NCBI GenBank assembly: GCA_943368005.1
Contig: CALRKN020000008.1
Span: forward strand, 75,705-139,704
Direction of reading: 5' to 3'
Origin: Bradyrhizobium ivorense
Lineage (GTDB): Bacteria > Cyanobacteriota > Cyanobacteriia > PCC-6307 > Cyanobiaceae
Length of the DNA stretch: 64,000 nucleotides
In this document: piece after piece, positions 1-64,000 of the stretch
Layout of the letters: each line of letters opens with the position of its first letter
Position numbering within the stretch: position 1 is the stretch's first letter
The notes under the pieces: generated by a model
Databases searched by the model: none
What the model saw: the letters and a program-made list of their open reading frames with translations, nothing else
What the model was told of the DNA's origin: nothing
Translations under genes and position numbers: made by a program

Positions 1-570
1 TATCAGCGGCTGCGGGTGGTGTCCTTCCTCGATCCCTGGAAGGACGCCCAGGGCGATGGCTACCAGCTGGTGCAGAGCCTGCTGGCCATCGGCTCCGGCG
101 GGATTTTCGGCGAAGGATTCGGGCTGTCCACCCAGAAGCTGCAGTACTTGCCGATTCAGAGCACGGATTTCATTTTTGCCGTGTTCGCTGAGGAGTTCGG
201 TTTCGTGGGGTCGCTGGTGTTCCTGGGGTTCCTGCTGCTGTTCGGCTTCGTGGGGCTGCGGGTGGCCCTGGCCTGCCGCAGCAACCAGCAGCGCCTGATC
301 GCCATGGGATGCACCACGCTGCTGGTGGGCCAGTCGATCCTCAACATCGCCGTGGCCAGCGGTGCCATGCCCACCACCGGTCTGCCCCTTCCCCTGATCA
401 GCTACGGAGGCAACTCCTTGATGGCGAGTCTGCTGGTGTGTGGTCTGCTCATCCGCTGCTCCCTGGAATCCGGCGGTGAACTCACCAGCAGGGCTGCAGG
501 CCGCCGCCGCGGTCCCTCGGCCGCAGCAGGCAGCCGCGGATCTGCGTCGACCGTTCCGTTCGCCCGATAG
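1..570 (+). CDS. ftsW: SEDS-family cell division/elongation protein (FtsW/RodA), C-terminal part; 5' end is outside the window
   Basis: Frame 1 is open from base 1 (YQRLRVVSFLDPWKD...). SEDS core motifs are present: GYQLVQSLLAIGSGGIFGEGFG, LPIQSTDFIFAVFAEEFGFVG, TTGLPLPLISYGGNS. The ftsW-ccdA-ccs1 order is typical of cyanobacteria. Confidence 0.8.
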   Translation, partial: YQRLRVVSFLDPWKDAQGDGYQLVQSLLAIGSGGIFGEGFGLSTQKLQYLPIQSTDFIFAVFAEEFGFVGSLVFLGFLLLFGFVGLRVALACRSNQQRLIAMGCTTLLVGQSILNIAVASGAMPTTGLPLPLISYGGNSLMASLLVCGLLIRCSLESGGELTSRAAGRRRGPSAAAGSRGSASTVPFAR

Positions 571-579
571 CCTCGGTGC

Positions 580-1326
580 ATGACCAGTCTTGGGGCCTTC
601 TCCGCCAATTGGACACTGGCCCTCAGTGACCTGGCCCACGCCAGCGAGAAACTGCTGCAGCAGTCCCTCTCCCACCCCGGGCCTGCCACCCTGGCCCTGG
701 TCTTCCTGGGAGGATTGCTCACCAGCCTCGGACCCTGCTCCCTTTCCCTGCTGCCGGTGACTCTGGCCTATCTGGCCGGTTTCAGTGCGCAGCGAGGCCA
801 GCGGCCCTGGCTGCGCAGCGCCAGCTTCGCGGCGGGCATCGTGGCCTCCCTGGTGATGCTGGGGCTGTTCAGTGGTCTCCTCGGTCACATCTACGGCCAA
901 ATTCCTGGGCTGATTCCCACCCTGGTGGCCGTGCTGGCCCTGCTGATGGGCCTGAATCTGCTCGGTCTGCTGCGGCTGCCGCTGCCCGCGGGCCCGGACC
1001 CTGAACGCTGGCGCAGGAGGGTGCCGCCACCCCTGGCGCCCATGGCTGCCGGCCTGGCCTTCGGGCTGGCAGCCACGCCGTGCACAACACCGATCCTGGC
1101 GGTGCTGCTGGGCTGGATGGCCCAGACAGGCAGGCCCCTGGTGGGCATGCTCATGCTCACCAGCTTTGGAGCCGGCCAGGTGATGCCCCTGCTGCTGGCC
1201 GGCACCGCTGCAGCCAGCCTGCCGAAGCTGCTCACGCTGCGGCGCATCGGCCAATGGGTCCCCCCGATCAGCGGTGTGGTGCTGGTGACCACGGGCGTTC
1301 TCACGCTGCTCGCCCACTGGACCTGA
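580..1326 (+). CDS. ccdA: Cytochrome c biogenesis thiol-disulfide transporter CcdA (DsbD family)
   Basis: 248-aa polytopic membrane protein. It carries the two CcdA Cys-containing TM motifs, [14 protein letters not shown] and [14 protein letters not shown], and sits directly upstream of ccs1. Confidence 0.85.
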
Positions 1327-1345
1327 GCGTCTCTCCCCCTCGCCG

Positions 1346-2668
1346 ATGCCCGCTACCCCCGCCAGGCTCCTCAATCGCATCGCCGCCTGGATCTCCGATC
1401 TGCGGCTGGCCATCGCTCTGTTGCTGGTGATCGCCATCACCAGTGGAATCGGCACCGCCATCCCCCAGCGGGAGCCGGAGGGGCTGTATCACCAGTTGTA
1501 CGACCAGACCCCCTGGCTGGGGCTGCTCAGGGGCGATGCGGTGCTCGGTCTGCAGCTCGACCACGTGTATTCCAGCGGCTGGTTTCTGGGCCTGCTGGGC
1601 TGGCTGGCCCTCTCCCTGCTGCTCTGCAGCTGGCGCCGCCAGTGGCCCGCCCTGCAGGCGGCCCTGCGTTGGATCGACTACCGCTCCCCACGCCAAATGA
1701 GCAAACTCAGCCTCGCTGAGACCGTGACTTGCGAAGACGCCGATGCCAGCCTGCAGGCCCTGGAACAGCGCCTGCGGCTGCAGGGCTGGCAGATCCGACC
1801 CGAGCAGCACCGACTGGCAGCCCGCAAGGGAGTGCTCGGACGGGTGGGCCCCCTGCTGGTACATGCCGGCCTGGTGGTGCTGATGTTGGGCGCGGCCTGG
1901 GGCGTACTCGGAGGGCGACGGGCTGAACAATTCCTGGCACCGGGGCGCAGCCTCGAACTGATGGACAGCCGCGGCCACAGCGAGCTCACCCTTGCCCTCG
2001 ACAGCTTTGTGGTGGAACGCGATCCCGCCGGTCGACCCGAACAGTTCCGCTCTTCCCTGCGCATCCTGAATGGGGATGGCAGCGGGAACAACAACCTGCT
2101 CCAGCAGTCGGAGATCAGCGTGAACCACCCCCTACGCTTCCGGGGGGTAACCCTCTATCAGGCCGACTGGGGGCTGGCTGCGATCAGTGTGCAACTCGGC
2201 CGCAGCCCTGTGCTGCAATTGCCCCTCCAGACCTTCCCCCAGCTGGGGGAGCAGGTGTGGGGGCTGGTGTTGCCCACCCGACCGGATGGCGGCGACCCGG
2301 TGCTGCTGAGCCTGGGCAGTGAACAGGGTCCCGTGGACGTGTACGGCACCGACGGGATGCTGGTTGCCTCGCTGGCAGTGGGGGGCCCCGCCCAGGAGGT
2401 GAATGAACTGCCCATCCGTGTGGCCAGTGTGCTGCCGGCCAGCGGCATTCTGCTCAAGCGGGATCCGGGCGTGCCCCTGGTGTATGCAGGCTTCGCCATC
2501 GCCCTTCTGGGAGGCGGCCTCAGCCTGCTTGCCACCCGACAGCTCTGGGCCATCGCCGAGCCCGGCAGACTGCATGTGGCCGCCCTCTGCAACCGCAACC
2601 TCACAGCCCTGGCCCGGGAACTGCCGGAGCTGATGGCGGAGCTGCCCCAACAGGCGGAGGCCGCCTGA
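1346..2668 (+). CDS. ccs1: Cytochrome c biogenesis protein Ccs1/CcsB (ResB family)
   Basis: 440 aa. N-terminal TM ([23 protein letters not shown]), a large soluble loop, the conserved [18 protein letters not shown] block and a C-terminal TM. Sits next to ccdA. Confidence 0.85.
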
Positions 2669-2677
2669 ACCGCCGCC

Positions 2678-3118
2678 TCAGCAGGGCTGGCGCACTCCGT
2701 GACTCACCCGCACCACGGTATGCACGTTGCCGCGCGGGTTGAAGTCGGCTTGGAGCTCCATCCACACCGGTTCACAGGCGAGCACAAAGTCGTCGAGCAG
2801 CCGATTGGCCACCTCCTCATGGGAGATCGAACGATCGCGATAGCTGTTCACGTACAGCTTGATCGCCTTCAGCTCCATCACCCGCGGGCCCGGCTGGTAC
2901 AACAGGCGCAGGGTGGCGAAATCGGGATAACCGGAGAACGGACACCGACAGGTGAACTCGGGCAAGGTGATGGCGATCTCGTAGGCACGACCCGGCCGCG
3001 GGTTGTCGAAGCAGATCAGCTGCGCCTCAGCAATCGCCCGCTCGCCGTAGAGGGGCGTCCGGGTCTGCTCAGCGCCTGGCACGGCAGAGCACTCTGCGGA
3101 CTGCGGGGGCGAGGACAT
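2678..3118 (-). CDS. queF: NADPH-dependent 7-cyano-7-deazaguanine reductase (QueF, type I)
   Basis: 146 aa. QueF blocks are EFTCRCPFSGYPDFATLRLLYQP (catalytic Cys context) and ELKAIKLYVNSYRD. Confidence 0.85.
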   Translation of the reverse strand: MSSPPQSAECSAVPGAEQTRTPLYGERAIAEAQLICFDNPRPGRAYEIAITLPEFTCRCPFSGYPDFATLRLLYQPGPRVMELKAIKLYVNSYRDRSISHEEVANRLLDDFVLACEPVWMELQADFNPRGNVHTVVRVSHGVRQPC

Positions 3119-3170
3119 GGATGGCGGGAAAGAGCCGAAGGGGCGATCCTAGGCAGGGCTACCAGGGGCC

Positions 3171-3184
3171 GTAGCAATGGCTAC
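3171..3184. promoter_or_regulatory. Candidate NtcA binding site (GTA-N8-TAC) upstream of glnB
   Basis: Exact palindromic consensus GTAgcaatggcTAC, 104 nt upstream of the glnB ATG, in the queF/glnB divergent intergenic region. glnB is a known NtcA target in cyanobacteria. The motif is short: about 1 chance hit per 4 kb is expected. Confidence 0.45.
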
Positions 3185-3245
3185 GACAACCCCCGATCAG
3201 CTCAGGTCTGATGGGGCCATCCCTTCCTCCGGCAGGGATCCCTGA

Positions 3246-3626
<381 letters not shown>

Positions 3627-3634
3627 CCCCTTTT

Positions 3635-4471
3635 CTACGGGTGGCCCTCCAGCGTGCTGGTCACCCGTTCCACAATCTGCCCATGGCTCAGGTGCTGGCA
3701 GGCTTCTGCGGTGCCTGCCCGCAGCCACACCAGGTACTCGTGATTTCCCGCCGGGCCGGTCAGCGGTGAGGCCACCAGCCCGACTGCGGTCAGCCCCAGC
3801 CCTCCGGCCGCTGCAACCACACCGGCGATGGCATCGATGTGGGCGGCTGGATCGCGCACCACACCCCCTTTGCCGACCTGGGCCCTGCCCACCTCGAACT
3901 GGGGTTTGACCAGCAGCACCAGATCGAGATCAGCCTGGCCCCCAGCCGGCCCCAGCAGCCCGAGCAGCGCCGGCAGCACCAGGGCCAGGGAAATGAACGA
4001 CACATCCGCAACGGCCAGGTCGGCCATGGGATCCTCCGGGCCATAGAGCTCGGCAGCGGTGAGATGGCGCAGGTTGGTTCGCTCCCGCAGGATCACCCTG
4101 GGGTCGCTGCGCAGGCTCCAGGCCGTCTGGCCGTAGCCCACATCAATCCCGTACACCCGGGCGGCCCCCCGCTGCAGCAGGCAGTCGGTGAACCCGCCGG
4201 TGGAGATGCCCCCATCCACACACACCCGGCCGGCGATGGGAATCGGGAACGCCTCCAGCGCCGCCTCCAGCTTTTCGCCGCCACGGGAGACAAAGCGCTG
4301 GGGCAGCTGCACCTCCAGGGGCAGTCCCGGGGTGACGTCCACGCCCGGCTTGTCGAGCACCCGATCGCCACTGCGCACCCGGCCGGCCCGGATCAGCTGC
4401 TGGGCCTGCTGGCGGCTGACCGCCAGCCCCCGCTGCACCAGTTCCAGGTCCAGACGTTGCTTGCGCGCCAT
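3635..4471 (-). CDS. tlyA: TlyA-family rRNA 2'-O-methyltransferase (S4 + FtsJ-like domains)
   Basis: ATG at 4471 gives MARKQRLDLELVQRGLAVSRQQAQQLIRAGRVR (S4 RNA-binding). SAM motif: VCVDGGISTGGFTDCLLQRGAARVYGIDVG. The ORF track's longer start (4504) adds 11 unconserved residues. Confidence 0.85.
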   Translation of the reverse strand: MARKQRLDLELVQRGLAVSRQQAQQLIRAGRVRSGDRVLDKPGVDVTPGLPLEVQLPQRFVSRGGEKLEAALEAFPIPIAGRVCVDGGISTGGFTDCLLQRGAARVYGIDVGYGQTAWSLRSDPRVILRERTNLRHLTAAELYGPEDPMADLAVADVSFISLALVLPALLGLLGPAGGQADLDLVLLVKPQFEVGRAQVGKGGVVRDPAAHIDAIAGVVAAAGGLGLTAVGLVASPLTGPAGNHEYLVWLRAGTAEACQHLSHGQIVERVTSTLEGHP

Positions 4472-4583
4472 GGCTGTGATCATTCCACACAGCAATTGGA
4501 ACAAAGTCCAAGGAAGTGCAGGCCCACCCCCAACTCACCAGAAGATTGCTGCACCGGATCCCCATCCAACCGCTTCAGCTGCA

Positions 4584-4811
4584 ATGGCCTTGCCGAGTTC
4601 CAGCCATGCCGCCTCCCCACCGGGCCACGCTGCCGTGGTGGAGCTGTTGCGGCCGGGCAGCTTCGTGCGGCTGCGCAACCAGCCGGCCGATCTGCCCCCC
4701 TTTCAGCTGATCCAGTGCCGCGGCGGGCGCTGCTGGGTGCGTCAACAGGCCTGGGGAACCCTGGTGCAGTGGGAAGTGGCCCACCAGCACCTCACCAGCG
4801 TCGCAGCCTGA
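4584..4811 (+). CDS. Small hypothetical protein (75 aa) upstream of purB
   Basis: ATG at 4584 inside the 4188..4811 ORF. The region fills the tlyA-purB gap, and the sequence VRLRNQPADLPPFQLIQCRGGRCWVRQQAWGTLVQWEV does not look like a high-GC shadow frame. I recognise no family. Confidence 0.35.
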   Translation: MALPSSSHAASPPGHAAVVELLRPGSFVRLRNQPADLPPFQLIQCRGGRCWVRQQAWGTLVQWEVAHQHLTSVAA

Positions 4812-4861
4812 CCCGGTGCCGACGACCCATACATTGGTCTGGCTGTGAGCCCCCCGCGGCC

Positions 4862-6157
4862 TTGATCGAGCGTTACACCCTGCCCGAGATGGGCAACCTC
4901 TGGAGCGAAGAGGCCAAGTTCCAGAGTTGGCTGGATGTGGAGATCGCCGCCACCGAGGCCAACGCCGAACTCGGCCGGGTGCCCGCCGAGGCCGTGACCA
5001 CGATCAAGGAAAAGGCCCGCTTCTCGGTGCCGCGCATCCTTGAGATCGAGGCGGAGGTGCGCCACGACGTGATCGCCTTCCTCACCAACGTGAACGAGCA
5101 CGTGGGCGAGGCCGGCCGCCACATCCACGTGGGCATGACCAGCTCGGATGTGCTCGACACCGGCCTGGCGCTGCAGATGAAAGCCTCGGTCCGGCTGCTG
5201 CGTGCCGAGCTCGACCAGCTGGCCGAGGCCATCCGCAACCTTGCCTGCGAGCACAAGGCCACCGTGATGATCGGCCGCAGCCATGCCATCCATGGCGAGC
5301 CCATCACCTTCGGCTTCAAGCTGGCCGGCTGGCTGGCGGAGGTGGAACGCAACCGCGAACGGCTCGAGCGACTGGAGCGGGTGGTGAGTGTGGGCCAGAT
5401 CTCCGGCGCCATGGGCACCTACGCCAACACCGATCCCCAGGTGGAGGAGATCGCCTGCCGCAGGCTGGGCCTAGTGCCCGACACCGCCAGCACCCAGGTG
5501 ATCTCCCGCGACCGGCACGCCGAATACGTGCAGACCCTGGCCCTGGTGGGGGCGGCCCTGGAGCGCTTTTCCACCGAAATCCGCAACCTGCAGCGCACCG
5601 ATGTGCTGGAGGTGGAAGAGAACTTCGCCAAGGGCCAGAAGGGCAGCTCCGCCATGCCCCACAAGCGCAATCCGATCCGCAGCGAGCGCATCGGCGGCCT
5701 GGCCCGGGTGCTGCGCAGCTACGTGGTGGCGGCGCTGGAGAACTGCGCCCTCTGGCACGAGCGCGACATCAGCCACAGTTCAGTGGAGCGGATGATGCTG
5801 CCCGATTGCTCGGCCACGCTGCACTTCATGCTGCGCGAGATGACCGAGGTGGTGAAGGGCCTGGGCGTCTACCCCGACAACATGGCCCGCAACATGAACG
5901 TGTACGGCGGCGTGGTGTTCAGCCAGCGGGTGCTGCTGGCCCTGGTGGAGAGCGGCATCAGCCGTGAGGATGCCTACCGGATCGTGCAGCGCAACGCCCA
6001 CAGCGCCTGGAACACCGAGGGCGGTGACTTCCGCGCCAACCTGGAGGCCGATGCGGAGGTGACCTGCCGCCTCAGCCCCGCCCAACTGGCGGAGTGCTTC
6101 TCCACCGAACTGCACCAAGCCCACCTCGATGTGGTCTGGCAGCGGCTGGGGATCTGA
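4862..6157 (+). CDS. purB: Adenylosuccinate lyase
   Basis: An in-frame TTG at 4862 gives a 431-aa protein starting LIERYTLPEMGNLWSEEAKFQSWLDVEIA. Fumarate-lyase signature GSSAMPHKRNP. The upstream part of the 3839..6157 ORF is antisense to tlyA and is not PurB-like. Confidence 0.9.
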   Translation: MIERYTLPEMGNLWSEEAKFQSWLDVEIAATEANAELGRVPAEAVTTIKEKARFSVPRILEIEAEVRHDVIAFLTNVNEHVGEAGRHIHVGMTSSDVLDTGLALQMKASVRLLRAELDQLAEAIRNLACEHKATVMIGRSHAIHGEPITFGFKLAGWLAEVERNRERLERLERVVSVGQISGAMGTYANTDPQVEEIACRRLGLVPDTASTQVISRDRHAEYVQTLALVGAALERFSTEIRNLQRTDVLEVEENFAKGQKGSSAMPHKRNPIRSERIGGLARVLRSYVVAALENCALWHERDISHSSVERMMLPDCSATLHFMLREMTEVVKGLGVYPDNMARNMNVYGGVVFSQRVLLALVESGISREDAYRIVQRNAHSAWNTEGGDFRANLEADAEVTCRLSPAQLAECFSTELHQAHLDVVWQRLGI

Positions 6158-6171
6158 TCCCCACCCGGACG

Positions 6172-6195
6172 GTCCCGGGGCCGCAGCGCCGGGAC
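6172..6195. terminator. GC-rich hairpin between convergent purB and the OPX gene (possible bidirectional terminator)
   Basis: GTCCCGG-(10 nt)-CCGGGAC, a perfect 7-bp stem, 15 nt after the purB stop and 15 nt after the OPX stop. There is no U-tract. Confidence 0.3.
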
Positions 6196-6209
6196 TCAGT
6201 TGCCGGAAC

Positions 6210-7589
6210 TCAGTTACCGGACAGGATCCGGAACAGCGAGGCCGCATTCAGCAGGGGGCCCAAAGGAGCCACCGCCTGGGCCAGGAAGTCGTTGCCGCGT
6301 GTCCAGCCATTGCGCGGCACGATCACCACGTCGCCGTTGTGGAGAGCGGGGTTCGCCGGTGAATCCAGGGGCGCTGCGGGATCGAACACGATGGTGCGCG
6401 CCGACACGCTGCCATCGCTCTCCAGGCGAAGCAGGCGCATGTCCCGGGGGTTGGCCCGCAGCGGATTCACGTCTCCGGCCGCCATCACGGCAGCGACCAA
6501 AGGACTGTTGGAGCGCACCTGCTGCAGGCCTGGGGTCTTCACCTCTCCCACCACGGTCACACCGATGGTGCCGGGAGCAAAGTTGGAGGCGGCGGTTCGG
6601 ATCAGAACCTGGTTGGGCTGGACCCCTTCGGCCCGGTTCACCTGCACCATGTCGCCGTCATAGAGAAGGGGGTTCACCGTGGTACCTCCCTCCATCAACA
6701 CGCGCAGATAGTCGAAGCGGTACTCCACAGGTGGGCCGCCCGGAATCGCGCTGGGGCGCTGCAGCACGACATTCGAGAGGTCGGCCACGGCGGTGATGCC
6801 CCCCGCCCGTTGCACCGCATCGACCAGCGTGGGCCAGCCGGCACTCTGAATCTGGGTACCCCCCGCCGCCGGACCGGCTGCCTGGAGATTGGCGCTACCA
6901 GGGCCCTGGGTAAGGCTGTAGAAGCCAGGCTTCTGCACTTCGCCCACCATGGTGATCCGCACCGGCCTGGGGGCCAGCAGGTCGAGATACACCAGGGGGC
7001 GGCGCAGGTAGCGGTCGTAACCGGCGGTGATGCGTTGGCGGGCCTCATCCATGGTGAGCCCCCAAACCGGCACAGAGCCCAGCCGCGGCAGGTTGATCGT
7101 GCCGTCGCTGAGCACCTCCACTTCGGCCTCGTAGCCCTCCACCTTGAACACCGACATCCGCAGGCGATCTCCGGGGCCGAGTCGGTAGCGGAAACCCCGG
7201 CCGGGGTCGGTGGACGGGGCCATGGCCACCGGGGACCGGACCAGACCGGGTGCGGGCACGGCTGCGGGCCGCGGGGCGGGAACCGCAACCGGTGCGCGGG
7301 GGGGGCTGGAGGGGGCAGAAGGGGACATGCCGGGCTGGGGAGCCGTCGTCTCCTCCTGCGGGAGGGGGAACACCGGGCGCTGGGGCTGGGCGGCTGCGGG
7401 ATCCCAGGGGCCCAGGAGCGTGACGGCAGCCAGCCATCCGGCCAGGGACCCAGGTACGACGGCTCGAGGACGGGAAGTGGGCAAGGCGGTGCGACGGCAG
7501 TGGGACAGGGGACGGGACGGGGGCTGCAGCTCTCGGCGGGGACTGTCCCAGGCTCTGGTCGAGCTAATCTTCCCGCACCTTGCACCCAA
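6210..7589 (-). CDS. Outer-membrane polysaccharide export protein (OPX; Wza/KpsD-like, Poly_export + SLBB domains)
   Basis: Poly_export block: YRLGPGDRLRMSVFKVEGYEAEVEVLSDGTINLPRLGSVPVWGLTMDEARQRITAGY. Repeated SLBB-like blocks: VGEVQKPGFYSL, VVGEVKTPGLQQV. Hydrophobic signal-like segment: GSLAGWLAAVTLLG. The true start is uncertain; an in-frame TTG near 7470 is possible. Confidence 0.8.
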   Translation of the reverse strand: MGARCGKISSTRAWDSPRRELQPPSRPLSHCRRTALPTSRPRAVVPGSLAGWLAAVTLLGPWDPAAAQPQRPVFPLPQEETTAPQPGMSPSAPSSPPRAPVAVPAPRPAAVPAPGLVRSPVAMAPSTDPGRGFRYRLGPGDRLRMSVFKVEGYEAEVEVLSDGTINLPRLGSVPVWGLTMDEARQRITAGYDRYLRRPLVYLDLLAPRPVRITMVGEVQKPGFYSLTQGPGSANLQAAGPAAGGTQIQSAGWPTLVDAVQRAGGITAVADLSNVVLQRPSAIPGGPPVEYRFDYLRVLMEGGTTVNPLLYDGDMVQVNRAEGVQPNQVLIRTAASNFAPGTIGVTVVGEVKTPGLQQVRSNSPLVAAVMAAGDVNPLRANPRDMRLLRLESDGSVSARTIVFDPAAPLDSPANPALHNGDVVIVPRNGWTRGNDFLAQAVAPLGPLLNAASLFRILSGN

Positions 7590-7627
7590 TCGTGAAGGCG
7601 AAGGAAGGGAGCCCTCCCGGCGGAGCC

Positions 7628-8563
7628 ATGCTGAACCCCCCTGGCCCGGTTTCCCTCCCGCTCCAGCTGGTCGAACGGGAACTTTCCAGCTTTCGCCTGT
7701 ACTCGTCCCAGGGCCTCGACCTCTACCTGCTGCCAGGTGAGCGCTTCGCCCCCTACGCCGATGCGGTGGGCATCCTCAGGGAGCTCACCTACCGCCAGCA
7801 GCTCTCAGGTTCAGGCCACAGCCACGACCTCGACAGCCGGGATCCCCACTACGACCACTTCCTCCTAGTGGAGGGCAGCAGTGGCGAACTGGCCGGTTCC
7901 GCCCGCCTGCAATTCGTGCCCCAGTGCCACGAGGCCGAAGCGGAGCTGCGGCTGCCCCAGGGGTCGCAGTCCTATTTGGAACACGTCTATCCCGGCCTGA
8001 AGGCCTCATTGGCCCGCCAGGGCAACCACTTGGAAATCGGCCGGGTCGCCCTCGCCCCCCGCTTCCAGCGGCTTCCCCACACGCTGATGTGCCTGTTCCG
8101 GGGAGGCCTGCAGGTGGCCGTGAGCTCCGGCTACGGCTCCATTCACGGGTTGGTGTCGTACAACCACTTCGCCCATGCCGATGCCGTGAACGAGCGGTTC
8201 CTGAGCAGCCTGATGCGGCCGCCGTTCCTGGATACCCGCCAACCCTGCCCCCAGCCCCGCCACCCCCTGGAAGCCATCCAGGCCAGCACCAGTCCGGGCC
8301 CGACGCACACGATCCAGGAACTGGAGCAGCTGATCCGCGCCGAATTGGCGCCCTCGTTCCGCCTGCCCGTGCTGCTGCGCCAGTACATCAACCTGATGGA
8401 GGCACGGGTGCGCAACCTCTCCCTGGCCCGCGATTTCAACCAGATCACCGAGATCCTGATGGCCGCCGACCTCAAGCGGATACCCAGTCGTCGCCTCAGC
8501 CATTTCATCGACTTTGCCCATGAGCCCGTCTACCGGCGCTTCAGCTGGTACCGCGGTGGCTGA
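7628..8563 (+). CDS. GNAT-type N-acyltransferase of the OlsB/hemolysin-like family (Acetyltransf_5-like)
   Basis: Blocks line up by eye with OlsB-type enzymes: LRELTYRQQ...DSRDPHYDHFLLV, GSARLQF, LEIGRVALAPRFQR, LPVLLRQYINLMEA, FNQITEILMAADL. ATG at 7628; the track's alternative start is 7580. Confidence 0.65.
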   Translation: MLNPPGPVSLPLQLVERELSSFRLYSSQGLDLYLLPGERFAPYADAVGILRELTYRQQLSGSGHSHDLDSRDPHYDHFLLVEGSSGELAGSARLQFVPQCHEAEAELRLPQGSQSYLEHVYPGLKASLARQGNHLEIGRVALAPRFQRLPHTLMCLFRGGLQVAVSSGYGSIHGLVSYNHFAHADAVNERFLSSLMRPPFLDTRQPCPQPRHPLEAIQASTSPGPTHTIQELEQLIRAELAPSFRLPVLLRQYINLMEARVRNLSLARDFNQITEILMAADLKRIPSRRLSHFIDFAHEPVYRRFSWYRGG

Positions 8564-8620
8564 ACAGCCCCATGCGGACTGGTACGTTTTCATGGATCTG
8601 GAGCTCGGGAAGGGGTTTTG

Positions 8621-8977
8621 ATGCGAGTTGGCCCCGAGCACGAGATCTCCGGAGCTGCCGCGTCCCCCTCCCCAGAGACCGGTCTGATCGACCGGGCCCC
8701 TGCCCTTGACAGGCCGGTGGATCAGGAAGAACTTCAACAGCGGCTGCAGGAAATCCTGCAGCGCATCTCGGGCGCCGATCCCCAGCTGATCACCCCGGAC
8801 GCCCGCCTGATCGAAGACATCGGCATCGATTCGCTCGGGTTCTACGAGATCCTGATCGAGGCAGACGAGTGCCTGGGCATCAAGATCCGCGAGGAAGACC
8901 TGCTCAGCTTCCGCACCGTGGGCGATATTCAACAGCATCTGCGGAGCCTGGAGACCCCTGATGCCCAGGCCCACTGA
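8621..8977 (+). CDS. Stand-alone acyl carrier protein (with about 35-aa N-terminal extension)
   Basis: Phosphopantetheine attachment motif IEDIGIDSLGFYEILIEAD (DSL) within a 4-helix ACP-length core. A GGGAAGGGG purine run lies upstream of the ATG. Confidence 0.8.
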   Translation: MRVGPEHEISGAAASPSPETGLIDRAPALDRPVDQEELQQRLQEILQRISGADPQLITPDARLIEDIGIDSLGFYEILIEADECLGIKIREEDLLSFRTVGDIQQHLRSLETPDAQAH

Positions 8978-10211
8978 ACGCCTGGCGGTCACCGGCTGGG
9001 GGTGCATCACGCCCCTGGGGTTGGGCGTAGAGGCCACCTGGGAAGCCAGCCTGGCCGGTCGCTCCGGCATCTCGGCTGTGGGCGATGACTGGGCAACTGA
9101 TCTGCCCGCCCGGATTGCGGGTCGGGTGTCCGGCGAGTTCAACGCCAACCTTGAGCCGTTGCTGCAACGGCGGCTGGACCGCTGCTCCCAGCTGGCACTG
9201 CTGGCGGCGCGTCAGGCCTGGGCGAACGCTGCTGACCATTGCGGCGGCGTTGATCCCCGTCGCGTCGCGGTGGTGATCGGCACCGGAATCGGTGGACTGG
9301 CCACCCTGGAGCGCCAGCACACCAACCTGCTGCAGGCCGGTCCTGGCCGGGTGAACCCGCTCACCGTGCCGATGTTGATTGCCAACGCGGCGGCCGGCCA
9401 GATCGCCATCGACCTGGGGCTGCACGGCGGAGCCCACACCCCCGTGTCCGCCTGTGCCGCCGGAGCCGAGGCCCTGCTGCTCGCCCAGATGCTGCTGCAG
9501 GACGACCGGGCCGACGTGGTGCTGGCCGGAGGCAGCGAAGCGCCCGTGAACCGGCTTGGACTGGTGGGCTTCGCCGCCATGCGCGCCCTTTCCTGTCGCA
9601 ACGCATCTCCCGAGCTTGCCTCCCGGCCCTATGCCCAGGACCGGGATGGCTTTGTGCTCTCCGAAGGGGCGGGTGTGCTGGTGCTGCAGCGCGCCGCGGA
9701 TCTGGCCAGCTCCACCCCGCCTGTGCATGGCTGGCTCCAGGCCTGCGGCAGCAGCAGCGACGGCCACCACATCGTGGCCCCGGAACCGGATGGGCTGCAG
9801 GCCAGCCAGGCGATCACCGATGCGCTGCGCCGTGCCGGGCTGGATGCCAGTGACCTGTCGTTTGTCCAGGCCCACGCCACCGGCACACCCGTGGGCGACC
9901 TGGCCGAGGCCAGGGCCCTGCGACGCGGCCTAGGCAGCGCCCTGGATTCCCTGCCTGTCACCGCGCCCAAAGGCCAGCTGGGCCATCTGCTCGGGGCGGC
10001 GGGAGCCGTGGAAACGATCCTGGCGCTCCAGGCCCTGCGTCAGGGTGTAGTGCCCCGGAGTGTCAATGCAATTCCCCAGGATCCGGCCGTGGATCTGGCG
10101 GTGGTGAAGGATGGTCCCCTCACTCTGGGTGCCCGGGGGAGCGAACGCTTCGGGCTGAAGAACGCCTTTGGCTTCGGTGGCCACAACATCAGTCTGATCC
10201 TGGCTGCATAA
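8961..10211 (+). CDS. Beta-ketoacyl-ACP synthase (KAS I/II, Cys-His-His type)
   Basis: 416 aa. RLAVTGWGCITPLG, active-site PVSACAAGAEAL, HATGTPVGD, GHLLGAAGAVE, FGFGGHN. The start overlaps the ACP stop by 17 nt. Confidence 0.9.
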   Translation: MPRPTERLAVTGWGCITPLGLGVEATWEASLAGRSGISAVGDDWATDLPARIAGRVSGEFNANLEPLLQRRLDRCSQLALLAARQAWANAADHCGGVDPRRVAVVIGTGIGGLATLERQHTNLLQAGPGRVNPLTVPMLIANAAAGQIAIDLGLHGGAHTPVSACAAGAEALLLAQMLLQDDRADVVLAGGSEAPVNRLGLVGFAAMRALSCRNASPELASRPYAQDRDGFVLSEGAGVLVLQRAADLASSTPPVHGWLQACGSSSDGHHIVAPEPDGLQASQAITDALRRAGLDASDLSFVQAHATGTPVGDLAEARALRRGLGSALDSLPVTAPKGQLGHLLGAAGAVETILALQALRQGVVPRSVNAIPQDPAVDLAVVKDGPLTLGARGSERFGLKNAFGFGGHNISLILAA

Positions 10212-12234
10212 ATGCCGTGGTGCGGGCGTAGTACGCCTGCACCGCGCGCGCAAAGGTCTGGCGATCGCATCCCTGTTCAGCGAGGCCCGGGTCGCCGAGG
10301 CCCAAGTCTGCCGCCCGACCACGGCGGCAATGAATGGTGGCCAACGGAGCCTGCAGCCTGGAGAGCAGCAGACGCAGCGGACGGTAGAGATCCTGGGCGG
10401 ACATGGAAAGCCCGTGATAGGTGAACGTCCAGGGCACGATCAGGGCCCGATGCTTCCTCGCCAACAGCAGGGCACTGGCCGAAACGCGCTCACTGATCGG
10501 CGTGACCAGTGATCCATTCGGCGCCAACATCACCAGTCCCAGCTCTGCCAGGGTGCGGGAGGCCCGATACACCGCGGAGGTGCGCGATCGGCCATCGCGA
10601 TGGTCCAGCAAACCATGGCCGGCATTAGCCGCCGAAGCTCCGAACCAGGGCATGATGCGGCTCAGATGCAAGCTGGCCGTGGTGATGCTGGGCAGCTGAA
10701 GCACGCCCTGTACAACCAGAACATCCACGGGATTTTCATGGTTCCAGATATAAACAACAGCACGTCCAGAAGGCTCACTCGGTTGGCTGTCATCCACCAC
10801 AACAGTTACACCCAAGGCACGTAGGCCCACTTGGGCCGTGCATACCAGGAGCTGGGCTGCCAACCTGCGCTGGCCCAGGGCGAGCGCCAGGAGCTGGATG
10901 CCGTAAATCAGAAAATAGGAAACCCCCAGACCCAGTCGCCAGACCATCCGCCAAGGCACAATCCAGCTCCCCGTCACGGGCGGGCGAGGAGCATCGGGCA
11001 ACCGCGGTGCGGGCGCCAGGCGGCGCGCCTCCGGACCGATCGGGAAAGTGATCCGAAAGGGAAAATCACCATCAAAATTGCCATTCACCTGGGTTGTGGT
11101 CACCAGGTGGGCATAGAAGCGGTAGAAGAGGGGCCGCTCACTGGTCTGGGGGTTCAGCCAGAACTGATCCAGCGGATTCTGATCGGTGAGGCCAGAGAGA
11201 TTGTAGAAGGTGCGACCCATCACCTTGGTGGGAACGGCATGGTAAAGAGCCTGCAGTCCCACCGTGCTGTTCACGGTTACTACACCTCGACAGGTTCGCA
11301 GAAATCGACTGAGAGCGCCATCATGAAAATAATGAACTCTCCCATCAACGCCATAACGACTCGCCATCAACTGGATCAGACGACCATAATTGTTATAGCC
11401 TCGGTCCCGAGGGTGGTGCTTGAAAGCGAGATGGTCTGAAGCATGGGCATGCGTGGCAAACGAGCGAATCACATCTTCGATGAATTCATGCATGCCGCGA
11501 TAGGGAGAACCGAGCTGGATCTGGGAGTCGCTGGACACCTGCAGCACCACCAGAAAAAACGACAAGTGCTCCAGCAGCCGGCGCTTCAACCCACGCTCCT
11601 GCCAGCGATACAGCCAGAAGCGCCAGCTACCCCTCAGTTGGCACCATAAAAAGCGCGGCGATGGCTGCAGCTTATGTTCACCTTCAATAATTGGATATCG
11701 GGTGAATGCGTGCTGGATGAAGGTGGGCGCCTTCCAGATCTTGCGCCAGCGCCAGCCGGGATCAAGGCAGCCGCCCGGCAATTGGTTCACGGGTGGAAGG
11801 CCGCGATAGAACTCAACGGGCCGATTGAGATTGGAGCGCGCATTCACCCGATCCCGTTCCAAACTCACATAATTGGGACGGATATACCCCAACTCAAACA
11901 CCCAGGCCTCCACGCCGGCGCTCTGGGCCTCCTCAATGGCAATGCGATGGGGAATAATGAAGTCCCCATACATAAAGATATGGCGGATACCACGCTCTGC
12001 CAACAGTCGGCGCAGAAAGGGCCGCCATTCCTCCATGCTCCCTGAGAAGGGAACCTTCACCTCCGCAGGAAAACCAAACTCCTGGAGGGGAAAAGCAACT
12101 TTGACAACCGGAATTCCGCAGCCCCGCAAATAGCGACAGAACCGCGCAAAAAACAAGCCGATTGGCCCCATCAGCAACAGCACCGGGCCATCGATCCGCA
12201 CCTGAACCAGAGCTGGAGCCCGATCGCCTGCCAC
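10189..12234 (-). CDS. kpsS: KpsS-like capsule beta-Kdo transferase (Capsule_synth) fused to a C-terminal membrane-anchored HX4D acyltransferase (PlsC/OlsA, LPLAT family)
   Basis: aa 15-395 are KpsS-like: VKVAFPLQEF, HIFMYGDFIIPHRIAIEEA, WVFELGYIRPNYVSLERDRVNARSNL, LQVSSDSQI, FKHHPRD, VVTVNSTVGLQAL. A Pro-rich linker and a TM follow (WRMVWRLGLGVSYFLIYGIQLLALAL). Then come IWNHENPVD (HX4D, aa 499-504), APNGSL (FPEGT-equivalent) and LIVPW. Confidence 0.8.
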   Translation of the reverse strand: MAGDRAPALVQVRIDGPVLLLMGPIGLFFARFCRYLRGCGIPVVKVAFPLQEFGFPAEVKVPFSGSMEEWRPFLRRLLAERGIRHIFMYGDFIIPHRIAIEEAQSAGVEAWVFELGYIRPNYVSLERDRVNARSNLNRPVEFYRGLPPVNQLPGGCLDPGWRWRKIWKAPTFIQHAFTRYPIIEGEHKLQPSPRFLWCQLRGSWRFWLYRWQERGLKRRLLEHLSFFLVVLQVSSDSQIQLGSPYRGMHEFIEDVIRSFATHAHASDHLAFKHHPRDRGYNNYGRLIQLMASRYGVDGRVHYFHDGALSRFLRTCRGVVTVNSTVGLQALYHAVPTKVMGRTFYNLSGLTDQNPLDQFWLNPQTSERPLFYRFYAHLVTTTQVNGNFDGDFPFRITFPIGPEARRLAPAPRLPDAPRPPVTGSWIVPWRMVWRLGLGVSYFLIYGIQLLALALGQRRLAAQLLVCTAQVGLRALGVTVVVDDSQPSEPSGRAVVYIWNHENPVDVLVVQGVLQLPSITTASLHLSRIMPWFGASAANAGHGLLDHRDGRSRTSAVYRASRTLAELGLVMLAPNGSLVTPISERVSASALLLARKHRALIVPWTFTYHGLSMSAQDLYRPLRLLLSRLQAPLATIHCRRGRAADLGLGDPGLAEQGCDRQTFARAVQAYYARTTAFMQPGSD

Positions 12235-12286
12235 CGTTCCCTCACCCTTGCTCTGCAGGGCCCAACTTTGCCACGTGGCGCAGGGT

Positions 12287-14257
12287 TCAACGCCGGCGCA
12301 ACCGCCCCCAGTGGCGGAAGATGCGCTGCCGCAGGCTCAGGGGTTCGGGCGGGGCGGACCGCCAGGCCAGCAACTCCTCGATCGCCTGCTCCGGCTCGAT
12401 GAACAGGCCGCTGTGGCGGCTCACATAGCGGGGGTAGTCGATCAGCGCCGCATGCACGAGGGCATCCAACTCCAGGGAGCGACCGCGCCGTTCACAGCGG
12501 AGCCTGTCGTGGCTCAGACCCCAGCCCGCATAGAAGGGCAGTCCCCAGGTGTGCACCTCGAGTCCGCGGAGCAGGGCCTCAAAGCCGGCGATCGAAGTGA
12601 GCACATGCAGGGCATCGATCTGGGTGAAGAGTTGCTGAATCGAGGCTTCGAACAGCACCTCATCGCAGCCCTGGGCCACCTGGGCCTCGCCCACCCCCTG
12701 GCGACACAGGCCTGCCACCACATCGGGATGGGGCTTGTATACGAGATAGGCGTCGGGTTCCGCCTGGCGCACCGCCGCCACCAGCTCCAGGTTGCGGGCG
12801 ACACCCGGTGCCCCCAGCCGGATGGAGGCATCCGACTCCACCTGCCCCACCACCAGCACCACCCGCCCGGCCGCGGCGGGACGCTGCCAGGCGGGAGCCC
12901 GGAGGTTGTATTTGGTAATCGCCTGGCTCACCAGCTGGCGGCGCAGCTCGGCCGCCCGTCGCAGCTGGCCCTCACTCCAGCTGCCATGGGCCAGCAGGTG
13001 CTCCAGGTCACTGGGGGCTGTGGCGTCGTAGTAGATCCCGCGACGGTCCAGCACCCAGGAGATGGGATCGATCAGATCGGCCCCCAGACCCACCGAGCGC
13101 AGGAAGCCGTCCTCCACATGCAGCAGCGCCAGCCGGCGATGTTCCACCTGCCGGAGCAACCGGGTGCTGGCCCGGCGACCCCAGATCGCCACCAGGGCAG
13201 CGGAGCGGCCCGGGCGCTGCCAGGAAAAGCGAAACCGCAGCGGCGGACCCGCCAGGAAACGACGCAGCACCCGCTGCTTCCACGGGGTGAAACCGAAGGC
13301 CTCCACCGGCCCGGGCTGGGCCAGCCGCAGGCGGCGCTGCAGGCCGATGGCGGCGATCAACTGTTCCGGCGTGCAGGGCTGGTGGCGATGGGGATCGATG
13401 TACACCGCCGACTCCACCAGGGCGGCATGCACCAGGTCGGCCAGCTGCGGCGACTCCCCCTGCTGGCGGCGCCGCGGAGCCGCCAGGGCATCCGTCGTGA
13501 GTCCCCAGCCTGCATAGAACGGCAGGCCGAAGCAGTGCACCGGCCGCCCGCAGAGGAGGGCCTCGAAGCCCAGCTGGGACGTGACCACATACACCGCCTC
13601 AGCGCGCTCTAGCAGGGCAATGGGATGGCCGCCGCTGGCCTCAAGCACGATGCGGGGATCCGCCAGCTGCCGGCGGCTGAAGTGGCCGCGCTTGCGGCCG
13701 GCCACCACATCCGGGTGGGTCTTGACCACCACCCGGCAGTGCGGATGGGAGGCCAGCGCCGCCGTGAGCATGGCGCCGAACTGTGGTGCCGAGGCCGCAC
13801 CGAGGCGGATCGAGAGGTCTCCGGCGGTCTGGTCGACCACCAGCACGTAGGGCCCTGACGGAGCGGGCGCCTCCGCCGCCCCGTTGTACTTGCTCACCCG
13901 CTGCTCTCGCCAGAGCTGCTGCAGACCCAGGGCACGCTCCCGCTCGGCGGTGCTGTGGGGTCGGGCAATCCGCTGCTCCAGGCGGCTGGGCACCGAGGCG
14001 TCGTAGTAAACGCCCAAGTCATCGAGCAGCAACCCCAGGGGTGCGCTATCCGGCCCCAGCCCCAGCGATCGCACCAGGGCATCTTCACAGCGCCAGAGGG
14101 GCAGGCCGCGGGTGGCCGCCAACTGTTCAGCTACACGGGCACTGGGCTTGCGGCCCCAGGCCAGCAGGGCATCGAGGGGCTCGCGGCGGCAGCGACGATG
14201 GCCGCACACCAGAGTGTGGGGTGCCAGCAGGGCCGGCAGGGTGCTGTGCCGAAGCAT
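12287..14257 (-). CDS. kpsC: KpsC-like capsule polysaccharide biosynthesis protein (two tandem Capsule_synth domains)
   Basis: Duplicated blocks: WGRKPSA...EDALVRSLGLG...GLLLDDLGVYYDAS and IWGRRAS...VEDGFLRSVGLGADLIDPISWVLDRRGIYYDAT. Each is followed by V(V)DQ..D.SI and KxHPDVVAG. The start is taken at the Met of MLRHSTLP (14257); the track ORF extends to 14494. Confidence 0.8.
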   Translation of the reverse strand: MLRHSTLPALLAPHTLVCGHRRCRREPLDALLAWGRKPSARVAEQLAATRGLPLWRCEDALVRSLGLGPDSAPLGLLLDDLGVYYDASVPSRLEQRIARPHSTAERERALGLQQLWREQRVSKYNGAAEAPAPSGPYVLVVDQTAGDLSIRLGAASAPQFGAMLTAALASHPHCRVVVKTHPDVVAGRKRGHFSRRQLADPRIVLEASGGHPIALLERAEAVYVVTSQLGFEALLCGRPVHCFGLPFYAGWGLTTDALAAPRRRQQGESPQLADLVHAALVESAVYIDPHRHQPCTPEQLIAAIGLQRRLRLAQPGPVEAFGFTPWKQRVLRRFLAGPPLRFRFSWQRPGRSAALVAIWGRRASTRLLRQVEHRRLALLHVEDGFLRSVGLGADLIDPISWVLDRRGIYYDATAPSDLEHLLAHGSWSEGQLRRAAELRRQLVSQAITKYNLRAPAWQRPAAAGRVVLVVGQVESDASIRLGAPGVARNLELVAAVRQAEPDAYLVYKPHPDVVAGLCRQGVGEAQVAQGCDEVLFEASIQQLFTQIDALHVLTSIAGFEALLRGLEVHTWGLPFYAGWGLSHDRLRCERRGRSLELDALVHAALIDYPRYVSRHSGLFIEPEQAIEELLAWRSAPPEPLSLRQRIFRHWGRLRRR

Positions 14258-14634
14258 GCCCACCGCCGGCAGGCCGAGGCGCACGGCGGCGCTGGAGTGG
14301 GCCAAGGCGGGGCAGGGGCCTGCGGCAGAGGCCCAAGTTACCGAAGGCGCGGCACGCCCATGGCTGCTACGTTCGCTCCACCCGATCACGGGCCATTCGC
14401 CCATGCAGCTCGAGGGTTTGACAGGACAGGCACTGGATGCCGTCTGCACAGCCGTGGCCACTGAAACCGGCGTTCCCGCCGGCCGGGTGCGCAAGGTTCT
14501 GCTGGCGGCACAGCGCCTGCACCAGGCCGGCGACCGGACTTCGACCGTTGAAAGGTCGACTGCCCCTCCCCACCCCCTGCGGTTCTATCCCCTTGGTGCA
14601 AACGGACGGATCCAGCCCCAGCCCCAGGCTGACC
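14258..14634. promoter_or_regulatory. Divergent intergenic region between kpsC/kpsS (-) and the neuA operon (+); presumed divergent promoters
   Basis: About 380 bp with no convincing CDS, between the two outward-facing gene sets. I recognised no specific promoter boxes. Confidence 0.3.
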
Positions 14635-15390
14635 ATGCCGCCGACCGGGCCCGTGATTGATCCCAATCTGGGACCGATCGCCCTGATTCCGGCCCGGGGA
14701 GGGTCGAAGGGAATCCCCGCCAAAAATCTGCAACGGGTGGGGGGCGTGCCCCTGGTGGTGCGCAGCGTGCAGGCGGCCCGCAGCGCCAGCAGCCTGCACG
14801 GCGTCTGGGTGAGCAGCGACGATCCGGCGATCGGCGAACACGCCGAAGCGGCCGGTGCCGGCTGGTTGCGCCGCCCTGGCACCCTCTCCGGTGATCAGGC
14901 CTCATCGGAGAGCGCCCTCACCCATGCCCTCGGGCTGTTGGCCGAACGGGGGCCCCTGCCCCCGCTGTTCGTGTTCCTGCAGTGCACCTCCCCGTTCACC
15001 ACCGGAACGGAAATCGATGCAGTGGTGGCGGCTCTACAGGGAAGCGCCGCCAACATGGCCTTCAGTGTGGTTCCCTGGCATGGATTCCTCTGGCGTGCTG
15101 ACGCCCACGGCCATGGCATCGGAGTGAACCACGACGCCCACCAACCCCGGCAGCGCCGTCAGGACCTCTGCCCCACCTATCTGGAGACGGGAGCCATCTA
15201 CGCCATGCGCACCGAAGCGTTTCTGCAGGCCGGCAGCCGCTTCCTCCAGCCCACCCTGCCGGTTCCGCTGGAGGGCTACGCCCCTGAAATCGACACCCCC
15301 GCCGATCTCGCTCTCTGTGAACGGCTGGCACCCCTGCTGGAGGGAGCTGGACAGCCGCCAGCGAAGCAAGCGCGGGCGGATCTGGGTTGA
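14635..15390 (+). CDS. neuA: Acylneuraminate (nonulosonate) cytidylyltransferase, NeuA-type (CTP_transf_3)
   Basis: ATG at 14635. IALIPARGGSKGIPAKNLQRVGGVPLV is the NeuA-type (not KdsB-type) P-loop. Also FVFLQCTSPF and YLETGAIYAM. Confidence 0.8.
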   Translation: MPPTGPVIDPNLGPIALIPARGGSKGIPAKNLQRVGGVPLVVRSVQAARSASSLHGVWVSSDDPAIGEHAEAAGAGWLRRPGTLSGDQASSESALTHALGLLAERGPLPPLFVFLQCTSPFTTGTEIDAVVAALQGSAANMAFSVVPWHGFLWRADAHGHGIGVNHDAHQPRQRRQDLCPTYLETGAIYAMRTEAFLQAGSRFLQPTLPVPLEGYAPEIDTPADLALCERLAPLLEGAGQPPAKQARADLG

Positions 15391-16679
15391 TGGACAGCCT
15401 GCAGGGGCGCCAGGTGGCAGCCCTGGCCTGTTTTGACTCCTTCGGCAAGACCGCGATGAACCTGCTGCAGGTGGCGCGGCTGCAGGGGGCCCATACCAGG
15501 CTGTACCTGCTGGAGCTGCCTGGACGCAAGCTGTCCCGCCGCCAGTCGCTGGAGATACGCCGGATCGATCCCCGCACCAAGATCGTGCAGTGCCCCTGGT
15601 CGCAGCTGCGCCAACTGCGCAGCGAACTGGTGGAACTCGATGCCCTCGTGCTCGGGCTGGACGGCAGGCGCACCCGCGAGACCCACCTGCTCATGCAGTC
15701 CGCCTGGCTGGACCCGCTGCGGCGACCCGTGCTGATCAGCGCCTACCCGGGCATCCTCTTTCGCCATCAACTCGAGGGGATGATGGATCGTTCAGGCGTG
15801 GATCTGCTTTGCCTGAACGCCGAATCCGACGCCCACCTCTACCGCCAGGGCTGCGCGGCCCTGGGCCTCGACTCCGGCAATGCCCTGGTGACCGGCCTGC
15901 CGATTCTCTGGTCGCTGCAACCCCGTCTCCAGGTGCCGGACGGGGCCTCGATCGTGTTCTTCGAACAGCCATCGGTGCCGGACAACCCGATCCAGCGCAA
16001 GTACATCTGCCGGCGGCTGGCCCAGCTGGCCCTGGCCTGGCCTGGGCACCGGGTGATCTTCAAGCCGCGCATCTCCCGGGTGGAGGCCACCCTGCACCGA
16101 CACCACGGGGAGATGGTGAGCCGCATTGAAAAACTGAGCAAGCGGGTGACCAACCTGCAGATCAGCTACAAGCCAAGCCTGAGCCTGCTGAACAGCTGCG
16201 GCTGTGCGATCACCGTGTCATCCACGGCGGCGATGGAAGCCATGGCCCTGGGGGTGAGCACCCGGATCATCAGCGATCTGGGGGTGAACGAGAGCCTGGG
16301 CAACCACTACTTCCTGGAATCGGGCGCCCTGGCCGATTTCGACGCCATCGAGCGTGACCCCTTCACCATCCGGCATGACCGCTCCTGGCTGGAACGCCAG
16401 GGGTACCGCAGCGATGGGGCCCAGCTGCTGGTCAGCACCCTATGCCACCTGCTGGAACAGCCCCTGCAGGCCCCGTCCCAGCTCCAGGCGGGCCCACCGG
16501 GATGGGGCAGCCAGGCCTGGCAGGCCTATGCCCTGGCCAAGGGGGGCCGACGGATGCTCAGTTCAGCGGGGTCCCGATCCAAGCTGAAGGCCAGCCACCA
16601 GGGACTCGAACTGCTGCGGCGCCTGCGCCAGAACCTGGTGGGGTTCTGGCTGCTGGAACGGCTGCTGAAGGGACGATGA
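15390..16679 (+). CDS. Uncharacterised protein, paralog 1 of 3 (putative GT-B-like glycosyl/NulO transferase)
   Basis: ATG overlaps the neuA stop (TGATG). It shares blocks with the next two ORFs: DLLCLNAESDAHLYRQ, IVFFEQPSVPDNPIQRKYICRRLAQLALAWPGHRVIFKPR, NLQISYKPSLSLLNSCGCAITVSSTAAMEAMALG. Confidence 0.65.
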   Translation: MDSLQGRQVAALACFDSFGKTAMNLLQVARLQGAHTRLYLLELPGRKLSRRQSLEIRRIDPRTKIVQCPWSQLRQLRSELVELDALVLGLDGRRTRETHLLMQSAWLDPLRRPVLISAYPGILFRHQLEGMMDRSGVDLLCLNAESDAHLYRQGCAALGLDSGNALVTGLPILWSLQPRLQVPDGASIVFFEQPSVPDNPIQRKYICRRLAQLALAWPGHRVIFKPRISRVEATLHRHHGEMVSRIEKLSKRVTNLQISYKPSLSLLNSCGCAITVSSTAAMEAMALGVSTRIISDLGVNESLGNHYFLESGALADFDAIERDPFTIRHDRSWLERQGYRSDGAQLLVSTLCHLLEQPLQAPSQLQAGPPGWGSQAWQAYALAKGGRRMLSSAGSRSKLKASHQGLELLRRLRQNLVGFWLLERLLKGR

Positions 16680-16689
16680 CACGCTCACG

Positions 16690-17727
16690 ATGAACCTTGG
16701 CCTGGTCTGTCAACGCGAGCCTGGAGTGGGCGCCTGCCACCTGCTCGCCACCGAGCTGCGGCATCTGGGCGTCACCGTGACCCTGATCCCGGCCGACGCC
16801 CCCCTGCCTGGCGGAGCCGCGGACGGACGATCGATTCCGCTGGAGCCCCTGGCCGCGGCCAGCGGTGACCTGCTCTTCGGCCTGGACGCCATCGGCGTGT
16901 TTCTGGAGGGTCCCGAGCTGGTGGCCTTCCGCCAGGTGCACGCCGCGGCAGCCAGGCTGAGGGGCCGGGCCCCGGTGCCCCTGTTCACCGGGCCCATCCG
17001 CCCCCTCTGCGGCGATGCCCTGGCGGCCGACCTGCTGCCCCGGCTTGGCTATGACCTGATCTGCTTGCAAGGCGAAGCCCAGGTGCAGGAGCTGGCCTGG
17101 TTGGTGAGGGGCAGCCGCGATCACCAGCACCAGCAGGTCGCCATCGGGCTGTGGTGCGTCCCCCACCAGCCGATCGGCCACAGTGAGCCTGCCGCCAAGC
17201 TGCTGCTGGTGCTCGACCAGGCGGACATTCCGCCCTCGCCCTTTGCCAATGGGGTGCTCTACCAGCGCCTGCGGACCATCGCCCAGGACAACGCCGGCTG
17301 GCTGGTGCGCATCCAGCCGGATGGGCCGCTGGCCGAGGAGCCCGACACCTGGCCCGACACGAGTCTGGCCTGGCACCACCACCAGGACCGCACTCCCCCC
17401 GCCAATCTGCAGCTGGGGCGGGCCGATGATCTGCCACTGGCCCTGATGCAGGCCAGTGCCTGCCTCGGCATCTCCTCCAGCTGGCTGCTCACCGCCATGG
17501 TGTGGGGCAAGCCCACGGCAGTTCTGGGCGACTACGGCATCCGCACCGAGTTCAACGGGCCGCTGTTCTTTGGCTCCGGGGCCATGCACAGGCTGGCCGA
17601 CTGCCTGCCCCTGGACCGCATGCTCGAGCTGCCCCGCCCCAATCCCCGGTGGCTGGCGGCGCGGGGTTGGGCCATTGCCGACGGCCCCCAGCGGCTGCTG
17701 CAGCGTGTGCGGGAGCTGCAGCGATGA
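16690..17727 (+). CDS. Uncharacterised protein, paralog 2 of 3
   Basis: GYDLICLQGEAQVQELAWL, LLLVLDQADIPPSP...LRTIAQDNAGWLVRIQP, NLQLGRADDLPLALMQASACLGISSSWLLTAMVWG. These are collinear with paralogs 1 and 3. Confidence 0.65.
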   Translation: MNLGLVCQREPGVGACHLLATELRHLGVTVTLIPADAPLPGGAADGRSIPLEPLAAASGDLLFGLDAIGVFLEGPELVAFRQVHAAAARLRGRAPVPLFTGPIRPLCGDALAADLLPRLGYDLICLQGEAQVQELAWLVRGSRDHQHQQVAIGLWCVPHQPIGHSEPAAKLLLVLDQADIPPSPFANGVLYQRLRTIAQDNAGWLVRIQPDGPLAEEPDTWPDTSLAWHHHQDRTPPANLQLGRADDLPLALMQASACLGISSSWLLTAMVWGKPTAVLGDYGIRTEFNGPLFFGSGAMHRLADCLPLDRMLELPRPNPRWLAARGWAIADGPQRLLQRVRELQR

Positions 17728-26586: not shown

Positions 26587-27306
26587 ATGTTTGGCTGGGC
26601 CTCACCACAACCGATTCCCCCCCGCCTGGAGGAGCTGCTGGAACGGGCCGGGGCGCTGCGCAGCGAGTGGTTTGAACGCCGGGGCAGCGACGTGGTGGTC
26701 TTCCTTCCTCCCCACCTGCTGCTCTCCACGGGCAGGCTGCCCCATGCCGCCATCCTCGCCAGCTACCGGATGCTGGACGGCTGCGGCCACGGGCCCGAGG
26801 TCCCAGCCCCCCCCTTGCTGCTCAATGGGGAGCGGCTGCTGAGCCTCAGCGCCGACGAGGTGGCCAGCTGGCAGCCCTGCCAGCCCCTGCCGAGACCCTG
26901 CCCCCTCGGCTCACCGCCGCAGCTGGCTGCTGCCCTGACGGCAGCACTGCTGGCGGCGGATCCGCACCTGGCCCAGACCTACCAGACACTCGACGCCCGT
27001 TCGGAGCGGGGTGGGGCGGCGGCCGATCTCCACTACCGGGACCGGATGGGCTGCCACAACCCAGACGAACTGGTGCAGAGCTGGAACCAGCACCTGGAGC
27101 GCAGCCAGGCAGAACATGATCTTGCCCTGCTGAGGCAACAGCTGCTGGATCTGGAGCGGGAATGCGAGCGGCAGTTCCTCACCTGTCGTGAAGCAGACCG
27201 CAAGCTGGGCTGGCAGCGGCAGGTGAGCCAGAAAACCGGCGCACAGCTGCATCGCTACAGCGATCTGCTGCAGCGGCTGCTGGTGATCCAGGGCCGTGTG
27301 CTGTGA
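26587..27306 (+). CDS. Hypothetical protein with C-terminal coiled coil (family A, copy 1); coupled to the downstream CgeB-like GT
   Basis: 239 aa. The C-terminal heptad-like stretch is LERSQAEHDLALLRQQLLDLERECERQF. The shared block AALLAADPHLAQTYQTLD matches 37643..38467 and 42326..43093. The stop overlaps the next start (GTGA). Confidence 0.55.
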   Translation: MFGWASPQPIPPRLEELLERAGALRSEWFERRGSDVVVFLPPHLLLSTGRLPHAAILASYRMLDGCGHGPEVPAPPLLLNGERLLSLSADEVASWQPCQPLPRPCPLGSPPQLAAALTAALLAADPHLAQTYQTLDARSERGGAAADLHYRDRMGCHNPDELVQSWNQHLERSQAEHDLALLRQQLLDLERECERQFLTCREADRKLGWQRQVSQKTGAQLHRYSDLLQRLLVIQGRVL

Positions 27307-28262
27307 CGCGGATTGTCGTGAGCAGCGGCACCACCGACGCGCACAACACCAACCACCGCCTCAGAATACGGATCAGCCACGGATTCCAGGAACTGGGGCT
27401 CCCCAGCCGCTCCTGCGCAGTAGAGCAGATCCCCACCCTGGTGCGCCGCGAATCCGTTGATCTGCTGCTGATCACGGGCTCGATCGCGGATCCGGCGGTG
27501 GATCTCCCCTGGCTGATTCGGTGCGCGCAGCAGCAGCACTGCCGCGTGGCCTTCTGGCTGCACGACGACCCCTATGAGTTCGATCTGCACTGGCGGCTCG
27601 CCGATCTCGGCTGTCCGGTGTTCAGCAATGAGCCGAATTGCCTCCCCTACTACCCACCCAGCTGTCGAGCCCGGCCCCTGGCCCTGGCCGCCTCTCCCCT
27701 GGATGATCTGCCGGTGGGGCCAGCAGAAGAGGCACCGGAGGTGGACCTGGCCTTCTGCGGAGTCGCTTTCCCCCAGCGCGTTGCCACGCTGCGGCAGCTG
27801 GGGGCTGCGGGCTTCCGCCTGGCCTGCTGGGGGGAAGGCTGGCCGGACGATCTCGAGGGAGGCGTGAACCTGCGGCTGGGTCCCGCCGGGCTGAGGCAGC
27901 TCTACCGCCGCTGCCTGTTCGTGGTGAATCTGGGCCGGGAGCTGGCCATCGCCAACCGGCGCCATCAGATCGCCGCCTCCATGCCTGGTCCACGCACCTT
28001 CGAAGCCGCCCTGTTCGGAGCTGTGCAGCTCTACCTCGGCCAGAGCCCGAGGATCGGCCAGTACTACACCTCCGAGCAGGGGGTGATCCCAGCCGGCAGT
28101 GTGGAGGAGGTAGGAGCATGGCTGGAGCGGGCCAGGCGGGAACCCCAGTGGCACCGGCAGCTCGGCGACGCTGCGGCCCAGCACACCCGGCGCCGGCATC
28201 TCTATCGGCACCGCTGCCACGACCTGCTGGCCGCGCTGCACGGCGACGGTGAATCGGCATGA
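27303..28262 (+). CDS. CgeB-family / Glyco_trans_1_2-like glycosyltransferase
   Basis: RVAFWLHDDPYEFDLHWRLADLGCPVFSNE, DLAFCGVAFPQRV, PGPRTFEAALFGAVQLY (the N/PxRxFE..G motif of CgeB-like proteins). Confidence 0.65.
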   Translation: MTRIVVSSGTTDAHNTNHRLRIRISHGFQELGLPSRSCAVEQIPTLVRRESVDLLLITGSIADPAVDLPWLIRCAQQQHCRVAFWLHDDPYEFDLHWRLADLGCPVFSNEPNCLPYYPPSCRARPLALAASPLDDLPVGPAEEAPEVDLAFCGVAFPQRVATLRQLGAAGFRLACWGEGWPDDLEGGVNLRLGPAGLRQLYRRCLFVVNLGRELAIANRRHQIAASMPGPRTFEAALFGAVQLYLGQSPRIGQYYTSEQGVIPAGSVEEVGAWLERARREPQWHRQLGDAAAQHTRRRHLYRHRCHDLLAALHGDGESA

Positions 28263-30634
28263 GGCTGCTGCTCTACGACACGGAGATGCGGTCGGCCAAC
28301 GGCTATCTGCCACGGGCCATCGCCACCGCTGCCGAGGGGCTGCTGGGCCCGGCCCATGTACGCCTGTGCGACCACGCCACAGTGGTGGGTCTGGCGGCAT
28401 CGGGGGCCTGGGATGGCCTGCTGGCCATCGGCGGGGCCGGCGCCGATCTCCATCTGATCACGGCCCTGATGGAGACACCGATCCGGCGCATTCTCTGGAC
28501 CACGGAGGACCCCTACGAACGGCGCCTGCTGGAACGGGTGGAACCGGCCTTCCACCATGTGTTCAGCAACGAGCAACTCTGTGGCGGGGTGAGCCCGCAC
28601 ACCACGTTCCTGCCCCTCGCGGCGGAACCCTCCCTGCACCAGCGGCCCCTGCGAACCCGTGACAGCGACTACCTGGTCGACCTCACCTTCGTCGGCACGG
28701 CCTGGCCCAACCGGGTGCGCAGTCTCAACCGCCTGCTCCGCCAGCTGCCGGCCGATCTGCGGCTCCACCTCTGCCTGCCCTGGAACCGGCACATCCCCGA
28801 GCCCCAGCTGCCCGGCATCGGCGTGCTGCCCCAGCAGCGCTTGGGCATGGCCGATCTCTGCGACATCTGGAACCGCTCCCGGGTGGTGCTGACGATCGGC
28901 CGGGAGTTCACGGCGGCCGGATCGGCCAGTGCGCAGGCGCGGGGAACCTCACCGCCCCCCCGGGTATACGAAACGGCCCTGGCCGGAGGCTTTCAGGTGG
29001 CCCTGGCCGGGGCGGGCATGGAGCTGGAGGCGGCCTACGGCAACCGGATTCCCATCGCGGCCGATGAAGCTGAGGCGGCCGCCCTGGTCGTGGCCCACCT
29101 GGCAGACCCCGACCAGCGGATCGCCCGGGCCGCGGAAATTCAGGCGCATACCCTGGCACACCACACCTATGGCCATCGGCTCGCCGCGGTGCTCGACCGG
29201 TTTGCAAGCCTGTCCGCCAGCCGGGACCAGCCGGCGATCCAGCTGCCCCGCAGAGAGCCAGCCGTACTGCACCTCGCCCACAACCTGGTGGGACTGGGCC
29301 TGCGGCGCCCCGGAGGCACGGAGGCGTACGTGCAGGAGATTGCCCTGCAGCAGCAGCGGAGCAGACCGAACCGAAGGGTGCTGGCCCTGGCACCGAAGGA
29401 TGCGATCCGGCTGGCTCTGCTGGACTACGGGCCGGATCGGGCCCAGTTGCTGGACACGATCCGGTTGGGGCGGGTCAGTCGGCTGTCGGGCAGCAATCAG
29501 ACCTATGAACGGGCCTTTGCCCAGGTGATCAGCAGCCAGGGCATCGGTCTGGTGCACGTGCATCACCTGATCGGCCTGCCCCTGAGCCTGCCGATCGTGG
29601 CCCGGGCCCTGGGTTGCCGCGTGGTGCTGACCCTGCACGACTTTCACTTCGTCTGCCACCGCTACACCCTGCTGACTCCGCAGGGGCAGTTCTGTCGCAT
29701 CGATGCGCAGGACAACCCCGCCATCAGCTGCCGCCTCTGCCTGCAGGCCAGCGGCATGCGGGGCGACGAGCGCCAGCGGCGGCTGGCCCTCACGCGCCGC
29801 AGCATTGCCGCTGCGGACACGATCTTGGCCAGTACCGCCAGCAGCGCGGAGCTCGTGGCGGCGATCTACCCAGAGGTGGCCGATCGCATCCAGGTGCTGG
29901 AGATGCTCACTCCCGGCCTGGAGGAGCTGGACCGCGCCCGGCGCAAGCGCACCTGGAGCCGACACCCAGGCCCCCTTCAGGTGGGTGTGATCGGCAATGC
30001 CGTGCCCCACAAGGGCCTCGCCACCCTGGTGCAGGTGATCCGGGCAAGCCACGACCTGCCCATCGATCTGCACATCCTGGGGGCGACGCCCGAACTGCAC
30101 GAGGCGCTGCGGGAGGCAGGCCTGTCGAGCGGAGATCCCCCGATCATGAGCTACCAGGGAAGCTACGGTCGCCCCGAGCTGATCGCCCGACTGCTGCAGC
30201 TGGATGTGGCCCTGTTCCTCTCCACCTGGCCGGAGACCTACAACATCTGCCTGGGCGAGGCGATGCGACTGGGGGTGGTGCCGGTGGCCACCGACCTGGG
30301 GGCTCACCGCGACAGGGTGAGGGATGGGGAGACCGGCATCCTGGTCAAGGCCGACAACCCACTGGAGGTGATCCAGGCTCTGCTGACGCTGCAGGGCGAC
30401 CGGCAACTGCATGCCCGGCTTGCCGCTGCTGCCGCCGCTGTACCCCTGCAGAGCAGCGCCTGCCACGGGGAGCAACTCGAGGCGATCTACGCCCGGCTGG
30501 CCCCCTGGCGAGGCCAGCACAGAATTGAGCCACCGCTTCGCCTGGATTCCCAGCTCGAACTCGAGGCCCTCGGCCTGCGCCTGGCCCAGAACCGCTGGGG
30601 TGAGCCGGGCGTGAGCTGGGACGAACCAGCCTGA
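28259..30634 (+). CDS. 791-aa bifunctional glycosyltransferase: CgeB-like N-terminal domain + GT4 (GT-B) C-terminal domain
   Basis: The N-terminal domain is paralogous to the previous ORF: RRILWTTEDPYERRLLERVEPAFHHVFSNE, DLTFVGTAWPNRV, PPRVYETALAGGFQV. The C-terminal domain is GT4: HVHHLIGL, GNAVPHKG, FLSTWPETYNICLGEAMRLGVVPVATDLG. ATGA overlap with the upstream gene. Confidence 0.8.
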   Translation: MRLLLYDTEMRSANGYLPRAIATAAEGLLGPAHVRLCDHATVVGLAASGAWDGLLAIGGAGADLHLITALMETPIRRILWTTEDPYERRLLERVEPAFHHVFSNEQLCGGVSPHTTFLPLAAEPSLHQRPLRTRDSDYLVDLTFVGTAWPNRVRSLNRLLRQLPADLRLHLCLPWNRHIPEPQLPGIGVLPQQRLGMADLCDIWNRSRVVLTIGREFTAAGSASAQARGTSPPPRVYETALAGGFQVALAGAGMELEAAYGNRIPIAADEAEAAALVVAHLADPDQRIARAAEIQAHTLAHHTYGHRLAAVLDRFASLSASRDQPAIQLPRREPAVLHLAHNLVGLGLRRPGGTEAYVQEIALQQQRSRPNRRVLALAPKDAIRLALLDYGPDRAQLLDTIRLGRVSRLSGSNQTYERAFAQVISSQGIGLVHVHHLIGLPLSLPIVARALGCRVVLTLHDFHFVCHRYTLLTPQGQFCRIDAQDNPAISCRLCLQASGMRGDERQRRLALTRRSIAAADTILASTASSAELVAAIYPEVADRIQVLEMLTPGLEELDRARRKRTWSRHPGPLQVGVIGNAVPHKGLATLVQVIRASHDLPIDLHILGATPELHEALREAGLSSGDPPIMSYQGSYGRPELIARLLQLDVALFLSTWPETYNICLGEAMRLGVVPVATDLGAHRDRVRDGETGILVKADNPLEVIQALLTLQGDRQLHARLAAAAAAVPLQSSACHGEQLEAIYARLAPWRGQHRIEPPLRLDSQLELEALGLRLAQNRWGEPGVSWDEPA

Positions 30635-30846
30635 GGGCGTCCATCCAGCCCGGCGGGATGGCAGCCGCTCAGATAGGAGCCCAGAGCCCTTCATTCCTGC
30701 AGTCTCTTTGCTGGGAAAATCCCGAAGGCAAACGGAAGTGAATCGAACGATTCACACCTTCAGCGGCGTGGTTGGAGGGATGCACCGCTGCCGCTCAGAC
30801 GTCAATCAACGGCAGGCCCCGATCCTGACCAAGCCCAGTTCAAGGG

Positions 30847-31041
30847 CTATTCACCCTCATCAAGGGCCGGGGTGGAAGCCTGCCCATCCCGCAGATCTTC
30901 CACCGTAATCGAATAGCCGAGCTCCCTGGCCAGCTCCACGGCAGCACGGTAGCGGGCATGGCGCAGACGAAGCCGCAACAAGCGGTCGTGACGCAGACGG
31001 AAACGAAAATCGCGGTAATCCGGAGAAGGTTGATTCGTCAC
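30847..31041 (-). CDS. Small hypothetical protein (64 aa), Arg-rich, with a Nif11-like helix segment
   Basis: The ORF lies in a lower-GC intergenic-like stretch. AAVELARELGYSITVEDLRD resembles the Nif11-domain core. Weak call. Confidence 0.3.
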   Translation of the reverse strand: MTNQPSPDYRDFRFRLRHDRLLRLRLRHARYRAAVELARELGYSITVEDLRDGQASTPALDEGE

Positions 31042-31094
31042 GGACTGGCCAGCAGAGAGCAGATGATCATCACCGAAGATCTTGGATAAACGGC

Positions 31095-32039
31095 TCAGAA
31101 TGCCGAGTGGGCTTCCGGAGAAAATGCCAAAGCCATAGCGAATTCATCGCCAAGATTATAAGCACGAACCCTGGTCGAGGCAGGGAGATAACCGAGGGCT
31201 ATCAGGCTCTTGATTACTTGCCTTAAGCTTTCACTCGTGAACTTCCAACAATGAACATCAACATATGGATTATCTTGAAATTCATGGCAAGCATGCTCCA
31301 ATCTGTCACGAAGATTCATGGGCAGCTGGATAGCTGGGTCGGGGGCAGTTCGCCAATCTGAAACCGTGAAGCAACGGTGCTCAAGGATGGATTCAAGAGC
31401 CGGCTTGGTTCGACCTTCCAGATGGGCCGCCAGAACATTCACAAGGCGGGAGGGAGCCAGGTACCGGTCAAAACAGCGGCGTCGATCCGGGATCGAGCAC
31501 AGATAGAGACCGTGGGGATTGAGCAACCTGGCAACCTCTTGTAGATGGGCCACCAAATCAGGCTGGTGCTCCAAACAGTGCTGGGAAACGACAGCATCAT
31601 ATCTTTGATTGATTTGCCCATAACCCCCATCGGAGAGCACAAACCGAATCGGCGGCACGGTATCGGGATTACGCCCTGGAATGTCCCTGGCCCTTGCCAC
31701 GAGCTCAGCAGTGCCCAGATAGTCTGCGTAATCAATAGCAACCGCGGATCCACGCAAAAACTCCACCGCAGGTCGGTCGAAAGGCCCGATCTCCAACACG
31801 GAGCGACACGGCTGCAGACAGTGGAGCAGGTTGGCCCAGTTGCTCACCGTGGAGGCATTCTCACCACCGCGTCGGCCAGCTTTGTGCCAATGCTGCCGTA
31901 GCTCGGAACGGCGTAATCCTTCCAGCTCCGAATAGCGCTCCCTGTAACTACAGGGATCGAATGCTGGCGGGAGGGTAAACACGCAGATGCGAAATGCTTG
32001 CACCACCTTAGCCGACTGACCATCAGCCGAGACCCACAA
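31095..32039 (-). CDS. Class I SAM-dependent methyltransferase
   Basis: Motif I-like VLEIGPFDRPAVEF. Post-I/II blocks: YDAVVSQHCLEHQPDLVAHLQEVARLLNPHGLYLCSIPD. TTG start at 32039, uncertain. Confidence 0.7.
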   Translation of the reverse strand: MWVSADGQSAKVVQAFRICVFTLPPAFDPCSYRERYSELEGLRRSELRQHWHKAGRRGGENASTVSNWANLLHCLQPCRSVLEIGPFDRPAVEFLRGSAVAIDYADYLGTAELVARARDIPGRNPDTVPPIRFVLSDGGYGQINQRYDAVVSQHCLEHQPDLVAHLQEVARLLNPHGLYLCSIPDRRRCFDRYLAPSRLVNVLAAHLEGRTKPALESILEHRCFTVSDWRTAPDPAIQLPMNLRDRLEHACHEFQDNPYVDVHCWKFTSESLRQVIKSLIALGYLPASTRVRAYNLGDEFAMALAFSPEAHSAF

Positions 32040-32127
32040 GAAGGACGCTGGAAAACCAGTGATAATGCTGAGACCAGAAGTGGAAGCCTCGCGATTCAGG
32101 CATGAAAACTTACGCTAAACTGAACAG

Positions 32128-33588
32128 ATGATCGACGAATCGCTGGAACCGCTGGCGGATGCCTGGCGCGCCTTTTTTGCCACCCAGGCCGCCGAGCTCC
32201 CCCAGGAAAGGCTGGAGGCCATCAGCCAGCTGGCTCTCGGGCGGGTCCAATCATTCGACCTCAACTCACCGCCGGATCCTCTGCGTGGGTTCTGCGGGCG
32301 CGCAACCTGTCAGGAGCTGGTGATCGAAGCTGCTGGATTGCGCTCTCAAGGCCTCTTCCCCCCCGTCCTGTCCAGCCAGCCAGGAGAGATTCTCGCCAGT
32401 CGCCTCGTTCTGAACTGGAATGTACTTCTGATTCGAGAAGAAAATCAATTAATCCTGATCTTTCAAGGTGTAACCAGTTGCGATGCAGTTCTAATCCCAG
32501 GGCTGAATACTCTTCTTTTCATTTGCCACATTAACTTCCAACGCGTGGCGGCATGCGTAGCAATTCTGAGTCGAACTCCAGACTTCTTCAGTCCTGAGTT
32601 GAAACCCAGCTTTGGTGGCTACCTGGTTGGGCACTCCAGGCCCTACCACTGTTTTTATGATGGGTTGCTGGCTCTGGAATGCATCCGACAAGCAGGTCAA
32701 CTTAGCAGCGAGGATTGCATTTTTTCCAAGTCTGACGAGGCTTTCCTTGATCTCGGCAGCTGCCTGGCCTTGGATCAGGTTCATCAGCGCCTGGACAGAG
32801 ATGCTCTCAACCAGTACTGCTCGAGCCATCATGTCTATCTCCTGCAACTCGGATTTTGGTTCAACACCCGGGCGCAGAACCAGGAGCTCAGGCAGCTCGC
32901 TGCGGCGGTGGATGAGCCGATTCGGCAAGCAGCCCTCCAGCATTCAATGATCAATGAAATCGGCGCCATTGAACCGCTGAAGCAATTTCAGCCCCTGCTC
33001 TGGATAGGAATCACCGGCCAGAAGCGCTGCTGGATCGAGCAGGTGAATGGGACGGCCGAGCTGCTGAACAACCTATATCAGCTTTACCCCAGGCTTGGCA
33101 TCGTCTTCGATGGCTGGACGCCTCCCCTGATCAGCTCAGATTATCACCGCAAAGAAATACGCAATGACAACAAGATTATTCAAAAAATAATTCGCAAGCT
33201 CAATTTCAAGACCCGTAAAAACATAAGTATTGTCGCCGGACTGCCATTGCTGGAAAAGGTTCGAATTGGCCTCGAAACAGATGCATTTGTAGCAAATTAC
33301 ACTACGGGCTCCCTTGCCATTGCACGCATCTGTGGCAAGCCAGGAGTGGGACACATGGGCCGCCGGATGATGGCGTCAAAGCACCAGCACATCCACCACT
33401 TAACCCGAGAACCTGATCCAGATTGTGTACGAGATGCCAGCGATGAAAGCATCCCAACAGGCTATGTGAACTACAGCATTCCCTGGCAGGCTGTCTACAA
33501 TGAACTCATAGACATTCTAGATCATATTCCCATCACTGCCAAGCAGAAGTCCTCCCACCTGGCTATTCCGCAACAGGGGGATGGGTGA
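32128..33588 (+). CDS. Hypothetical protein (486 aa), possible glycosyltransferase-like
   Basis: Long ORF with non-shadow composition at intermediate GC. GHSRPYHCFYDGL is reminiscent of the GH..YH motif of DUF563/GT61-like proteins. I recognise no firm family. Confidence 0.55.
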   Translation: MIDESLEPLADAWRAFFATQAAELPQERLEAISQLALGRVQSFDLNSPPDPLRGFCGRATCQELVIEAAGLRSQGLFPPVLSSQPGEILASRLVLNWNVLLIREENQLILIFQGVTSCDAVLIPGLNTLLFICHINFQRVAACVAILSRTPDFFSPELKPSFGGYLVGHSRPYHCFYDGLLALECIRQAGQLSSEDCIFSKSDEAFLDLGSCLALDQVHQRLDRDALNQYCSSHHVYLLQLGFWFNTRAQNQELRQLAAAVDEPIRQAALQHSMINEIGAIEPLKQFQPLLWIGITGQKRCWIEQVNGTAELLNNLYQLYPRLGIVFDGWTPPLISSDYHRKEIRNDNKIIQKIIRKLNFKTRKNISIVAGLPLLEKVRIGLETDAFVANYTTGSLAIARICGKPGVGHMGRRMMASKHQHIHHLTREPDPDCVRDASDESIPTGYVNYSIPWQAVYNELIDILDHIPITAKQKSSHLAIPQQGDG

Positions 33589-33951
33589 TGGCTGTGCTGA
33601 TCAACCCGGTCCATCAAGTCCAACGGGTCTCTTCAGGGCCTGCCTGGCTCGGCGGTAGCCGCTTCCCATGGATGGCGATCCCTATGCTTGCCGACAGTTT
33701 CCAGCCCTCGCCCGCCTCCGACTCGATCGCCATTCCGTCCCCAGTGGCATCGATGCCAAGGGAGTGGGATTCATCGTCTCGTCAGTGGCGAGGGTGGGGC
33801 ACCCAGCATGGCTCGGCCAGGGGAACGCTTGAAGTGACCTGATGGACAGAGGAAGTCCGCCGATGTCAACGCTGCCAACCCCGTTGCCCGGGCCCATGGA
33901 TGGCCCGGGGTTCCGTCACCCAGGTGCCATGGACAGGACCGTGAATGGGGC

Positions 33952-36615
33952 TTGGTGCCATGCCTGGCGGCACAGCATGGGACTGGAGACTTGAACACGA
34001 ACCAGTCCGTCACCCTGTCCGTGCCGCTGCTCTGCCGAGGGGATGCGGAACAGCTGGATCTCTCCCTAAGCAGCATCGCGGTGGCCGCCAAGGCCACGGG
34101 ACTCTGGCTCGAGGTGCAGGTGGTGCCGTGGCAGCTCACGCCGTCTGGACTGGAGCGCGTCACCGCTGCCCTCGCGTCCCATGGGCACCTGATCTGGCTG
34201 GAGCACGACGCCCCCAGCGAAGCGGCCGCCCTGAATCAGGCCTGGCGCCAGGCGCGGGGAGCGTGGATCTGGTGGCTGGAAGCGGGCGACCAGCTCGTGG
34301 CGGGAGCCCTGGGCACCTGGCTGGACATCGTCAGCCAGCAGCCAGATCTGTTGCTGGTGGCCGGCGAAGGAGAACATCTCGATGGGGACGGCCAGGTGCT
34401 CAGGCGCCATCGCGCCCTGCCCACCAGCACCTGGGTGCCGCAACTGACGATCCAGGGGCTGTATTGCCCGGGAGCGATCGTGTGGCGGCACAGCCTGCTG
34501 GCCCTCTCCGGTCCGCTGCGGGAACAGCACGATGCGTCCCACCTGCAGCTCAGCCTGATGGAAACCCTCAGAGCACACAGCCCGCGGTGCCTGGCGGTGC
34601 CCGAGCTGTGGGTACGCACCCGCAGCGCCAGCGATTGGCAGGCCCCGGGACGGTGCCGCGGCCAGGCGCTGAGCCTCACCCAGTGCCTGGCCGGACAGCT
34701 CGGCGACTCGCCCGGCGACATGCTGCACAACTATGGGCTGCAGCTCCAGCGTGGGGAGGCCCTGCCCCCTCCCGGCCGCACCTGGCTGGAGGAACTGGCG
34801 GATGCCATCACCACGGCCGAACCGCTGCTCAGCGCAGCCACCCTGCTGCGGCTGCGGCAGGGCTGGGGCCTGGATCTGGAGGTGCAGCCGTGGCAGGAGC
34901 TGCTAGAAACCCACTTGGCCGAGGCCCGGCTGGAAAACCTGTGGTGCGTGACGCTGCTGCGCAGCCTGCTGCATCCCGAACTGGGAGCCCTGCAGCTGGG
35001 CTCGCCCTGGGGCCCGAACCTGCGACTGGCCGGGCGACTGCTCAGTGCCGAGCTGTGGGGGCAGTACCGCCTGTTGCGCCAGGACGCTGGGGTCCTGGAG
35101 GTGCTCAACCGGCCGGTGCGGGGATTGCCACTGATCGGCCTGCTGCACTGGCTGGAACAGCCCCAGCTGCAACAGCGGTTTCCCCTGCCGGAGGCACTGC
35201 ATCCCTATGGCCGCTGGTGGGCCGACCACGCCCAGGCCGAGCTTAGCCATATCCGTTTTGGTGCAAGTGGCCTGATCGAGGCAGAGCCTTTCGAGGAATA
35301 CTCCGGGTTGGCGCAGGGTGAGCGACCCTTCGGGGTGAATCTGATCGGCCATGCCTTCGAAGTGTTCGGCATCGGCGAAGACGTGCGGATGGCCGCCCTG
35401 GCCCTGAGGAGTGCGGCAGTGCCCTTCTGCGTTGTGAATGTGCCTGCCAACAACGGCGCCTCCAGAGGCGACCGGAGCCTCGAACCCCAGACCCTGCCAC
35501 CGGGAAAACTCGGTCCCTACCGGTTCAACCTGGTGTGCCTGGCCGCCCCGAGCCATGGGGCCTGGATCGCCCGGGAGGGGATGGCCCAGCAACGGGGACG
35601 CACCACGATTGTGGCCTGGCCCTGGGAAACCCAGACCTGGCCCAGGGCGTGGGAATGCCTGATCCCCCTGGCTGATGTCTTCTGGCCTTCCAGCACCTTC
35701 ACCGCCCAGGCACTCAAGCCCTTCAGCGATCCCTGCCGGCGACCCATGCAGGTGATGCCCATGGCCGTTCACATTGACAGTCCGGAGCAATACCGCCAAA
35801 CAGAACGCCGCCAGGCAACCCGGGAGCGATGGGGCCTGGATCCGGCTGCAAAATTGGTGTTGTTTGTCTTTGATGTCAAGTCGTCGCTGGCGCGCAAAAA
35901 CCCCTGGGGCGCTATTGACGCCTTTCAACATGCATTCAGCGAGAGAAAATCAAATCAGGTGCAACTGGTCATCAAGGCCTTGCGGCCCATAGGTCCCAAT
36001 GCCGAATGGGAAAAATTGCAAAGACAAGCAAGCGAAGACCCCCGCCTCATGCTCATCGACAAAGACCTTGAGCGACAGGAATTGCTCGAGCTGATGGGTT
36101 GCTGTGATGTATTCCTTTCCATGCATCGCAGCGAAGGGTTTGGCAGAGGAATTGCCGAAGCGGGGATCCTCGGACTTGAGGTTGTCACCAGCAGCTTCGG
36201 TGGAAATGCTGACTTTTGCCTGGGCAGCTCCTTTTACCTGGTGACCTGCAGTCCCTCGGCCATCACCGCCAACGCCTACCCCCAGGCGGAGGGGCACATC
36301 TGGGGAGAGCCGAATCGTGAAGAGGCCATCCAACACCTTCAGCGAGCCACAAGGAGCCAGCCCCCCGTGCCTGCGGTGCAGAACTCCAATCCGATCCTCG
36401 ATCAACTGACCAAGGAAGCCTGCGGCCAGCGCTACGTCGAAGAACTGAACAAGCTTCTGCACCTCCTGACTCTCCGCCTGGACAACCAACCGTTTCCAAC
36501 GGCCGTCCCGGAGAGACCCGCGCCGGGCCCGGAGGCACGTGACTATCCAGAACCCTTTGCCGACCTGGCCTATGCCGGAAAAACGGCAAGAGACAGCAAC
36601 AAATCCAACCATTGA
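33952..36615 (+). CDS. 887-aa bifunctional glycosyltransferase (GT2-like N-terminal + GT4 C-terminal)
   Basis: N-terminal: VTLSVPLLCRGDAEQLDLSLSSIAVA, WIWWLEAGDQL. C-terminal GT4: FGVNLIGHAFEVFGIGED, LVLFVFDVKSSLARKNP, DVFLSMHRSEGFGRGIAEAGILGLEVVTSSFGGNADF. The start is uncertain (TTG at 33952 or TTG at 33991). The 3' end overlaps the convergent gene by 46 nt. Confidence 0.75.
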   Translation: MVPCLAAQHGTGDLNTNQSVTLSVPLLCRGDAEQLDLSLSSIAVAAKATGLWLEVQVVPWQLTPSGLERVTAALASHGHLIWLEHDAPSEAAALNQAWRQARGAWIWWLEAGDQLVAGALGTWLDIVSQQPDLLLVAGEGEHLDGDGQVLRRHRALPTSTWVPQLTIQGLYCPGAIVWRHSLLALSGPLREQHDASHLQLSLMETLRAHSPRCLAVPELWVRTRSASDWQAPGRCRGQALSLTQCLAGQLGDSPGDMLHNYGLQLQRGEALPPPGRTWLEELADAITTAEPLLSAATLLRLRQGWGLDLEVQPWQELLETHLAEARLENLWCVTLLRSLLHPELGALQLGSPWGPNLRLAGRLLSAELWGQYRLLRQDAGVLEVLNRPVRGLPLIGLLHWLEQPQLQQRFPLPEALHPYGRWWADHAQAELSHIRFGASGLIEAEPFEEYSGLAQGERPFGVNLIGHAFEVFGIGEDVRMAALALRSAAVPFCVVNVPANNGASRGDRSLEPQTLPPGKLGPYRFNLVCLAAPSHGAWIAREGMAQQRGRTTIVAWPWETQTWPRAWECLIPLADVFWPSSTFTAQALKPFSDPCRRPMQVMPMAVHIDSPEQYRQTERRQATRERWGLDPAAKLVLFVFDVKSSLARKNPWGAIDAFQHAFSERKSNQVQLVIKALRPIGPNAEWEKLQRQASEDPRLMLIDKDLERQELLELMGCCDVFLSMHRSEGFGRGIAEAGILGLEVVTSSFGGNADFCLGSSFYLVTCSPSAITANAYPQAEGHIWGEPNREEAIQHLQRATRSQPPVPAVQNSNPILDQLTKEACGQRYVEELNKLLHLLTLRLDNQPFPTAVPERPAPGPEARDYPEPFADLAYAGKTARDSNKSNH

Positions 36616-37646
36616 GAAGCCAAGGAATCACCACTGCGGTGCTCCCAGAGATAGAGGTGGATGGCCCGGGCTTTTCGCCGTAATCGGCGTCGATGATGGT
36701 GGGCCCAAAGAATCTGTTCAGCCCACTGGCCAGGTTCCGCCGCGAAGGCCAGACCGGCATCGAGCAGGTCCTGATAGGCCGGCCCCGGCGAACAGAGAGT
36801 GGGCACTCCCATCGCCGCATAGTCGAGCAGCTTGAGATCGCTCTTGGCACCATTGAAGGCGTTCCTCACCAAGGGAGCTAAGCCCAGGTCGTGGCGGGAC
36901 AGCCGGCGCAACCAGCGCACAAAGCGGGGGTAGCGACGGGCCTCGGGGGGAACGTCCACCACATCCAACCAGGACCGCTGCAGCGGCTGGCTGAGGCCAC
37001 CTACCAGCGTGAGGCGAAAGGCACGGGAATCGCGGGCTGCCAAGGCATCAAGCTCCGGCAGGATCAGGGCCAGATCCGCATCATGGGTGCGGCTGCCCAT
37101 GTAGAGCAGCTGCAGCGGGCCCTCTGCCTCAGCGCGGGGGAAGCGCTCCATCCCTTCCCAGAGCCCCGAATCCAGAGCATTGGCCAACACGGCATCGGCA
37201 CCGGGGGCCTGGCCAAGGGACATGATCCGTTCACGGCACCGCTGGGCCAGGGACGGCGTGGAGAACACACGTAAGTCTGCCTGGCCGATTAACAGATCCA
37301 GCGCAGGCAGGGCAGGAGCGTAGCGCTGCTGCTCGGGGTGCTCGGCGGGCAGGGCAAACAGGGCATCGTCCAGGTCCAGGATCAGGGGTAAGCGCTGCTG
37401 GCGGCAGGTCTGCACCAGGTCATGGGCAAGGTCGCCGCTTGGGCAGGCGGCCCGCTGCACGATCAGCCGATCCAGGCCCGCTGCGGAGATGTCCGGGACT
37501 GCCTGCCGTGCCGAGGGTTCCAGCTGCACCACCTCGCAGCTGCCTTGCTGCTGGAGTCGCTGCAAGGGCAGCAGCAGCCGAATCCAGGCAGAACTGGTGA
37601 GAGGTCCACCGGGTGCCTGGGCCAGCAGGCCGACCCGCAGAGTCAT
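36570..37646 (-). CDS. Glycosyltransferase (GT-B-like), 358 aa
   Basis: RVGLLAQAP...SAWIRLLLPL, LILDLDDALF, LLYMGSRTHDADL, GLAPLVRNAFNGAKSDLKLLDYAAMGVPTLCS. ATGA overlap with the upstream coiled-coil ORF. Confidence 0.65.
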   Translation of the reverse strand: MTLRVGLLAQAPGGPLTSSAWIRLLLPLQRLQQQGSCEVVQLEPSARQAVPDISAAGLDRLIVQRAACPSGDLAHDLVQTCRQQRLPLILDLDDALFALPAEHPEQQRYAPALPALDLLIGQADLRVFSTPSLAQRCRERIMSLGQAPGADAVLANALDSGLWEGMERFPRAEAEGPLQLLYMGSRTHDADLALILPELDALAARDSRAFRLTLVGGLSQPLQRSWLDVVDVPPEARRYPRFVRWLRRLSRHDLGLAPLVRNAFNGAKSDLKLLDYAAMGVPTLCSPGPAYQDLLDAGLAFAAEPGQWAEQILWAHHHRRRLRRKARAIHLYLWEHRSGDSLASQWLDLLLSLAVFPA

Positions 37647-38467
37647 GCCAGAACCTGGGCCATGCGGGCCTGGACCCGAAGGCTGGCGTCGCTACCGGTG
37701 GCAACCAGCTGCTCCAGCAGAGCCAGGCGACGGGCCAGGTGCTCCAGGTCCTGCTGTTGGGCCAGCACCGTGAGCTGCAGTTCGCTGGAGCGCAGCTGGA
37801 GCGCATCGACTTGCTTCAGCTCGGTCTTCACCAGGGCGAGCTGCTCCCCCAGCGCGAAAGCCTCACCTTGCTGGTGCCGCAGTGGTTCCAGCTGGCTGGC
37901 CAGCTCCATGAAGTCGGATTCCAGGAGCCTGAGCTGCTGGCGGAGCTGGAACAAGGCATCCCATCGGGAAGCCCGGCGATAGCGGTCCAGGCAATGGAGG
38001 TCGGGAGGGCGCTGATCCAGGGCAGCGGCCAGGGGATGAGTTTCCAGCGACCGATAGATCTCCAGCTGCTCGGGGTGCTCCTCCAGCAATGCAATCGCCA
38101 GCAGAGCATCCAATGGGTCGGCCTCGACAAAGCGGGGCTGGGACGCCAACGGCGGGGGCGACGACGGATCGACGCACCATGCCACCAGCGCCGGCACCTG
38201 AACACAGCTGAGATTCAACAAACGACAGCGCTGGCCCGCAGCGACCAGCTCGGGGAGGGCAGCCAGCACCTCGGAGCCGTCGGAGCCGGGTGCTGGCAGC
38301 TCCGGCGCCTGAACCCGAACCAGAGGATCGGCGTAACCAAGCAACAGCGGCACATCGGGCTGAATGCCCGTGCACTCGGGCACGCTGAGCACCGAAAGCT
38401 GGGCCCTCTTCAAGTCCTCCGCTATCCAGGACGCATCCAGCCCCGGCGACCAGATCTGGATCCTCAC
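37643..38467 (-). CDS. Hypothetical coiled-coil protein (family A, copy 2); coupled to the downstream GT
   Basis: 274 aa. AIALLEEHPEQLEIYRSLE block, then a long heptad-like C-terminus (LRQQLRLLESDFMELASQLEPLRHQQGEAFALGEQLALVKTELKQVDALQLRSSELQLTVLAQQQDLEHLARRLALLEQL). Confidence 0.55.
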   Translation of the reverse strand: MRIQIWSPGLDASWIAEDLKRAQLSVLSVPECTGIQPDVPLLLGYADPLVRVQAPELPAPGSDGSEVLAALPELVAAGQRCRLLNLSCVQVPALVAWCVDPSSPPPLASQPRFVEADPLDALLAIALLEEHPEQLEIYRSLETHPLAAALDQRPPDLHCLDRYRRASRWDALFQLRQQLRLLESDFMELASQLEPLRHQQGEAFALGEQLALVKTELKQVDALQLRSSELQLTVLAQQQDLEHLARRLALLEQLVATGSDASLRVQARMAQVLA

Positions 38468-38912
38468 GTCAACGCCAGGCCGAGCTGCTCCTTACTCTCG
38501 CAGCAATGAGGTCTGGCGGAGCGGAACGACCTCCAGACAGAGGCCCCGGTGAACCAGCAGCCAGAGGGATGCGCCCGCCCCAGGCCCTGAACATATCCAC
38601 CGCCAGATCGGTTTCACCCGGCACTCCCTCATCCCACAGACGCTTCCGCGGCTGCCACGGGAATTGACGGCTGCTCGTGCCGCCATCAATCCTTGTCTGG
38701 CGGAGCCGCCAGCCGATCTACTGGCAAAACTGCGGAAATGTGTTGATGGCGGGAGTGAGCCCTCATGAATGCAGGAGAAGGTAGGCTGCCACCGAAGAGG
38801 TCGCCTGGGGGAGGCCAGATCAGCCGCCGCCAACTGGTCCGATGGGCAGCAGACATAATCCTGGGTAATCGATCAAAAGATGAATACCACTTCTGGAGAA
38901 ACAAGAAGTCAC

Positions 38913-40931
38913 CTACCGAAGACCCAGCAGGGAAAACCCCAGACAGGAGTGCCAATTATAGAAACGAAGCAGCAGATCGGTGGCATACCCACCGAGCCCA
39001 CCGCGGGGGTCCCTCAGAAATGAACATGCCTCAATCTTGGCAGAGGTGCAATTGGAAAAGCGCACCCACTGATCAAAGGAATCATCGTCCAGCTTGCCTT
39101 GCATAATCAAATTAACAAGTGGCGACAACATCTCAGCGAAGAGCATGGAAAACACAACCGGCAAACCGATCACAAGCTTCTCCCTGCGGTCACCCACTCG
39201 CTGAGTCAACAGTCGAATACTGCGCTCAAACTCCTGCAAAGCAAACGTACTGGCATCATCAAAAAAGCAATACGGATTCAACTGTGAACGCAGACAAAGG
39301 TGGGGCATGGGCTCTGGAAAGTTCACCTGCATACCATTGGGCGTCAAAAGATGATCAGCAAAGATATCAACAAATAACGACAAACGAGAGGGAAGCAGGC
39401 CATCCAACTTGTCCCGACAACCAGGATAAACGACTATAGGGAAAATGGAAAGACAGGAATACGGAAGGAAGTCGGGCGGAATGGGCATGTGCGCCAGAGA
39501 CCTGCGAACAAGACCAGGGAACTCATTGGCAATTGCACAACACGAGTCGGCATCGATCTTAACCTCCTGCTTCTGAATCTCAAAAGGCAATGAATAGCGA
39601 AAACCAAGAAGATAGTTACCAATCGGCTCATAGAGATCCTTGGCACGGGATCCCCCCAAGGGAAGAGCCCCATGCACACGCGACAAAGGAGAGCTACCAC
39701 TCAGAACTTGCAGTATGGATTCTACATAGGAACGAGGAGAATGATGCTTAACGATATACTCTTGGCGTACTGAACGCTGAAGCAGGGAAGAACCATGGCT
39801 CAAAGAGGCAATATCAATTCCATCAAAAGACTGAAGCCCGGGCGGATAAACTGCCACAAGGGAAGGTGGGAGCTCAAGGTAAGCACCATGTCCCGCCACA
39901 ATTGGACACGCTCCGCAGGACAGAGCCCGCAAAACAGTGCCGCTTGACTCTCCAGACGCCGCATCCCGATAGGCCCAAACATAATCAACCCCACTCAGGA
40001 TCTCCACCAAGGAAGACTCAGAGACAAATCCTTGATCATCAACAGTGACCGAATCACAAAGAATAGAGAGCTCGTTGAGCGAAGCCAATGCATACTCGTT
40101 ATTCCTGCCTGCAACCGTTAGACGAACATGGCACGAACGAGAAAGCTGCTCCACAAAAGAGAGCAACAATCCAATATTGACACTGGTGTCAACGCTAAGG
40201 CCGTACAAAGCAATTCGTACGGTCTCCTGGAGCACGAAGGAGTCCGCACCAAGAGAGGCCTCACTGGGGGAGGCAGCATCAGGAAAACTTACGGGAGTGT
40301 CATGGGGGAGGGGCAGCACATGAATATCCTTAGTGCAATCAACTAAATCAAGTGATCGACGAATAAGTTTCTTTGCAGCCTGCGAATGACACACCACGAC
40401 GTCGTAATAGCCAAGAATAGATCCAAGAAGATACTCACTTTGGCGCACAACATCCATCGAGAGAAACGTCCTCCTATCCGAGGCGGGCAAGACCTCAGTC
40501 ACCAGAAGAATTGAACAATACCTCAACAAGTCATCGCTAGATGAATCTGATAACGGAGGCAAAGAACCATGCGAAAACTGATGATAAACTTGGAGCAGGT
40601 GTCCTGTGACATTGCGAATAGATGGATCGTGGACAATCCCAACCAAAGTCGGACGGGAAAATCCAGCCTGAGAAATACGGAGAGCAGCGAAAATGGCCGC
40701 GATGTGATTGAATGCAATATTTTTATTATTGACAATATTCGCGCAGATTCCTCCATTTCCTGAAGGAAAGAGCGAAGTCAAGGAATCCGAGAATAAATTT
40801 CGAAAAGAAGGACTTAGATGCTCAATCTGTAGCCCATTTGAAGACGCAACCAAGCGCTGACAGAAGTTGCCTACATCACTATGGGTGACTGGATCGCCAA
40901 ACAGAACAAGCGCAGATATATCATTACTCAT
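38913..40931 (-). CDS. 672-aa protein: GT4-like glycosyltransferase N-terminal ~400 aa + unknown C-terminal domain
   Basis: Low-GC ORF. GT-B C-terminal motif: VDYVWAYRDAASGESSGTVLRALSCGACPIVAGHG. The start overlaps the upstream stop by 8 nt. Confidence 0.65.
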   Translation of the reverse strand: MSNDISALVLFGDPVTHSDVGNFCQRLVASSNGLQIEHLSPSFRNLFSDSLTSLFPSGNGGICANIVNNKNIAFNHIAAIFAALRISQAGFSRPTLVGIVHDPSIRNVTGHLLQVYHQFSHGSLPPLSDSSSDDLLRYCSILLVTEVLPASDRRTFLSMDVVRQSEYLLGSILGYYDVVVCHSQAAKKLIRRSLDLVDCTKDIHVLPLPHDTPVSFPDAASPSEASLGADSFVLQETVRIALYGLSVDTSVNIGLLLSFVEQLSRSCHVRLTVAGRNNEYALASLNELSILCDSVTVDDQGFVSESSLVEILSGVDYVWAYRDAASGESSGTVLRALSCGACPIVAGHGAYLELPPSLVAVYPPGLQSFDGIDIASLSHGSSLLQRSVRQEYIVKHHSPRSYVESILQVLSGSSPLSRVHGALPLGGSRAKDLYEPIGNYLLGFRYSLPFEIQKQEVKIDADSCCAIANEFPGLVRRSLAHMPIPPDFLPYSCLSIFPIVVYPGCRDKLDGLLPSRLSLFVDIFADHLLTPNGMQVNFPEPMPHLCLRSQLNPYCFFDDASTFALQEFERSIRLLTQRVGDRREKLVIGLPVVFSMLFAEMLSPLVNLIMQGKLDDDSFDQWVRFSNCTSAKIEACSFLRDPRGGLGGYATDLLLRFYNWHSCLGFSLLGLR

Positions 40932-42342
40932 GGATAGCTCTCATCGAAGATTCAGCAGCACATAGCACAGCCGCGTCAAACTCAGAGATCCACTTACTGT
41001 ATACAGAAGCATAGGCATCCGTAAGACCTTCAACATAACCAGGGTTCTCGAGCCGAGTTTTCAGCCTCAAGATTGCCGCCAAGAATGTATCACTCGAATC
41101 AAAGATATAAACATAATCATCAAGACCATCTAGGGATACACCTTCAATGCCCTTTGCCGTTGACAAGATAGGTTTTCTTCGGTAAATCGCCTCAAAAGCC
41201 TTCAAGCGACTACCTCCGCCATGCAAAAGAGGAATCAACATGGCATTGGCTTGAGAATAGACTTCATCCAAATCGCTGGCATAGCCTAAATAATGAACAG
41301 CACCTTGCTCATCATAGGTAGGCATAAGCAGCTCCGAACCCTTACCATAAATATTCACAGCAACTAATGCACTGAGCTTTGAAAGATTTGGGATGTATAC
41401 TTGGTCATGAAACCACTGAACACCAAGCGAGTTGGGGAGGTATGAGCAATCTCCAACAAATGAAATGTTTAGCGGCTCATTACTATTCATGCCAGCTAAA
41501 AATAGGGCTGGCAAAGTAGCTGAGTCTTGATCTCTTGATATCACGTTGGGAGCCACGGATATAAGTGCATCTGGGTTAACTGCTGCAGCCCGCACCATGT
41601 CCTGATCTGTCGTTACAAGGATATTCGAGAACTGGGAGATGATCTTCTCCTCGATTAACCTCATATACCGCCAATCCCCGTGAACTGATCGGGCTTCAAC
41701 TGCAGCACCAATCTGCAGCTCACGGAGAATCATCCACTCGACATTATGCATGGATAGCAGGGAAGGGATGCCATGCATCGTGGCAATCCATTCGTACATC
41801 CCCATGTAGGAAAACTCTGCCCAGAATAAATCGGGCCTATATCTTTGAATCACCAAGGATAACAACGCCGAGAGCTCTGGGGTTAGATATCCAGCATAAT
41901 GATGATCAATCTTAGAATGGTGCCCCGCAGGAAACACAGCATGCAAGCACTTTACATGGATCCAATCATCATCAATCAAAGAGATCTTATACGGGTCCCT
42001 GGAAATAAAGTGTGGACATAGCTCAAGGGTGATTAAATTATAGTGCTGTCGCAGGCACGAACAAATATTTTGAGTTCGGATTGCGCCTCCCTGGCTACGA
42101 CCAAAAAACAAATACGGTGATAGAAGGAGAATTGTTTTCCGAGACCTCTGGAATGAAAATGCAGCTAGACCTTGGCGCAATCCCGAGGAATGCAAGTGAT
42201 TCAATATACTTAATCGCTGATTGTTCTCAATCCCTAGCTTTGGATTGGGGTTAAACTTGCTATTCTGATGGAAGTCACAGAGTTGCAGATAGTAGTGGTC
42301 ATGGGGCGAGGGAGAAAACTCATGCTTATCCATGAAGGTCAT
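40924..42342 (-). CDS. Glycosyltransferase family 4 (GT-B)
   Basis: ANAMLIPLLHGGGSRLKAFEAIYRRKPILSTAKGIEG (EX7E-type region). The N-terminal LLLSPYLFFGRSQGGAIR is typical of the GT4 acceptor domain. Confidence 0.75.
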   Translation of the reverse strand: MTFMDKHEFSPSPHDHYYLQLCDFHQNSKFNPNPKLGIENNQRLSILNHLHSSGLRQGLAAFSFQRSRKTILLLSPYLFFGRSQGGAIRTQNICSCLRQHYNLITLELCPHFISRDPYKISLIDDDWIHVKCLHAVFPAGHHSKIDHHYAGYLTPELSALLSLVIQRYRPDLFWAEFSYMGMYEWIATMHGIPSLLSMHNVEWMILRELQIGAAVEARSVHGDWRYMRLIEEKIISQFSNILVTTDQDMVRAAAVNPDALISVAPNVISRDQDSATLPALFLAGMNSNEPLNISFVGDCSYLPNSLGVQWFHDQVYIPNLSKLSALVAVNIYGKGSELLMPTYDEQGAVHYLGYASDLDEVYSQANAMLIPLLHGGGSRLKAFEAIYRRKPILSTAKGIEGVSLDGLDDYVYIFDSSDTFLAAILRLKTRLENPGYVEGLTDAYASVYSKWISEFDAAVLCAAESSMRAIHE

Positions 42343-43093
42343 CGACAGGCCGACCTGGAGACTGATGCTTGTTCGCTGAAAAAAGGGCAGATATGAGCTG
42401 AATAAATCTATACTGACTATGTCGATACTGCTGAATCAGCCCCAATGCCTTTGACTCTTTGAGTGTCATCTGAGAATGAGAACCGAGAAGCATTGAATCA
42501 AGCTTTGCACAGTGCTCATCAGATTCTCTCAAATGCCCTAAAGCAATAGCAAGCTTTCTGCGAAGACGATTTGAGCTATCATGATAGTCGCGCGACCAAC
42601 AATCCAAGACTGAGTTTACGGTGATATTCAGTGCTAATCTGTCGACGCAATCAAAGTCAGGTTCAGATCCAAATCTGATACTCTTATCTTCTAGAAAGCG
42701 GTATGCAGCTGCAAGTTGTGGCGAAAGCCTGAGAATCTCTTTCGTAAGGATTGACAGAACAGGATCTGAAGAATTAGGGAGGCCAATTGATTCGTGCCTA
42801 TAATCGGACGACTGAGTATCGATCAGATTCCTTACTGCTGCCAGCGGAATTTTTTCAAATCTCCAAAGAGCGCATATGAAATATCCTCGCTCGGCAAGCG
42901 CATATGCATTCATTATGTCTTCCACTGATTTAGCGCTTTCCGTGAATATACTCTCCAGGCCAGGATAGAGTACTAGTGTATGATTTCTATCGCTTTGATT
43001 TATAGAAACTTTCTTAAGCCCAGCTTGGTGAAGCAGATCCAAACCGGCTTGAGAAACCGCATGAGGCCCAATCCAGCTCAACAGTCTTGCCAT
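42326..43093 (-). CDS. Hypothetical protein (family A, copy 3); coupled to the downstream GT4
   Basis: 255 aa, low GC. The N-terminus LSWIGPHAVSQAGLDLLHQAGL and the block ILTKEILRLSPQLAAAYRFLED are collinear with copies 1 and 2. Overlaps the next gene by 17 nt. Confidence 0.55.
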   Translation of the reverse strand: MARLLSWIGPHAVSQAGLDLLHQAGLKKVSINQSDRNHTLVLYPGLESIFTESAKSVEDIMNAYALAERGYFICALWRFEKIPLAAVRNLIDTQSSDYRHESIGLPNSSDPVLSILTKEILRLSPQLAAAYRFLEDKSIRFGSEPDFDCVDRLALNITVNSVLDCWSRDYHDSSNRLRRKLAIALGHLRESDEHCAKLDSMLLGSHSQMTLKESKALGLIQQYRHSQYRFIQLISALFSANKHQSPGRPVDDLHG

Positions 43094-43220
43094 GGGAGTG
43101 AATAGCTATCCGACCAAAGAGAGAAGATGATCGCGCAGGCAATTGGTATCGAATAAAGTGACTGAAGACATCCAATTCAAAGATCATCCATGCGTGCACT
43201 TCAATACTTAGTACTGATGG

Positions 43221-43976
43221 TTAAGAGCCATATTGAAACAACATCTCAAGAAAAGACATCAGGTCGTCTTCGCGGCACTCATGAAGCAATTCTTTTCGAT
43301 GAACACAAAACCAATCATAGCCACAATTGCCTAAACATGTGATCGAGTTAATCAGGGTGTCTGTATCAAGACTACTGGAGTAAGGCGGCAAATACTTGTT
43401 CAAAAGCTTGCGGGAAAGAATCCTGGAGTTCCATACAATGGTTTGTGGATTACCATCGCCCACAATAGTTGCATAATCTAAATATGGATGAAAAAGCTTA
43501 ATGAGGAGCAAAGCTTTATAGGTATCGCCATGCCACGCCAAAAGATCAGGGCTTCTCTCCTCTGACGTAGCCCTACTGCGCGCTTCTACGCATGCTGTGG
43601 CGTCTCGCATCGCCGAAAATCGATCGCATGGAATCGTATCGTCTAGAACGATAATTGACTTTCTTTTGGCATGGTTCAGGCAATGACAAAAGTCTCGATA
43701 GGCCTGATCGAAAGTGTGGAGGCCATCAATGAACGCTAGATCAAATTTAACCTTAGGCTCCAGTCGCGAAAAGAAGATATCGCTTGATTCTTCATAAAAT
43801 AATACTCCATCTTTGGCAAAGTTGGAAGTGTTAAACCGGAATGACGGATCAACAGCAGTCTTTTCCTCAAAGGTCAGAGAGTTAAACGTCGCACCTGTTT
43901 CGACCCCGATTTCGAGATAACTTTTAACGTTAGCGATACCACCGATTCTTTGCAGTCTTCTCGCGGAGTGGCTCAT
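43221..43976 (-). CDS. Class I SAM-dependent methyltransferase (Methyltransf_24-like)
   Basis: SYLEIGVETGATF (motif I), FDLAFIDGLHTFDQAYRDF, IIVLDDT. Confidence 0.75.
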   Translation of the reverse strand: MSHSARRLQRIGGIANVKSYLEIGVETGATFNSLTFEEKTAVDPSFRFNTSNFAKDGVLFYEESSDIFFSRLEPKVKFDLAFIDGLHTFDQAYRDFCHCLNHAKRKSIIVLDDTIPCDRFSAMRDATACVEARSRATSEERSPDLLAWHGDTYKALLLIKLFHPYLDYATIVGDGNPQTIVWNSRILSRKLLNKYLPPYSSSLDTDTLINSITCLGNCGYDWFCVHRKELLHECREDDLMSFLEMLFQYGS

Positions 43977-45020
43977 AAAGAATGAATTCCTGTACAGGGA
44001 TTATGGCACATTGTGTTGTCCAACAGATTCCCCTCACTCCACAGCCAGAGGGTCTCGGCCAGCTTGGGAGCGAGCTCTGGTTGTCGTCCAAGGAACACCA
44101 AGAGCTCGTGGCAGGCAAGGATCCCGAGTCACCCCATCGGCTTCAGCTTTCTCTTTCCAATCAACTATCCATCAAATCCCACTTGAATACCACCACAATC
44201 CCGGATTAAGCATCATTCAATTCTGAGTAAATCAACATTGGCCACTCAACTAATAATGCCTTATCGTGCACCGAGAGTAGTTCAATGCGACTCGGCAGGG
44301 TTGTAATTGCATCGACTACGCAATGAATGGGCCTGCCTTGGCCTGCAAGACAAGGCGCATGGGATGCCCATGAAGATCGAAAGGAATTTCTCCCCAAGAA
44401 ATCAGGAGATTTAGTATAATTTATTCATTGCACAACAACTAACTTTTGGCCGTTCTCGTGCAGTCACACACAGATTGTATCGGCTGGCATTAGGAGCAGA
44501 GACGAACTCTGCCCTGTTCAGTCATTGATCCAAAGCAAAATATACCATTCTTGAATGCCAACGCTGCCAAGAGCATTCTTCTTACCTCAAGATTGGGGCC
44601 ATCTGTGGCAGAAACTGTGGCGCAGGCTGTGATCAATGAGTGCCCCGCACCCCGCAGCCTTTTGGCATGGGAATCGCTAAGTCTGCCGAGAACCCACGCC
44701 GGCACCCTTCCTACCGCCACCGTTTAGTTGGGCGATTCAACCAAGCGGGAGGGCGGACCGCCCACGCGTAAACTATCCTCAAACAGGAGAGAATCTCAAC
44801 CATGCTGAAGAGTATGCCCGCGGCTCCAATCGCAAGATTTACAAACTATAATTACAATCCCATGGGTCATTATTACGGTTTATGCAACGAAGCCGCATGC
44901 TCAGCGACTAGCGTGACTTCGATTACGTGCCTAGAGGGAAACAATACGGAACGGATGCCTGAATCACACCTACATAATTCTATTGGTCGACTGAAGAGTT
45001 CTGCGGCCTAAGCAATTGAT

Positions 45021-46310
45021 ATGATTTCAATCAACATCGGCAAGTTTCTCCGGTCCGGCAAAGCAAACCCAGTGCATAATAATAAATTGTCCCGAGCCAA
45101 GTCTATTCATTGTGATGAAGATGTATTGGTTTACCCGTTTGAAAGTCTTTTGCAGGCACCTAATGGCAAGCCTGAGTATCAGGGAGGACCGAGTTGGAAA
45201 GATTGGAGTGAAAATAACCAAGGAAGATTTTTCAGGCAAGGCCGCGCTATTGACGTGGTTCCTTCATCCAGATCATCTCCTAAGCATCATTTCAAAGAAG
45301 GCTTTTGGTGTGGGCCAATATGCAATCATTTCGGTCATCAAATTGCCGATTTTTCAACTCGCATAGTTTGGTATGCCGATGCGATTCGATCTGGAAAGAT
45401 TGCGGCCATTCCTTTTGTATTTGCCAGAAGCCCTCATGATGCAGGCTCCCCATTGCCATCTTTCTTTGTAGAAGTTTGCGAGTGGTTCGGCGTTGACCAG
45501 ACCAGCTTGATGATCGTTGATGAGCATCCGGTCCATTTTGACCGGTTATACTATGCTCCCCAAGGCGAACAAGTTGGTGGACCTGGGCCAAGCAAAAAGT
45601 ACTTAAAAAAGCTTCTAAGCAATCAGCAAGTTGCTTCTGGACATGAGAGCAAAGAACAAGATTTACCTGTATCGGGCAGCAAACTCTTTCTCTCCAGAGC
45701 TGCTATGCGTACAGGCAAAATTGCTGGAGAGTCTGCAGTTGAGGCCATTCTAACCGCCAGTGAGTTCACGATTGTACGTCCAGAACTTCTTTCCTTGCGG
45801 GAACAGCTTTCTTTATATGCTAAAGCTTCGTCTATCTTCGCTTTTGAAGGAAGCGCAGTCCATGCATTGCAACTCTTTGGCGGCATACCAGCAAAACTCT
45901 GTATTGTTCCTCGAATCAGAGGCAATCGAATAGCAGAGCAACATCTTCGTCCTAGAGTCTCTAGCCTTCGATATACAGAGTCTGTTGGACACTCAATCGT
46001 CCCCATGAACAAAGAAGGATCATCCTTAACATGGGAGGGAATTTCCTTCTTGGATCTCGATTTGTTTTTTAACTTGCTTCATGATGAATATCAGCTCGAT
46101 TCTCTGAAGAGTGGTTTATATCCACAGTTGTTTCATCTATCTGAGGCGTTAGACCTGCAGAGTTGGTTTAACGATATGATCGCAGCCGAGCGGATACTGA
46201 CCAATCAAACCCTAGACAGTCTTGCCGATTATCTAAGGACGTCCAACCGCGTTCAATGCATGGAAGTGCTTGCTCAACATACCAAACTTTATCCTTCAAT
46301 CCAACCATGA
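45021..46310 (+). CDS. Glycosyltransferase family 61 / DUF563-like protein
   Basis: GFWCGPICNHFGHQIADFSTRIV matches the GT61/DUF563 HFGH motif context. Also FAFEGSAVHAL. Low GC. Confidence 0.7.
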   Translation: MISINIGKFLRSGKANPVHNNKLSRAKSIHCDEDVLVYPFESLLQAPNGKPEYQGGPSWKDWSENNQGRFFRQGRAIDVVPSSRSSPKHHFKEGFWCGPICNHFGHQIADFSTRIVWYADAIRSGKIAAIPFVFARSPHDAGSPLPSFFVEVCEWFGVDQTSLMIVDEHPVHFDRLYYAPQGEQVGGPGPSKKYLKKLLSNQQVASGHESKEQDLPVSGSKLFLSRAAMRTGKIAGESAVEAILTASEFTIVRPELLSLREQLSLYAKASSIFAFEGSAVHALQLFGGIPAKLCIVPRIRGNRIAEQHLRPRVSSLRYTESVGHSIVPMNKEGSSLTWEGISFLDLDLFFNLLHDEYQLDSLKSGLYPQLFHLSEALDLQSWFNDMIAAERILTNQTLDSLADYLRTSNRVQCMEVLAQHTKLYPSIQP

Positions 46311-46927
46311 GTTGACTCCAGGAATACCAGATAAACGTACTCACGACTCGCCATGACGACACCATGCCAGCATGATTTCCATCATCGATCCTTGCCATGG
46401 CCATTCATTCAACAAGCAAGCGATTGGCGCAAAGTTGACATATCGCGCCATTCATATAATCCTGGACAGAATCAATCGCCGCCCAAAGAGCTCATCGGGT
46501 TCTCGAACACCGCTGGTCCCCGCTCAAATCCTTGAGGCAAACAGGAGTTGTTTGCTCTGTTCCTAAGGATTGTAGGAAGGGGGGTCTCCTCACCATTCGA
46601 GAATCGAATCCTTGGCCAGTTTTCGTTCCACCAGCAGGAGTGTGCATTCGCAGCCTGAGCCGCCCCACCACTGGCGCCATTTCCTTGGGAGCTGGTCTGG
46701 ATTCACGCCTGTTCCACCACCTGTTGGGATCTTCCAGCCAGAGATGAACAGCTCACACCTTGGGTTCACCCAGGGTGCGCATGGCGCGCTGATGCTGCGG
46801 CTGCGCCCCTGGCTGGATCCCATACCCGCCAGCCAGGGGCAATCGACTCAGGCACAGTGTCAACTGGTGAAGCATGGGTGCGGAAACCAGTTGGAGCAGC
46901 GCGAGGACCTCCTTCAGCAAACCCTTG

Positions 46928-47878
46928 CTACCCGTCCTTGGGGCAGGCTTCCATCCCAGAAAAGCCCTCGCCACCGATCTGCTGCTGCAGAAACACCAGA
47001 CAGCTCTGCAAAACGGCGTCATTCCCCCCCCGCTTGTTGATCGAGAGGAACAGCGTCTGACCAATTGCCTGGCCGGGTACCCCCCGCTTGAGGACAACAC
47101 CCTGGCTGCTGAGCTCACTGAACTGCTGGGTCATGCTGTGGTGCAGCAGCACCGAGGGCGTATCGGTGAGCAGGGTGTGGGTCTTGAACCAGAGGTCGTC
47201 GGCGTGGCCGGCGATGGCCAGGGCCCGCTCCACATCGCGCACGCGCCAATCGAGCTGACTCAGGCGGTAGCAGATACCGTCCTTTCCCGTGGGCACCGTG
47301 AGCAGGCTGGGTTGCAGCAGCCGCTCATCGTTCACCCGCCAGTCGCGGTAAGGCAGCACCTCACCCTCCTCCAGCACCATCTGCCGGCCCCGGAACGCCA
47401 CCACGCAGCCGAAGCGCTCCTGGGCCTCCACCAACCGTCGCAGCCAGTCGCGCGGATACAAGGTGTCGTCGTCGGCGGTGACCAGCAGCGGATCGAGCGA
47501 CTGCTGTTCCGGCGTAAGCCGCTCCAGCAGTGGCAGCAGTTTGCGGTAGGGCCCGCAGTTCGCGGTCCAGTGCACCTGCAGCCCCAGTCCCGGGCTGAGG
47601 CGGGAGCGCCAGATGCGCCGGCGCAGGAAACCGGGCAGCGCCGCGAAGCCCCGATCCAACAGGTAGGGCTCCCGCGATAGAAACAGGTGCAGCTCCACAG
47701 CCCGCCCATCAGCCGGCAGCCGCTGGGCCAGCAGCGAATCGAGGGTGCGCTGCAACGCTTGCTCCCGGCCGCGAATCGAGGTGAGGCCGATGAACACCGG
47801 CGCCAGCCTGGCGGTGGCTCCGCCGCCGGCAACAGCCCTGTTCAAGGCAGCACCCCCTGGCGCATCAGCCGCCGCCAA
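46928..47878 (-). CDS. Putative glycosyltransferase (316 aa)
   Basis: VFIGLTSIRGREQALQRTLDSLLAQ is a GT-A-like opening strand/helix. LLVTADDDTLYPRDW is DxD-like. Contains a G8/C8 homopolymer at 47024-47031. Confidence 0.5.
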   Translation of the reverse strand: MAAADAPGGAALNRAVAGGGATARLAPVFIGLTSIRGREQALQRTLDSLLAQRLPADGRAVELHLFLSREPYLLDRGFAALPGFLRRRIWRSRLSPGLGLQVHWTANCGPYRKLLPLLERLTPEQQSLDPLLVTADDDTLYPRDWLRRLVEAQERFGCVVAFRGRQMVLEEGEVLPYRDWRVNDERLLQPSLLTVPTGKDGICYRLSQLDWRVRDVERALAIAGHADDLWFKTHTLLTDTPSVLLHHSMTQQFSELSSQGVVLKRGVPGQAIGQTLFLSINKRGGNDAVLQSCLVFLQQQIGGEGFSGMEACPKDG

Positions 47879-50304
47879 CTGGGCAAGCCCAGGCTGCAGC
47901 CGTATTCATAGGCCGAAGACACGGTGGCCGCCGAACCGCGCATCAGGTAAATCGGGGCTTCCAGTCGGACCACGTTCGCTTTGCCATAGCGCAGCTCCAG
48001 CCGGCGGCGAAAATCCACATCCCCCCGGCTGCGCACCTGGTAGAACCCCCCGAGTTCGAGAGCGGTGCTGCGCCGCAGCAGCAGGGTGGTGATGCCATCA
48101 CCAAAGAACGCACCGCCATCGCCATCGGTCTGGGGGGCACCGCTGGCCCCATCCAGGCGTACATGCCGGCCATACACCGCCGCCGCCCCCTGCTGCAGCG
48201 CCTGCCACTGCAGCTCCAGCCGCAGCGGATGGGACAGGTCGTCGTCGTCGTGGATGGCGAGGGCTTCACCGGCCATCTGCGCGATCGCCAGATTGCGGCA
48301 GGCGTACTGGCCCTGGTTGCTCGGCTGGCGCAGCAACCGCAGCGGCAGGGCCAGCTCCCCTGCCGCCGCCTCCAGCAGGGAAGCCAGAGCGGTGGCTTCG
48401 GGCTCGGGGGAACCGTCGTCCACCACCAGCACCTCCGCCACCGCCACGCTCTGCAGGGCGATCGAGTCCAGCGCCAGCCGCAGCAACGGCCACTGGGGCC
48501 GATGGCAGGTGATCAGCACCGTGACCGGCAGGGTGGACCGCTGCGGTGACGGCGGCAGCAGCTCACGCCACCGGGCCAGGCAAGCAGCGAACACGGCCTG
48601 CAGGCCGCCGCATGTGGGGAGCAGCGGCGGCAGCAACTCCGGCACCCCAGCCCGCTCCGCCGCCAGGCGCACCAGGCCCGCCGCCCGACTGGGCATGCCG
48701 GCCGCCACCGCCAGCGCCAGCGCCTCCTCGTCGTCGCCATCCAACAGGCGGAGCAGCGGCCACTTACCAGCGCCGCTGGCAAGACGCAGCAGGGCGCCCC
48801 GCTCCTCCTCGCCGTGCGCGAGCCGCAACAGCAGGGTGAGCTGCAGCCGCAGCAACCGGCGGGGATCCTCCGGCTCACCCGGCAATTCCTCCGGGGCCAG
48901 GGGGCGCAACCGCAGGGGCTCAGGGCCGGTATCGGGCGGGGGCGGGGCGACACCCCGGCAGTGCAGCAGCACCAGCGCCGGCAGCAGGGCGGCGTCATCC
49001 TCCAGGAGCCAGCGGGTGTGCAGCGGAAAACGGCGCAGGTCGTGCAGGAGCTTCGCCAGCAGCTCCGGTTGCCACCAGAGCCGCGGCAGCCCCCGCTCCA
49101 GCAAGGCCAACAGGGCTCGCCGCCGGGGCCGGTTGAGCGCCGCCACCAGGGGATCCCCCAGCAGCAACACTCCTTTCACGAGCACCAGGCAGGTGGAGGG
49201 AGGCAGCAGGGTGGCCAGGCGATAGCCACTCTCGGGCTCCAGCGCCGGTAGCACCATCTGCAGCAGCGGCAGGTTGGTGCTACCGCTCTGCACGACCGCC
49301 CCCAACTGGCGCTGCAGGGCCCGCTTCCGCTCCCGCTCGCCGGCTGCCGCGGACGCCCCGATGGCCGCCATCAGGGCATCGATGTCTCCGGCCAGGTTCT
49401 CCAGATAGGCGGGCCGGGCCTCAGCCAGGGGAGCCTGCAGCAGGCGCATCAGCACCAGGGCCCGATCCCCCGGATCCGTCAAGGCCAGGCCCCGCTCCAG
49501 GCCGGCCCTGCGCAGGGCCTCGGCCGCAGTCGTCAGCTCGGCCTGGCGACTGTTCAGCCCCCCCACCAGGGCCTCCAGCAGCCGCAGCCAGGGCAGCGGC
49601 TCGGCCTGCTCCAATCCCGCCAGCAGCAGGACCTGGAGAGCCGCCACATAGGCGGGCTGCTCCCCTTCCGGCAACAGGTGCAGCAGGGCCACCAGCTGGT
49701 CGGCCAGGCGCTGCAGGGCAGCTGGATGGGCGAGAAGCTCGGCCAGCCACAGGGCGAGGGGGAAAGGGCGGCGCAGCTCCGGGGGATCCGGCCAGCAGGC
49801 CGGCGCCAGCTGCCGGCGCAGCCGCCGCTCAGCCTGGAGCAGCTGCACCGCCTCCTCCGGCGTCAGGGGGTCGACGCAGGCCAGCAGCGCCTGATAGCCC
49901 GCCAGCAACTGGGCGAGGCGCGAAGGACCCATCCCGCCTGGCCATTCTTCGATGGAGAGGGGCGTGGCCTCGGCCAACAGCGCCGCCAGCGGCGGCACCT
50001 GATCGGTCTGCACCAGCCCACGGCACCAGGCCAGGGGCAGAACCAGCACCAGGTCGTCTGCCCCGACCTGCCCCTCCAACTCGATCAGGGAGTCCCCGAA
50101 GACGCGGCTGCAGAGGGCAGGGTGGGCGCGCAGCAGCAGGGCCTGATCCAGGTTCTCAACGAATCCGTAGCGACGAACTCCAGCCAAGCCATAGCGCTGC
50201 CGCACCAGCTGGCGCCGGTTCAGAAGCCGATGGATCGGCAGCCCGGCGGGCGGCTCGGGCTGCAACGGCTCGGGCTGCAACGGCTCGGGCTGCAACGGTG
50301 GCAA
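47842..50304 (-). CDS. 820-aa protein: Leu/Ala-rich helical N-terminal ~570 aa + C-terminal GT2 domain
   Basis: GT2: VTVLITCHRPQWPLLRLALDSIALQ...VLVVDDGSPEPE and AIHDDDDLSHP. The N-terminus carries (PEPLQ)x3, encoded by a 15-bp tandem repeat. Confidence 0.75.
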   Translation of the reverse strand: MPPLQPEPLQPEPLQPEPPAGLPIHRLLNRRQLVRQRYGLAGVRRYGFVENLDQALLLRAHPALCSRVFGDSLIELEGQVGADDLVLVLPLAWCRGLVQTDQVPPLAALLAEATPLSIEEWPGGMGPSRLAQLLAGYQALLACVDPLTPEEAVQLLQAERRLRRQLAPACWPDPPELRRPFPLALWLAELLAHPAALQRLADQLVALLHLLPEGEQPAYVAALQVLLLAGLEQAEPLPWLRLLEALVGGLNSRQAELTTAAEALRRAGLERGLALTDPGDRALVLMRLLQAPLAEARPAYLENLAGDIDALMAAIGASAAAGERERKRALQRQLGAVVQSGSTNLPLLQMVLPALEPESGYRLATLLPPSTCLVLVKGVLLLGDPLVAALNRPRRRALLALLERGLPRLWWQPELLAKLLHDLRRFPLHTRWLLEDDAALLPALVLLHCRGVAPPPPDTGPEPLRLRPLAPEELPGEPEDPRRLLRLQLTLLLRLAHGEEERGALLRLASGAGKWPLLRLLDGDDEEALALAVAAGMPSRAAGLVRLAAERAGVPELLPPLLPTCGGLQAVFAACLARWRELLPPSPQRSTLPVTVLITCHRPQWPLLRLALDSIALQSVAVAEVLVVDDGSPEPEATALASLLEAAAGELALPLRLLRQPSNQGQYACRNLAIAQMAGEALAIHDDDDLSHPLRLELQWQALQQGAAAVYGRHVRLDGASGAPQTDGDGGAFFGDGITTLLLRRSTALELGGFYQVRSRGDVDFRRRLELRYGKANVVRLEAPIYLMRGSAATVSSAYEYGCSLGLPSWRRLMRQGVLP
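50251..50300. repeat. 15-bp tandem repeat x3.3 (cggctcgggctgcaa)
   Basis: Three perfect copies at 50251-50295 plus a partial fourth. They encode PEPLQPEPLQPEPLQ at the N-terminus of the 820-aa ORF on the minus strand. Confidence 0.9.
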
Positions 50305-50372
50305 GGGCGCGGGAATCAGCAGGTGGAGCCGGGCCAGGCTGGAGAATAAGCCGGCTCCAGCTCCGCGTGTCC

Positions 50373-51080
50373 ATGGCCCGACCGATCCCGATCTTCATCG
50401 GCTACGACCCCCACGAACGGGCCGCCGTGAACGTGCTGGCCGACAGCCTGGTGCAGCACAGCAGCCAGCCCCTGGCCATCACCCCGGTGCTGCTGCGCCA
50501 GCTCGAAGGGGTTTTTCAGCGCGAACGCAACCCGAAACAGAGCACGGAATTCTCCTTTTCCCGTTTTCTGGTGCCCTATCTGATGGACTATCAGGGTTGG
50601 GCCATCTTCCTCGACTGCGACATGCTCGCCCGGGGCGACATCGCCGAACTGTGGTCCCTGCGCAACGACGACTACGCCCTGATGTGTGTGCAGCACGAGC
50701 ACATTCCCAACGAGACGGTGAAATTTCTCGGCACGGTGCAGACCCGCTACGAGAAGAAAAACTGGAGCTCCCTGATGTTGTTCAACTGCAATGCCTGCAC
50801 CGCCCTCACCCCCGACTATGTGAACACCGCCACCGGTCTGGAGCTGCATCGGTTTGAGTGGCTAGGGGACGACAGCCGCATCGGCACCCTGCCGATGGGC
50901 CGCTGGAATCACCTGATCGACGTCCAGGCGGCCGACTGCCGACCGGCCAGCGAGGGCGGACCGGCCCTGGTGCACTGGACCCTGGGCGGCCCCTGGTTTG
51001 CCCAGTACCGCACCGGCGGCGGCGTACTCGCCGCGGAGTGGTTCGCCAGCCGGGATGCCGCCTTCCGGCTCTGGGATTGA
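50373..51080 (+). CDS. GT8-like nucleotide-diphospho-sugar transferase (235 aa)
   Basis: ATG at 50373. IPIFIGYDPHERAAVNVLADSL, FSFSRFLVPYLMDYQGWAIFLDCDMLARGDIAELW (DxD = DCD). Confidence 0.65.
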   Translation: MARPIPIFIGYDPHERAAVNVLADSLVQHSSQPLAITPVLLRQLEGVFQRERNPKQSTEFSFSRFLVPYLMDYQGWAIFLDCDMLARGDIAELWSLRNDDYALMCVQHEHIPNETVKFLGTVQTRYEKKNWSSLMLFNCNACTALTPDYVNTATGLELHRFEWLGDDSRIGTLPMGRWNHLIDVQAADCRPASEGGPALVHWTLGGPWFAQYRTGGGVLAAEWFASRDAAFRLWD

Positions 51081-51093
51081 GCCCGGTCCCCCG

Positions 51094-51996
51094 ATGCGGC
51101 ATCTCGACCTCCTGATCGCCGCCCCATCGGATCCGGCGGCGCAAGCCAACTGGGGAGATGTGCACTTCGCGCGCGGGCTGCAGCTCGGGCTGCGCGGGCT
51201 GGGCGTGAGTTCTCGGTTGCTCTACCGGGACACCCATCAGAACAGTCCGCCTCCCCCTCCCGACAGCGGGCTGCTGGTGCTGAGGGGCAAGTACGCGCCC
51301 TCTCCCGTCTGGCTGGCCCGCCAGCCCCATCGACCCAAGGCCCTCTGGCTGATCAGCTGGCCCCTGGATCCCACCCCGGGGGAACTGGCCGCCTACGACC
51401 ACCTGTTCGTGGCCAGTGCGCAGGACCGGCCCCGCATTGCCCGGCTCAGCGGTCGGCCGACCACCACCCTGCTGCAGGCCACGGGCTTCCAGCACTACGG
51501 CAAGCCCGAACCGGCCCGCGGCGGCCTGCTCTTCGTGGGAAACACCCGTGGCATGAGCCGGCCGATCGTGCAGGCCTTCACCGCTGCCGGTGTGCCCCTG
51601 GAACTGATCGGCGCCGGCTGGCAGGAGCTGGGACTGCATCCCGAAGCCGACAGCATTGCCAACCAGCATCTGCCCCAGCGCTACCGCCGCGCCCTGGCCG
51701 TGTTGAACGACCACCACAGGGCGATGGCCGACTACGGCTATCTCAACAACCGCGTCTTCGACGTGCTGGCCTGCGGCGTACCGGTGATCACGGACGTGGC
51801 CCCAGGCTGTCCACCGGAGCTGGAGCCAGCCGTGGTTTGCCATCCAGCGGGCGGCAGCGCACAACGATGCCTCGACCAGGTGCGCGCCCTACGCGCCAAC
51901 CCCCTGCTGCTGGCCGATGTGGCCCGCCGGGTGAGGACCGGGCACAGCTTTACAGCGAGGGCAGGCCAACTGCTCAGGGAGCTTGGCGACACCTGA
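51094..51996 (+). CDS. CgeB-family / Glyco_trans_1_2-like glycosyltransferase
   Basis: ATG at 51094. LLFVGNTRG, YLNNRVFDVLACGVPVITD (the NxRxFE..ACG motif). Confidence 0.7.
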   Translation: MRHLDLLIAAPSDPAAQANWGDVHFARGLQLGLRGLGVSSRLLYRDTHQNSPPPPPDSGLLVLRGKYAPSPVWLARQPHRPKALWLISWPLDPTPGELAAYDHLFVASAQDRPRIARLSGRPTTTLLQATGFQHYGKPEPARGGLLFVGNTRGMSRPIVQAFTAAGVPLELIGAGWQELGLHPEADSIANQHLPQRYRRALAVLNDHHRAMADYGYLNNRVFDVLACGVPVITDVAPGCPPELEPAVVCHPAGGSAQRCLDQVRALRANPLLLADVARRVRTGHSFTARAGQLLRELGDT

Positions 51997-52009
51997 ACCG
52001 GGGGAACGC

Positions 52010-52546
52010 TCAAGCCTTGGCCGTGGTGCGCTTGCGCTTCTGGGCCTTCTGACCATTGGACTGGTCGGGAGGAGGGGGGGCACTCAGCGGGGGAATACCA
52101 CTCTTGTCGAACAGCTGCTCCACTTCCTCCACATAGGCGCTGAAGGCCTCCAGTTGCAGGGCTTCCTGTTTGAGGTCCTTGGGGAGCTCCGCCCAAGGAT
52201 CCGCTTCACCCGCCTTGAGGCGGCGCTGCCGGCGCTGCTCCACCGCTTTGCGGAGCAGTTCGTGATAGGCCGGATGCTGGGGATCCTCCAGCAGGGCTCG
52301 GGTGAGTTTCTTGATCGCGGGCACGGGCTGTTGTTCAGCCAGAAGGGCCTTCACCTCGGCGGTGATCGTCCGGCGCAGCTCTTTCCACTGGGCAAAGGTG
52401 CGCTTCTGGCCCAGGCCTTGCAAAAGCTTGGGCCGCTGCCGCTGCTGGACCGCCGCTTTCTGACCCAGCCAACGCCGGAACCGGGCCACAAGACGGGACC
52501 AGATGCCGGAACGGCGACGCTTGACAGGCCGCTTGTCTTTGCCCAT
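52010..52546 (-). CDS. Hypothetical highly basic protein (178 aa)
   Basis: Start taken at MGKDKRPVKRRRSG. It is Lys/Arg-rich at both ends (…QKAQKRKRTTAKA) with a helical middle. The longer track ORF (to 52681) would overlap the upstream GT8 gene. Confidence 0.45.
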   Translation of the reverse strand: MGKDKRPVKRRRSGIWSRLVARFRRWLGQKAAVQQRQRPKLLQGLGQKRTFAQWKELRRTITAEVKALLAEQQPVPAIKKLTRALLEDPQHPAYHELLRKAVEQRRQRRLKAGEADPWAELPKDLKQEALQLEAFSAYVEEVEQLFDKSGIPPLSAPPPPDQSNGQKAQKRKRTTAKA

Positions 52547-52571
52547 GCCGACGGGTGTGAAGGCCCCAACT

Positions 52572-54059
52572 CTATGGGGCCAGCCATGGGGCCAGGCCAG
52601 CCAGATCGGAGCGAGGCTCAGCCCCGGCAGCCCGCAGACGCCGCAGGACCGCCCGCTCCAGTGCCACCAGGGGAGGATCACTCCAGGGCTCGAATCCGCC
52701 GGACCAAAGACCCTCTTCGGCGATCAGATCGGCGCCCTGATCCAGGGGTGGGCTGAAGGGAGCCTCAACCAGCAGCCACTGCCACTGCACACCCTCTGGC
52801 AGGGGCAGTTCCCGCACGGCGGGCTCCCACTCCAACGGCGCCCACAGCTGGAGGGGGGCGGCCGCCTGCAGGACCTCCAGCCAACCGGGCGGCCACTGGG
52901 GCGCGTTGGGCCAGCCCGGGCCGAACACGTCGGGATCGGCCAGCAGCAGGTGGCGGCTCTCCAGTCGCTCCGGGGCCGCGACCGCAAACCGCCCCGGGTC
53001 GGCCACCAACAGGGCGGGCCCCACTGGCAACGGTGACGCCGCAGCCTGGGTCTGCCGATGCAGCGCCAGACGCCAGACCCGCAACTGTTCGCGGTAAATG
53101 CGATTCCAGAGAAGGGGGTCAGCCACGGCCGTGCTGCGCTGCTCGCCCGGTTCGGGCTCCAGCCAGGGCCAGGTGAGCCAGGGTTTGGGGCCGGCAAAAT
53201 GAATCACCGACAAGCCTTCGGCGCAACCCCCGAGGAACTTCACCAGATACTTCACATTGCAATTGAAGTTCAATGGCATCAAGTCAACGGGTTGATCTAC
53301 GAGGAAAAGATTCCACACTTTCTGATCAGCAAAGCGATCCAACAGGGGGCATACCGGCTCAGCTGCCCGCTCGATCAGCCGTTCAAAACGGTGCTGCTCG
53401 GCATCGCACAGCGACCAGCCGGGCACGGAGAGCACACCGGAATTCAGCACGGGGCGCTGGGTGAACGGCGAGATAGCTGCCCAAGGCCGATCTCCGCAAT
53501 CCGGCACCGCGCGGAACTGCTCACCCTCAGCCCAGAGCGGATCGAGGGCAGCGGTGATCAACAGATCCGCGTCCAGCACCACCACCCGCCGATACCCCCG
53601 CAGCGCGAAGGCCTGGCCATTGAGATAACCGAGCATGCCGATCCGCTGGCGATTGCGCGAATCGGTGGGCACCTGCGCAGCCCAGTCTGGCTGGGGCTGA
53701 ACAAAGTGAATCGCTGGGTGAATGGTTTCCAGCCTGCGCTGGAGAAAGGAACCCAGGCTGCCGTCGTGCACCACCCACACCGGAGCGGTGAGCTGGGGAT
53801 ACGTCGCCCGCAGACTCAGAAGCATGGCCTCCAGTCCCCGGTAGAAGCGATCGTTGGCAACCGTGAGGAATGCCACGTTCGGCCCAGGGTCTAGGGGGTC
53901 GAAGCAACGGTGGTGGCGACTGGGCCAGTGCAAGTCCCCCAGGAGCTCCTGTTCACTGCGACGCAGCGGCCCCCCCCGCAAACGCAACTGCTCAGCCTGT
54001 TGCCGGGCAGCCTGCTCCAGCTCCCGACGACAGAGCCAGCCGTAGGCATCTTCACTCAA
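52572..54059 (-). CDS. Glycosyltransferase family 8 domain protein (495 aa)
   Basis: NVAFLTVANDRFYRGLEAMLLSLRATYP, VVVLDADLLITAALDPLW (DxD), VIHFAGPKPW. The TTG start overlaps the kpsE stop by 4 nt. Confidence 0.75.
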   Translation of the reverse strand: MSEDAYGWLCRRELEQAARQQAEQLRLRGGPLRRSEQELLGDLHWPSRHHRCFDPLDPGPNVAFLTVANDRFYRGLEAMLLSLRATYPQLTAPVWVVHDGSLGSFLQRRLETIHPAIHFVQPQPDWAAQVPTDSRNRQRIGMLGYLNGQAFALRGYRRVVVLDADLLITAALDPLWAEGEQFRAVPDCGDRPWAAISPFTQRPVLNSGVLSVPGWSLCDAEQHRFERLIERAAEPVCPLLDRFADQKVWNLFLVDQPVDLMPLNFNCNVKYLVKFLGGCAEGLSVIHFAGPKPWLTWPWLEPEPGEQRSTAVADPLLWNRIYREQLRVWRLALHRQTQAAASPLPVGPALLVADPGRFAVAAPERLESRHLLLADPDVFGPGWPNAPQWPPGWLEVLQAAAPLQLWAPLEWEPAVRELPLPEGVQWQWLLVEAPFSPPLDQGADLIAEEGLWSGGFEPWSDPPLVALERAVLRRLRAAGAEPRSDLAGLAPWLAP

Positions 54060-55375
54060 CGGCGATCAACAATCCCAAGAACAAACGAACTGAGTCCCCA
54101 GACCACAACCAATCCCCCCAGGCTGGCCAGAAAACCCTGCCAGCGCCAGTCGATGTACTGCAGTTCGGGCAAGACCGGCTCAGCCAGCCGCACCAAGAAC
54201 TTCACCTGCTTCTGGCTGTTCTGACGACTGTTGTTTGCCGCTGTGATCGCTGATTTGAGCGCTTCGGTGGCCAGCACCACCTCCGTCTCCAGTTTGGAGC
54301 CCTCGGCCACCACCCGGTTCAGGTCCCGGCCTTCCGGATTCACCAGCTCGGCACGCTCCTCCTGAATCAGACGCTCCAATTCACGGACCTGATCGGTGAT
54401 GTAGGCAACTTCAGGCGTGGAGTGGTCCTTGAACTGACGCTTGAGGCTGGCTTCCTGAACCCTCAGATCCACCAACTGGCTTTCCAGAGCCGTGATGTAG
54501 CTGGTAGTGCCGGCGGCTGACTGGGCTGGGTCCAGCTCACCGTACTGATTCTTGAACGCATTGAACGCCAGCAGGGCCCCATCCAGGCGCTGACGGGACC
54601 GTTGCACTTCCTGCTCGGCAAACCGCTGCTGGGTGGTACTGATGCTCTGGTTCACACGGTTGAGAAAGACTTCGGCCTCCTCAAGCAACAATTGGTTGAG
54701 ACGAAAAGCAGGTTCGGGAGCCAGGCCAATGGTGGAGAGATTGATCACCCCCGTGAGGTCCTGGGGAACCACGAACACCTGGCGCCGAAAGAACGCGATC
54801 TGCTGGTCGAGATTGGCGTCCTGACGCAGGCCAGCAAAGGGGTCCCGGCTATCGCGAGCCCAGGTCTTCTCCGGGTTGAGGCGGAGAAACACCCGCTTCA
54901 TCACCTCCGGGGAAGTGAGATACACCGCCAGGAATCTGCCATCTTCCAGGGAACCGAGCATGGTGGGGCCGGCCAGGGTAGTGCCCAGCAAACTGGAACC
55001 CGTGCTCGCCGGCGCCTCCGGCAGCCGCACAATGAAACTGGACTCAACCTGAAAACGGTTCCGGCCGATCGAAAAGAAATAAACCGCCGAACCAACGGCT
55101 ACGAGGCCCGCCATGATCAGGGGCCAGGGCAGGCGGATCACAGGCTCCAGCGGAGCTTTCAAACGCTGCCGCAAACTGAGGCCCGTCACTGAAGGGTTTC
55201 GCACGATGGGAGTGGCTTCAGTTTCCGGGTCAGAGCCACGTCTAGACCGCATGGAGTGCGAGCCCATGGCGGCGATCCAGCGCTGCAGAGGATGGATCAC
55301 GATGCGAGATGCGCGGCGATGGAGAGAAGGCAACGGGTTGCGGGAAATGCGGGAACGAAACGACTGGATCACCAT
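54056..55375 (-). CDS. kpsE: Capsule polysaccharide export inner-membrane protein KpsE (PCP-3)
   Basis: N-terminal TM (WPLIMAGLVAVGSAVYFF), FQVESSFIVR block, a long coiled periplasmic region, and a C-terminal TM (GFLASLGGLVVVWGLSSFVLGIV). Located next to kpsM. Confidence 0.8.
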   Translation of the reverse strand: MVIQSFRSRISRNPLPSLHRRASRIVIHPLQRWIAAMGSHSMRSRRGSDPETEATPIVRNPSVTGLSLRQRLKAPLEPVIRLPWPLIMAGLVAVGSAVYFFSIGRNRFQVESSFIVRLPEAPASTGSSLLGTTLAGPTMLGSLEDGRFLAVYLTSPEVMKRVFLRLNPEKTWARDSRDPFAGLRQDANLDQQIAFFRRQVFVVPQDLTGVINLSTIGLAPEPAFRLNQLLLEEAEVFLNRVNQSISTTQQRFAEQEVQRSRQRLDGALLAFNAFKNQYGELDPAQSAAGTTSYITALESQLVDLRVQEASLKRQFKDHSTPEVAYITDQVRELERLIQEERAELVNPEGRDLNRVVAEGSKLETEVVLATEALKSAITAANNSRQNSQKQVKFLVRLAEPVLPELQYIDWRWQGFLASLGGLVVVWGLSSFVLGIVDRR

Positions 55376-55494
55376 GTCACCACCACACCGAATAGCACTT
55401 CATGGTAACAGTTGATACCAAGAGAGAAGAACCCATAACCAGGAGAGAAGCTTTATACACCTGGATCAGACTTGTCCACCGGGACACATCACAC

Positions 55495-56337
55495 TCACAC
55501 ATCATCAGCATCATCCGAATCAGACTGGGCCTTGTCCACAGCAAACAACAATTCCTCGTTGTTGCCATAGATAAACAAACCTAGCCCTACGGAGCCGACC
55601 ACCCAGGCCCAGAAGTAAGGCGCGCTGACTCCTGGAGCGGGGTAGGAAGGGCTAGCGGCGATTCTCATCAATTCAATCCCGTGGGCGATCGGATTCCACA
55701 GAATCCAGGGCCGCACCACATCAGGCACGAAGCTGATGGAGAAAAAAACGCAGGAAGTCCAGAGCAAGATGCGCCTCAGGAACATCTTTACAACCCAAGC
55801 GACGAAGGGCAAGCGATGGCCAATGATCAACGTAACCAGACCAACTCCAAATCCGAGCATGGAGATACCGATGAACAAGAACACAGCATGGCCAATGTCT
55901 TGCACGGCAAATTGCCACTCCCACAGAGAAACTCCAAACACAAAAGCGAGCACAAGCAAGCCAAAGATTTGAGACAAAAGCAGCGTATTGCCCAGCAAAG
56001 AGTCCAAGGGCTTTAAGCGGCGATAAAAATAGAGTTCGCTATTCTTTTCAACGCCACTGATTGCCTTAATTGCAATATCTGAAAACATGAAAAAAGGAAC
56101 GAACCCCAGCGCCATCCAAAGCACCGCGTTCATGTAGTGGTCATCTCCGGACCCTCCCAGAAAAATCCGCAGGGCGAGAAAAGTGGCGATCAAAGCAAGA
56201 GGCTCAATAAAAACCCCCACCAGGCCGAAGGTACCCTTCTTGGCCCGCAATTGCATTTCCCGACGCGCCACCGCGCCAACCACCCGCAGCTGCAGCAACA
56301 ACTGGGACAACACAAGCCTGGGGGTGACGCGCCGCAT
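55495..56337 (-). CDS. kpsM: Capsule polysaccharide ABC-2 type transporter permease KpsM
   Basis: The start at MRRVTPRLVLSQLL overlaps the upstream stop by 1 nt (TGATG). Six hydrophobic spans give ABC-2 topology: FGLVGVFIEPLALIATFLALRIF, FGLLVLAFVFGVSLW, GISMLGFGVGLVTLIIG. GC is lower than in the neighbours. Confidence 0.85.
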   Translation of the reverse strand: MRRVTPRLVLSQLLLQLRVVGAVARREMQLRAKKGTFGLVGVFIEPLALIATFLALRIFLGGSGDDHYMNAVLWMALGFVPFFMFSDIAIKAISGVEKNSELYFYRRLKPLDSLLGNTLLLSQIFGLLVLAFVFGVSLWEWQFAVQDIGHAVFLFIGISMLGFGVGLVTLIIGHRLPFVAWVVKMFLRRILLWTSCVFFSISFVPDVVRPWILWNPIAHGIELMRIAASPSYPAPGVSAPYFWAWVVGSVGLGLFIYGNNEELLFAVDKAQSDSDDADDV

Positions 56338-57407
56338 CAGGGAACTGACCCTGCCTGAACAGCCATCGTAGGGGTGCTGCGCTGCAGCGCCCGGGCCAGG
56401 TGCCGGTTCTGGCTGGCCAGATCCAACAGAGCACTTCGCACCAGCTCCTCCAGCCTCTGGCGCTCCGTACCATCCGCCGGAGGCTCGAACACACGCCGGT
56501 AAAAGGGCAGCTCCGGCATCCGCTGCCGCCAGGGGCAGCCCCACACCTGCAGGGCAAAGGCATCGTTCGCGCTGGCGTAGTGGGCCGCAACCGCAGCGGC
56601 GGCCGGGGCATCAAAGCCGCAATAGCGATCCTGCTGCCAGCCCTCCCGCTCGGCAATCCGCCGCACCGGATCTCTCGCATTGGCCAGGGAGCGCCCCTCG
56701 ATCCCCAGCTCATCGAGCTGCTCACCAATCCGCTGGGCCAGCCACACGCCCCCCGAACCAGGCTGCACGTTCCCCTTGTCCGGGTCGGCCGGACGCCAGC
56801 CGCCCTCAGGTGGAAGGTGCCCCAGGGTGGTCAGGAGGCGATCGAACGGATCTCCCCAGGAACTCCCGTAGGGCAGGAAGGTGCAACGGATGCGCGAATC
56901 ATCAATTAAAGCAGAAAAGAGATGGTTGTAGTCGTAGATATGGCGACGCTCGACCAACTGACATTCAACATAGGCATCAAAAGATTGATGGTGGTAAAGC
57001 CGACGAGTGGAATGGACAAAGCGTGCGTTGATGTAATCCGGCTGATCCCTCAGAAACAACAGCACGTGCAGCCCGAAGCCCTCCGCCTCGAGCAGATCCG
57101 TCAGGGCTCGATGACGACGGCGGTTAGCCAGTGGTTGGGTGAACTGCTCCCCGCTCACGAGCACCAGCTCTCCCGTGGGGGGCAAACCGCGCAGATACCG
57201 GATCCACTCGGGCCAGGCACGCTTGGCCAGGGCGGCGGCTAGGGGCTTATGTTTCTGTGCTGGGGTGCCTGGGTAGCGAAGCAGTACCCCGGCACGCTCC
57301 AGCTCGGCACCGTTGGCCGCCATGCGGCTCTGGATGTAGGAACTGGCGGTTTTGTGGGTGCCGGCATGGATCACCAACCAGCGTTTCTGAGCTGCCATCG
57401 GGGTCAA
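56337..57407 (-). CDS. Hypothetical protein, sulfotransferase-fold-like (family B, copy 1)
   Basis: 356 aa. WLVIHAGTHKTASSYIQ resembles a PAPS 5'-PSB loop (K-x-G/A-S/T-S/T). LFLRDQPDYINARFVHS resembles a 3'-PB motif. Paralog of 59526..60557. ATGA overlap with kpsT-like upstream and TGATG overlap with kpsM downstream. Confidence 0.6.
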   Translation of the reverse strand: MTPMAAQKRWLVIHAGTHKTASSYIQSRMAANGAELERAGVLLRYPGTPAQKHKPLAAALAKRAWPEWIRYLRGLPPTGELVLVSGEQFTQPLANRRRHRALTDLLEAEGFGLHVLLFLRDQPDYINARFVHSTRRLYHHQSFDAYVECQLVERRHIYDYNHLFSALIDDSRIRCTFLPYGSSWGDPFDRLLTTLGHLPPEGGWRPADPDKGNVQPGSGGVWLAQRIGEQLDELGIEGRSLANARDPVRRIAEREGWQQDRYCGFDAPAAAAVAAHYASANDAFALQVWGCPWRQRMPELPFYRRVFEPPADGTERQRLEELVRSALLDLASQNRHLARALQRSTPTMAVQAGSVP

Positions 57408-58264
57408 GCGCGGGATGCCGCCAAAAGTTCGTCTTCAGCTTCGTCCTCATCTTCCGCAGGATCAGCGCCACTTTGATCCACCATTTCGGAGATGCGTCGA
57501 CTCAGCATCTCCCGTCTCTCCAGCTTCTGCCGCCGCGACTCCTCCTTCACCAGTTGAAGACAGACTTCCGGATCTCCCCGGTAAACCAGTTGACCATCCA
57601 CCAGGGCCAGTCCTTCATCGCAGTAGTCGAGAGCGAGATTGGCCTGGCCATTGGCGCTGACAAGCAACGCGCGGCCAGCAATGCGACGCTCAAAACAGTC
57701 ACGGATGCGCACGGACTTCGGGTGAAGGCTGCGATGATCCCAACCTTTGAGGCGACCAACGGCGATCACGTCAAAATCAAAGGCAAGAGAAACGGCAAAC
57801 TTAAGTGCATCTTTCTGGGCATTGGGCCAATCTCCAAAAGGCTCGTGATAGATTCGATCAGAAACCCCAGACAATTCTTGAATCAGCCGGAGATCGGATT
57901 CAACCTGGCCCGGGGCGCTATACACTTCTGCCGCAAAACGAGCGTTCACATAGCCACTCAACTTGCCCGAGAAAGCCTCATTAGTGCCCAGGGGCCAGGA
58001 TACGGAACAGGAATGCTCCAGCGTGCCTGAATCGAGAGCCTCCACGCCACTGAGACAACCCACCAGCGCCCTGGATTCGGGACCATTTACAGCAAAAATC
58101 CCGAGTTTTTGACCTGGGAAAATATCCAGAGAAAGGTTGGTAAACGCGGGGTAGGTTTGATTGACCCCCTCCACAACCTTTTTTGAGGCGTCGCGCAACT
58201 GAACAATGGCGGTCGGCTGCACGGGGAGCGACCCTTGGGGCATGGATGCGGGCAGGCGGTGCAA
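57404..58264 (-). CDS. kpsT: KpsT-like ABC transporter nucleotide-binding-domain homolog with degenerate catalytic motifs
   Basis: Collinear with KpsT: FTNLSLDIFPGQKLGIFAVNG..., SWPLGTNEAFSGKLSGYVNARFAAEVY, LKFAVSLAFDFD. However, Walker A reads NGPESRA, the signature region reads WPNAQKD, Walker B/Glu reads FDVIAVGR, and the H-loop reads LVSANG. An alternative ATG start is at 58243. Confidence 0.75.
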   Translation of the reverse strand: MHRLPASMPQGSLPVQPTAIVQLRDASKKVVEGVNQTYPAFTNLSLDIFPGQKLGIFAVNGPESRALVGCLSGVEALDSGTLEHSCSVSWPLGTNEAFSGKLSGYVNARFAAEVYSAPGQVESDLRLIQELSGVSDRIYHEPFGDWPNAQKDALKFAVSLAFDFDVIAVGRLKGWDHRSLHPKSVRIRDCFERRIAGRALLVSANGQANLALDYCDEGLALVDGQLVYRGDPEVCLQLVKEESRRQKLERREMLSRRISEMVDQSGADPAEDEDEAEDELLAASRA

Positions 58265-58320
58265 GGCAGTGGAGCAACCCTAGCCTGGGTGCCCAACCCC
58301 ACTTGCCCAGCGGCACGCCC

Positions 58321-59535
58321 GTGACCCTTCTCCGTCGCCGCCAGCTGCTGATCGGGCTTGCCAGCGCCGGGCTGGCCGGCTCCCTGGCCAGGCAGCAATC
58401 GGCCCTGGGCCGTCCGTCGAATCTGGATGGGCGCCTGCTCAGCCTGCCGTTCGTTTCGGGCGAGGGCGGCTACAGCTGTTACCGCACCCCTGGGCTGGCG
58501 GTGAGCGCCCAGGACACGGTGCTGGCCTTCTGCGGCGGCCGGGTAGATGACTGCGGGGACGAGGGCAATATCGATGTGCTGCTGCGGCGCTCCAGCGATG
58601 GCGGCCGCAGCTGGGGCCCGCTGCAGGTGATCGCCAACGACGGGCCCAACCCCTGCAAGATTCCGCTGCCGGTGGTGTTGCCCGGGGGGCGGATTCTGCT
58701 GCTCTGGCTCTGGAATGCCTCGGTGGCGCGGGAGGCCGATCGGGGCACACGGTATGTACGCATCACCCATTCCGACGATGACGGCCGCAGCTGGGTTCCC
58801 TCCCGCGACATCACCGACCAGGTGCGACTACCTGGCTGGAAGTCCTGGTACGGGATCGGCCCGGGCCATGGAATCGTGAAACTGCTGGAACCGGCTGCCG
58901 GCCGGATCGTGGTGCCAGCGCGCCACAGCGTTCCCGGCCTGGGCGGGGCCTCCCACCTGCTGCTCTCCGACAACGGCGGCCTGAGCTGGCGGGTGGGCGC
59001 CGTGGCAGGTTTCCGGCCGTCCAGCGAATGCGCAGTGGCGGAACTGGGCGATGGCAGCTTGATGCTGAACAGCCGCAGCGGTGGCCAGCGGGTGGTGAGC
59101 ATCAGCCGGGACGGCGGCGAGACCATGGCCAGCAGCGGGCCGGAGCCCCAGCTGATCGAGCCAGCCAATGGCTGTCAGGCCAGCTTGCTCACCTACGCCT
59201 TTACGGCCAACCGTCAGGCCCTGCTGCTGTTCGCCAATCCGGCCGATGCGCAGCACCGCACCAACGGCCGACTGCGCCTCAGCCGTGACAACGGCCGGCG
59301 CTGGAGCCGGGGCTTCGCCTATGACCAGGGGCCGGGCAGCTTCAGCGGCTACAGCGACCTGGCCCGCTTCGCCAATGGCGACGTGGCCCTGCTAGCGGAA
59401 TCCGGAGCCAGCTTCGCCAAGGTCCGCGGCGCAGACAAGCGGCGCAACCGCCAGCTCCTGGACGGCCGGGGCGATCGGCGCCACGACGGCATCGCCTTTC
59501 AGCGGATTCCCTTTGCGCTGGTGGCTCAGGCCTGA
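58321..59535 (+). CDS. Exo-alpha-sialidase (GH33, BNR/Asp-box beta-propeller) with Tat signal peptide
   Basis: GTG at 58321 gives (M)TLLRRRQLLIGLASAGLAGSLA, a twin-arginine signal. RIP-like motif: CYRTPGL. Five Asp-boxes: SSDGGRSW, SDDDGRSW, SDNGGLSW, SRDGGETM, SRDNGRRW. The track ORF begins at 58183 and would overlap kpsT. Confidence 0.85.
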   Translation: MTLLRRRQLLIGLASAGLAGSLARQQSALGRPSNLDGRLLSLPFVSGEGGYSCYRTPGLAVSAQDTVLAFCGGRVDDCGDEGNIDVLLRRSSDGGRSWGPLQVIANDGPNPCKIPLPVVLPGGRILLLWLWNASVAREADRGTRYVRITHSDDDGRSWVPSRDITDQVRLPGWKSWYGIGPGHGIVKLLEPAAGRIVVPARHSVPGLGGASHLLLSDNGGLSWRVGAVAGFRPSSECAVAELGDGSLMLNSRSGGQRVVSISRDGGETMASSGPEPQLIEPANGCQASLLTYAFTANRQALLLFANPADAQHRTNGRLRLSRDNGRRWSRGFAYDQGPGSFSGYSDLARFANGDVALLAESGASFAKVRGADKRRNRQLLDGRGDRRHDGIAFQRIPFALVAQA

Positions 59536-60557
59536 TCGGCCAGCGGGGCCTCCTGCAGGCCAGCGGCGAGCAATTGGTCGACCAGGGCGAGCATCTGGCG
59601 GCGCTCCTCAGGGCTGCGGGGCCGCACGGGGCTGGCCTGGGGGGTGGGCCGGGGAAACAGCTCCCGCCAGTCGCAGCCCCAGACGCGGCGGGCAAAGCGG
59701 TCGTTGCTGGCGCCATAGCGGCGCTCGATGCGGGCAAGCAAAGGCTCATGGAGCCCCTGGAAAGGCTCGGCCGGCCAGCCCTGCTCAACGGCCAGCCGCT
59801 CCAGCTGCTCCCGGATCCGGGCCTTGCAGGAACTGCTGTTCCAGGCCATCGGGTACTGCTCAGCCAGCCGGCGGGCGATGCGCTGGGCAATCCAGACGGC
59901 CTGCCAGCCCGGTTGCACATTGGTCCCTTCGCTCAGGTGCCGCAGACCTTCGAGATCCGACACGCCCACCGCCTGCAGCAGCCGCTCACAGGGGTCCGCC
60001 TCGCCGGTGCGGAAGGGCAGGAAGCGGCACTGCACCTCGGGGCGATCCAGCACGTCCGCGAACAGCTCCAGGTAATCGCAGTTGCTCTCCCCACCTGTGC
60101 GCATGGTTTGCATCACATAGCGGGGGAAGGAAACAGCCAGATAGAAGCGCTTGAGCAGCTGGGTATAGCGGGAATTGAGGTAGGTGGGCTGATCCCGCAC
60201 GAAGGCCACCAGCTCCAGGCCCATGCCGGAGCGGTTGAGCAGGTGCAGCAGGTCGCCAAGCAGGCTGCCTTCACCGCCGCACCCCGGTTCCGTGAGCACG
60301 AGGGAAAGGATCTCCGCCGACACCAGCGGGCGACAGCCCTGGCGTTGGGCCTTGTGCAGCAGCTGCTCCCAGGGCTGGAGATCCCCCTGCCGCAGGGCCT
60401 TCACCAGCTCGAGGTGGTCGCAGCGGCGCTTGGGGTAGAGCAGTCGCTGCTGGCGCAGAAACGGCTGATTGCTCTTCAGCCGGTGCTGGATGTAGGTGGA
60501 CGCCGTCTTGTGGATGCCCACATGCAGGATCAGGGAGCGTGCGTCCACCCGTTGCAC
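59526..60557 (-). CDS. Hypothetical protein, sulfotransferase-fold-like (family B, copy 2)
   Basis: 343 aa. LILHVGIHKTASTYIQHRL and AFVRDQPTYLNSRYTQ. Collinear with 56337..57407, including C-terminal ASNDRFARRVWGCDWRELFP versus ASANDAFALQVWGCPWRQRMP. Confidence 0.6.
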   Translation of the reverse strand: MQRVDARSLILHVGIHKTASTYIQHRLKSNQPFLRQQRLLYPKRRCDHLELVKALRQGDLQPWEQLLHKAQRQGCRPLVSAEILSLVLTEPGCGGEGSLLGDLLHLLNRSGMGLELVAFVRDQPTYLNSRYTQLLKRFYLAVSFPRYVMQTMRTGGESNCDYLELFADVLDRPEVQCRFLPFRTGEADPCERLLQAVGVSDLEGLRHLSEGTNVQPGWQAVWIAQRIARRLAEQYPMAWNSSSCKARIREQLERLAVEQGWPAEPFQGLHEPLLARIERRYGASNDRFARRVWGCDWRELFPRPTPQASPVRPRSPEERRQMLALVDQLLAAGLQEAPLADQA

Positions 60558-60579
60558 AAGATGCAGCAGATGGTGAAGC

Positions 60580-64000: not shown

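What the first reader, a model, noticed from the sequence alone, without database searches (positions are those of the whole stretch)
6210..60557. 54-kb Kps-type (ABC-transporter-dependent) capsule locus with E. coli group-2-like architecture in a picocyanobacterial backbone
The conserved export and lipid-linker genes are split to the two ends of the island.
- Left: an OPX gene (6210-7589), kpsS (10189-12234) and kpsC (12287-14257).
- Right: kpsE (54056-55375), kpsM (55495-56337) and a kpsT-like gene (57404-58264).
- Between them: about 38 kb of glycosyltransferases, at least two sulfotransferases, two methyltransferases and NulO (neuA/neuB) genes.

This mirrors the region 1 / region 2 / region 3 logic of group-2 capsule loci. 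Gene content predicts a lipid-anchored, sulfated and methylated, nonulosonic-acid-containing surface polymer exported by an ABC route. The island sits between core genes (purB on the left, DUF1997 and the helicase on the right). No integrase, tRNA or transposase is visible.
Basis: partly seen in the sequence, partly recalled or inferred. Interest (0 to 1): 0.75.

Follow-up and report, generated by a model that had tools for sequence, protein, structure and literature searches.

The report
Cyanobacterial capsule locus with dead ATPase
This is the already catalogued Kps-type capsule gene cluster of small cyanobacteria, but the subunit that should burn ATP to push the sugar polymer out has lost every ATP-handling residue and is nevertheless strictly conserved, so how export is powered is an open question.

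Summary
OPX, KpsS and KpsC sit at the left end. KpsE, KpsM and a KpsT homolog sit at the right end. About 15 glycosyltransferases, two sulfotransferases, two methyltransferases and NeuA/NeuB-type genes lie between them, flanked by purB and a DSHCT helicase.

The locus is not new. It matches the "Kps cluster"/Syn_GI125 of Doré et al. 2020/2023 (Cyanorak). Both ends are syntenic in more than 15 Cyanobium-type genomes. Only about 27-47 kb looks variable, with low-GC blocks.

The KpsT homolog is a pseudo-ATPase, which appears unreported:
- It has a KpsT-like NBD fold (TM 0.80-0.82).
- Among 95 family members, 0 keep the Walker A Lys, the Walker B Asp or the H-loop His. A conserved acidic/basic pair replaces these positions.
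- dN/dS is 0.07.
- No Walker-A ABC ATPase is encoded in the window or within 10 kb in 28 of the 29 cyanobacterial-type loci fetched. The one exception is L025.

Other differences from E. coli group 2:
- KpsS is fused to a PlsC-type acyltransferase and sits beside ACP, FabF2 and an OlsB-like N-acyltransferase.
- The conserved export module also holds a Tat-signal BNR protein and two paralogous unknown proteins.

"ABC-transporter-dependent" is therefore only partly supported.

The parts
6210..7589 (-). OPX / KpsD-like outer-membrane polysaccharide export protein
   Evidence: Poly_export, SLBB and SLBB_2 domains. It sits next to purB in relatives L033 and L034.
7580..8563 (+). OlsB/OlsF-type (Acetyltransf_5) N-acyltransferase
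   Evidence: PF13444 E=3e-10. NCBIfam OlsF C-terminal domain 308-569/570, E=8e-13. Corresponds to Cyanorak CK_00002156 in the Kps cluster.
8618..8977 (+). Dedicated acyl carrier protein; the real start is probably near 8720
   Evidence: ACP NCBIfam models at E about 1e-15, with a DSLG motif. A PP-binding gene occupies the same place in L033 and L034.
8961..10211 (+). FabF2, beta-ketoacyl-ACP synthase II paralog
   Evidence: ketoacyl-synt N and C domains; TIGR03150 411 bits.
10189..12234 (-). KpsS (GT107 beta-Kdo transferase-like) fused to a PlsC-type acyltransferase
   Evidence: NCBIfam KpsS 273 bits; Acyltransferase PF01553 at residues 488-601. QVSSD, HHP and NHENPVD (HX4D) motifs are present. 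The fusion is conserved in more than 100 picocyanobacterial clusters.
12287..14494 (-). KpsC, dual GT107 module
   Evidence: PDB 6MGC (N module) E=1e-59 and 6MGD (C module) E=2e-63. QTAGD and QVESD nucleophile motifs, HP motifs and the general-base Glu are conserved.
14437..15390 (+). CMP-ulosonic acid synthetase (NeuA/PseF-like). The domain starts at residue 81, so the real start is probably near 14630.
   Evidence: CTP_transf_3. PseF 107 bits against KdsB models at 43 bits or less.
15387..19043 (+). Three tandem DUF6716 putative glycosyltransferases (15387-16679, 16690-17727, ~17733-19043)
   Evidence: PF20471 E=2e-56, 2e-13 and 2e-53. Conserved in L033 and L034. They have no QXXXD/HP motifs.
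19040..21364 (+). CBS - NeuB - SAF - xylose-isomerase-like TIM barrel fusion (ulosonic acid synthase)
   Evidence: NeuB 259 bits, SAF, AP_endonuc_2 and CBS domains. NeuB_NnaB 305 bits against PseI 228 bits.
21361..23037 (+). Two sulfotransferases (21361-22137 Sulfotransfer_2; 22207-23037 Sulfotransfer_1/3)
23067..27306 (.). 1150-aa GT2+RgpF protein (23067-26519, -) and unknown u239 (26587-27306, +). These form the inner end of the conserved left module.
   Evidence: Homologs lie directly beside the right module in L015 and L024.
27303..46900 (.). Variable cassette. It holds GT1-type genes (27303-28262, 28259-30634, 33952-36615, 36570-37646, 40924-42342), GT61 (45021-46310), methyltransferases (31095-32039, 43221-43976) and unknowns (32128-33588, 38913-40931, 42326-43093). 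Low-GC blocks lie at 31.0-33.8 kb and 38.9-46.7 kb.
   Evidence: Pfam hits. GC of 43-58% against 68% background. This segment is absent between the GT2_820 and u239 homologs in L015 and L024.
46928..54059 (.). Conserved right-hand glycosyltransferase module: GT316, GT2 820 aa, GT8 260 aa, GT1_2 332 aa, GT8 495 aa
   Evidence: Pfam. Syntenic at 60-90% identity in L001, L003, L007-L011, L016, L031 and others.
54056..55375 (-). KpsE (PCP-3)
   Evidence: TIGR01010 149 bits; 8TSH_E E=2e-36.
55495..56337 (-). KpsM permease
   Evidence: NCBIfam KpsM 92 bits over 3-254/257; 8TSH_C E=7e-17. Its start overlaps the u356 stop as TGATG.
56337..57398 (-). u356: unknown conserved protein with a P-loop-like HKTASS motif, encoded between kpsT and kpsM. 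Possibly a divergent sulfotransferase or kinase fold.
   Evidence: No Pfam, NCBIfam or PDB sequence hit. AF2 pLDDT 93, but only weak P-loop-kinase fold hits. 87 picocyanobacterial homologs. Paralog of u343.
57404..58264 (-). KpsT-derived pseudo-ATPase (degenerate ABC nucleotide-binding domain)
   Evidence: 8TSH_A E=1e-16. AF2 pLDDT 87; Foldseek top hits are KpsT 8tsl_A (rank 1) and 8tsh_A (rank 10), with TM 0.80-0.82 normalised to the target length. Walker A K 0/95, Walker B D 0/95, H-loop H 0/95, signature G 1/95. dN/dS 0.07-0.10.
58318..59535 (+). BNR / sialidase-fold protein with a twin-arginine signal peptide, divergent from kpsT. The start is approximate.
   Evidence: BNR_2 E=1e-29. LLRRRQLLIGLASAGLAGSLA. 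Conserved beside kpsT in most loci.
59526..60557 (-). u343, paralog of u356
   Evidence: BLASTP 34% identity, E=2e-43. Syntenic in relatives.
60580..61110 (-). DUF1997 protein that travels with the cluster
   Evidence: PF09366. It always lies between the helicase and the kps genes. Listed in the Cyanorak Kps cluster as CK_00002307.

Best explanation
The window carries the picocyanobacterial Kps cluster (Cyanorak Kps cluster / Syn_GI125).

Shown by sequence:
- A KpsS::PlsC fusion and a two-module KpsC, both with intact GT107 catalytic motifs.
- A dedicated ACP, FabF2 and an OlsB-like N-acyltransferase.
- A CMP-ulosonic-acid supply (NeuB fusion plus a NeuA/PseF-like enzyme).
- About 15 glycosyltransferases, two sulfotransferases and two methyltransferases.
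- The envelope proteins KpsM, KpsE and an OPX.

Inferred:
- KpsS and KpsC lay an ulosonic-acid linker on a lipid acceptor that the cluster makes or remodels itself.
- The glycosyltransferases extend an acidic, sulfated, methylated heteropolymer in the cytoplasm.
- KpsM-KpsE-OPX form the export conduit.

The key departure from E. coli group 2 is KpsT. The KpsT subunit is translationally coupled to KpsM and keeps the NBD fold. In other ABC transporters the conserved segments it retains contact the membrane subunit. However, every ATP-binding and ATP-hydrolysis motif is replaced by a conserved acidic/basic pair. It is therefore a pseudo-ATPase, and no ATPase encoded at the locus powers export.

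My preferred sub-mechanism (about 0.4, inferred) is that a pseudo-KpsT dimer holds KpsM as an ATP-independent channel or scaffold. In that model the polyanion is driven outward by the inside-negative membrane potential and/or by polymerisation. The main alternative (about 0.3) is an unlinked canonical NBD.
For: Family assignments.

Catalytic motifs:
- KpsC and KpsS motifs are intact.
- The PlsC HX4D motif is intact.

KpsT degeneracy:
- Residue-level alignment to KpsT 8TSH.
- Alignment against canonical homologs.
- Census of 95 family members against 10 canonical proteins.
- About 20 representative clusters at 50% identity all lack Walker A. Canonical proteins appear only below E of about 1e-29.
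- NBD fold confirmed.

Selection: dN/dS is 0.071 against L031 and 0.095 against L001, comparable to the core helicase at 0.056.

No alternative ATPase nearby:
- No G..G.GK[ST] motif in any frame of the window.
- None in 28 of the 29 cyanobacterial-type loci scanned. L025, the exception, has two.

Operon structure: the kpsT stop is followed 5 nt later by the u356 ATG, and u356/kpsM overlap as TGATG.

Synteny of both ends.

Prior description of the cluster: PMC7522525 and PMC10119275.
Against: - No experiment shows that any picocyanobacterium makes a Kps-dependent capsule.
- I could not scan whole genomes, so a canonical KpsT/Wzt-type ATPase elsewhere in the chromosome is not excluded.
- No CMP-Kdo genes (kdsA, kpsF) are in the window. 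The only cytidylyltransferase is closer to PseF than to KdsB, so the identity of the linker sugar is uncertain.
- The ATP-independent export model has no precedent among KpsMT, Wzm-Wzt or TarGH transporters. It rests on inference only.
- KpsT diverges faster between lineages (29-35% identity) than KpsM or KpsE (39-55%).
Confidence: 0.8

Rival explanations
1. Ordinary ABC-transporter-dependent capsule export. A canonical ATPase encoded elsewhere in the genome (a second KpsT, or the O-antigen Wzt) docks on KpsM, alone or as a heterodimer with the degenerate subunit, and powers export as in E. coli.
For: Heterodimeric ABC transporters with one degenerate site are well known (reviewed in PMC7756269, listed). 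Whole genomes could not be searched here. KpsM, KpsE, OPX, KpsC and KpsS all look functional.
Against: - The degenerate subunit has lost both halves of the composite site: Walker A, Walker B and the H-loop, and also the signature motif. A heterodimer would therefore have no fully consensus site.
- The degenerate gene is the one translationally coupled to kpsM.
- In the part of the Cyanorak phyletic tables I read, kpsT was the only entry named as an ATPase component with the cluster's pattern. Some P-loop NTPase-superfamily entries share that pattern. That supplement file was truncated when stored.
- No ABC ATPase lies within 10 kb in 28 of the 29 cyanobacterial-type loci scanned. L025 is the exception.
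Confidence: 0.3
2. The export part is a relic. The cluster still builds a glycolipid or polymer, but KpsM and pseudo-KpsT no longer transport. They persist as a scaffold or regulator for the biosynthetic complex, and the product uses another route or stays at the inner membrane.
For: All ATPase motifs are lost. KpsT evolves faster between lineages than KpsM or KpsE.
Against: - Purifying selection is strong on KpsT (dN/dS 0.07) and on KpsM (0.10) and KpsE (0.20).
- The full envelope set (KpsM, KpsE, OPX) is retained together in every locus.
- The replacement residues are themselves conserved: E/D in 92/95 and R/K in 90/95. This indicates a new constrained function rather than decay.
Confidence: 0.12
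3. A recently acquired accessory genomic island: a hypervariable purB-to-helicase interval filled by horizontal transfer.
For: - Low-GC blocks at 43-58% against 68% background.
- The 27-47 kb segment is missing in L015 and L024.
- The cluster is accessory among marine Synechococcus clades (PMC7522525).
- kpsM and kpsE show allele replacement.
Against: - About 35 of the 54 kb is syntenic at the same chromosomal site in Cyanobium-type genomes that differ by 30-40% in protein sequence.
- No integrase, transposase or tRNA was found.
- Most of the locus has host-like GC.
Only the middle cassette therefore fits this description.
Confidence: 0.25

Closest known systems
Picocyanobacterial "Kps cluster" / genomic island Syn_GI125 / eCAGs 008-009 (Doré et al. 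2020, PMC7522525; Doré et al. 2023, PMC10119275; Cyanorak)
   Same: The conserved genes are the same: kpsD, acyl-CoA N-acyltransferase, ACP, fabF2, kpsS, kpsC, neuA, CK_00002160 (probably the DUF6716 genes, by name and position only), DUF1997, kpsM, kpsE and kpsT. The island list includes Cyanobium PCC7001 and NS01. The NS01 locus L034 matches the window gene for gene.
   Different: Those papers label kpsT "ATPase component" and compare the cluster to E. coli group 2/3 loci. In what I read they do not note the degenerate NBD. The window is a large (54 kb) freshwater Cyanobium-type version with an extra cassette of about 20 kb.
E. coli group 2 capsule (kps) locus and the KpsMT-KpsE machine (PDB 8TSH; Kuklewicz and Zimmer 2024, PMC11041684)
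   Same: KpsM, KpsE, an OPX, KpsS and a dual-module KpsC with intact QXXXD/HP motifs are all present. Conserved genes sit at the ends and serotype-type genes in the middle.
   Different: - KpsT has no Walker A, signature, Walker B or H-loop motifs.
- There is no kpsF, and no clear kpsU.
- KpsS is fused to a PlsC-type acyltransferase.
- ACP, FabF2 and an OlsB-like enzyme are present.
- The conserved ends also hold biosynthetic genes, a Tat-signal BNR protein and two unknown paralogs.
Rhizobial K-antigen (rkp) system (from my own knowledge; not tested here)
   Same: KpsC/KpsS-like proteins and KpsMTE-like export are combined with dedicated fatty-acid or polyketide-type genes thought to make a special lipid carrier. 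The polymers contain Kdo or nonulosonic acids.
   Different: No sequence comparison was run. RkpA is a large PKS-like protein, whereas here there is a discrete ACP plus KS II. Rhizobial RkpT is, as far as I know, a normal ATPase.
OlsB/OlsA (OlsF) aminolipid synthesis
   Same: An Acetyltransf_5 N-acyltransferase matches the OlsF C-terminal domain (E=8e-13). It is paired with a PlsC-type O-acyltransferase and an ACP.
   Different: Scores are far below the family cut-offs (48 against 620 bits). The O-acyltransferase is fused to KpsS. The product is unknown.
Heterodimeric ABC exporters with one degenerate nucleotide site (CFTR, TM287/288, TAP; PMC7756269)
   Same: An NBD with non-consensus catalytic residues is retained under selection.
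   Different: In those transporters only one composite site is degenerate and the subunit still binds ATP. Here one polypeptide has lost all motifs, so no consensus site can form.

Membership tests
ABC-transporter-dependent (group 2/3, Kps) capsule system | KpsM-type ABC-2 permease | tested here: met
   NCBIfam KpsM 92 bits, full length. PDB 8TSH_C E=7e-17. Pfam ABC2_membrane is just under its cut-off, at 24.3 against 26.9 bits.
ABC-transporter-dependent (group 2/3, Kps) capsule system | KpsT ATPase with Walker A, signature, Walker B and H-loop motifs | tested here: not met
   It is a homolog of KpsT (E=1e-16; fold TM 0.80-0.82). The motifs read AVNGPESRA, WPNAQ, VGR and ANGQ. 0/95 relatives keep the Walker A Lys, the Walker B Asp or the H-loop His. 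There is no Pfam ABC_tran hit.
ABC-transporter-dependent (group 2/3, Kps) capsule system | PCP-3 (KpsE) and OPX (KpsD) envelope-spanning partners | tested here: met
   TIGR01010 149 bits and 8TSH_E E=2e-36. Poly_export plus SLBB domains.
ABC-transporter-dependent (group 2/3, Kps) capsule system | KpsS and dual-module KpsC beta-Kdo transferases with the QXXXD nucleophile and HP motif | tested here: met
   KpsC has QTAGD and QVESD plus HP in both modules. KpsS has QVSSD and HHP. Motif definitions are from PMC10148158.
ABC-transporter-dependent (group 2/3, Kps) capsule system | CMP-Kdo supply genes (KpsF, KpsU) in the locus | tested here: inconclusive
   No SIS or KdsA domain occurs in any ORF scanned. 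One CTP_transf_3 enzyme scores 107 bits to PseF against 43 bits or less to KdsB models. Housekeeping genes elsewhere cannot be checked.
ABC-transporter-dependent (group 2/3, Kps) capsule system | A surface polymer whose export depends on ATP hydrolysis by KpsMT | not testable with these tools
   This needs knockouts, staining and biochemistry.
Cyanorak Kps cluster / Syn_GI125 | Co-located kpsD, N-acyltransferase, ACP, fabF2, kpsS, kpsC, neuA, CK_00002160, DUF1997, kpsM, kpsE and kpsT | tested here: met
   All are present in the window, matched against the published gene lists. The same gene order occurs in Cyanobium NS01.
ABC_tran (PF00005) ATP-binding cassette ATPases | Scores above the Pfam threshold and has a P-loop lysine | tested here: not met
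   No Pfam hit at E<=0.001. None of the 94 relatives has a precomputed PF00005 hit, whereas the canonical hits do.
LPLAT / PlsC acyltransferases (C-terminal domain of the KpsS fusion) | HX4D catalytic motif | tested here: met
   NHENPVD. PF01553 28.7 bits, above the cut-off of 23.
Sulfotransferases (candidate assignment for u356 and u343) | Significant profile or fold match to a sulfotransferase | tested here: not met
   - hhalign against the two sulfotransferases in the window gives probability below 1%.
- Foldseek top hits are P-loop kinases at E of about 1e-3 and TM below 0.4.
- Only single members give Sulfotransfer_1/3 hits, at E=0.04-0.08.
I therefore do not file these proteins as sulfotransferases. 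The resemblance of the HKTASS and RDQPDY motifs remains a lead only.

The most novel reading that the evidence does not exclude
Picocyanobacteria run a Kps-type capsule exporter that has dispensed with ATP hydrolysis.
- A conserved pseudo-KpsT dimer, with its nucleotide pocket filled by an acidic/basic residue pair, locks KpsM as a channel or scaffold.
- A heavily anionic (sulfated, ulosonic-acid) polymer is driven out by the membrane potential and/or by polymerisation.
- In addition, the polymer may be anchored on a lipid made by the cluster itself (OlsB-like enzyme, PlsC domain, ACP, FabF2). That lipid could be phosphorus-free, which would fit the cluster's enrichment in P-poor waters.
Probability: 0.3. 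Interest if true: 0.85.

Novelty: new variant of a known kind. Interest (0 to 1): 0.6.

Why it matters
Picocyanobacteria are among the most abundant phototrophs. Their surface polymers affect grazing, phage adsorption, aggregation and carbon export, yet no Kps-dependent capsule has been demonstrated in them.

The locus itself is already catalogued. What is new is that its presumed motor subunit is a strictly conserved pseudo-ATPase across the whole lineage. Either these cells borrow an ATPase from elsewhere, or a KpsMT-type machine can work without ATP. The second outcome would change how ABC-transporter-dependent polysaccharide export is understood.

The observation also affects annotation. 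Surveys that identify KpsT by PF00005, such as Pereira et al. 2015, will miss these proteins. Pipelines that label them "ATPase component" overstate what is known.

The question is directly testable in strains with complete genomes, such as Cyanobium NS01 and Synechococcus WH8102, where genetic tools exist or can be developed.

Tried and rejected
- **Another ABC ATPase in the window.** I searched all six frames for Walker A and LSGGQ motifs and found none. Loci L001-L030 were scanned the same way. Among the cyanobacterial-type loci only L025, a contig binned as Mesorhizobium, has ABC ATPases, 6-8 kb away.\n- **u356 as a replacement ATPase or a sulfotransferase.**\n - PDB sequence search gave nothing.\n - Pfam on 34 members gave nothing significant.\n - hhalign against the window's sulfotransferases was not significant.\n - Foldseek gave only weak P-loop-kinase hits.\n - In L015, L018, L020 and L024 the u356 homolog sits beside a sulfotransferase upstream of kpsT, and it is absent from L005, L022, L023 and L035. 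It is therefore unlikely to be the motor. Its identity is unresolved.\n- **DUF6716 proteins as GT107-like ulosonic-acid transferases.** They have no QXXXD or HP motifs. I leave them as putative glycosyltransferases.\n- **KpsT as a decaying pseudogene.** Rejected on dN/dS of 0.07-0.10 and on the conserved replacement residues.\n- **Other scans.** The tRNA scan and the Rfam scan of the window returned nothing. A promoter/terminator scan of the kpsT-BNR divergent region also returned nothing.\n- **Look-ups that failed.** Context look-ups for KpsS homologs P0243, P0236 and P0210 found no record. One Pfam call failed on a bad coordinate.\n- **Literature.** Searches for a degenerate KpsT or an ATP-independent Kps system found nothing relevant.

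Full report
**1. Observation**

The window has 68% GC, which produces many spurious ORFs. I chose likely genes by codon-position GC and scanned them against Pfam and NCBIfam.

Left end:
- OPX, 6210-7589(-): Poly_export plus two SLBB domains.
- KpsS, 10189-12234(-): Capsule_synth; NCBIfam KpsS 273 bits over the full model.
- KpsC, 12287-14494(-): Capsule_synth 267 bits. PDB KpsC-N (6MGC) matches at E=1e-59 and KpsC-C (6MGD) at E=2e-63.

Right end:
- KpsE, 54056-55375(-): TIGR01010 149 bits; 8TSH_E E=2e-36.
- KpsM, 55495-56337(-): NCBIfam KpsM 92 bits; 8TSH_C E=7e-17.
- A KpsT homolog, 57404-58264(-).

Between the ends:
- A NeuA/PseF-like cytidylyltransferase and three DUF6716 putative glycosyltransferases.
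- A CBS-NeuB-SAF-TIM-barrel fusion.
- Two sulfotransferases and two methyltransferases.
- About a dozen further glycosyltransferase-domain proteins.

Flanks: ftsW, ccdA, resB, queF, a tlyA-like gene and purB lie on the left. DUF1997 and a DSHCT helicase lie on the right. There is no tRNA, no Rfam family, and no integrase or transposase domain in any ORF scanned.

**2. The locus is already known**

- Doré et al. 2020 (PMC7522525) describe a cluster of 12 consecutive genes similar to the E. coli K1 kps genes in Synechococcus clades III and WPC1.
- Doré et al. 2023 (PMC10119275; the bioRxiv version was read) call it most similar to E. coli group 2 and 3 kps loci.
- Their supplementary tables list kpsD, an acyl-CoA N-acyltransferase, an ACP-domain protein, fabF2, kpsS, kpsC, neuA, CK_00002160, DUF1997, kpsM, kpsE and kpsT under "Kps cluster"/Syn_GI125. 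The islands listed include PCC7001 and NS01.
- Pereira et al. 2015 (PMC4594306) had already noted the confined distribution of KpsS/KpsC in cyanobacteria.

The window contains every one of these genes, including the ACP at about 8720-8977.

**3. Synteny**

Right end:
- A scan of species-representative genomes with the KpsT family profile returned 24 loci.
- In about 15 Cyanobium/Prochlorococcaceae genomes the order is conserved at 55-92% protein identity. The order is helicase, DUF1997, u343, BNR (opposite strand), kpsT, u356, kpsM, kpsE, GT8, GT1_2, (GT8), GT2, GT316.
- A more divergent genome, L035 (helicase 81% identical), has helicase, DUF1997, kpsT, kpsM, kpsE at the same site.

Left end:
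- The order is the same in a close relative (L033) and in Cyanobium sp. NS01 (L034, CP047940.1). It runs ftsW, ccdA, resB, queF, tlyA, purB, OPX, GNAT, ACP, fabF2, KpsS::PlsC, KpsC, neuA, three DUF6716 genes, the NeuB fusion, then a sulfotransferase.

Middle:
- In L015 and L024, homologs of the window's GT2_820 are followed directly by homologs of u239 and the GT2+RgpF protein. The window's 27.3-46.9 kb segment is therefore absent there.
- That segment contains the two low-GC blocks, at 31.0-33.8 kb (49-58% GC) and 38.9-46.7 kb (43-50% GC).

The region 1/2/3 logic holds in outline, but the conserved ends are about 21 kb and 14 kb and contain biosynthetic genes. Only the middle cassette of about 20 kb behaves like an exchangeable serotype region. 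Against the closest relative (L031), kpsM and kpsE have dS of 1.17 and 0.33, while their neighbours have 0.07-0.21. These two genes have therefore been swapped by recombination.

**4. The KpsT homolog is a pseudo-ATPase**

It has no Pfam ABC_tran hit, and the window has no Walker A motif in any frame. Even so, it aligns with the KpsT of the solved KpsMT-KpsE complex (8TSH_A) over residues 37-234 at E=1e-16.

The AlphaFold model is confident (pLDDT 87, pTM 0.78). Its Foldseek hits include KpsT 8tsl_A at rank 1 and 8tsh_A at rank 10, with TM 0.80-0.82 normalised to the target. TagH and Wzt rank in between.

In the residue alignment the catalytic motifs are all replaced:

| Motif | Canonical KpsT | Window protein |
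|---|---|---|
| Walker A | GRNGAGKST | AVNGPESRA |
| Signature | YSSGM | WPNAQ |
| Walker B + catalytic Glu | IDE | VGR |
| H-loop | His | Asn (ANGQ) |

This is not a private defect of one genome.
- 94 homologs at 41-94% identity all lack a precomputed PF00005 domain. The next hits, at about 28% identity, are ordinary ABC ATPases.
- A column census gives the following:

| Position | Family (n=95) | Canonical relatives (n=10) |
|---|---|---|
| Walker A Lys | 0/95 | 10/10 |
| Walker B Asp | 0/95 | 10/10 |
| H-loop His | 0/95 | 10/10 |
| Signature Gly | 1/95 | 10/10 |
| Catalytic Glu | 2/95 | 10/10 |

- The replacements are themselves conserved. Glu/Asp stands at the third P-loop glycine in 92/95 members, and Arg/Lys at the catalytic Glu position in 90/95.
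- An exhaustive profile search of 1.84 billion representatives shows about 20 clusters (at 50% identity) without Walker A, down to E of about 1e-30. Canonical KpsT proteins begin only below that.
- The divergent branches also lack the motifs and also sit beside kpsM and kpsE. They are L025, L026 (Vulcanococcus), L027 (a marine Synechococcus MAG), L035 and L036.
- Proteobacterial loci found by the same scan (L028-L030) have GRNGAGKS, YSSGM and YLVDE.

Selection is strongly purifying. dN/dS is 0.071 against L031 (dS 0.21) and 0.095 against L001, compared with 0.056 for the core helicase.

What is kept are SVSWPLG, KLSGYxNARFAAExYS and LAVSLAFDFDV. In other ABC transporters these segments surround the surface that contacts the membrane subunit. 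The family also has a long charged C-terminal helix and an acidic tail.

The gene is translationally coupled to what follows. Its stop codon is followed 5 nt later by the u356 ATG, and u356 and kpsM overlap as TGATG.

The window has no G..G.GK[ST] motif in any frame. The same scan was run on loci L001-L030. None of the 29 cyanobacterial-type loci among them has such an ORF of at least 120 aa paired with an ABC signature, except L025. L025 is a contig binned as Mesorhizobium.

**5. Other departures from E. coli group 2**

- **Lipid genes.**
  - KpsS carries a C-terminal PlsC-type acyltransferase with an intact HX4D motif (NHENPVD). The fusion is conserved in more than 100 picocyanobacterial clusters.
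  - Beside it lie a dedicated ACP, a FabF paralog and an Acetyltransf_5 N-acyltransferase. The N-acyltransferase matches the OlsB-like half of OlsF (E=8e-13).
  - Together these suggest the cluster makes or remodels its own lipid acceptor. This is inference. It resembles what I recall of the rhizobial rkp-1 region.
- **Linker enzymes.** KpsC keeps the QXXXD nucleophile (QTAGD, QVESD), the HP motifs and the general-base Glu in both modules. KpsS keeps QVSSD and HHP (motifs as defined in PMC10148158).
- **Sugar supply.**
  - The window has no kdsA or kpsF. The cytidylyltransferase is closer to PseF than to KdsB.
  - No aminotransferase, dehydratase or NeuC-type gene accompanies NeuB.
  - The ulosonic acid could therefore be Kdn-like, and the linker sugar is uncertain. 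This is inference.
- **BNR protein.** A BNR/sialidase-fold protein with a twin-arginine signal (LLRRRQLLIGLASAGLAGSLA) is divergently transcribed from kpsT and conserved there. It may be a periplasmic ulosonic-acid hydrolase or depolymerase. This is inference.
- **u356 and u343.**
  - They are paralogs (34% identity, E=2e-43) with a confident but unassignable fold.
  - Their HKTASS and RDQPDY motifs resemble sulfotransferase PAPS-binding loops, but no test reached significance.

**6. Mechanism**

*Shown.* The locus has a complete set of Kps-type priming enzymes with intact catalytic motifs. It has envelope proteins, an NDP-sugar/ulosonic acid supply, many transferases, and an NBD-fold subunit without ATPase motifs that is under strong constraint.

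*Inferred.* A lipid-anchored, acidic, sulfated and methylated polymer is built in the cytoplasm and leaves through KpsM-KpsE-OPX.

*Energy source.*
- I rank ATP-independent export first, at about 0.4. In this model a pseudo-NBD clamp holds KpsM as a channel, and the inside-negative membrane potential acting on a polyanion and/or polymerisation drives the polymer out. I prefer it because the degenerate subunit is the one coupled to kpsM and has lost both halves of the composite site.
- A borrowed or heterodimeric canonical NBD comes second, at about 0.3.
- A non-exporting scaffold comes third, at about 0.12.

None of these can be settled in silico here, because whole genomes were out of reach.

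**7. Verdict**

As a locus it is a new member of a catalogued cluster. As a system it is a new variant of the Kps kind, because the defining ATPase feature was tested and not met, across a whole lineage and under purifying selection. In the library I searched, no paper mentions this. I score interest at 0.6. The cluster is known and nothing is experimentally shown, but the conserved pseudo-ATPase would surprise capsule and ABC-transporter specialists, and it is directly testable.

Noticed in passing
window 56337-57398(-) and 59526-60557(-): Two unknown proteins in the conserved export module (u356 and u343) are paralogs (34% identity, E=2e-43). They share HxGxHKTAS[ST]YIQ and RDQPxYxN motifs. 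The AF2 model is confident (pLDDT 93), but no known fold matches better than weak P-loop-kinase hits.
   Followed up: partly
window ~58318-59535(+): A BNR/sialidase-fold protein with a twin-arginine (Tat) signal peptide is divergently transcribed from kpsT and conserved at that position in most relatives. It may be a periplasmic ulosonic-acid hydrolase or polymer-trimming enzyme.
   Followed up: partly
window 54056-56337 compared with L031: kpsM and kpsE have dS of 1.17 and 0.33 against the closest relative, while neighbouring genes have 0.07-0.21. Local GC also drops to about 58%. The export-gene alleles appear to have been replaced by recombination.
   Followed up: partly
window 31000-33800 and 38900-46700: Two low-GC blocks (49-58% and 43-50% against 68% background) lie inside the variable cassette. 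The second holds a 672-aa unknown, a GT1, a 255-aa unknown, a methyltransferase and a GT61. It also has an ORF-poor gap of about 1 kb (43976-45021) between divergent genes.
   Followed up: no
window 19040-21364(+): There is an unusual four-part fusion: a CBS pair, NeuB, SAF and a xylose-isomerase-like TIM barrel. It is conserved in L033 and L034. No NeuC-, PseB/C- or LegB/C-type genes are nearby, which hints at a deaminated nonulosonic acid (Kdn-like) or a self-contained precursor route.
   Followed up: no
L025 (CALRKZ020000008.1, binned as Mesorhizobium carmichaelinearum MAG), 8500-13800: This contig carries the cyanobacterial-type arrangement BNR, degenerate kpsT, u356, kpsM, kpsE, with KpsE and BNR 55% identical to the window. 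It also has two ordinary ABC ATPase ORFs 6-8 kb away. Either it is a binning error or the degenerate system exists outside cyanobacteria.
   Followed up: no
L034 (Cyanobium sp. NS01, CP047940.1) 7688-12052: kpsC is inverted relative to kpsS in NS01. The two genes are co-oriented in the window and in L033.
   Followed up: no
L015, L018, L020, L024, upstream of kpsT: In these genomes a Sulfotransfer_1/3 homolog sits directly upstream of kpsT. In L015, L020 and L024 a u356-like gene lies beside it, and in L018 a u343 homolog is nearby. In none of the four does a u356 gene lie between kpsT and kpsM. This links the u356 family to polymer modification rather than to transport.
   Followed up: no
window 3839-6157(+) and 3635-4504(-): The long ORF containing purB is over-extended. 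The Lyase_1 domain starts at residue 348, and relatives call a purB of 366-431 aa. Its 5' part overlaps a real FtsJ/S4 (tlyA-like) gene on the opposite strand. A likely glnB (P-II) ORF lies at 3288-3626(+). I infer this from the P-II gene at the same position in L034; the window ORF itself was not scanned.
   Followed up: no

Follow-up and report, generated by a model that had tools for sequence, protein, structure and literature searches.

In the rkp-1 region of Sinorhizobium meliloti, the FAS/PKS-like protein RkpA and the ACP RkpF are encoded along with the KpsS/KpsC-like proteins RkpJ and RkpI, and these enzymes, like NodE/NodF, are thought to supply a special lipid. The locus analyzed here, part of a 64,000-nucleotide stretch of DNA (the window), resembles both systems, in which dedicated FAS-type enzymes and a specialized ACP accompany the genes for a Kdo capsule or for an N-acylated glycan signal. 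By its description, rkp-1 relies on a type I-like synthase that is large and multidomain, and it is not known to have a PF13444 GNAT or a PlsC fusion. Exosortase-linked exopolysaccharide loci also encode an N-acyl amino acid synthase within a polysaccharide locus. That synthase is a member of the same GNAT superfamily, in some cases with an ACP in its vicinity, but in our locus the partner is KpsS/KpsC with an ABC transporter and not exosortase. Müller et al. 2009 is said to be a reference for the rkp-1 region, and Fraysse et al. 2005, from its title, reportedly describes an S. meliloti Kdo polymer with a phospholipid anchor.

The genes for ornithine-lipid synthesis, olsB and olsA, are adjacent (PMC11631085). 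As in OlsB + OlsA, OlsF, and GlsB + GlsA, a PF13444 N-acyltransferase is paired here with a neighboring PlsC-superfamily O-acyltransferase. Unlike in those systems, the O-acyltransferase is fused to KpsS, being neither free-standing nor fused to the GNAT, this GNAT family occurs only beside kpsS/kpsC, and one clade has a dedicated ACP and KAS. With the group 2 (ABC-transporter-dependent) capsule loci of E. coli and Neisseria the window shares KpsS-like and dual-module KpsC-like proteins, a cytidylyltransferase gene by kpsC, and KpsM/KpsE/KpsD-like export genes, all in one locus. In contrast to those loci, KpsS is extended by a PlsC-type domain and has an aminolipid-type GNAT as an obligatory neighbor, the KpsT-like gene has lost its ATPase motifs, and the sugar donor may differ from CMP-Kdo. 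We know of no KpsS-fused PlsC or linked GNAT in the canonical kps regions 1 and 3.

The same gene order is found in the "Kps cluster" of marine Synechococcus (Syn-eCAG_008-009, island Syn_GI125): kpsD/wza, "acyl-CoA N-acyltransferase", "PP-binding ACP", fabF2, kpsS, kpsC, neuA, ..., sulfotransferase, DUF1997, kpsM, kpsE, kpsT (Doré et al. 2020, 2023; Cyanorak clusters CK_00002156, CK_00002157, CK_00009077, CK_00036768, and CK_00002158). The window is a freshwater/brackish Cyanobium-type version of this cluster, which has already been compared with group 2/3 kps loci (PMC10119275). The gene list is already known, catalogued as a kps-like capsule cluster by Doré 2023. The capsule/kps passages of Doré 2020 and 2023 list the acyl genes and map them ecologically without assigning a function, and mention neither the OlsB/OlsF relation nor the PlsC fusion; a "lipid anchor" reading is absent from those of Doré 2023 and from its supplements. 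The second clade lacking ACP and KAS and the split-PlsC variants are described below.

Table 1. Capsule-locus features in the window, with the evidence for each assignment.
Feature	Coordinates	Strand	Evidence
Wza/KpsD-like outer-membrane polysaccharide export protein	6210..7373	-	Poly_export 3.5e-19 and SLBB domains; 387 aa
PF13444 GNAT, OlsB/OlsF-type N-acyltransferase, picocyanobacteria-specific subfamily	7628..8563	+	PF13444 41.3 bits
Stand-alone ACP with ~35-aa N-terminal extension	8621..8977	+	PP-binding 1.9e-11, 44.5 bits; 118 aa
FabF-like beta-ketoacyl-ACP synthase (KAS), KAS II type	8961..10211	+	ketoacyl-synt N 1e-47, C 2.8e-31; 416 aa
PlsC/LPLAT-type acyltransferase domain, C-terminal in KpsS fusion (aa ~425-681)	10189..10962	-	PF01553 aa 488-601, 28.7 bits
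KpsS-type beta-Kdo glycosyltransferase domain of fusion (aa 1-~400)	11035..12234	-	Capsule_synth aa 86-387, 5.3e-57
KpsC-like dual-module Capsule_synth protein	12287..14389	-	PF05159 3.8e-79, 4 matched stretches; 700 aa
CMP-sugar synthetase, NeuA/PseF/KdsB-like cytidylyltransferase	14635..15390	+	CTP_transf_3 3.4e-23; PseF 1.2e-30; KdsB subfamilies ~1e-11
Three consecutive DUF6716 putative glycosyltransferases	15390..19043	+	PF20471 2e-56, 2.5e-13, 1.9e-53
NeuB-family nonulosonic-acid synthase fused to CBS, SAF, and xylose-isomerase-like TIM barrel	19040..21364	+	NeuB 6.7e-77; AP_endonuc_2 1.6e-16; SAF, CBS
KpsE-like (PCP-3-type) export protein	54056..55375	-	tblastn 30-43% identity to clade-II loci, downstream of kpsM/kpsT there
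KpsM-like ABC-2 permease	55495..56340	-	ABC2_membrane 2.5e-5, 24.3 bits (cutoff 26.9, just missed); tblastn to clade-II loci
KpsT-like protein, three degenerate ATPase motifs	57404..58264	-	30% identity, E 6e-29, to canonical KpsT of locus L009

The initial annotation had described three tightly packed genes, for a GNAT, an ACP with a DSL site, and a Cys-His-His KAS, converging on kpsS. An ORF check confirmed their positions and common orientation on the plus strand, and all three identities proved right by Pfam (every model among PF13444, PP-binding, and ketoacyl-synt N/C matched), NCBIfam, and motifs. Both overlaps it had claimed are real: KAS, with its ATG at 8961, shares 17 nt with the end of the ACP gene, and its 3′ end (stop at 10211) shares 23 nt with that of kpsS (stop at 10189). 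The former recurs in 37/48 loci, which suggests that ACP and KAS are translationally coupled; the 3′ overlap ranges from 23 to 59 nt in most loci of clade I, and in L009 it is 40 nt. The Wza/KpsD-like gene is divergent from the GNAT gene and lies upstream of it in nearly all related loci.

The GNAT ORF opens at a TTG at 7580, but its start is likely the ATG at 7628, giving a protein of 311 aa that is identical over its full length to a database protein (P0001). Its score exceeds the PF13444 cutoff (22.4 bits), and aa 48-310 (~260 aa) are homologous to the C-terminal, N-acyltransferase half of OlsF (8.3e-13); besides OlsF and GlsB, nothing was returned by the NCBIfam search at E <= 0.01. The AF2 model has a pLDDT of 94, with EsaI, an acyl-ACP-dependent AHL synthase, as best PDB fold match. 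Outside picocyanobacteria, its nearest relatives are aminolipid synthases of OlsF-like type, with OlsF model scores of 292-432 bits and further matches to the GlsB and OlsB models. The "OlsB type" first proposed stands at the level of the OlsB/OlsF/GlsB aminolipid-synthase superfamily but not as orthology: with scores far under the equivalog cutoffs (47.7 against 620, 15 against 300), the protein forms a separate subfamily, and its acceptor cannot be read from homology.

The ACP carries the motif IGIDSLGFY, and [IV]G[IVL]DSLGFY is found in 47/48 ACP-carrying loci; its scores fall below every listed ACP model cutoff. In the KAS, the motifs SACAAG, DGHHI, AHATGT, APKGQLGH, and FGFGGHN are intact and the catalytic motifs are conserved across loci. 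It scores 410.6 bits on TIGR03150 fabF (cutoff 493.75) and 400 bits on PRK07314 (above the 387 cutoff), and its best PDB matches are FabF 1j3n (1.6e-96) and Synechocystis FabF 1e5m (2.6e-85).

On the opposite strand, the full kpsS fusion gene spans 10189-12234. Its KpsS domain matches positions 14-387 of 390 of the NF050054 KpsS model at 272.8 bits, under the equivalog cutoff of 600 bits, and LQVSSDSQ and KHHPRDRGYN are invariant in the KpsS alignment. That a PlsC-type domain is fused to it, as first noted, was borne out by a PF01553 score above the cutoff (23 bits) and by a profile match to the PDB, the only hit being T. maritima PlsC (5kym, 5e-5), with the HX4D and PEGT/PNGS motifs aligned. 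In the AF2 model two long predicted helices (425-452, 456-473) precede the domain. Its HX4D motif reads NHENPVD, and motif III is PNGS or PSGS where PEGT is usual. NHxxPxD and P(N/S)GSL are kept in every GNAT-adjacent locus where the alignment covers them; in marine lineages whose fused copy has lost HX4D, a separate PF01553 gene lies between kpsS and KAS. Selection has maintained the PlsC activity. The KpsC-like gene adjoins kpsS in related loci.

As for export, no Pfam match was obtained for the KpsE-like protein, but its match in L009 falls within a 419-aa gene (11828-13087) directly after kpsM and kpsT, and its position corresponds to that of the Cyanorak "kpsE". The L009 match to the KpsM-like permease lies within a gene with an ABC2_membrane call. 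In the KpsT-like protein, Walker A, signature, and Walker B are all replaced, and the Pfam ABC_tran search was empty.

The window's gene layout recurs in dozens of species-level genomes at protein identities of 50-90%, so the arrangement is not due to chance. We sampled 80 species-level GNAT loci, all picocyanobacterial, plus metagenome loci. Wherever there is enough flank in these 80, the GNAT (33-100% identity) adjoins KpsS, an active PlsC module, and KpsC; the kps-less genomes that the initial annotation would have taken as a sign of an unrelated lipid pathway were not encountered where flank exists. In a second GNAT clade (clade II, 33-41% identity), most loci lack ACP and KAS, and NeuB and CMP-synthetase genes are absent within 10 kb, but the GNAT still adjoins KpsS-PlsC. 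ACP and KAS are therefore not essential to the core chemistry. The trio first described is real in the window and in clade I, but what is conserved as a functional unit is the GNAT with an active PlsC module and KpsS/KpsC. This linkage is strict and long-lived, persisting to 27-35% identity through several rearrangements. In a 42%-GC contig (L095), a 27%-identical GNAT overlaps the start of an unfused KpsS (51% identical to that of the window) beside a HepA/MsbA-type exporter; no PlsC was seen on this 7.9-kb contig.

With about even confidence, we propose that a lipid is built by the GNAT, with ACP and KAS as optional members, together with the PlsC-type module that is fused to KpsS or encoded beside it, and that this unit is dedicated to a KpsS/KpsC-initiated, ABC-transporter-type surface polysaccharide of picocyanobacteria, with an OlsB/OlsA-style acyl-amide lipid as putative KpsS/KpsC acceptor. 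We infer the sequence of steps, the donor (3-hydroxyacyl), the amine, and the use of the product in place of phosphatidylglycerol (PG) as follows. Drawing an acyl chain from the housekeeping pool, the KAS would condense it with malonate while the dedicated ACP serves as carrier, and reduction by the housekeeping FabG would leave a 3-hydroxyacyl thioester on an ACP poorly handled by the rest of fatty-acid synthesis; loci without ACP and KAS would use ordinary 3-hydroxyacyl-AcpP. The GNAT would then move the acyl group onto an amine, for which a small amino acid or amino alcohol is the likeliest candidate, giving a lyso-aminolipid, to which the PlsC-type domain would add the second chain, as OlsA does. 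Since this domain and KpsS are one protein, the completed lipid could pass directly to the transferase of Kdo (or a related ulosonic acid); KpsC would extend it, and the glycolipid would prime the exported polymer.

Some evidence runs against an aminolipid acceptor. The unusual motif III of the PlsC domain, the low equivalog scores of the GNAT, the rarity of ACP and KAS in clade II, and the L095 contig with no PlsC seen all count against our proposal. An N-acyl amino acid has no obvious hydroxyl for Kdo transfer like that of the PG glycerol, except where one is provided by the head group or by the 3-OH, and cyanobacteria do make PG. The canonical KpsS acceptor is PG, in an anchor said to be highly conserved across all species (PMC11666461). 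The anchor could still be PG as in E. coli, with the PlsC domain re-acylating or remodeling (lyso)PG at the site of Kdo transfer and the GNAT separately modifying the Kdo linker or a lipid. KpsS and KpsC match the canonical enzymes over their full length and keep the conserved motifs, the same paper reports PG with poly-Kdo and writes the terminal lipid as (lyso)PG, which leaves room for acyl remodeling, and among solved structures the fused domain is closest to 5kym, a genuine lysophosphatidate acyltransferase. We nevertheless consider this unlikely: it leaves an OlsB/OlsF-type GNAT unexplained as the tightest-linked partner of KpsS, L095 included, and the PlsC domain has diverged so far that only its own family came up in a word-indexed search. 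To our knowledge, amine-containing phospholipids are absent from cyanobacteria, which would deprive the GNAT of such a substrate.

The acyl genes might instead decorate the polysaccharide, through short- or medium-chain (3-hydroxy)acyl N-acylation of an amino sugar or nonulosonic acid, on the model of NodA/NodE/NodF acylating Nod factors or of the 3-hydroxybutyryl groups of pseudaminic acids. Nonulosonic acids bear N-acyl groups, the clade-I trio adjoins the CMP-sugar synthetase, NeuB-family synthase, and DUF6716 transferases, and ACP and KAS mostly co-occur with these genes, both being missing in most clade-II loci, where NeuB and CMP-synthetase genes are absent within 10 kb. Such a role is rather improbable, since the clade-II GNAT adjoins KpsS-PlsC without nearby nonulosonic-acid genes, one locus (L063) has ACP and KAS without NeuB or CMP-synthetase matches, the GNAT homologs are long-chain aminolipid synthases and not PseH-type sugar acetyltransferases, the KAS resembles FabF, unlike the short-chain initiators of FabH type, and the conserved PlsC module would have no role. 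That the product is a free membrane aminolipid (for example phosphorus-sparing and ornithine-lipid-like), sharing the capsule island only through horizontal transfer or co-regulation, seems to us very unlikely. The usual products of OlsB/OlsA-type pairs are bulk membrane lipids, which take the place of phospholipids under P stress (PMC11631085), and the kps-like cluster is enriched in low-P, low-N waters (PMC10119275). However, most lineages have the O-acyltransferase and KpsS in one fusion protein, gene ends overlap, no GNAT was found away from KpsS/KpsC in the 80 loci, and the linkage survives at the lowest identities and across rearrangements.

Our analysis suggests that in picocyanobacteria the capsule may be anchored on a purpose-built lipid and not on ordinary PG. 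The enrichment in low-P waters fits a phosphorus-sparing anchor but does not demonstrate it. If the proposed lipid-building unit is confirmed, abundant phototrophs would have a capsule anchored on a dedicated lipid.

The reading frames, Pfam matches and catalytic motifs at the edge of the capsule locus bear out what the initial annotation said of the three co-oriented genes: their positions, the DSL site of the ACP, the Cys-His-His triad of the KAS and both overlaps, which are exact (17 nt between the ACP and KAS genes, 23 nt between the 3′ ends of the KAS gene and kpsS). The GNAT was read from the ATG at 7628, in an ORF that opens with TTG at 7580; the resulting 311-aa protein is identical to the database protein P0001 and has the length called for this gene on related contigs. 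No promoter or terminator sites were identified by scanning positions 7200-10400.

The GNAT contains PF13444 (Acetyltransf_5; 41.3 bits with a cutoff of 22.4) at residues 66-166 of the long ORF. Its description as OlsB-like holds at the superfamily level, through this domain and its homology to one half of OlsF, but the protein belongs to a subfamily of its own, below the OlsB, OlsF and GlsB equivalog cutoffs. In the NCBIfam search it reached 47.7 bits against the 620 set for OlsF and 15.1 against the 300 set for GlsB, and gave no match to the OlsB model at E <= 0.01. The alignment spans the entire N-acyltransferase half of the bifunctional OlsF (model positions 308-569 of 570, E 8e-13), that is, about 260 aa that extend beyond the GNAT core and make up the whole N-acyltransferase unit. 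By phmmer, the GNAT likewise aligns with the C-terminal ~280 aa of OlsF-like proteins of 570-640 aa, at ~30% identity; the four of these that were scanned score 292-432 bits with the OlsF model and also match those for GlsB/GlsA and OlsB. Among 1.8 billion representative proteins, searched exhaustively, the GNAT has a tight picocyanobacterial family, followed by a few full-length relatives at 33-40% identity. Judged by these sequence matches, the GNAT is a distinct subfamily within the OlsB/OlsF/GlsB aminolipid N-acyltransferases and not an ortholog of any of them.

The AlphaFold model of the GNAT (pLDDT 94) has the acyl-ACP-dependent AHL synthase EsaI as its best fold match (E 1.7e-5), followed by other GNATs. 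All fold matches are to generic GNATs and AHL synthases with low TM-scores, so that the acceptor specificity cannot be read from them, and a sequence search of the PDB gave nothing meaningful (best E 0.69). The predicted resemblance to EsaI is the only hint that a 3-hydroxyacyl group might be transferred from acyl-ACP to the α-amino group of an amino acid. Two other identities were considered for this protein. A PseH-like sugar acetyltransferase was rejected because of the OlsF-type homology and because the GNAT is kept in loci without nonulosonic-acid genes. A PEP-CTERM/exosortase-associated N-acyl amino acid synthase was also set aside, since only the OlsF and GlsB models were matched at E <= 0.01; no exosortase or PEP-CTERM genes were detected among the window ORFs scanned.

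The ACP (118 aa, including an N-terminal extension) matches PF00550 (PP-binding, 44.5 bits) and carries the phosphopantetheine-attachment serine in the motif IGIDSLGFY, which is found as [IV]G[IVL]DSLGFY in 47 of 48 loci. It is not the housekeeping AcpP, as its scores are under every listed cutoff for ACP models (among them 54.8 vs 84 and 39.5 vs 70.45 bits). The KAS has both thiolase-fold domains, N-terminal (PF00109, 1e-47) and C-terminal (PF02801, 2.8e-31), and alignment to FabF structures (1j3n) together with a motif census located the complete Cys-His-His triad, the active-site Lys and the GFGG motif. With 410.6 bits it stays below the 493.75 required by TIGR03150, and so is not a housekeeping FabF, while it passes the looser PRK07314 (400 vs 387); its name in Cyanorak is fabF2. 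A recent origin of the pair by duplication of a cyanobacterial acpP-fabF was not established: the KAS scores higher against the Thermus FabF than against that of Synechocystis, in a comparison that contained no picocyanobacterial housekeeping FabF.

The kpsS product (681 aa) consists of a full KpsS-type Capsule_synth module followed by a PF01553 acyltransferase domain. The former is a single PF05159 module (194 bits) that aligns with positions 14-387 of the 390 in NF050054 and scores 272.8 bits against an equivalog cutoff of 600; by sequence the protein is a diverged KpsS that carries one additional domain. In comparison with KpsS/KpsC of group 2 capsules, the same full-length module is present, and the differences include the added PlsC domain and the linked aminolipid-type GNAT. 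The fusion of an OlsA/PlsC-type domain to KpsS, as originally proposed, was confirmed by a PF01553 score above the cutoff (28.7 vs 23 bits) and by an HX4D motif (NHENPVD; NHxxPxD in related loci) that aligns with that of the Thermotoga maritima PlsC (5kym). The latter was the sole match of the domain profile among PDB sequences (E 5e-5), covering the N-terminal helices, the HX4D and the PEGT-type motif, here PNGS. The domain is well below TIGR00530, the 1-acylglycerol-3-phosphate acyltransferase model (25.8 vs 102.95 bits). Its motif III, of the F-P-E-G-T-R type, reads APNGSL or FPSGSL, with Pro and Gly kept and Glu, Thr and Arg replaced, a form conserved throughout the family. When the PlsC domain was used by itself as the query, a word-indexed homolog search recovered fragments of its own family only, and the domain must therefore be very divergent. 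In the AlphaFold model of the fusion, two long helices (residues 425-452 and 456-473) precede the PlsC domain and form a possible membrane-anchoring segment. Foldseek with the full model mainly matched the GT-B domain (UDP-GlcNAc 2-epimerases at the top, KpsC 6mgd at rank 42) and was uninformative on the PlsC domain.

Scanning one genome per species with the GNAT alignment led to a set of 80 loci, whose neighboring genes were recorded by a tblastn census. All 80 belong to picocyanobacteria, namely Cyanobium, Prochlorococcaceae MAGs, Vulcanococcus, Aphanothece and marine Synechococcus (among them the complete genome of MIT S1220). Two of the contigs come from MAGs labeled Mesorhizobium and Bifidobacterium; these labels look like binning errors, as gene content and similarity are those of picocyanobacterial loci. 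Wherever the contig was long enough, a Wza gene lies upstream, and the GNAT is followed by KpsS, the PlsC module and KpsC. Conservation in genomes lacking kps genes, the main observation that could speak against the capsule link, was looked for, and no GNAT locus without kps genes was found among the 80 species-level loci where the flank suffices.

The GNATs fall into two clades. Clade I proteins are 54-100% identical to the window GNAT and come with the full GNAT-ACP-KAS trio; the order purB-Wza-trio-KpsS-KpsC-cytidylyltransferase-DUF6716 is conserved from freshwater Cyanobium to TARA Oceans Synechococcus. In clade II (33-41% identity), the GNAT converges directly on KpsS-PlsC without ACP or KAS, and canonical KpsM, KpsT and KpsE are encoded nearby. 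The exceptions in clade II are two loci with both ACP and KAS (L063 and L090) and one, L010, with an ACP before the 2.6-kb contig ends. Clade II loci encode a 340-aa GT1-like glycosyltransferase (Glyco_trans_1_2, ~3e-5) between the genes for Wza and the GNAT, a position that holds an intergenic spacer only in clade I. The linkage of the GNAT to kpsS/kpsC stood, but the trio as a functional unit has to be redefined: since most clade II loci have no ACP and KAS, the core consists of the GNAT, the PlsC module and KpsS/KpsC, with ACP and KAS as accessories. Among more distant relatives, P0125, P0136 and P0138 lie on contigs of 1.3-3.8 kb with uninformative contexts. P0139, which is 27% identical to the GNAT, is encoded on a 42%-GC metagenome contig (L095), where a HepA/MsbA-type ABC exporter lies upstream; its stop overlaps the beginning of a KpsS gene that lacks the fusion and whose product has 51% identity to the window KpsS module. 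The partnership of GNAT and KpsS must be older and wider than the fusion. The product of this contig may be a small Kdo-type glycolipid flipped by an MsbA-like pump.

All 82 loci whose alignment extends over the acyltransferase motifs have both NHxxPxD and P(N/S)GSL; a further locus, L049, has a C-terminal fragment only. In one group of marine Synechococcus, KpsS is 630 aa long and its C-terminal domain has deletions and no HX4D (P0336 and P0340). In these loci a separate PF01553 gene of 195-250 aa directly follows kpsS, before the convergent KAS gene, and L040 and L047 show the same geometry. The arrangement resembles an ongoing duplication or fission that retains the acyltransferase activity in the locus, and the predicted PlsC activity stays in cis even where the fusion decays. 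A PlsC-superfamily partner therefore adjoins the GNAT either as a domain of the convergent kpsS or as a stand-alone PF01553 gene where the fused copy has decayed. The window GNAT is in this respect arranged as in olsB/olsA, but its partner sits in kpsS.

The window has a GC content of ~68% and is picocyanobacterial, with its best database matches in Cyanobium/Prochlorococcaceae genomes. Upstream of the trio are housekeeping genes (apcABC, ftsW, ccdA, ccs1, queF, glnB and purB) and a divergent Wza/KpsD-type exporter. Downstream of kpsS are found, in order, a dual-module KpsC, a cytidylyltransferase closer to PseF/NeuA than to KdsB, three DUF6716 putative glycosyltransferases, a NeuB-family fusion and two sulfotransferases. 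These are followed by many glycosyltransferases, some of them in a low-GC island that resembles a variable region of the serotype type gained by horizontal transfer, and finally by KpsE-, KpsM- and KpsT-like genes. This is a large locus, probably for an ABC-transporter-type surface polysaccharide, with the trio and KpsS at its conserved edge. A contig of marine Synechococcus (L094) encodes the NeuB fusion in the same 761-aa architecture. The sulfotransferases suggest that the exported polymer is sulfated, its variable part may be polymerised by the GT2-RgpF protein, and the BNR/sialidase-like protein may be a glycosidase acting on a nonulosonic-acid polymer.

For the export genes, the OPX protein is present, the KpsM-like protein is just below the Pfam cutoff, and the KpsE-like one was recognised solely by similarity to its clade II counterparts. 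The KpsT-like protein has lost all three ATPase motifs (Walker A, AVNGPESRA in place of GANGAGKST; signature, WPNAQKDAL in place of YSSGMRSRL; Walker B, DFDVIAVGR in place of DFDVYLIDE), and it has no Pfam ABC_tran match. Judging by these motifs it appears to be an inactive ATPase, and scanning the window for ABC ATPase motifs detected no further one.

Coordinates of features in the window and in the related loci L009 (clade II), L093, L094 and L095
Feature	Position	Strand	Remarks
GNAT	7628-8563	+	PF13444
ACP	8621-8977	+	
KAS	8961-10211	+	FabF-like
kpsS	10189-12234	-	C-terminal PlsC-type domain
kpsC	12287-14389	-	
NeuB-family synthase fusion	~19040-21364	+	N-terminal CBS, SAF, C-terminal xylose-isomerase-like TIM barrel (AP_endonuc_2), in one ORF
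Two sulfotransferases	21361-22137, 22207-23037	+	Sulfotransfer_2; Sulfotransfer_1/3; directly after the NeuB gene
1150-aa multidomain protein	23067-26519	-	GT2 and RgpF (rhamnan synthesis) domains
Low-GC island	~38900-46300		44-48% vs ~68% GC; GT1/GT4-like, GT61, methyltransferase, several ORFs without Pfam match
KpsT-like, degenerate	57404-58264	-	30% identity, E 6e-29, to the canonical KpsT of L009
BNR/sialidase-like beta-propeller	58183-59535	+	BNR_2 1e-29; adjoins the kpsT-like gene
GT1-like glycosyltransferase	L009 3529-4551	-	
HX4D-less KpsS fusion and separate PF01553 gene	L093 7035-9705; L094 10001-12673		Marine Synechococcus
Capsule genes beside P0139	L095 274-5859		HepA/MsbA-type ABC exporter, GNAT, unfused KpsS, single-module Capsule_synth, MAPEG-family membrane protein

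At the sequence level, the homologies of the parts, their intact catalytic motifs, purifying selection and an obligate linkage kept through rearrangements are established here. The initial interpretation, a candidate pathway to a novel (amino)lipid capsule anchor, is partly supported: the identities and the linkage are strong, and the chemistry of the anchor is what we infer from them. In the olsB/olsA pathway an amine is N-acylated from 3-hydroxyacyl-ACP and the 3-hydroxyl is then O-acylated (PMC11631085). The GNAT and the PlsC domain would mirror these two steps, and with PlsC tethered to KpsS, the completed lipid would pass to the glycosyltransferase by which the anchor is begun. ACP and KAS, whose 17-nt overlap suggests translational coupling in 37 of 48 loci, could hold one round of extension on a private carrier and reserve its 3-oxo or 3-hydroxy intermediate for the GNAT; clade II would use the housekeeping acyl pool. 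The sugar transferred by KpsS may be a nonulosonic acid instead of Kdo.

We give even odds to the proposal, itself a family of explanations, that the KpsS/KpsC glycolipid owes its lipid end to this module, which would make or complete it. The stronger version is tentative and rather doubtful: the acceptor of KpsS would be a phosphate-free aminolipid, an acyloxyacyl-amide made by the GNAT and the tethered PlsC and fed by ACP/KAS in one clade, in place of PG. It is unlikely that PG stays the acceptor, with the PlsC domain remodeling (lyso)PG and the GNAT adding another modification. An N-acyl decoration of the amino or nonulosonic sugars of the polymer, whose NeuB and cytidylyltransferase genes lie close by in the window, is a little less probable still; clade II and L063 have the GNAT or ACP/KAS with no such genes nearby. 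An independent pathway for a membrane aminolipid would agree with the family of the GNAT, but it is hard to square with the KpsS-PlsC fusion and with zero kps-less loci among 80, and we consider it very improbable.

The lipid end of ABC-transporter-dependent capsules, PG with poly-Kdo, is regarded as universal and is thought to act as the capsule export signal. In the passage on this anchor in PMC11666461, it is described as "highly conserved among all species". The rkp-1 region and NodE/NodF are apt functional analogies to the trio. For picocyanobacteria, a 12-gene Kps cluster common to Synechococcus clades III and WPC1 is described in the capsule passages of Doré et al. 2020, and those of Doré 2023 (PMC10119275) report a kps-like cluster enriched in Fe-replete, low-N, low-P waters. 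The supplement of the latter gives the order kpsD/wza, "acyl-CoA N-acyltransferase", "PP-binding ACP", fabF2, kpsS, kpsC and neuA, with DUF1997, kpsM, kpsE and kpsT further on. Both the genes and their co-localisation were thus already catalogued for Synechococcus. The OlsB/OlsF relationship, the PlsC fusion and a lipid-anchor role appear neither in the Doré 2023 supplements, where "lipid anchor" has 0 matches, nor in the capsule/kps passages of both main texts. Targeted literature searches that paired OlsB with capsules or KpsS, or KpsS with acyltransferases and cyanobacteria, brought up no publication proposing such a pathway.

Experimental follow-up is merited, as cultured strains bearing the locus exist and mass spectrometry of the terminal lipid is established. 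Should the anchor be ordinary PG, the finding shrinks to an accessory acylation module of a catalogued capsule island. If GNAT and PlsC replace or alter the anchor, the product would be a natural variant of the conserved PG/poly-Kdo theme and a new class of glycolipid, KpsS-PlsC would be a natural fusion in which to examine the presentation of the acceptor lipid to KpsS, and there would be a biochemical reason for the enrichment of the Synechococcus cluster in P- and N-poor ocean regions. A phosphate-free acceptor, if true, would give ABC-transporter-dependent capsules their first non-phospholipid anchor, and would be an adaptation that spares phosphorus in phototrophs abundant worldwide.

What the first reader, a model, noticed from the sequence alone, without database searches (positions are those of the whole stretch)
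10189..12234. KpsS fused to a membrane-anchored HX4D (PlsC/OlsA-family) acyltransferase
One 681-aa ORF carries the following, in order:
- A full KpsS-like Capsule_synth domain (aa ~15-395).
- A Pro-rich linker.
- A hydrophobic span (aa ~423-452).
- An LPLAT acyltransferase domain with NHENPVD (HX4D, aa 499-504), APNGSL (the FPEGT position) and IVPW.

KpsS is the enzyme that places the first beta-Kdo on the lipid acceptor. Coupling it physically to an acyltransferase implies that acceptor-lipid remodelling or synthesis and priming glycosylation are channelled in one polypeptide. I do not recall this architecture for characterised KpsS proteins.
Basis: partly seen in the sequence, partly recalled or inferred. 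Interest (0 to 1): 0.7.

Follow-up and report, generated by a model that had tools for sequence, protein, structure and literature searches.

The report
KpsS fused to lipid acyltransferase
A picocyanobacterial capsule gene really does join the enzyme that starts the polysaccharide on its lipid anchor to a membrane-bound lipid acyltransferase. It always sits beside an ornithine-lipid-type N-acyltransferase, which suggests these abundant phototrophs build their own capsule anchor lipid rather than borrow a membrane phospholipid.

Summary
ORF 10189-12234 (-) is one intact 681-aa gene. It carries a KpsS-like beta-Kdo glycosyltransferase domain with its QXXXD nucleophile motif, a Pro-rich disordered linker, two membrane helices, and a PlsC-fold acyltransferase with HX4D.

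It is not an assembly artefact. The same ORF occurs in three independent assemblies. The fusion was also found in all 80 loci returned of 130 related genomes, all picocyanobacteria (Cyanobium, Synechococcus, Vulcanococcus).

The acyltransferase motifs are invariant in 62 fused homologues. One marine subclade has lost them, and its sampled locus carries an intact standalone copy next door. In some Prochlorococcus the two halves are separate, overlapping genes.

The new finding is the context. The pair always lies beside an OlsB/OlsF-type N-acyltransferase (PF13444). In this clade a dedicated ACP and a KAS II are there too. All sit inside a KpsC/KpsD(/KpsM/KpsT) core.

N-acyltransferase plus PF01553 O-acyltransferase is the two-step logic of aminolipid synthesis. 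The best reading is therefore that a dedicated capsule lipid anchor is assembled and primed at one site. The substrate is unknown, and a lyso-PG route remains a serious rival.

I found no published description. I rate it a new variant of a known kind.

The parts
10189..12234 (-). Whole fusion gene, 681 aa: KpsS-like glycosyltransferase, linker, two membrane helices, LPLAT acyltransferase. The stop codon is 10189-10191.
11074..12186 (-). KpsS-like retaining beta-Kdo glycosyltransferase domain (aa 17-387).
   Evidence: Pfam PF05159, 194 bits. NCBIfam KpsS, 272.8 bits over positions 14-387 of 390. Foldseek matches KpsC (6MGD, 8FUX, 6MGB) and WbbB.
11527..11541 (-). QVSSD, the QXXXD motif with the putative Asp236 nucleophile.
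   Evidence: Translation. Q232 and D236 are invariant in 62 homologues. The motif is defined in PMC10148158.
10963..11022 (-). Pro-rich interdomain linker (about aa 405-424).
   Evidence: Sequence. pLDDT is below 50 for aa 411-422. Length varies between homologues.
10816..10962 (-). Two helices (aa 425-452 hydrophobic, aa 456-473 amphipathic). They are equivalent to the PlsC N-terminal two-helix membrane anchor.
   Evidence: Helices. The Foldseek alignment to TmPlsC 5KYM spans 272 columns against a 241-residue target. Basic residues lie on both sides of the first helix.
10192..10809 (-). LPLAT (PlsC-fold) acyltransferase catalytic domain (aa 476-681).
   Evidence: Pfam PF01553, 28.7 bits. Family profile against 5KYM, E 1.3e-6. 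TM-score 0.59-0.60, normalised by the length of 5KYM.
10723..10740 (-). HENPVD, the HX4D catalytic motif (H499, D504).
   Evidence: Translation. N498, H499, P502 and D504 are invariant in 62 fused homologues and in the standalone homologues.
10501..10524 (-). APNGSLVT, a variant of LPLAT motif III (canonical FPEGTR). It lacks the Glu and the Arg.
   Evidence: Translation. P572, G574, S575, L576 and T578 are invariant. It aligns to FPEGT of 5KYM.
12287..14494 (-). KpsC-like dual-module beta-Kdo transferase. It lies directly upstream on the same strand with a 52-nt gap.
   Evidence: Pfam PF05159, 266.8 bits in 4 stretches. Syntenic in all loci where that flank is present.
8961..10211 (+). KAS II (FabF-like) condensing enzyme. 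It is convergent with the fusion gene and the two 3' ends overlap by 23 nt.
   Evidence: Pfam ketoacyl-synt N and C domains. NCBIfam PRK07314, 400 bits. Syntenic in the clade at 63% identity or more.
8618..8977 (+). Dedicated acyl carrier protein with a DSL phosphopantetheine site.
   Evidence: Pfam PP-binding. NCBIfam ACP models. Sequence ...IGIDSLGF....
7580..8563 (+). OlsB/OlsF-C-type GNAT N-acyltransferase (PF13444). The likely true start is at 7628, giving 311 aa.
   Evidence: Pfam Acetyltransf_5. NCBIfam OlsF positions 308-569, E 8e-13. The model matches AHL synthases and FeeM. It neighbours the KpsS/LPLAT pair in the loci whose flank is present.
6210..7589 (-). KpsD/Wza-type outer-membrane polysaccharide export protein. 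Gene calls give 387 aa.
   Evidence: Pfam Poly_export plus SLBB. Gene calls. Syntenic.

Best explanation
**What is shown.** The ORF is a genuine, conserved bifunctional enzyme with three parts.
- An N-terminal KpsS-type retaining ulosonic-acid (beta-Kdo) glycosyltransferase.
- A disordered Pro-rich linker followed by a PlsC-type two-helix membrane anchor.
- A C-terminal LPLAT O-acyltransferase that looks catalytically competent.

It is the centre of a kps core conserved across picocyanobacteria: KpsC, KpsS-LPLAT, an OlsB/OlsF-type N-acyltransferase, KpsD, and in relatives KpsM and KpsT. The window's clade adds a dedicated ACP and a KAS II.

**Proposed mechanism (inferred).** All steps take place at the cytoplasmic face of the inner membrane.
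1. The ACP/KAS pair supplies a special acyl-ACP, probably 3-oxo or 3-hydroxy.
2. The GNAT enzyme forms an amide-linked first acyl chain on an amine-bearing head group.
3. The LPLAT domain adds the second, ester-linked chain. This is the same two-step logic as OlsB/OlsA and GlsB/GlsA.
4. The tethered KpsS domain places the first ulosonic acid on this dedicated lipid.
5. KpsC extends the linker, and serotype-specific transferases build the NulO-containing, sulfated polymer.

The fusion also gives the otherwise peripheral KpsS a membrane anchor.

**Shown versus inferred.** Shown: the architecture, its conservation, the motifs, the folds and the gene linkage. Inferred: the order of steps, the acyl donor and the identity of the head group.
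For: **Architecture and folds**
- Domains and motifs.
- The N-terminal domain matches KpsC and WbbB structures. The C-terminal domain matches TmPlsC 5KYM with TM 0.59-0.60, normalised by the length of 5KYM.
- A sequence profile of the C-terminal family hits 5KYM at E 1.3e-6, aligning HX4D, motif II and motif III.

**Conservation**
- More than 100 protein clusters at 50-97% identity carry both domains.
- 130 relatives were found among GTDB species genomes. The best 80 are all picocyanobacteria and all full length.

**Evidence for catalysis**
- N498, H499, P502, D504, G539, H545, R551, P572, G574, S575, L576, T578 and P601 are invariant in 62 fused homologues.
- The core of these residues is also kept in standalone homologues.
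- dN/dS of the LPLAT part is about 0.08-0.13 against the closest orthologues.
- The subclade with a degenerate fused domain (DGLSLFD, no GSL) has, in its one sampled locus, an intact standalone TM+LPLAT gene immediately downstream (L078).

**Linkage between the two halves**
- The C-terminal family has only 74 hits among 1.84 billion representatives. They comprise fused proteins, fragments, about 240-aa standalone proteins and a dozen giant repeat proteins that look spurious.
- Of five standalone proteins looked up, four follow a kpsS gene directly, one of them with a 4-nt overlap. The fifth has no kpsS nearby.

**N-acyltransferase partner**
- PF13444 with similarity to the OlsF C-terminal domain. 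Fold like AHL synthases and FeeM.
- Adjacent in both picocyanobacterial clades, in the most divergent fused loci L001, L093 and L094, in the Prochlorococcus-type locus L088, and in the split loci L003 and L004.

**Precedents from the literature**
- The two-step rule of an OlsB-type N-acyltransferase followed by a PF01553 O-acyltransferase, usually encoded by adjacent genes: PMC11631085.
- A dedicated acyltransferase making a capsule anchor, VexE with diacyl-HexNAc: PMC8760489.
Against: - There is no biochemical or lipidomic evidence of any kind.
- The LPLAT domain shows no specific similarity to OlsA or OlsF-N models. Only generic PlsC-type hits were obtained, all below NCBIfam cut-offs.
- The GNAT scores far below the OlsF cut-off (47.7 against 620 bits).
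- All characterised KpsS enzymes use phosphatidylglycerol (PMC10148158), and cyanobacteria do contain PG (my own knowledge).
- No head-group-forming enzyme was identified.
- ACP and KAS are absent from the other clades, so they are not essential to the core.
- One Prochlorococcus standalone LPLAT lies far from any kpsS (L086).
- KpsM and KpsT are not in this window.
Confidence: 0.5

Rival explanations
1. **PG-based anchor with in-situ acylation.** The KpsS domain primes on (lyso)phosphatidylglycerol as in E. coli. The fused LPLAT domain is a lyso-PG or lyso-PG-Kdo acyltransferase that supplies, restores or tailors the second acyl chain of the anchor. The neighbouring GNAT would have an unrelated role, for example N-acylating a sugar.
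For: - Characterised KpsS enzymes use PG, and mature anchors are reported as (lyso)PG (PMC10148158 and PMC7694667).
- The C-terminal domain's closest solved relative is a lysophosphatidate acyltransferase, 5KYM.
- Motif II keeps a conserved Arg, R551.
Against: - It leaves unexplained the adjacency of an OlsB-type N-acyltransferase at every examined locus that extends past the pair, across about 30% sequence identity.
- It also leaves the dedicated ACP and KAS unexplained.
- Motif III has lost the Glu and Arg of FPEGTR. From my own knowledge of PlsC, these residues are associated with binding the glycerol-phosphate acceptor.
Confidence: 0.3
2. **The C-terminal module is mainly a membrane anchor or scaffold.** It would tether KpsS and recruit partners, with acyl transfer dispensable or vestigial.
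For: - A marine Synechococcus subclade keeps the helices and the domain fold-length but has lost H499 and the GSL motif (P0067, P0068, P0071).
- E. coli-type KpsS lacks any membrane segment, so an anchor would be useful in itself.
Against: - The catalytic motifs are invariant in the other 62 fused homologues and in standalone forms.
- The LPLAT part is under purifying selection.
- The degenerate subclade's one sampled locus has an intact standalone LPLAT inserted next door (L078), as expected if catalysis is required.
- Standalone Prochlorococcus versions are not tethered to KpsS at all.
Confidence: 0.1
3. **The LPLAT domain acylates the glycan.** It would add a fatty acyl group to the Kdo linker or the polymer rather than build the anchor lipid. 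A separate possibility is that the single ORF is an artefact of two genes joined by a sequencing error.
For: The donor sugar and the polymer are unknown. The locus is rich in decorating enzymes such as sulfotransferases and methyltransferases.
Against: - The PlsC-type two-helix membrane insertion argues for a lipid acceptor embedded in the membrane.
- The artefact reading is excluded by identical 681-aa calls in three independent assemblies and by single ORFs of 664-691 aa in 19 genomes.
Confidence: 0.07

Closest known systems
KpsS (LipB) of E. coli group 2 and Neisseria capsules; retaining beta-Kdo transferases with the Pfam Capsule_synth domain, to which KpsC also belongs
   Same: - A single GT module of about 390 aa, alignable end to end with the KpsS model.
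- An invariant QXXXD motif.
- A fold like KpsC and WbbB.
- Encoded next to a dual-module KpsC and a KpsD exporter.
   Different: - It scores only 273 bits against the 600-bit equivalog cut-off.
- It carries a 280-aa C-terminal extension with membrane helices and an acyltransferase.
- The locus adds an OlsB-type N-acyltransferase, an ACP and a KAS.
- Neither the acceptor lipid nor the donor sugar has been verified.
PlsC (1-acyl-sn-glycerol-3-phosphate acyltransferase), Thermotoga maritima structure 5KYM; LPLAT family PF01553
   Same: HX4D, motif II and motif IV are present. The N-terminal two-helix membrane motif and the alpha/beta core match, with TM 0.59-0.60 normalised by the length of 5KYM and profile E 1.3e-6.
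   Different: - Motif III is P(N/S)GSLxT instead of FPEGTR.
- Scores lie far below the PlsC equivalog cut-offs.
- The family is tiny and isolated, with 74 representatives among 1.84 billion proteins, and in all but one place examined it is fused or adjacent to kpsS.
- It is not the housekeeping PlsC.
OlsB/OlsA, GlsB/GlsA and bifunctional OlsF (two-step aminolipid synthesis)
   Same: A PF13444 N-acyltransferase and a PF01553 O-acyltransferase are encoded side by side. The GNAT resembles the OlsF C-terminal domain. This matches the adjacency rule described in PMC11631085.
   Different: - The O-acyltransferase is fused to a glycosyltransferase, not to the N-acyltransferase.
- Neither protein reaches the family cut-offs.
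- The pair is embedded in a capsule export locus.
- No aminolipid product has been shown.
VexE of the Salmonella Typhi Vi antigen system
   Same: A dedicated acyltransferase within an ABC-transporter-type capsule locus that makes the lipid terminus needed to retain the polymer at the cell surface (PMC8760489).
   Different: Vi loci lack kpsS and kpsC, and the anchor is a diacyl-HexNAc. VexE carries TPR repeats. Here the acyltransferase coexists with KpsS and KpsC and is physically fused to KpsS.

Membership tests
KpsS-type retaining beta-Kdo glycosyltransferase (Capsule_synth, PF05159) | Match to Pfam PF05159 above the gathering score. | tested here: met
   194.1 bits against a cut-off of 20, aa 86-387.
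KpsS-type retaining beta-Kdo glycosyltransferase (Capsule_synth, PF05159) | Equivalog-level match to the NCBIfam KpsS model NF050054. | tested here: not met
   272.8 bits against a cut-off of 600, although the alignment covers positions 14-387 of 390. It is therefore a divergent KpsS-like protein, not an annotated equivalog.
KpsS-type retaining beta-Kdo glycosyltransferase (Capsule_synth, PF05159) | Invariant QXXXD motif with the Asp nucleophile. | tested here: met
   QVSSD at aa 232-236. Q232 and D236 are invariant in 62 homologues. The motif is defined in PMC10148158.
KpsS-type retaining beta-Kdo glycosyltransferase (Capsule_synth, PF05159) | Fold shared with the solved beta-Kdo transferases KpsC and WbbB. 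| tested here: met
   Foldseek hits to 6MGD, 8FUX, 6MGB, 8CSB and 5FA0 at E 1e-6 to 1e-4.
KpsS-type retaining beta-Kdo glycosyltransferase (Capsule_synth, PF05159) | Transfers one beta-Kdo from CMP-Kdo to phosphatidylglycerol. | not testable with these tools
   This needs an enzyme assay. Neither the donor nor the acceptor can be read from the sequence.
LPLAT / PlsC acyltransferase (PF01553) | Match to Pfam PF01553 above the gathering score. | tested here: met
   28.7 bits against a cut-off of 23, aa 488-601. Relatives score 30-47 bits.
LPLAT / PlsC acyltransferase (PF01553) | HX4D catalytic dyad (motif I). | tested here: met
   H499 and D504. Invariant in 62 fused and 17 C-terminal-family sequences. 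Aligned to NHQSLMD of 5KYM.
LPLAT / PlsC acyltransferase (PF01553) | Canonical motif III, FPEGTR. | tested here: not met
   The motif is APNGSLVT. Pro, Gly and Ser/Thr are kept, but the Glu and Arg are replaced throughout the family.
LPLAT / PlsC acyltransferase (PF01553) | PlsC fold including the N-terminal two-helix membrane motif. | tested here: met
   5KYM TM 0.59-0.60, normalised by the length of 5KYM, over 268-272 columns. Helices at 425-452 and 456-473.
LPLAT / PlsC acyltransferase (PF01553) | Orthology to housekeeping PlsC (NCBIfam TIGR00530 and PRK15018 cut-offs). | tested here: not met
   25.8 bits against 102.95, and 14.3 bits against 501.
OlsB/OlsA-type two-step aminolipid synthase pair | An adjacent PF13444 N-acyltransferase and PF01553 O-acyltransferase. 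| tested here: met
   for the window. Conserved in related loci.
OlsB/OlsA-type two-step aminolipid synthase pair | Equivalog-level match of the N-acyltransferase to OlsF, OlsB or GlsB models. | tested here: not met
   OlsF 47.7 bits against 620, and GlsB 15.1 bits against 300. The similarity is at domain level only.
OlsB/OlsA-type two-step aminolipid synthase pair | The product is an acyloxyacyl-amide aminolipid. | not testable with these tools
   Needs lipidomics.
ABC-transporter-dependent (group 2-like) capsule system | KpsC, KpsS, KpsD, KpsM, KpsT and KpsE together. | tested here: inconclusive
   KpsC, KpsS and KpsD are in the window. No ABC2_membrane or ABC_tran protein was found among the ORFs scanned. 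KpsM and KpsT do follow the same core in L088 and L094.

The most novel reading that the evidence does not exclude
Picocyanobacteria, including abundant marine Synechococcus and some Prochlorococcus, attach a KpsS/KpsC-primed surface polysaccharide to a purpose-built lipid. That lipid would probably be phosphorus-free and of the acyloxyacyl-amide (aminolipid-like) type. It would be made by an OlsB-type N-acyltransferase and the LPLAT domain fused to KpsS. This would be a third class of anchor for ABC-transporter-dependent capsules, after PG-Kdo and diacyl-HexNAc. It would also show that a KpsS can prime on a non-phospholipid acceptor.
Probability: 0.3. Interest if true: 0.85.

Novelty: new variant of a known kind. 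Interest (0 to 1): 0.62.

Why it matters
- **Open question in capsule biology.** KpsS/KpsC priming on (lyso)phosphatidylglycerol is treated as the invariant first step of ABC-transporter-dependent capsule synthesis. How the acyl state of the anchor is set is still unresolved. A natural fusion of KpsS to an acyltransferase, kept together with an aminolipid-type N-acyltransferase across a whole phylogenetic group, gives a directly testable system for how anchor lipid and priming are coupled.
- **A possible new acceptor.** It hints that KpsS may accept lipids other than PG.
- **Ecological relevance.** The organisms are among the most abundant phototrophs on Earth. Their surface polymers affect grazing, phage adsorption and carbon export. 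From my own knowledge, they economise on phospholipid under phosphorus scarcity, so a phosphorus-free anchor would make ecological sense.
- **Annotation.** Databases currently name these proteins either 'capsular polysaccharide export protein' or '1-acyl-sn-glycerol-3-phosphate acyltransferase'. Neither describes the two-domain enzyme.

Tried and rejected
- **Word-indexed homologue search with the C-terminal 282 aa.** It returned only 21 fragments from short contigs and said little. The exhaustive representative search was the informative one.
- **The search for related loci with the diverse C-terminal alignment A4.** It failed because no stretch was conserved enough. I used the full-length alignment A2 instead.
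- **My tblastn synteny table.** The 'LPLAT_C' query was cut one base out of frame, so that column is meaningless and is ignored. Fusion status rests coverage and on the ORF lengths.
- **KpsS-only relatives (P0076, P0077, P0119).** These looked like unfused forms. I examined only P0076, and it lies on a long-read contig in which KpsC and KAS are also split by frameshifts. I rejected it as evidence for unfused picocyanobacterial KpsS.
- **The 210-aa gene after the isolated Prochlorococcus LPLAT in L086.** I tested it as a possible GNAT remnant and found no similarity.
- **The conserved gene of about 325 aa between the GNAT and KpsD in other clades.** I considered it as a substitute for ACP and KAS. 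It resembles Glyco_trans_1_2-type glycosyltransferases in the window instead.
- **dN/dS.** dS exceeds 1 in every pair, so the ratios are only rough.
- **Sequence search of the GNAT against PDB.** It gave nothing. The fold search was needed.
- **Literature searches.** No paper in the held library describes this architecture.

Full report
**1. The observation**

The window is high-GC (about 0.68) and comes from a Cyanobium/Synechococcus-type picocyanobacterium. Its closest relatives are MAGs labelled Cyanobium or Prochlorococcaceae.

- The ORF listing shows one uninterrupted ORF at 10189..12234 on the minus strand, 681 aa, GTG start.
- Pfam finds Capsule_synth PF05159 at aa 86-387 (194 bits) and Acyltransferase PF01553 at aa 488-601 (28.7 bits, gathering score 23).
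- The NCBIfam KpsS model aligns over almost its whole length (aa 17-387 on positions 14-387 of 390, 272.8 bits). This is well below the 600-bit equivalog cut-off.
HENPVD is aa 499-504, APNGSLVT is aa 571-578, and the Pro-rich linker and hydrophobic helix follow.
- The KpsS part carries QVSSD at aa 232-236. This is the QXXXD motif whose Asp is the covalent nucleophile in KpsC and WbbB (PMC10148158).

**2. It is not an artefact**

- The same 681-aa gene call, with the same neighbours, appears in three independent assemblies: one JGI metagenome and two Logan assemblies of different runs.
- 19 orthologous loci each have a single ORF of 664-691 aa.
- The protein search returned more than 100 clusters at 50-97% identity that carry both Pfam domains.
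- The scan of one genome per GTDB species found 130 relatives. The best 80 are all picocyanobacteria (Cyanobium, marine and freshwater Synechococcus, Vulcanococcus, Aphanothece) and all cover the full length. A few MAG titles are obviously mislabelled.
- The short 'KpsS-only' relative that I examined lies on a long-read contig in which KpsC and KAS are also broken by frameshifts.

**3. Structure**

- An AlphaFold model built on 62 homologues has mean pLDDT 85.5. It shows a disordered linker (aa 411-422), helices at 425-452 and 456-473, and then an alpha/beta domain.
- Foldseek against the PDB matches the N-terminal part to the beta-Kdo transferases KpsC (6MGD, 8FUX, 6MGB) and WbbB.
- It matches the C-terminal part to the Thermotoga PlsC structure 5KYM, with TM 0.59-0.60 (normalised by the length of 5KYM) over about 270 columns. 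That span includes the N-terminal two-helix motif.
- A sequence profile of the C-terminal family also finds 5KYM (E 1.3e-6). It aligns HX4D, motif II and motif III.
- Basic residues flank the hydrophobic helix on both sides, and both domains need cytoplasmic donors. I therefore infer a monotopic, PlsC-like insertion rather than a membrane-spanning pass.

**4. Is the acyltransferase functional and tied to KpsS?**

- In 62 fused homologues, N498, H499, P502, D504, G539, H545, R551, P572, G574, S575, L576, T578 and P601 are invariant.
- Against the closest orthologues, dN/dS is about 0.05-0.06 for the KpsS part and 0.08-0.13 for the LPLAT part. dS is saturated, so these are rough figures.
- An exhaustive HMMER search of 1.84 billion representative proteins with the C-terminal 282 aa gave only 74 hits at E <= 1e-3. 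These are fused proteins (down to 31-37% identity), fragments, standalone proteins of about 240 aa consisting of the helices plus the LPLAT domain, and a dozen giant repeat proteins matching only a short stretch, which look spurious.
- Of the five standalone proteins I looked up, four follow a kpsS-sized Capsule_synth gene directly, one of them with a 4-nt overlap (the kpsS match in L005 is). One cluster is named Prochlorococcus. The same pair therefore exists both fused and split.
- One marine Synechococcus subclade has a degenerate fused domain in which H499 and the GSL motif are lost. In its one sampled locus, an intact standalone TM+LPLAT gene is inserted directly after the fusion gene (L078). 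L034 carries such an extra copy as well. This is the pattern expected if the catalytic activity is needed by the module.
- There is one exception. A Prochlorococcus standalone copy sits next to lexA with no kpsS within 10 kb.

**5. The context is the main new finding**

Read in the direction of the fusion gene, the window carries these genes in order:

| Gene | Window coordinates | Strand |
|---|---|---|
| KpsC | 12287-14494 | - |
| KpsS-LPLAT fusion | 10189-12234 | - |
| KAS II (convergent) | 8961-10211 | + |
| ACP with DSL site | 8618-8977 | + |
| PF13444 GNAT | 7580-8563 | + |
| KpsD-type exporter | 6210-7589 | - |

- The GNAT matches the C-terminal N-acyltransferase half of the bifunctional ornithine-lipid synthase OlsF (positions 308-569, E 8e-13) and weakly matches GlsB.
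- Its AlphaFold model (pLDDT 81) resembles acyl-homoserine-lactone synthases, the N-acyl amino acid synthase FeeM and the CurA GNAT-L domain. The aminolipid review groups these same structures with OlsB in its N-acyltransferase comparison (PMC11631085).
- tblastn across 80 loci shows the whole block conserved in the clade at 63% identity or more. In the clade at 50-56% identity, the GNAT homologue follows the fusion directly, with no ACP or KAS.
- The GNAT is also the convergent downstream neighbour in the most divergent fused loci (L001, 32% identity, E 3e-30; L093), in a Prochlorococcus-type locus (L088), and in the split loci (L003 and L004, E 6e-11 and 2e-6). L094 has an unannotated 222-aa convergent gene at the same position, which I did not compare with the GNAT.
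- L088 and L094 continue with KpsD, an ABC2_membrane protein (KpsM) and, in L088, an ABC_tran protein (KpsT). The conserved core is therefore KpsC, KpsS-LPLAT, GNAT, a GT-like protein of about 325 aa or ACP/KAS, KpsD, KpsM and KpsT.

**6. Mechanism**

A PF13444 N-acyltransferase followed by a PF01553 O-acyltransferase, usually encoded side by side, is the established two-step route to ornithine, glutamine and glycine lipids (PMC11631085). A dedicated acyltransferase that builds the lipid terminus of an ABC-transporter-type capsule is also known, namely VexE with its diacyl-HexNAc anchor (PMC8760489).

I therefore favour the following model (confidence about 0.5):
1. The GNAT makes an amide-linked first chain, fed in this clade by the locus ACP and KAS.
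2. The LPLAT domain adds the ester-linked second chain.
3. The tethered KpsS domain places the first ulosonic acid on this purpose-built lipid.
4. KpsC extends the linker.

The variant motif III, which lacks the Glu and Arg of FPEGTR, fits an acceptor other than a glycerol-3-phosphate lipid. That last point is inference from general knowledge of PlsC.

The main rival (about 0.3) keeps PG as the acceptor and makes the LPLAT a lyso-PG or lyso-PG-Kdo acyltransferase. It agrees with everything known about characterised KpsS and with the unresolved '(lyso)PG' status of mature anchors. It leaves the GNAT, which neighbours the pair at every examined locus that extends far enough, unexplained. A pure anchor or scaffold role (about 0.1) is contradicted by the motif invariance and by the compensating standalone copy.

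**7. Comparison and novelty**

- The protein works like a KpsS and like a PlsC-fold acyltransferase. It fails the equivalog thresholds of both, and its partner fails the OlsF threshold.
- It is best described as a divergent KpsS fused to a small, isolated LPLAT subfamily.
- Automated annotation already names these proteins 'capsular biosynthesis protein' or '1-acyl-sn-glycerol-3-phosphate acyltransferase', so the sequences are not new.
- Five literature searches found no description or characterisation. The one phylum-wide survey that counted cyanobacterial KpsS/KpsC by Pfam domain did not note the fusion (PMC4594306).
- I rate it a new variant of a known kind.

**8. Limits**

- Everything functional is inferred from sequence, predicted structure and gene neighbourhood.
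- The donor sugar, the acceptor head group, the acyl donor and the order of steps are all unknown.
- KpsM and KpsT are not in this window.

Noticed in passing
L078 8854-9705 (+); L034 12032-12820 (+): Some marine Synechococcus loci carry an extra standalone TM+LPLAT paralogue (262-283 aa, intact NHxNPLD and APNGSL) between the fusion gene and KAS. In L078 the fused domain is degenerate while the standalone copy is intact.
   Followed up: partly
window 10189-12234 compared with its neighbours: The fusion gene has GC3 of 0.67 (0.64 for the KpsS part). Its neighbours have 0.78-0.86. Orthologues in L013 and L016 match their own surroundings. This suggests a recent allelic replacement or recombination from a lower-GC picocyanobacterium.
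   Followed up: partly
window 38500-47000: A low-GC island (GC 0.44-0.48 against about 0.68) holds glycosyltransferases (GT1-type, GT61), a methyltransferase and several ORFs with no Pfam match. It is probably a horizontally acquired, serotype-specific block.
   Followed up: no
window 18359-21364 (+): A 1001-aa fusion protein combines CBS/KpsF-like, NeuB, SAF and a xylose-isomerase-like TIM barrel. It is preceded by a PseF-like cytidylyltransferase (14437-15390) and two DUF6716 putative glycosyltransferases. Together these imply a nonulosonic-acid polymer.
   Followed up: no
window 21361-22137 and 22207-23037 (+): Two sulfotransferases of different families (Sulfotransfer_2, and Sulfotransfer_1/3) lie side by side. 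The polymer is probably sulfated.
   Followed up: no
window 58183-59535 (+): A BNR-repeat (sialidase-like) protein lies in the same glycan-rich region.
   Followed up: no
L053 12930-13922; L088 12966-13931; L093 4987-5961; L094 5045-6043: A conserved protein of about 325 aa with no Pfam match (31-42% identity between the four) lies between the GNAT and KpsD in clades that lack ACP and KAS. It weakly resembles Glyco_trans_1_2-type transferases of the window. It may be a transition glycosyltransferase.
   Followed up: partly
L086 10001-10717: A Prochlorococcus standalone LPLAT of this family lies next to lexA with no kpsS within 10 kb. The following 210-aa gene is not a GNAT homologue. It is either a remnant or has a second use.
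   Followed up: partly
window 3839-6157 (+): The 772-aa ORF over-extends adenylosuccinate lyase. Gene calls in identical contigs give 431 aa. In high-GC DNA the mechanical ORF list overstates N-termini. The same applies to KpsD (459 against 387 aa) and the GNAT (327 against 311 aa).
   Followed up: yes
clusters of P0152 and P0164: TARA annotations label the standalone LPLAT proteins with KEGG K07265 (kpsS). The fused architecture has presumably leaked into the KEGG orthologue definition.
   Followed up: no

What the first reader, a model, noticed from the sequence alone, without database searches (positions are those of the whole stretch)
26587..43093. A recurring two-gene module: 'family A' coiled-coil protein translationally coupled to a downstream glycosyltransferase (three copies)
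Three ORFs share an N-terminal W..P......L(L/I)..AG(L) segment, a central block, and Gln/Leu/Glu-rich heptad-like C-termini. The ORFs are 26587-27306 (+), 37643-38467 (-) and 42326-43093 (-). Their central blocks are AALLAADPHLAQTYQTLD, AIALLEEHPEQLEIYRSLE and ILTKEILRLSPQLAAAYRFLED.

Each lies immediately upstream of a different glycosyltransferase and overlaps its start: GTGA into 27303, ATGA into 37646, and 17 nt into 42342. One copy lies in the low-GC block and two lie in high-GC DNA, so the pairing has been maintained across compositionally different segments.

In ABC-dependent O-antigen systems, a coiled coil (WbdD) acts as a molecular ruler or scaffold for the polymerase. By analogy, these could be GT-specific adaptors, scaffolds or chain-length determinants.
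Basis: partly seen in the sequence, partly recalled or inferred. Interest (0 to 1): 0.7.

Follow-up and report, generated by a model that had tools for sequence, protein, structure and literature searches.

The report
Unannotated head-plus-helical-tail family in glycan locus
Three distantly related genes in a picocyanobacterial surface-polysaccharide gene cluster encode an undescribed small protein family (a globular head and a long helical tail) that probably acts as a non-enzymatic scaffold or length-setting partner for the sugar-polymerising enzymes, although pairing with the gene immediately downstream is not a universal rule.

Summary
**Observation.** It holds. ORFs A (26587-27306 +), B (37643-38467 -) and C (42326-43093 -) are real genes and remote paralogs. 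Profile-profile E-values are 2e-7 to 3e-5, and no other window ORF matches. Each overlaps the start of a different, mutually unrelated glycosyltransferase (GT).

**The family.**
- It has no Pfam or NCBIfam model and no PDB relative by sequence or fold.
- A full HMMER profile search finds 235 representative clusters. Every source that could be placed is a picocyanobacterium.
- The architecture is a ~155-aa alpha/beta head (AlphaFold2 pLDDT 94 for A, 88 for C) and a helical tail of about 70 to more than 600 residues.
- No member is fused to a GT.

**Context.** All members examined lie in polysaccharide loci resembling the ABC-transporter-dependent type (KpsC/KpsS, ABC-2 permease, RgpF-type GT, rml genes).
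- A GT follows directly in only 11 of 21 contexts, about the GT density of these loci.
- In three genomes A and B are simply convergent neighbours.
- The steadier partner of A-type and marine members is the large RgpF-type GT. It is the adjacent, divergent gene in eight context groups, one gene away in two more, and start-overlapped in marine relatives.

**Reading.** The best fit is a WbdD-like scaffold or ruler accessory without a recognisable catalytic head. Strict GT-specific adaptors are less likely. Function is inferred, not shown.

The parts
26587..27306 (+). Family member A (239 aa): alpha/beta head 1-155 and one long helix 159-238.
   Evidence: ORF. 49 homolog clusters. AlphaFold2 pLDDT 94.2. 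Position-3-biased substitutions against orthologs. No Pfam or NCBIfam hit.
27303..28262 (+). GT319, a Glyco_trans_1_2 glycosyltransferase. Its GTG start overlaps A's stop by 4 nt.
   Evidence: Pfam 2e-19. Junction sequence. The pairing is conserved in L004-7, L009, L010, L021 and L014.
23067..26519 (-). 1150-aa GT2 + RgpF-type glycosyltransferase, divergent from A across 67 nt. It is the most consistent neighbour of A-type members.
   Evidence: Pfam RgpF 2e-25 and GT2. Orthologs lie next to A homologs in L001, L002, L004-7, L009, L010, L013, L014, L020 and L021. Marine L022-24 have a family member whose stop overlaps the start of a 976-aa RgpF GT.
37643..38467 (-). Family member B (274 aa): head and a ~110-residue tail with heptad periodicity.
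   Evidence: 61 homolog clusters. hhalign to the A family E 5.7e-7. Heptad periodicity p <= 0.003.
36570..37646 (-). GT358, a GT-B glycosyltransferase with weak Glyco_trans_1_2/1_4 matches. Its ATG overlaps B's stop (ATGA).
   Evidence: Orthologs directly after B in L018/19 (83% identity) and L020 (69%).
42326..43093 (-). Family member C (255 aa), a divergent copy inside the low-GC island.
   Evidence: Only 2 close homolog clusters. The A-family HMM hits it at 4.6e-12. hhalign 2.3e-7. AlphaFold2 pLDDT 87.9 with the same secondary-structure order as A.
40924..42342 (-). GT472, a GT4/GT1 glycosyltransferase. Its start lies 17 nt (or 8 nt) inside C.
   Evidence: Pfam Glyco_trans_1_4 5e-11. Junction sequence.
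46928..50304 (-). GT2_820 (47842-50304) and a 316-aa protein (46928-47878; only a sub-threshold GT2 match). In relatives these lie directly upstream of B. Here the low-GC island separates them from B.
   Evidence: Pfam. Orthologs GT2(785-817 aa) -> 299-301 aa -> B in L001 and L002.
38838..46927 (.). Low-GC island (44-50% GC) carrying a 672-aa protein with no Pfam match, GT472, C, a methyltransferase and a GT61. An exact 19-nt direct repeat (38819-38837 / 47864-47882) brackets the island plus the 316-aa gene.
   Evidence: Composition. Pfam. Repeats.
10189..14494 (-). KpsS-like (10189-12234) and KpsC-like (12287-14494) Capsule_synth genes. They mark the locus as resembling the ABC-transporter-dependent capsule type.
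   Evidence: Pfam Capsule_synth 5e-57 and 4e-79.
55495..56544 (-). ABC-2-type permease (Wzm/KpsM-like; weak Pfam match), near the far end of the locus.
   Evidence: Pfam 2.5e-5. 41% identical to the ABC2_membrane gene of marine locus L022.

Best explanation
A, B and C are paralogous members of an undescribed picocyanobacterial protein family. Each has a ~155-residue alpha/beta head with no recognisable catalytic signature, a helical stalk of very variable length, and a short C-terminal stretch that is conserved in A and B but not C. There is no transmembrane segment.

The most likely role is as cytoplasmic accessory subunits of the machinery that polymerises a surface glycan in an ABC-transporter-type pathway. 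They would oligomerise through the stalk and hold or space glycosyltransferases, above all the large RgpF-type GT, relative to each other or to the membrane. In working principle this resembles the WbdD/WbbB coiled-coil scaffold-rulers, but with no enzyme on the same polypeptide.

In this genome the ancestral convergent A/B pair has been pulled apart by an inserted ~10-kb GT cassette. A third, horizontally acquired copy (C) arrived with its own GT cassette.

**Shown:** homology, gene reality, predicted fold, genomic context.
**Inferred:** oligomerisation, GT binding, any effect on chain length.
For: **A real, separate family**
- Profile homology among A, B and C.
- 235 representative clusters in a full HMMER search.
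- No Pfam or NCBIfam model.
- No PDB relative by sequence or by fold. Best Foldseek E-values are 0.4 and 0.055, to generic Rossmann-like folds.

**Architecture**
- Confident AlphaFold2 models with head and long helix.
- Members range from ~200 to 834 aa. The extra length is helical or coiled-coil sequence, often with repeated EEAELTLLQLHQVQEELEHYFL units and no other domain.
- No hydrophobic segment long enough to span a membrane.

**Context**
- Every contig of at least ~10 kb places a member in a glycan locus with KpsC/KpsS, ABC-2 permease with or without an ABC ATPase, rml genes and RgpF/WsaF-type GTs.
- The RgpF-type GT is adjacent to A-type members in nearly all loci. In marine relatives its start is overlapped by the family member's stop.
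- A and B co-occur as a convergent pair in the window, L001, L002, L013 and L020.

**Literature**
- Extended coiled-coil proteins are described as a characteristic marker of chain-length control in ABC-transporter-dependent glycan assembly (PMC11231755).
Against: - There is no direct evidence of protein-protein contact, oligomeric state or phenotype.
- Heptad periodicity is statistically clear only for B. A and C rest on AlphaFold2 helices.
- Near-invariant polar residues in the head (Y132, E/D136, D147, R153) could mark a catalytic or ligand site. The head might therefore be a new enzyme rather than a passive scaffold.
- In known rulers the coiled-coil protein carries the terminating enzyme. 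None is recognisable here.
- The window itself has no ABC ATPase gene and only a weak ABC-2 permease match.
- Adjacency to GTs is near the base rate in these GT-dense loci.
Confidence: 0.45

Rival explanations
1. Each family member is a dedicated adaptor or activator for the particular GT encoded immediately downstream, with the two made in fixed ratio through translational coupling. This would be comparable in logic to the auxiliary proteins that activate some natural-product GT-B enzymes, such as DesVIII for DesVII (from memory).
For: - Three of three overlaps in the window.
- A-GT319 is kept down to ~52% GT identity in L014. B-GT358 is kept in L018/19 and L020.
- The marine member overlaps the RgpF GT start.
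- C arrived in an island together with its own GT.
Against: - A and B have no downstream GT in L001, L002 and L013.
- The Aphanothece A-homolog precedes a different GT.
- Long-tailed members are followed by convergent proteins with no family match.
- 11 of 21 contexts is about the GT density of the loci.
- There are no fusions to GT domains among 20 long members scanned.
Confidence: 0.2
2. The head is a new chain-terminating or chain-modifying enzyme, or a glycan-end-binding module, held at a distance by the stalk. That would make it a true functional equivalent of WbdD or of the K. pneumoniae O4 ORF7 terminator, with an unrecognised fold.
For: - Near-invariant polar residues Y132, E/D136, D147 and R153 across 142 representatives.
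[quoted passage not shown] New terminator folds are still being found, for example GT137 (PMC11231755).
- Stalk length varies by repeat number.
Against: - The head is small (~155 aa) and has no nucleotide-binding or other cofactor motif that any library recognises.
- Other strongly conserved motifs differ between subfamilies: NGERLL and SERGG in A against RLVNLSC and HPLAAALD in B.
- Three different terminators in one locus would be unusual.
Confidence: 0.2
3. The proteins have a role unrelated to glycan polymerisation, such as regulatory, cytoskeletal or chromosome-associated. This is what the database names 'chromosome segregation ATPase' and 'SbcCD ATPase subunit' suggest. Their position in the locus would then be incidental.
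For: Sources give such names to long members. Coiled coils are functionally promiscuous.
Against: - Those names derive from coiled-coil composition. The two family-wide Pfam scans found no ATPase domain, and the window's only G-x4-GK[ST] match lies in an unrelated ORF.
- Members are located in polysaccharide loci in every informative context, across organisms of 51-70% GC.
Confidence: 0.08

Closest known systems
WbdD (E. coli O9a / K. pneumoniae O3 O-antigen chain terminator and coiled-coil molecular ruler)
   Same: - Cytoplasmic, with no transmembrane segment.
- N-terminal globular part followed by an extended C-terminal helical stalk.
- Encoded in a locus resembling the ABC-transporter-dependent type.
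- A separate polypeptide from the polymerising GTs.
- Stalk length differs between homologs (PMC11231755).
   Different: - WbdD's head is a methyltransferase plus kinase of several hundred residues. Here the head is ~155 aa with no methyltransferase or kinase match.
- There is no sequence or fold similarity to any PDB entry.
- The window's stalks are short (70-110 residues).
- Several paralogs occur per locus.
WbbB (K. pneumoniae O12 / Raoultella terrigena) and K. pneumoniae O7 ORF6: terminator, coiled coil and polymerase GTs in one polypeptide
   Same: A coiled-coil spacer combined with GT2/GT1 modules in an ABC-type glycan pathway. In marine relatives the family member is directly start-overlapped with a GT2+RgpF protein, so the two may act as one unit.
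   Different: No family member carries a GT or terminator domain on the same chain. The GT modules are separate genes.
K. pneumoniae O4 ORF7 (GT137 Kdo-transferase terminator with C-terminal coiled coil)
   Same: A standalone protein with an initially unannotated N-terminal alpha/beta domain and a C-terminal coiled coil. It lies in a locus where polymerase modules are separate proteins (PMC11231755).
   Different: ORF7 has two beta/alpha/beta domains plus a TPR-like bundle and proven CMP-Kdo transferase activity. The head here is a single small alpha/beta domain with no shown activity. I could not compare the sequences directly.
Polysaccharide co-polymerases (Wzz, KpsE)
   Same: Helical, coiled-coil-rich proteins linked to glycan chain length or export.
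   Different: Those are inner-membrane proteins with transmembrane helices and periplasmic coiled coils. A, B and C have no transmembrane segment and no Wzz or related Pfam match.

Membership tests
WbdD-type terminator/ruler | N-terminal methyltransferase and/or kinase catalytic domains | tested here: not met
   No Pfam or NCBIfam domain in A, B, C or in 8 typical relatives. No PDB sequence or fold match.
WbdD-type terminator/ruler | Extended coiled coil C-terminal to the head | tested here: inconclusive
   AlphaFold2 predicts a long helix in A (159-238) and in C (159-206 and 213-242). The heptad test is significant for B only. Relatives have coiled-coil-like tails of up to ~650 aa.
WbdD-type terminator/ruler | C-terminal membrane-binding amphipathic helix and polymerase-recruitment site | not testable with these tools
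   A C-terminal L..RL..LQ.R-like motif is conserved in A and B, and basic tails occur in long members. No binding test is possible.
WbdD-type terminator/ruler | Encoded in an ABC-transporter-dependent glycan locus | tested here: met
   KpsC/KpsS and an ABC-2 permease are in the window. Wzm plus an ABC ATPase lie in the loci of relatives. Caveat: the window has no ABC ATPase gene.
WbbB / O7-ORF6-type single-polypeptide assembly proteins | GT modules on the same chain as the coiled coil | tested here: not met
   20 long members were scanned and none has a GT domain.
Polysaccharide co-polymerase (Wzz/KpsE) | Two transmembrane helices flanking a periplasmic coiled-coil domain; Wzz Pfam domain | tested here: not met
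   The maximum Kyte-Doolittle 19-residue hydropathy is 0.96-1.49. No Pfam hit.
Glycosyltransferase (any CAZy fold) | Recognisable GT-A, GT-B or GT-C domain | tested here: not met
   No Pfam GT hit. Foldseek top hits are generic Rossmann-like folds at E >= 0.05. The head is too small for a complete GT fold.

The most novel reading that the evidence does not exclude
The family is a new class of catalytically silent, modular 'stalk' subunits for glycan assembly. A and B would form a hetero-oligomeric coiled coil that bridges the two large GT2-type enzymes of the conserved locus frame (RgpF-1150 and GT2-820). Stalk length, set by the number of LQLHQVQEELE-type repeats, would tune surface-glycan chain length in picocyanobacteria, and horizontally acquired cassettes would bring their own stalk protein (C). 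Alternatively, the head is a previously unseen terminator fold.
Probability: 0.15. Interest if true: 0.7.

Novelty: new variant of a known kind. Interest (0 to 1): 0.45.

Why it matters
Picocyanobacteria (Synechococcus, Cyanobium and relatives) are major primary producers. Their surface glycans determine phage adsorption and grazing resistance, yet how these glycans are assembled and measured is largely unknown.

This family is an unannotated, lineage-wide component of their main ABC-type glycan locus. If it acts as a ruler or scaffold, it would extend the coiled-coil chain-length principle, so far established in enterobacterial O antigens, to a protein with no enzyme on board. It would also give a directly testable handle on glycan length in these organisms, because the stalk can be engineered. 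At the least, it merits a family definition in the domain databases.

Tried and rejected
**Shadow-frame artefact: rejected.** Homologs are conserved and substitutions are position-3 biased.

**Known-domain assignment: nothing found.**
- Pfam at E up to 1, and NCBIfam.
- PDB sequence profile search.
- Foldseek against the PDB for two confident models.
- PDB search with the LQLHQVQEELE motif, and a literature search for that string.

**Rosetta-stone fusions to GT domains among long family members: none.** The extra length is coiled coil only.

**The LQLHQVQEELE motif elsewhere in the window.** I searched for it in other window proteins as a possible docking partner. There was no significant hit.

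**Paralogy of the large neighbouring proteins.** I tested the N-terminal ~590 aa of RgpF-1150, GT2-820 and the island's 672-aa protein, looking for a symmetric module. No similarity appeared beyond a non-significant (E 0.15) alignment of the two GT2 domains.

**Remnant of the 316-aa gene upstream of B.** Such a remnant would explain the 19-nt repeat. None was detectable.

**Technical limits.**
- The search for related loci with the combined alignment failed for lack of a conserved stretch. With the A family alone it returned only 5 genomes.
- Two context look-ups fell on contigs too short to be informative.
- The window was searched for an ABC ATPase by its Walker A motif, and none was found.

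Full report
**1. The observation**

The three ORFs are present exactly as reported (translations). I read the junctions directly.
- A's stop and the GTG start of the next gene share GTGA at 27303-27306.
- B's stop and the next ATG share ATGA at 37646-37643.
- The gene after C starts at an ATG 17 nt inside C, or 8 nt inside if the second in-frame ATG is used.

The three downstream genes are glycosyltransferases (GTs) by Pfam. GT319 hits Glyco_trans_1_2 at 2e-19. GT358 has borderline Glyco_trans_1_2/1_4 matches. GT472 hits Glyco_trans_1_4 at 5e-11 and also has a sub-threshold GT4 (Glyco_trans_4_4) N-domain match. They are not similar to each other. C lies in DNA of 44-47% GC. A lies in about 71% GC and B in about 63-67%.

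**2. Are A, B and C related?**

Pairwise BLASTP is marginal: A-C 7e-5, B-C 0.003, A-B not significant. Profiles settle the question.
- Homolog searches gave 49 clusters for A, 61 for B and 2 for C.
- An HMM of the A homologs, searched against all 389 stop-to-stop ORFs of the window, hits C at 4.6e-12 over nearly its full length and B at 1.5e-4. The next ORF scores 0.8.
- hhalign gives A-family vs B-family 92% probability and E 5.7e-7. C vs A is 93.5% and 2.3e-7 over 222 columns. C vs B is 74% and 2.9e-5.

Across 142 representative members these are W4, L18, G22, Y39, P42, Y60, W95, P126, Y132 (99%), L135, E/D136 (99%), D147 (95%), Y150 and R153 (96%), in A numbering.

The ORFs are genes, not shadow frames. 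Differences from orthologs fall mainly on codon position 3, for example 37/23/89 for A vs L004.

One caveat applies to the 'heptad' description. A crude a/d periodicity test against shuffles is significant only for B's tail (p <= 0.003). It is not significant for A or C, and C's tail is not Gln/Glu-rich.

**3. What the proteins look like**

AlphaFold2 with the family alignment gives a confident model for A (pLDDT 94.2, pTM 0.74). It has a small alpha/beta head (three strands with flanking helices, residues 1-155) followed by one uninterrupted helix, 159-238. C gives the same order of elements, with helices 159-206 and 213-242 (pLDDT 87.9).

Foldseek against the PDB finds nothing significant for either model. 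The best E-values are 0.4 and 0.055, to generic Rossmann- or flavodoxin-like folds. A profile search of PDB sequences finds only chance leucine-zipper matches. There is no Pfam or NCBIfam hit for A, B, C or for eight typical relatives, even at E = 1. None of the three has a hydrophobic stretch long enough to span a membrane.

**4. The wider family**

A full HMMER search with the combined alignment found 235 representative clusters (at 50% identity) with E <= 1e-3. Lengths run from about 200 to 834 aa, with a median of about 280. The conserved domain is always N-terminal.

In 20 long members the rest of the protein gives only weak coiled-coil-type Pfam noise and no GT or other enzyme domain. 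Many members carry one to several copies of a near-identical unit, EEAELTLLQLHQVQEELEHYFL, and the longest contain large internal repeats. Stalk length therefore evolves by repeat number. A and B share a short conserved C-terminal stretch (L..RL..LQ.R in A and B), and long members end in basic tails.

Named sources are Cyanobium, Aphanothece and 'Prochlorococcaceae' MAGs, plus Tara Oceans marine contigs. I found no paper that describes the family.

**5. Genomic context**

The window carries a roughly 48-kb polysaccharide locus.

| Coordinates | Strand | Gene or feature |
|---|---|---|
| 10189-12234 | - | KpsS-like |
| 12287-14494 | - | KpsC-like |
| 14437-23037 | + | cytidylyltransferase, two DUF6716 GTs, NeuB-type synthase, two sulfotransferases |
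| 23067-26519 | - | RgpF/GT2, 1150 aa |
| 26587-27306 | + | A |
| 27303-28262 | + | GT319 |
| 28259-30634 | + | GT791 |
| 31095-32039 | - | methyltransferase |
| 32128-33588 | + | 486-aa protein, no Pfam match |
| 33952-36615 | + | GT887 |
| 36570-37646 | - | GT358 |
| 37643-38467 | - | B |
| 38913-46310 | mixed | low-GC island: 672-aa protein with no Pfam match, GT472, C, methyltransferase, GT61 |
| 46928-47878 | - | 316-aa protein (only a sub-threshold GT2 match) |
| 47842-50304 | - | GT2, 820 aa |
| 50298-54059 | mixed | further GTs |
| 55495-56544 | - | ABC-2 permease |
| 60580-61110 | - | DUF1997 protein |
| 61107-63857 | - | DEAD/DSHCT helicase |

(Sources.)

In Cyanobium CH-040 (L001), a 699-kb MAG contig (L002) and L013, the same frame is compact: RgpF <- -> 475-aa protein -> A -> <- B <- ~300-aa protein <- GT2 (~800 aa). 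A and B converge directly and no GT follows either. The window is that frame with two additions:
- a roughly 10-kb GT cassette between A and B;
- the low-GC island between B and the 316-aa gene.

Close and intermediate relatives share the expanded form.
- A -> GT319 -> GT~800 occurs in L004-7/L009, L010 and L021. A contig of 43% GC, L014, shows A -> GT319 before it ends.
- B -> GT358 occurs in L018/19 and L020.
- The Aphanothece A-homolog is followed by a GT887-like GT instead.
- Long-stalk members (746-834 aa) lie in loci with Wzm, an ABC ATPase, KpsC/KpsS, rml genes or WsaF. They are followed by convergent proteins with no family match.
- In marine contigs L022-24 (51% GC) a single 238-aa member overlaps by 4 nt the start of a 976-aa GT2+RgpF protein. 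That locus occupies the same chromosomal neighbourhood as the window: ABC-2 permease 41% identical, 411/439-aa protein 41%, DUF1997 protein, helicase 71%.

Counting non-redundant contexts, 11 of 21 have a GT directly downstream in the same orientation. About 15 of the ~27 genes in the window's cluster are GTs, so this is roughly the base rate. Three of three in the window has a chance probability of about 0.17.

The RgpF-type GT is the steadier partner. It is the adjacent, divergent gene in eight context groups (window, L004-7/L009, L010, L013, L014, L020, L021) and lies one gene away, across a 475-aa gene, in L001 and L002. In the marine loci L022-24 the family member's stop overlaps its start. 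The Aphanothece locus L008 lacks it.

**6. Interpretation**

Work on Klebsiella and E. coli O antigens describes an extended coiled-coil protein as the characteristic marker of chain-length control in ABC-transporter-dependent assembly. [quoted passage not shown]

The family described here matches that layout in four respects: a cytoplasmic head, a variable stalk, a conserved C-terminal end (in A and B), and the locus type. It fails the defining feature of WbdD or WbbB, because there is no methyltransferase, kinase or GT domain on the chain.

I therefore read A, B and C as accessory scaffold or ruler-like subunits of the polymerisation complex (confidence about 0.45).
The GT-less A/B pairs and the changed partner in Aphanothece weaken it (about 0.2).
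- The near-invariant Y132, E/D136, D147 and R153 keep open the possibility that the head is a new enzymatic or glycan-binding terminator (about 0.2).
- A role unrelated to glycans is unlikely, given the invariable locus context (about 0.08).

Oligomerisation, GT contact and any effect on chain length are all inferred, not shown.

**7. Novelty and verdict**

The family is unannotated and, within the libraries I could search, undescribed. Its probable role fits an established principle, so I class it as a new variant of a known kind. I score interest at 0.45.

The most novel reading still open is a catalytically silent, repeat-tunable ruler, possibly an A/B hetero-oligomer that bridges the two large GT2 enzymes. 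I give that a probability of about 0.15.

Noticed in passing
window 38819-38837 and 47864-47882; also 38968-38984 / 46970-46986: An exact 19-nt direct repeat (ATCAGCCGCCGCCAACTGG) brackets a 9,045-bp segment holding the 316-aa gene and the low-GC island. The copy at 47864 covers the start of the 316-aa gene. A perfect 17-nt inverted repeat lies just inside both ends. This may be a footprint of how the island was inserted. No remnant of a second 316-aa gene was found upstream of B.
   Followed up: partly
window 34903-35931 (-) and 35950-36612 (-): These two sizeable ORFs are antisense shadow frames of an 887-aa GT1 gene at 33952-36615 (+). That gene has 78-87% identical orthologs in related loci. 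B's operon therefore ends after GT358 and converges on GT887.
   Followed up: yes
related proteins P0147-P0254 (outside the window): Many family members carry one to several copies of an almost invariant 22-residue unit, EEAELTLLQLHQVQEELEHYFL, in the stalk. The window's A has only a degenerate version (LLDLERECERQFL). I found no literature or PDB match for the motif.
   Followed up: partly
window 55495-56544 (-) and 54056-55375 (-): The ABC-2-type permease is followed by a conserved 439-aa protein with no Pfam match (41% identical to its counterpart in marine locus L022), not by an ABC ATPase. No window ORF apart from the NeuB-region ORF 18140-21361 (+) has a Walker A motif.
   Followed up: partly
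window 10189-12234 (-): The KpsS-like Capsule_synth protein is fused to a C-terminal acyltransferase domain. The neighbouring KpsC-like gene has the usual duplicated Capsule_synth domain. A similar fusion is annotated in locus L017.
   Followed up: no
L022-L024 (marine metagenome contigs): These hold a compact version of the same chromosomal locus: rmlABCD, a GT2, two genes with no Pfam match, the family member overlapping an RgpF GT, two more genes with no Pfam match, the ABC-2 permease, a DUF1997 gene and the helicase. It looks like a minimal relative of the window's 48-kb cluster.
   Followed up: partly
window 18359-23037 (+) and 58183-59535 (+): A NeuB-type nonulosonic-acid synthase, possibly fused to CBS, SAF and xylose-isomerase-like (AP_endonuc_2) domains, together with two sulfotransferases, suggests a sulfated glycan containing a sialic-acid-like sugar. 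A BNR/sialidase-like protein lies at the edge of the locus.
   Followed up: no
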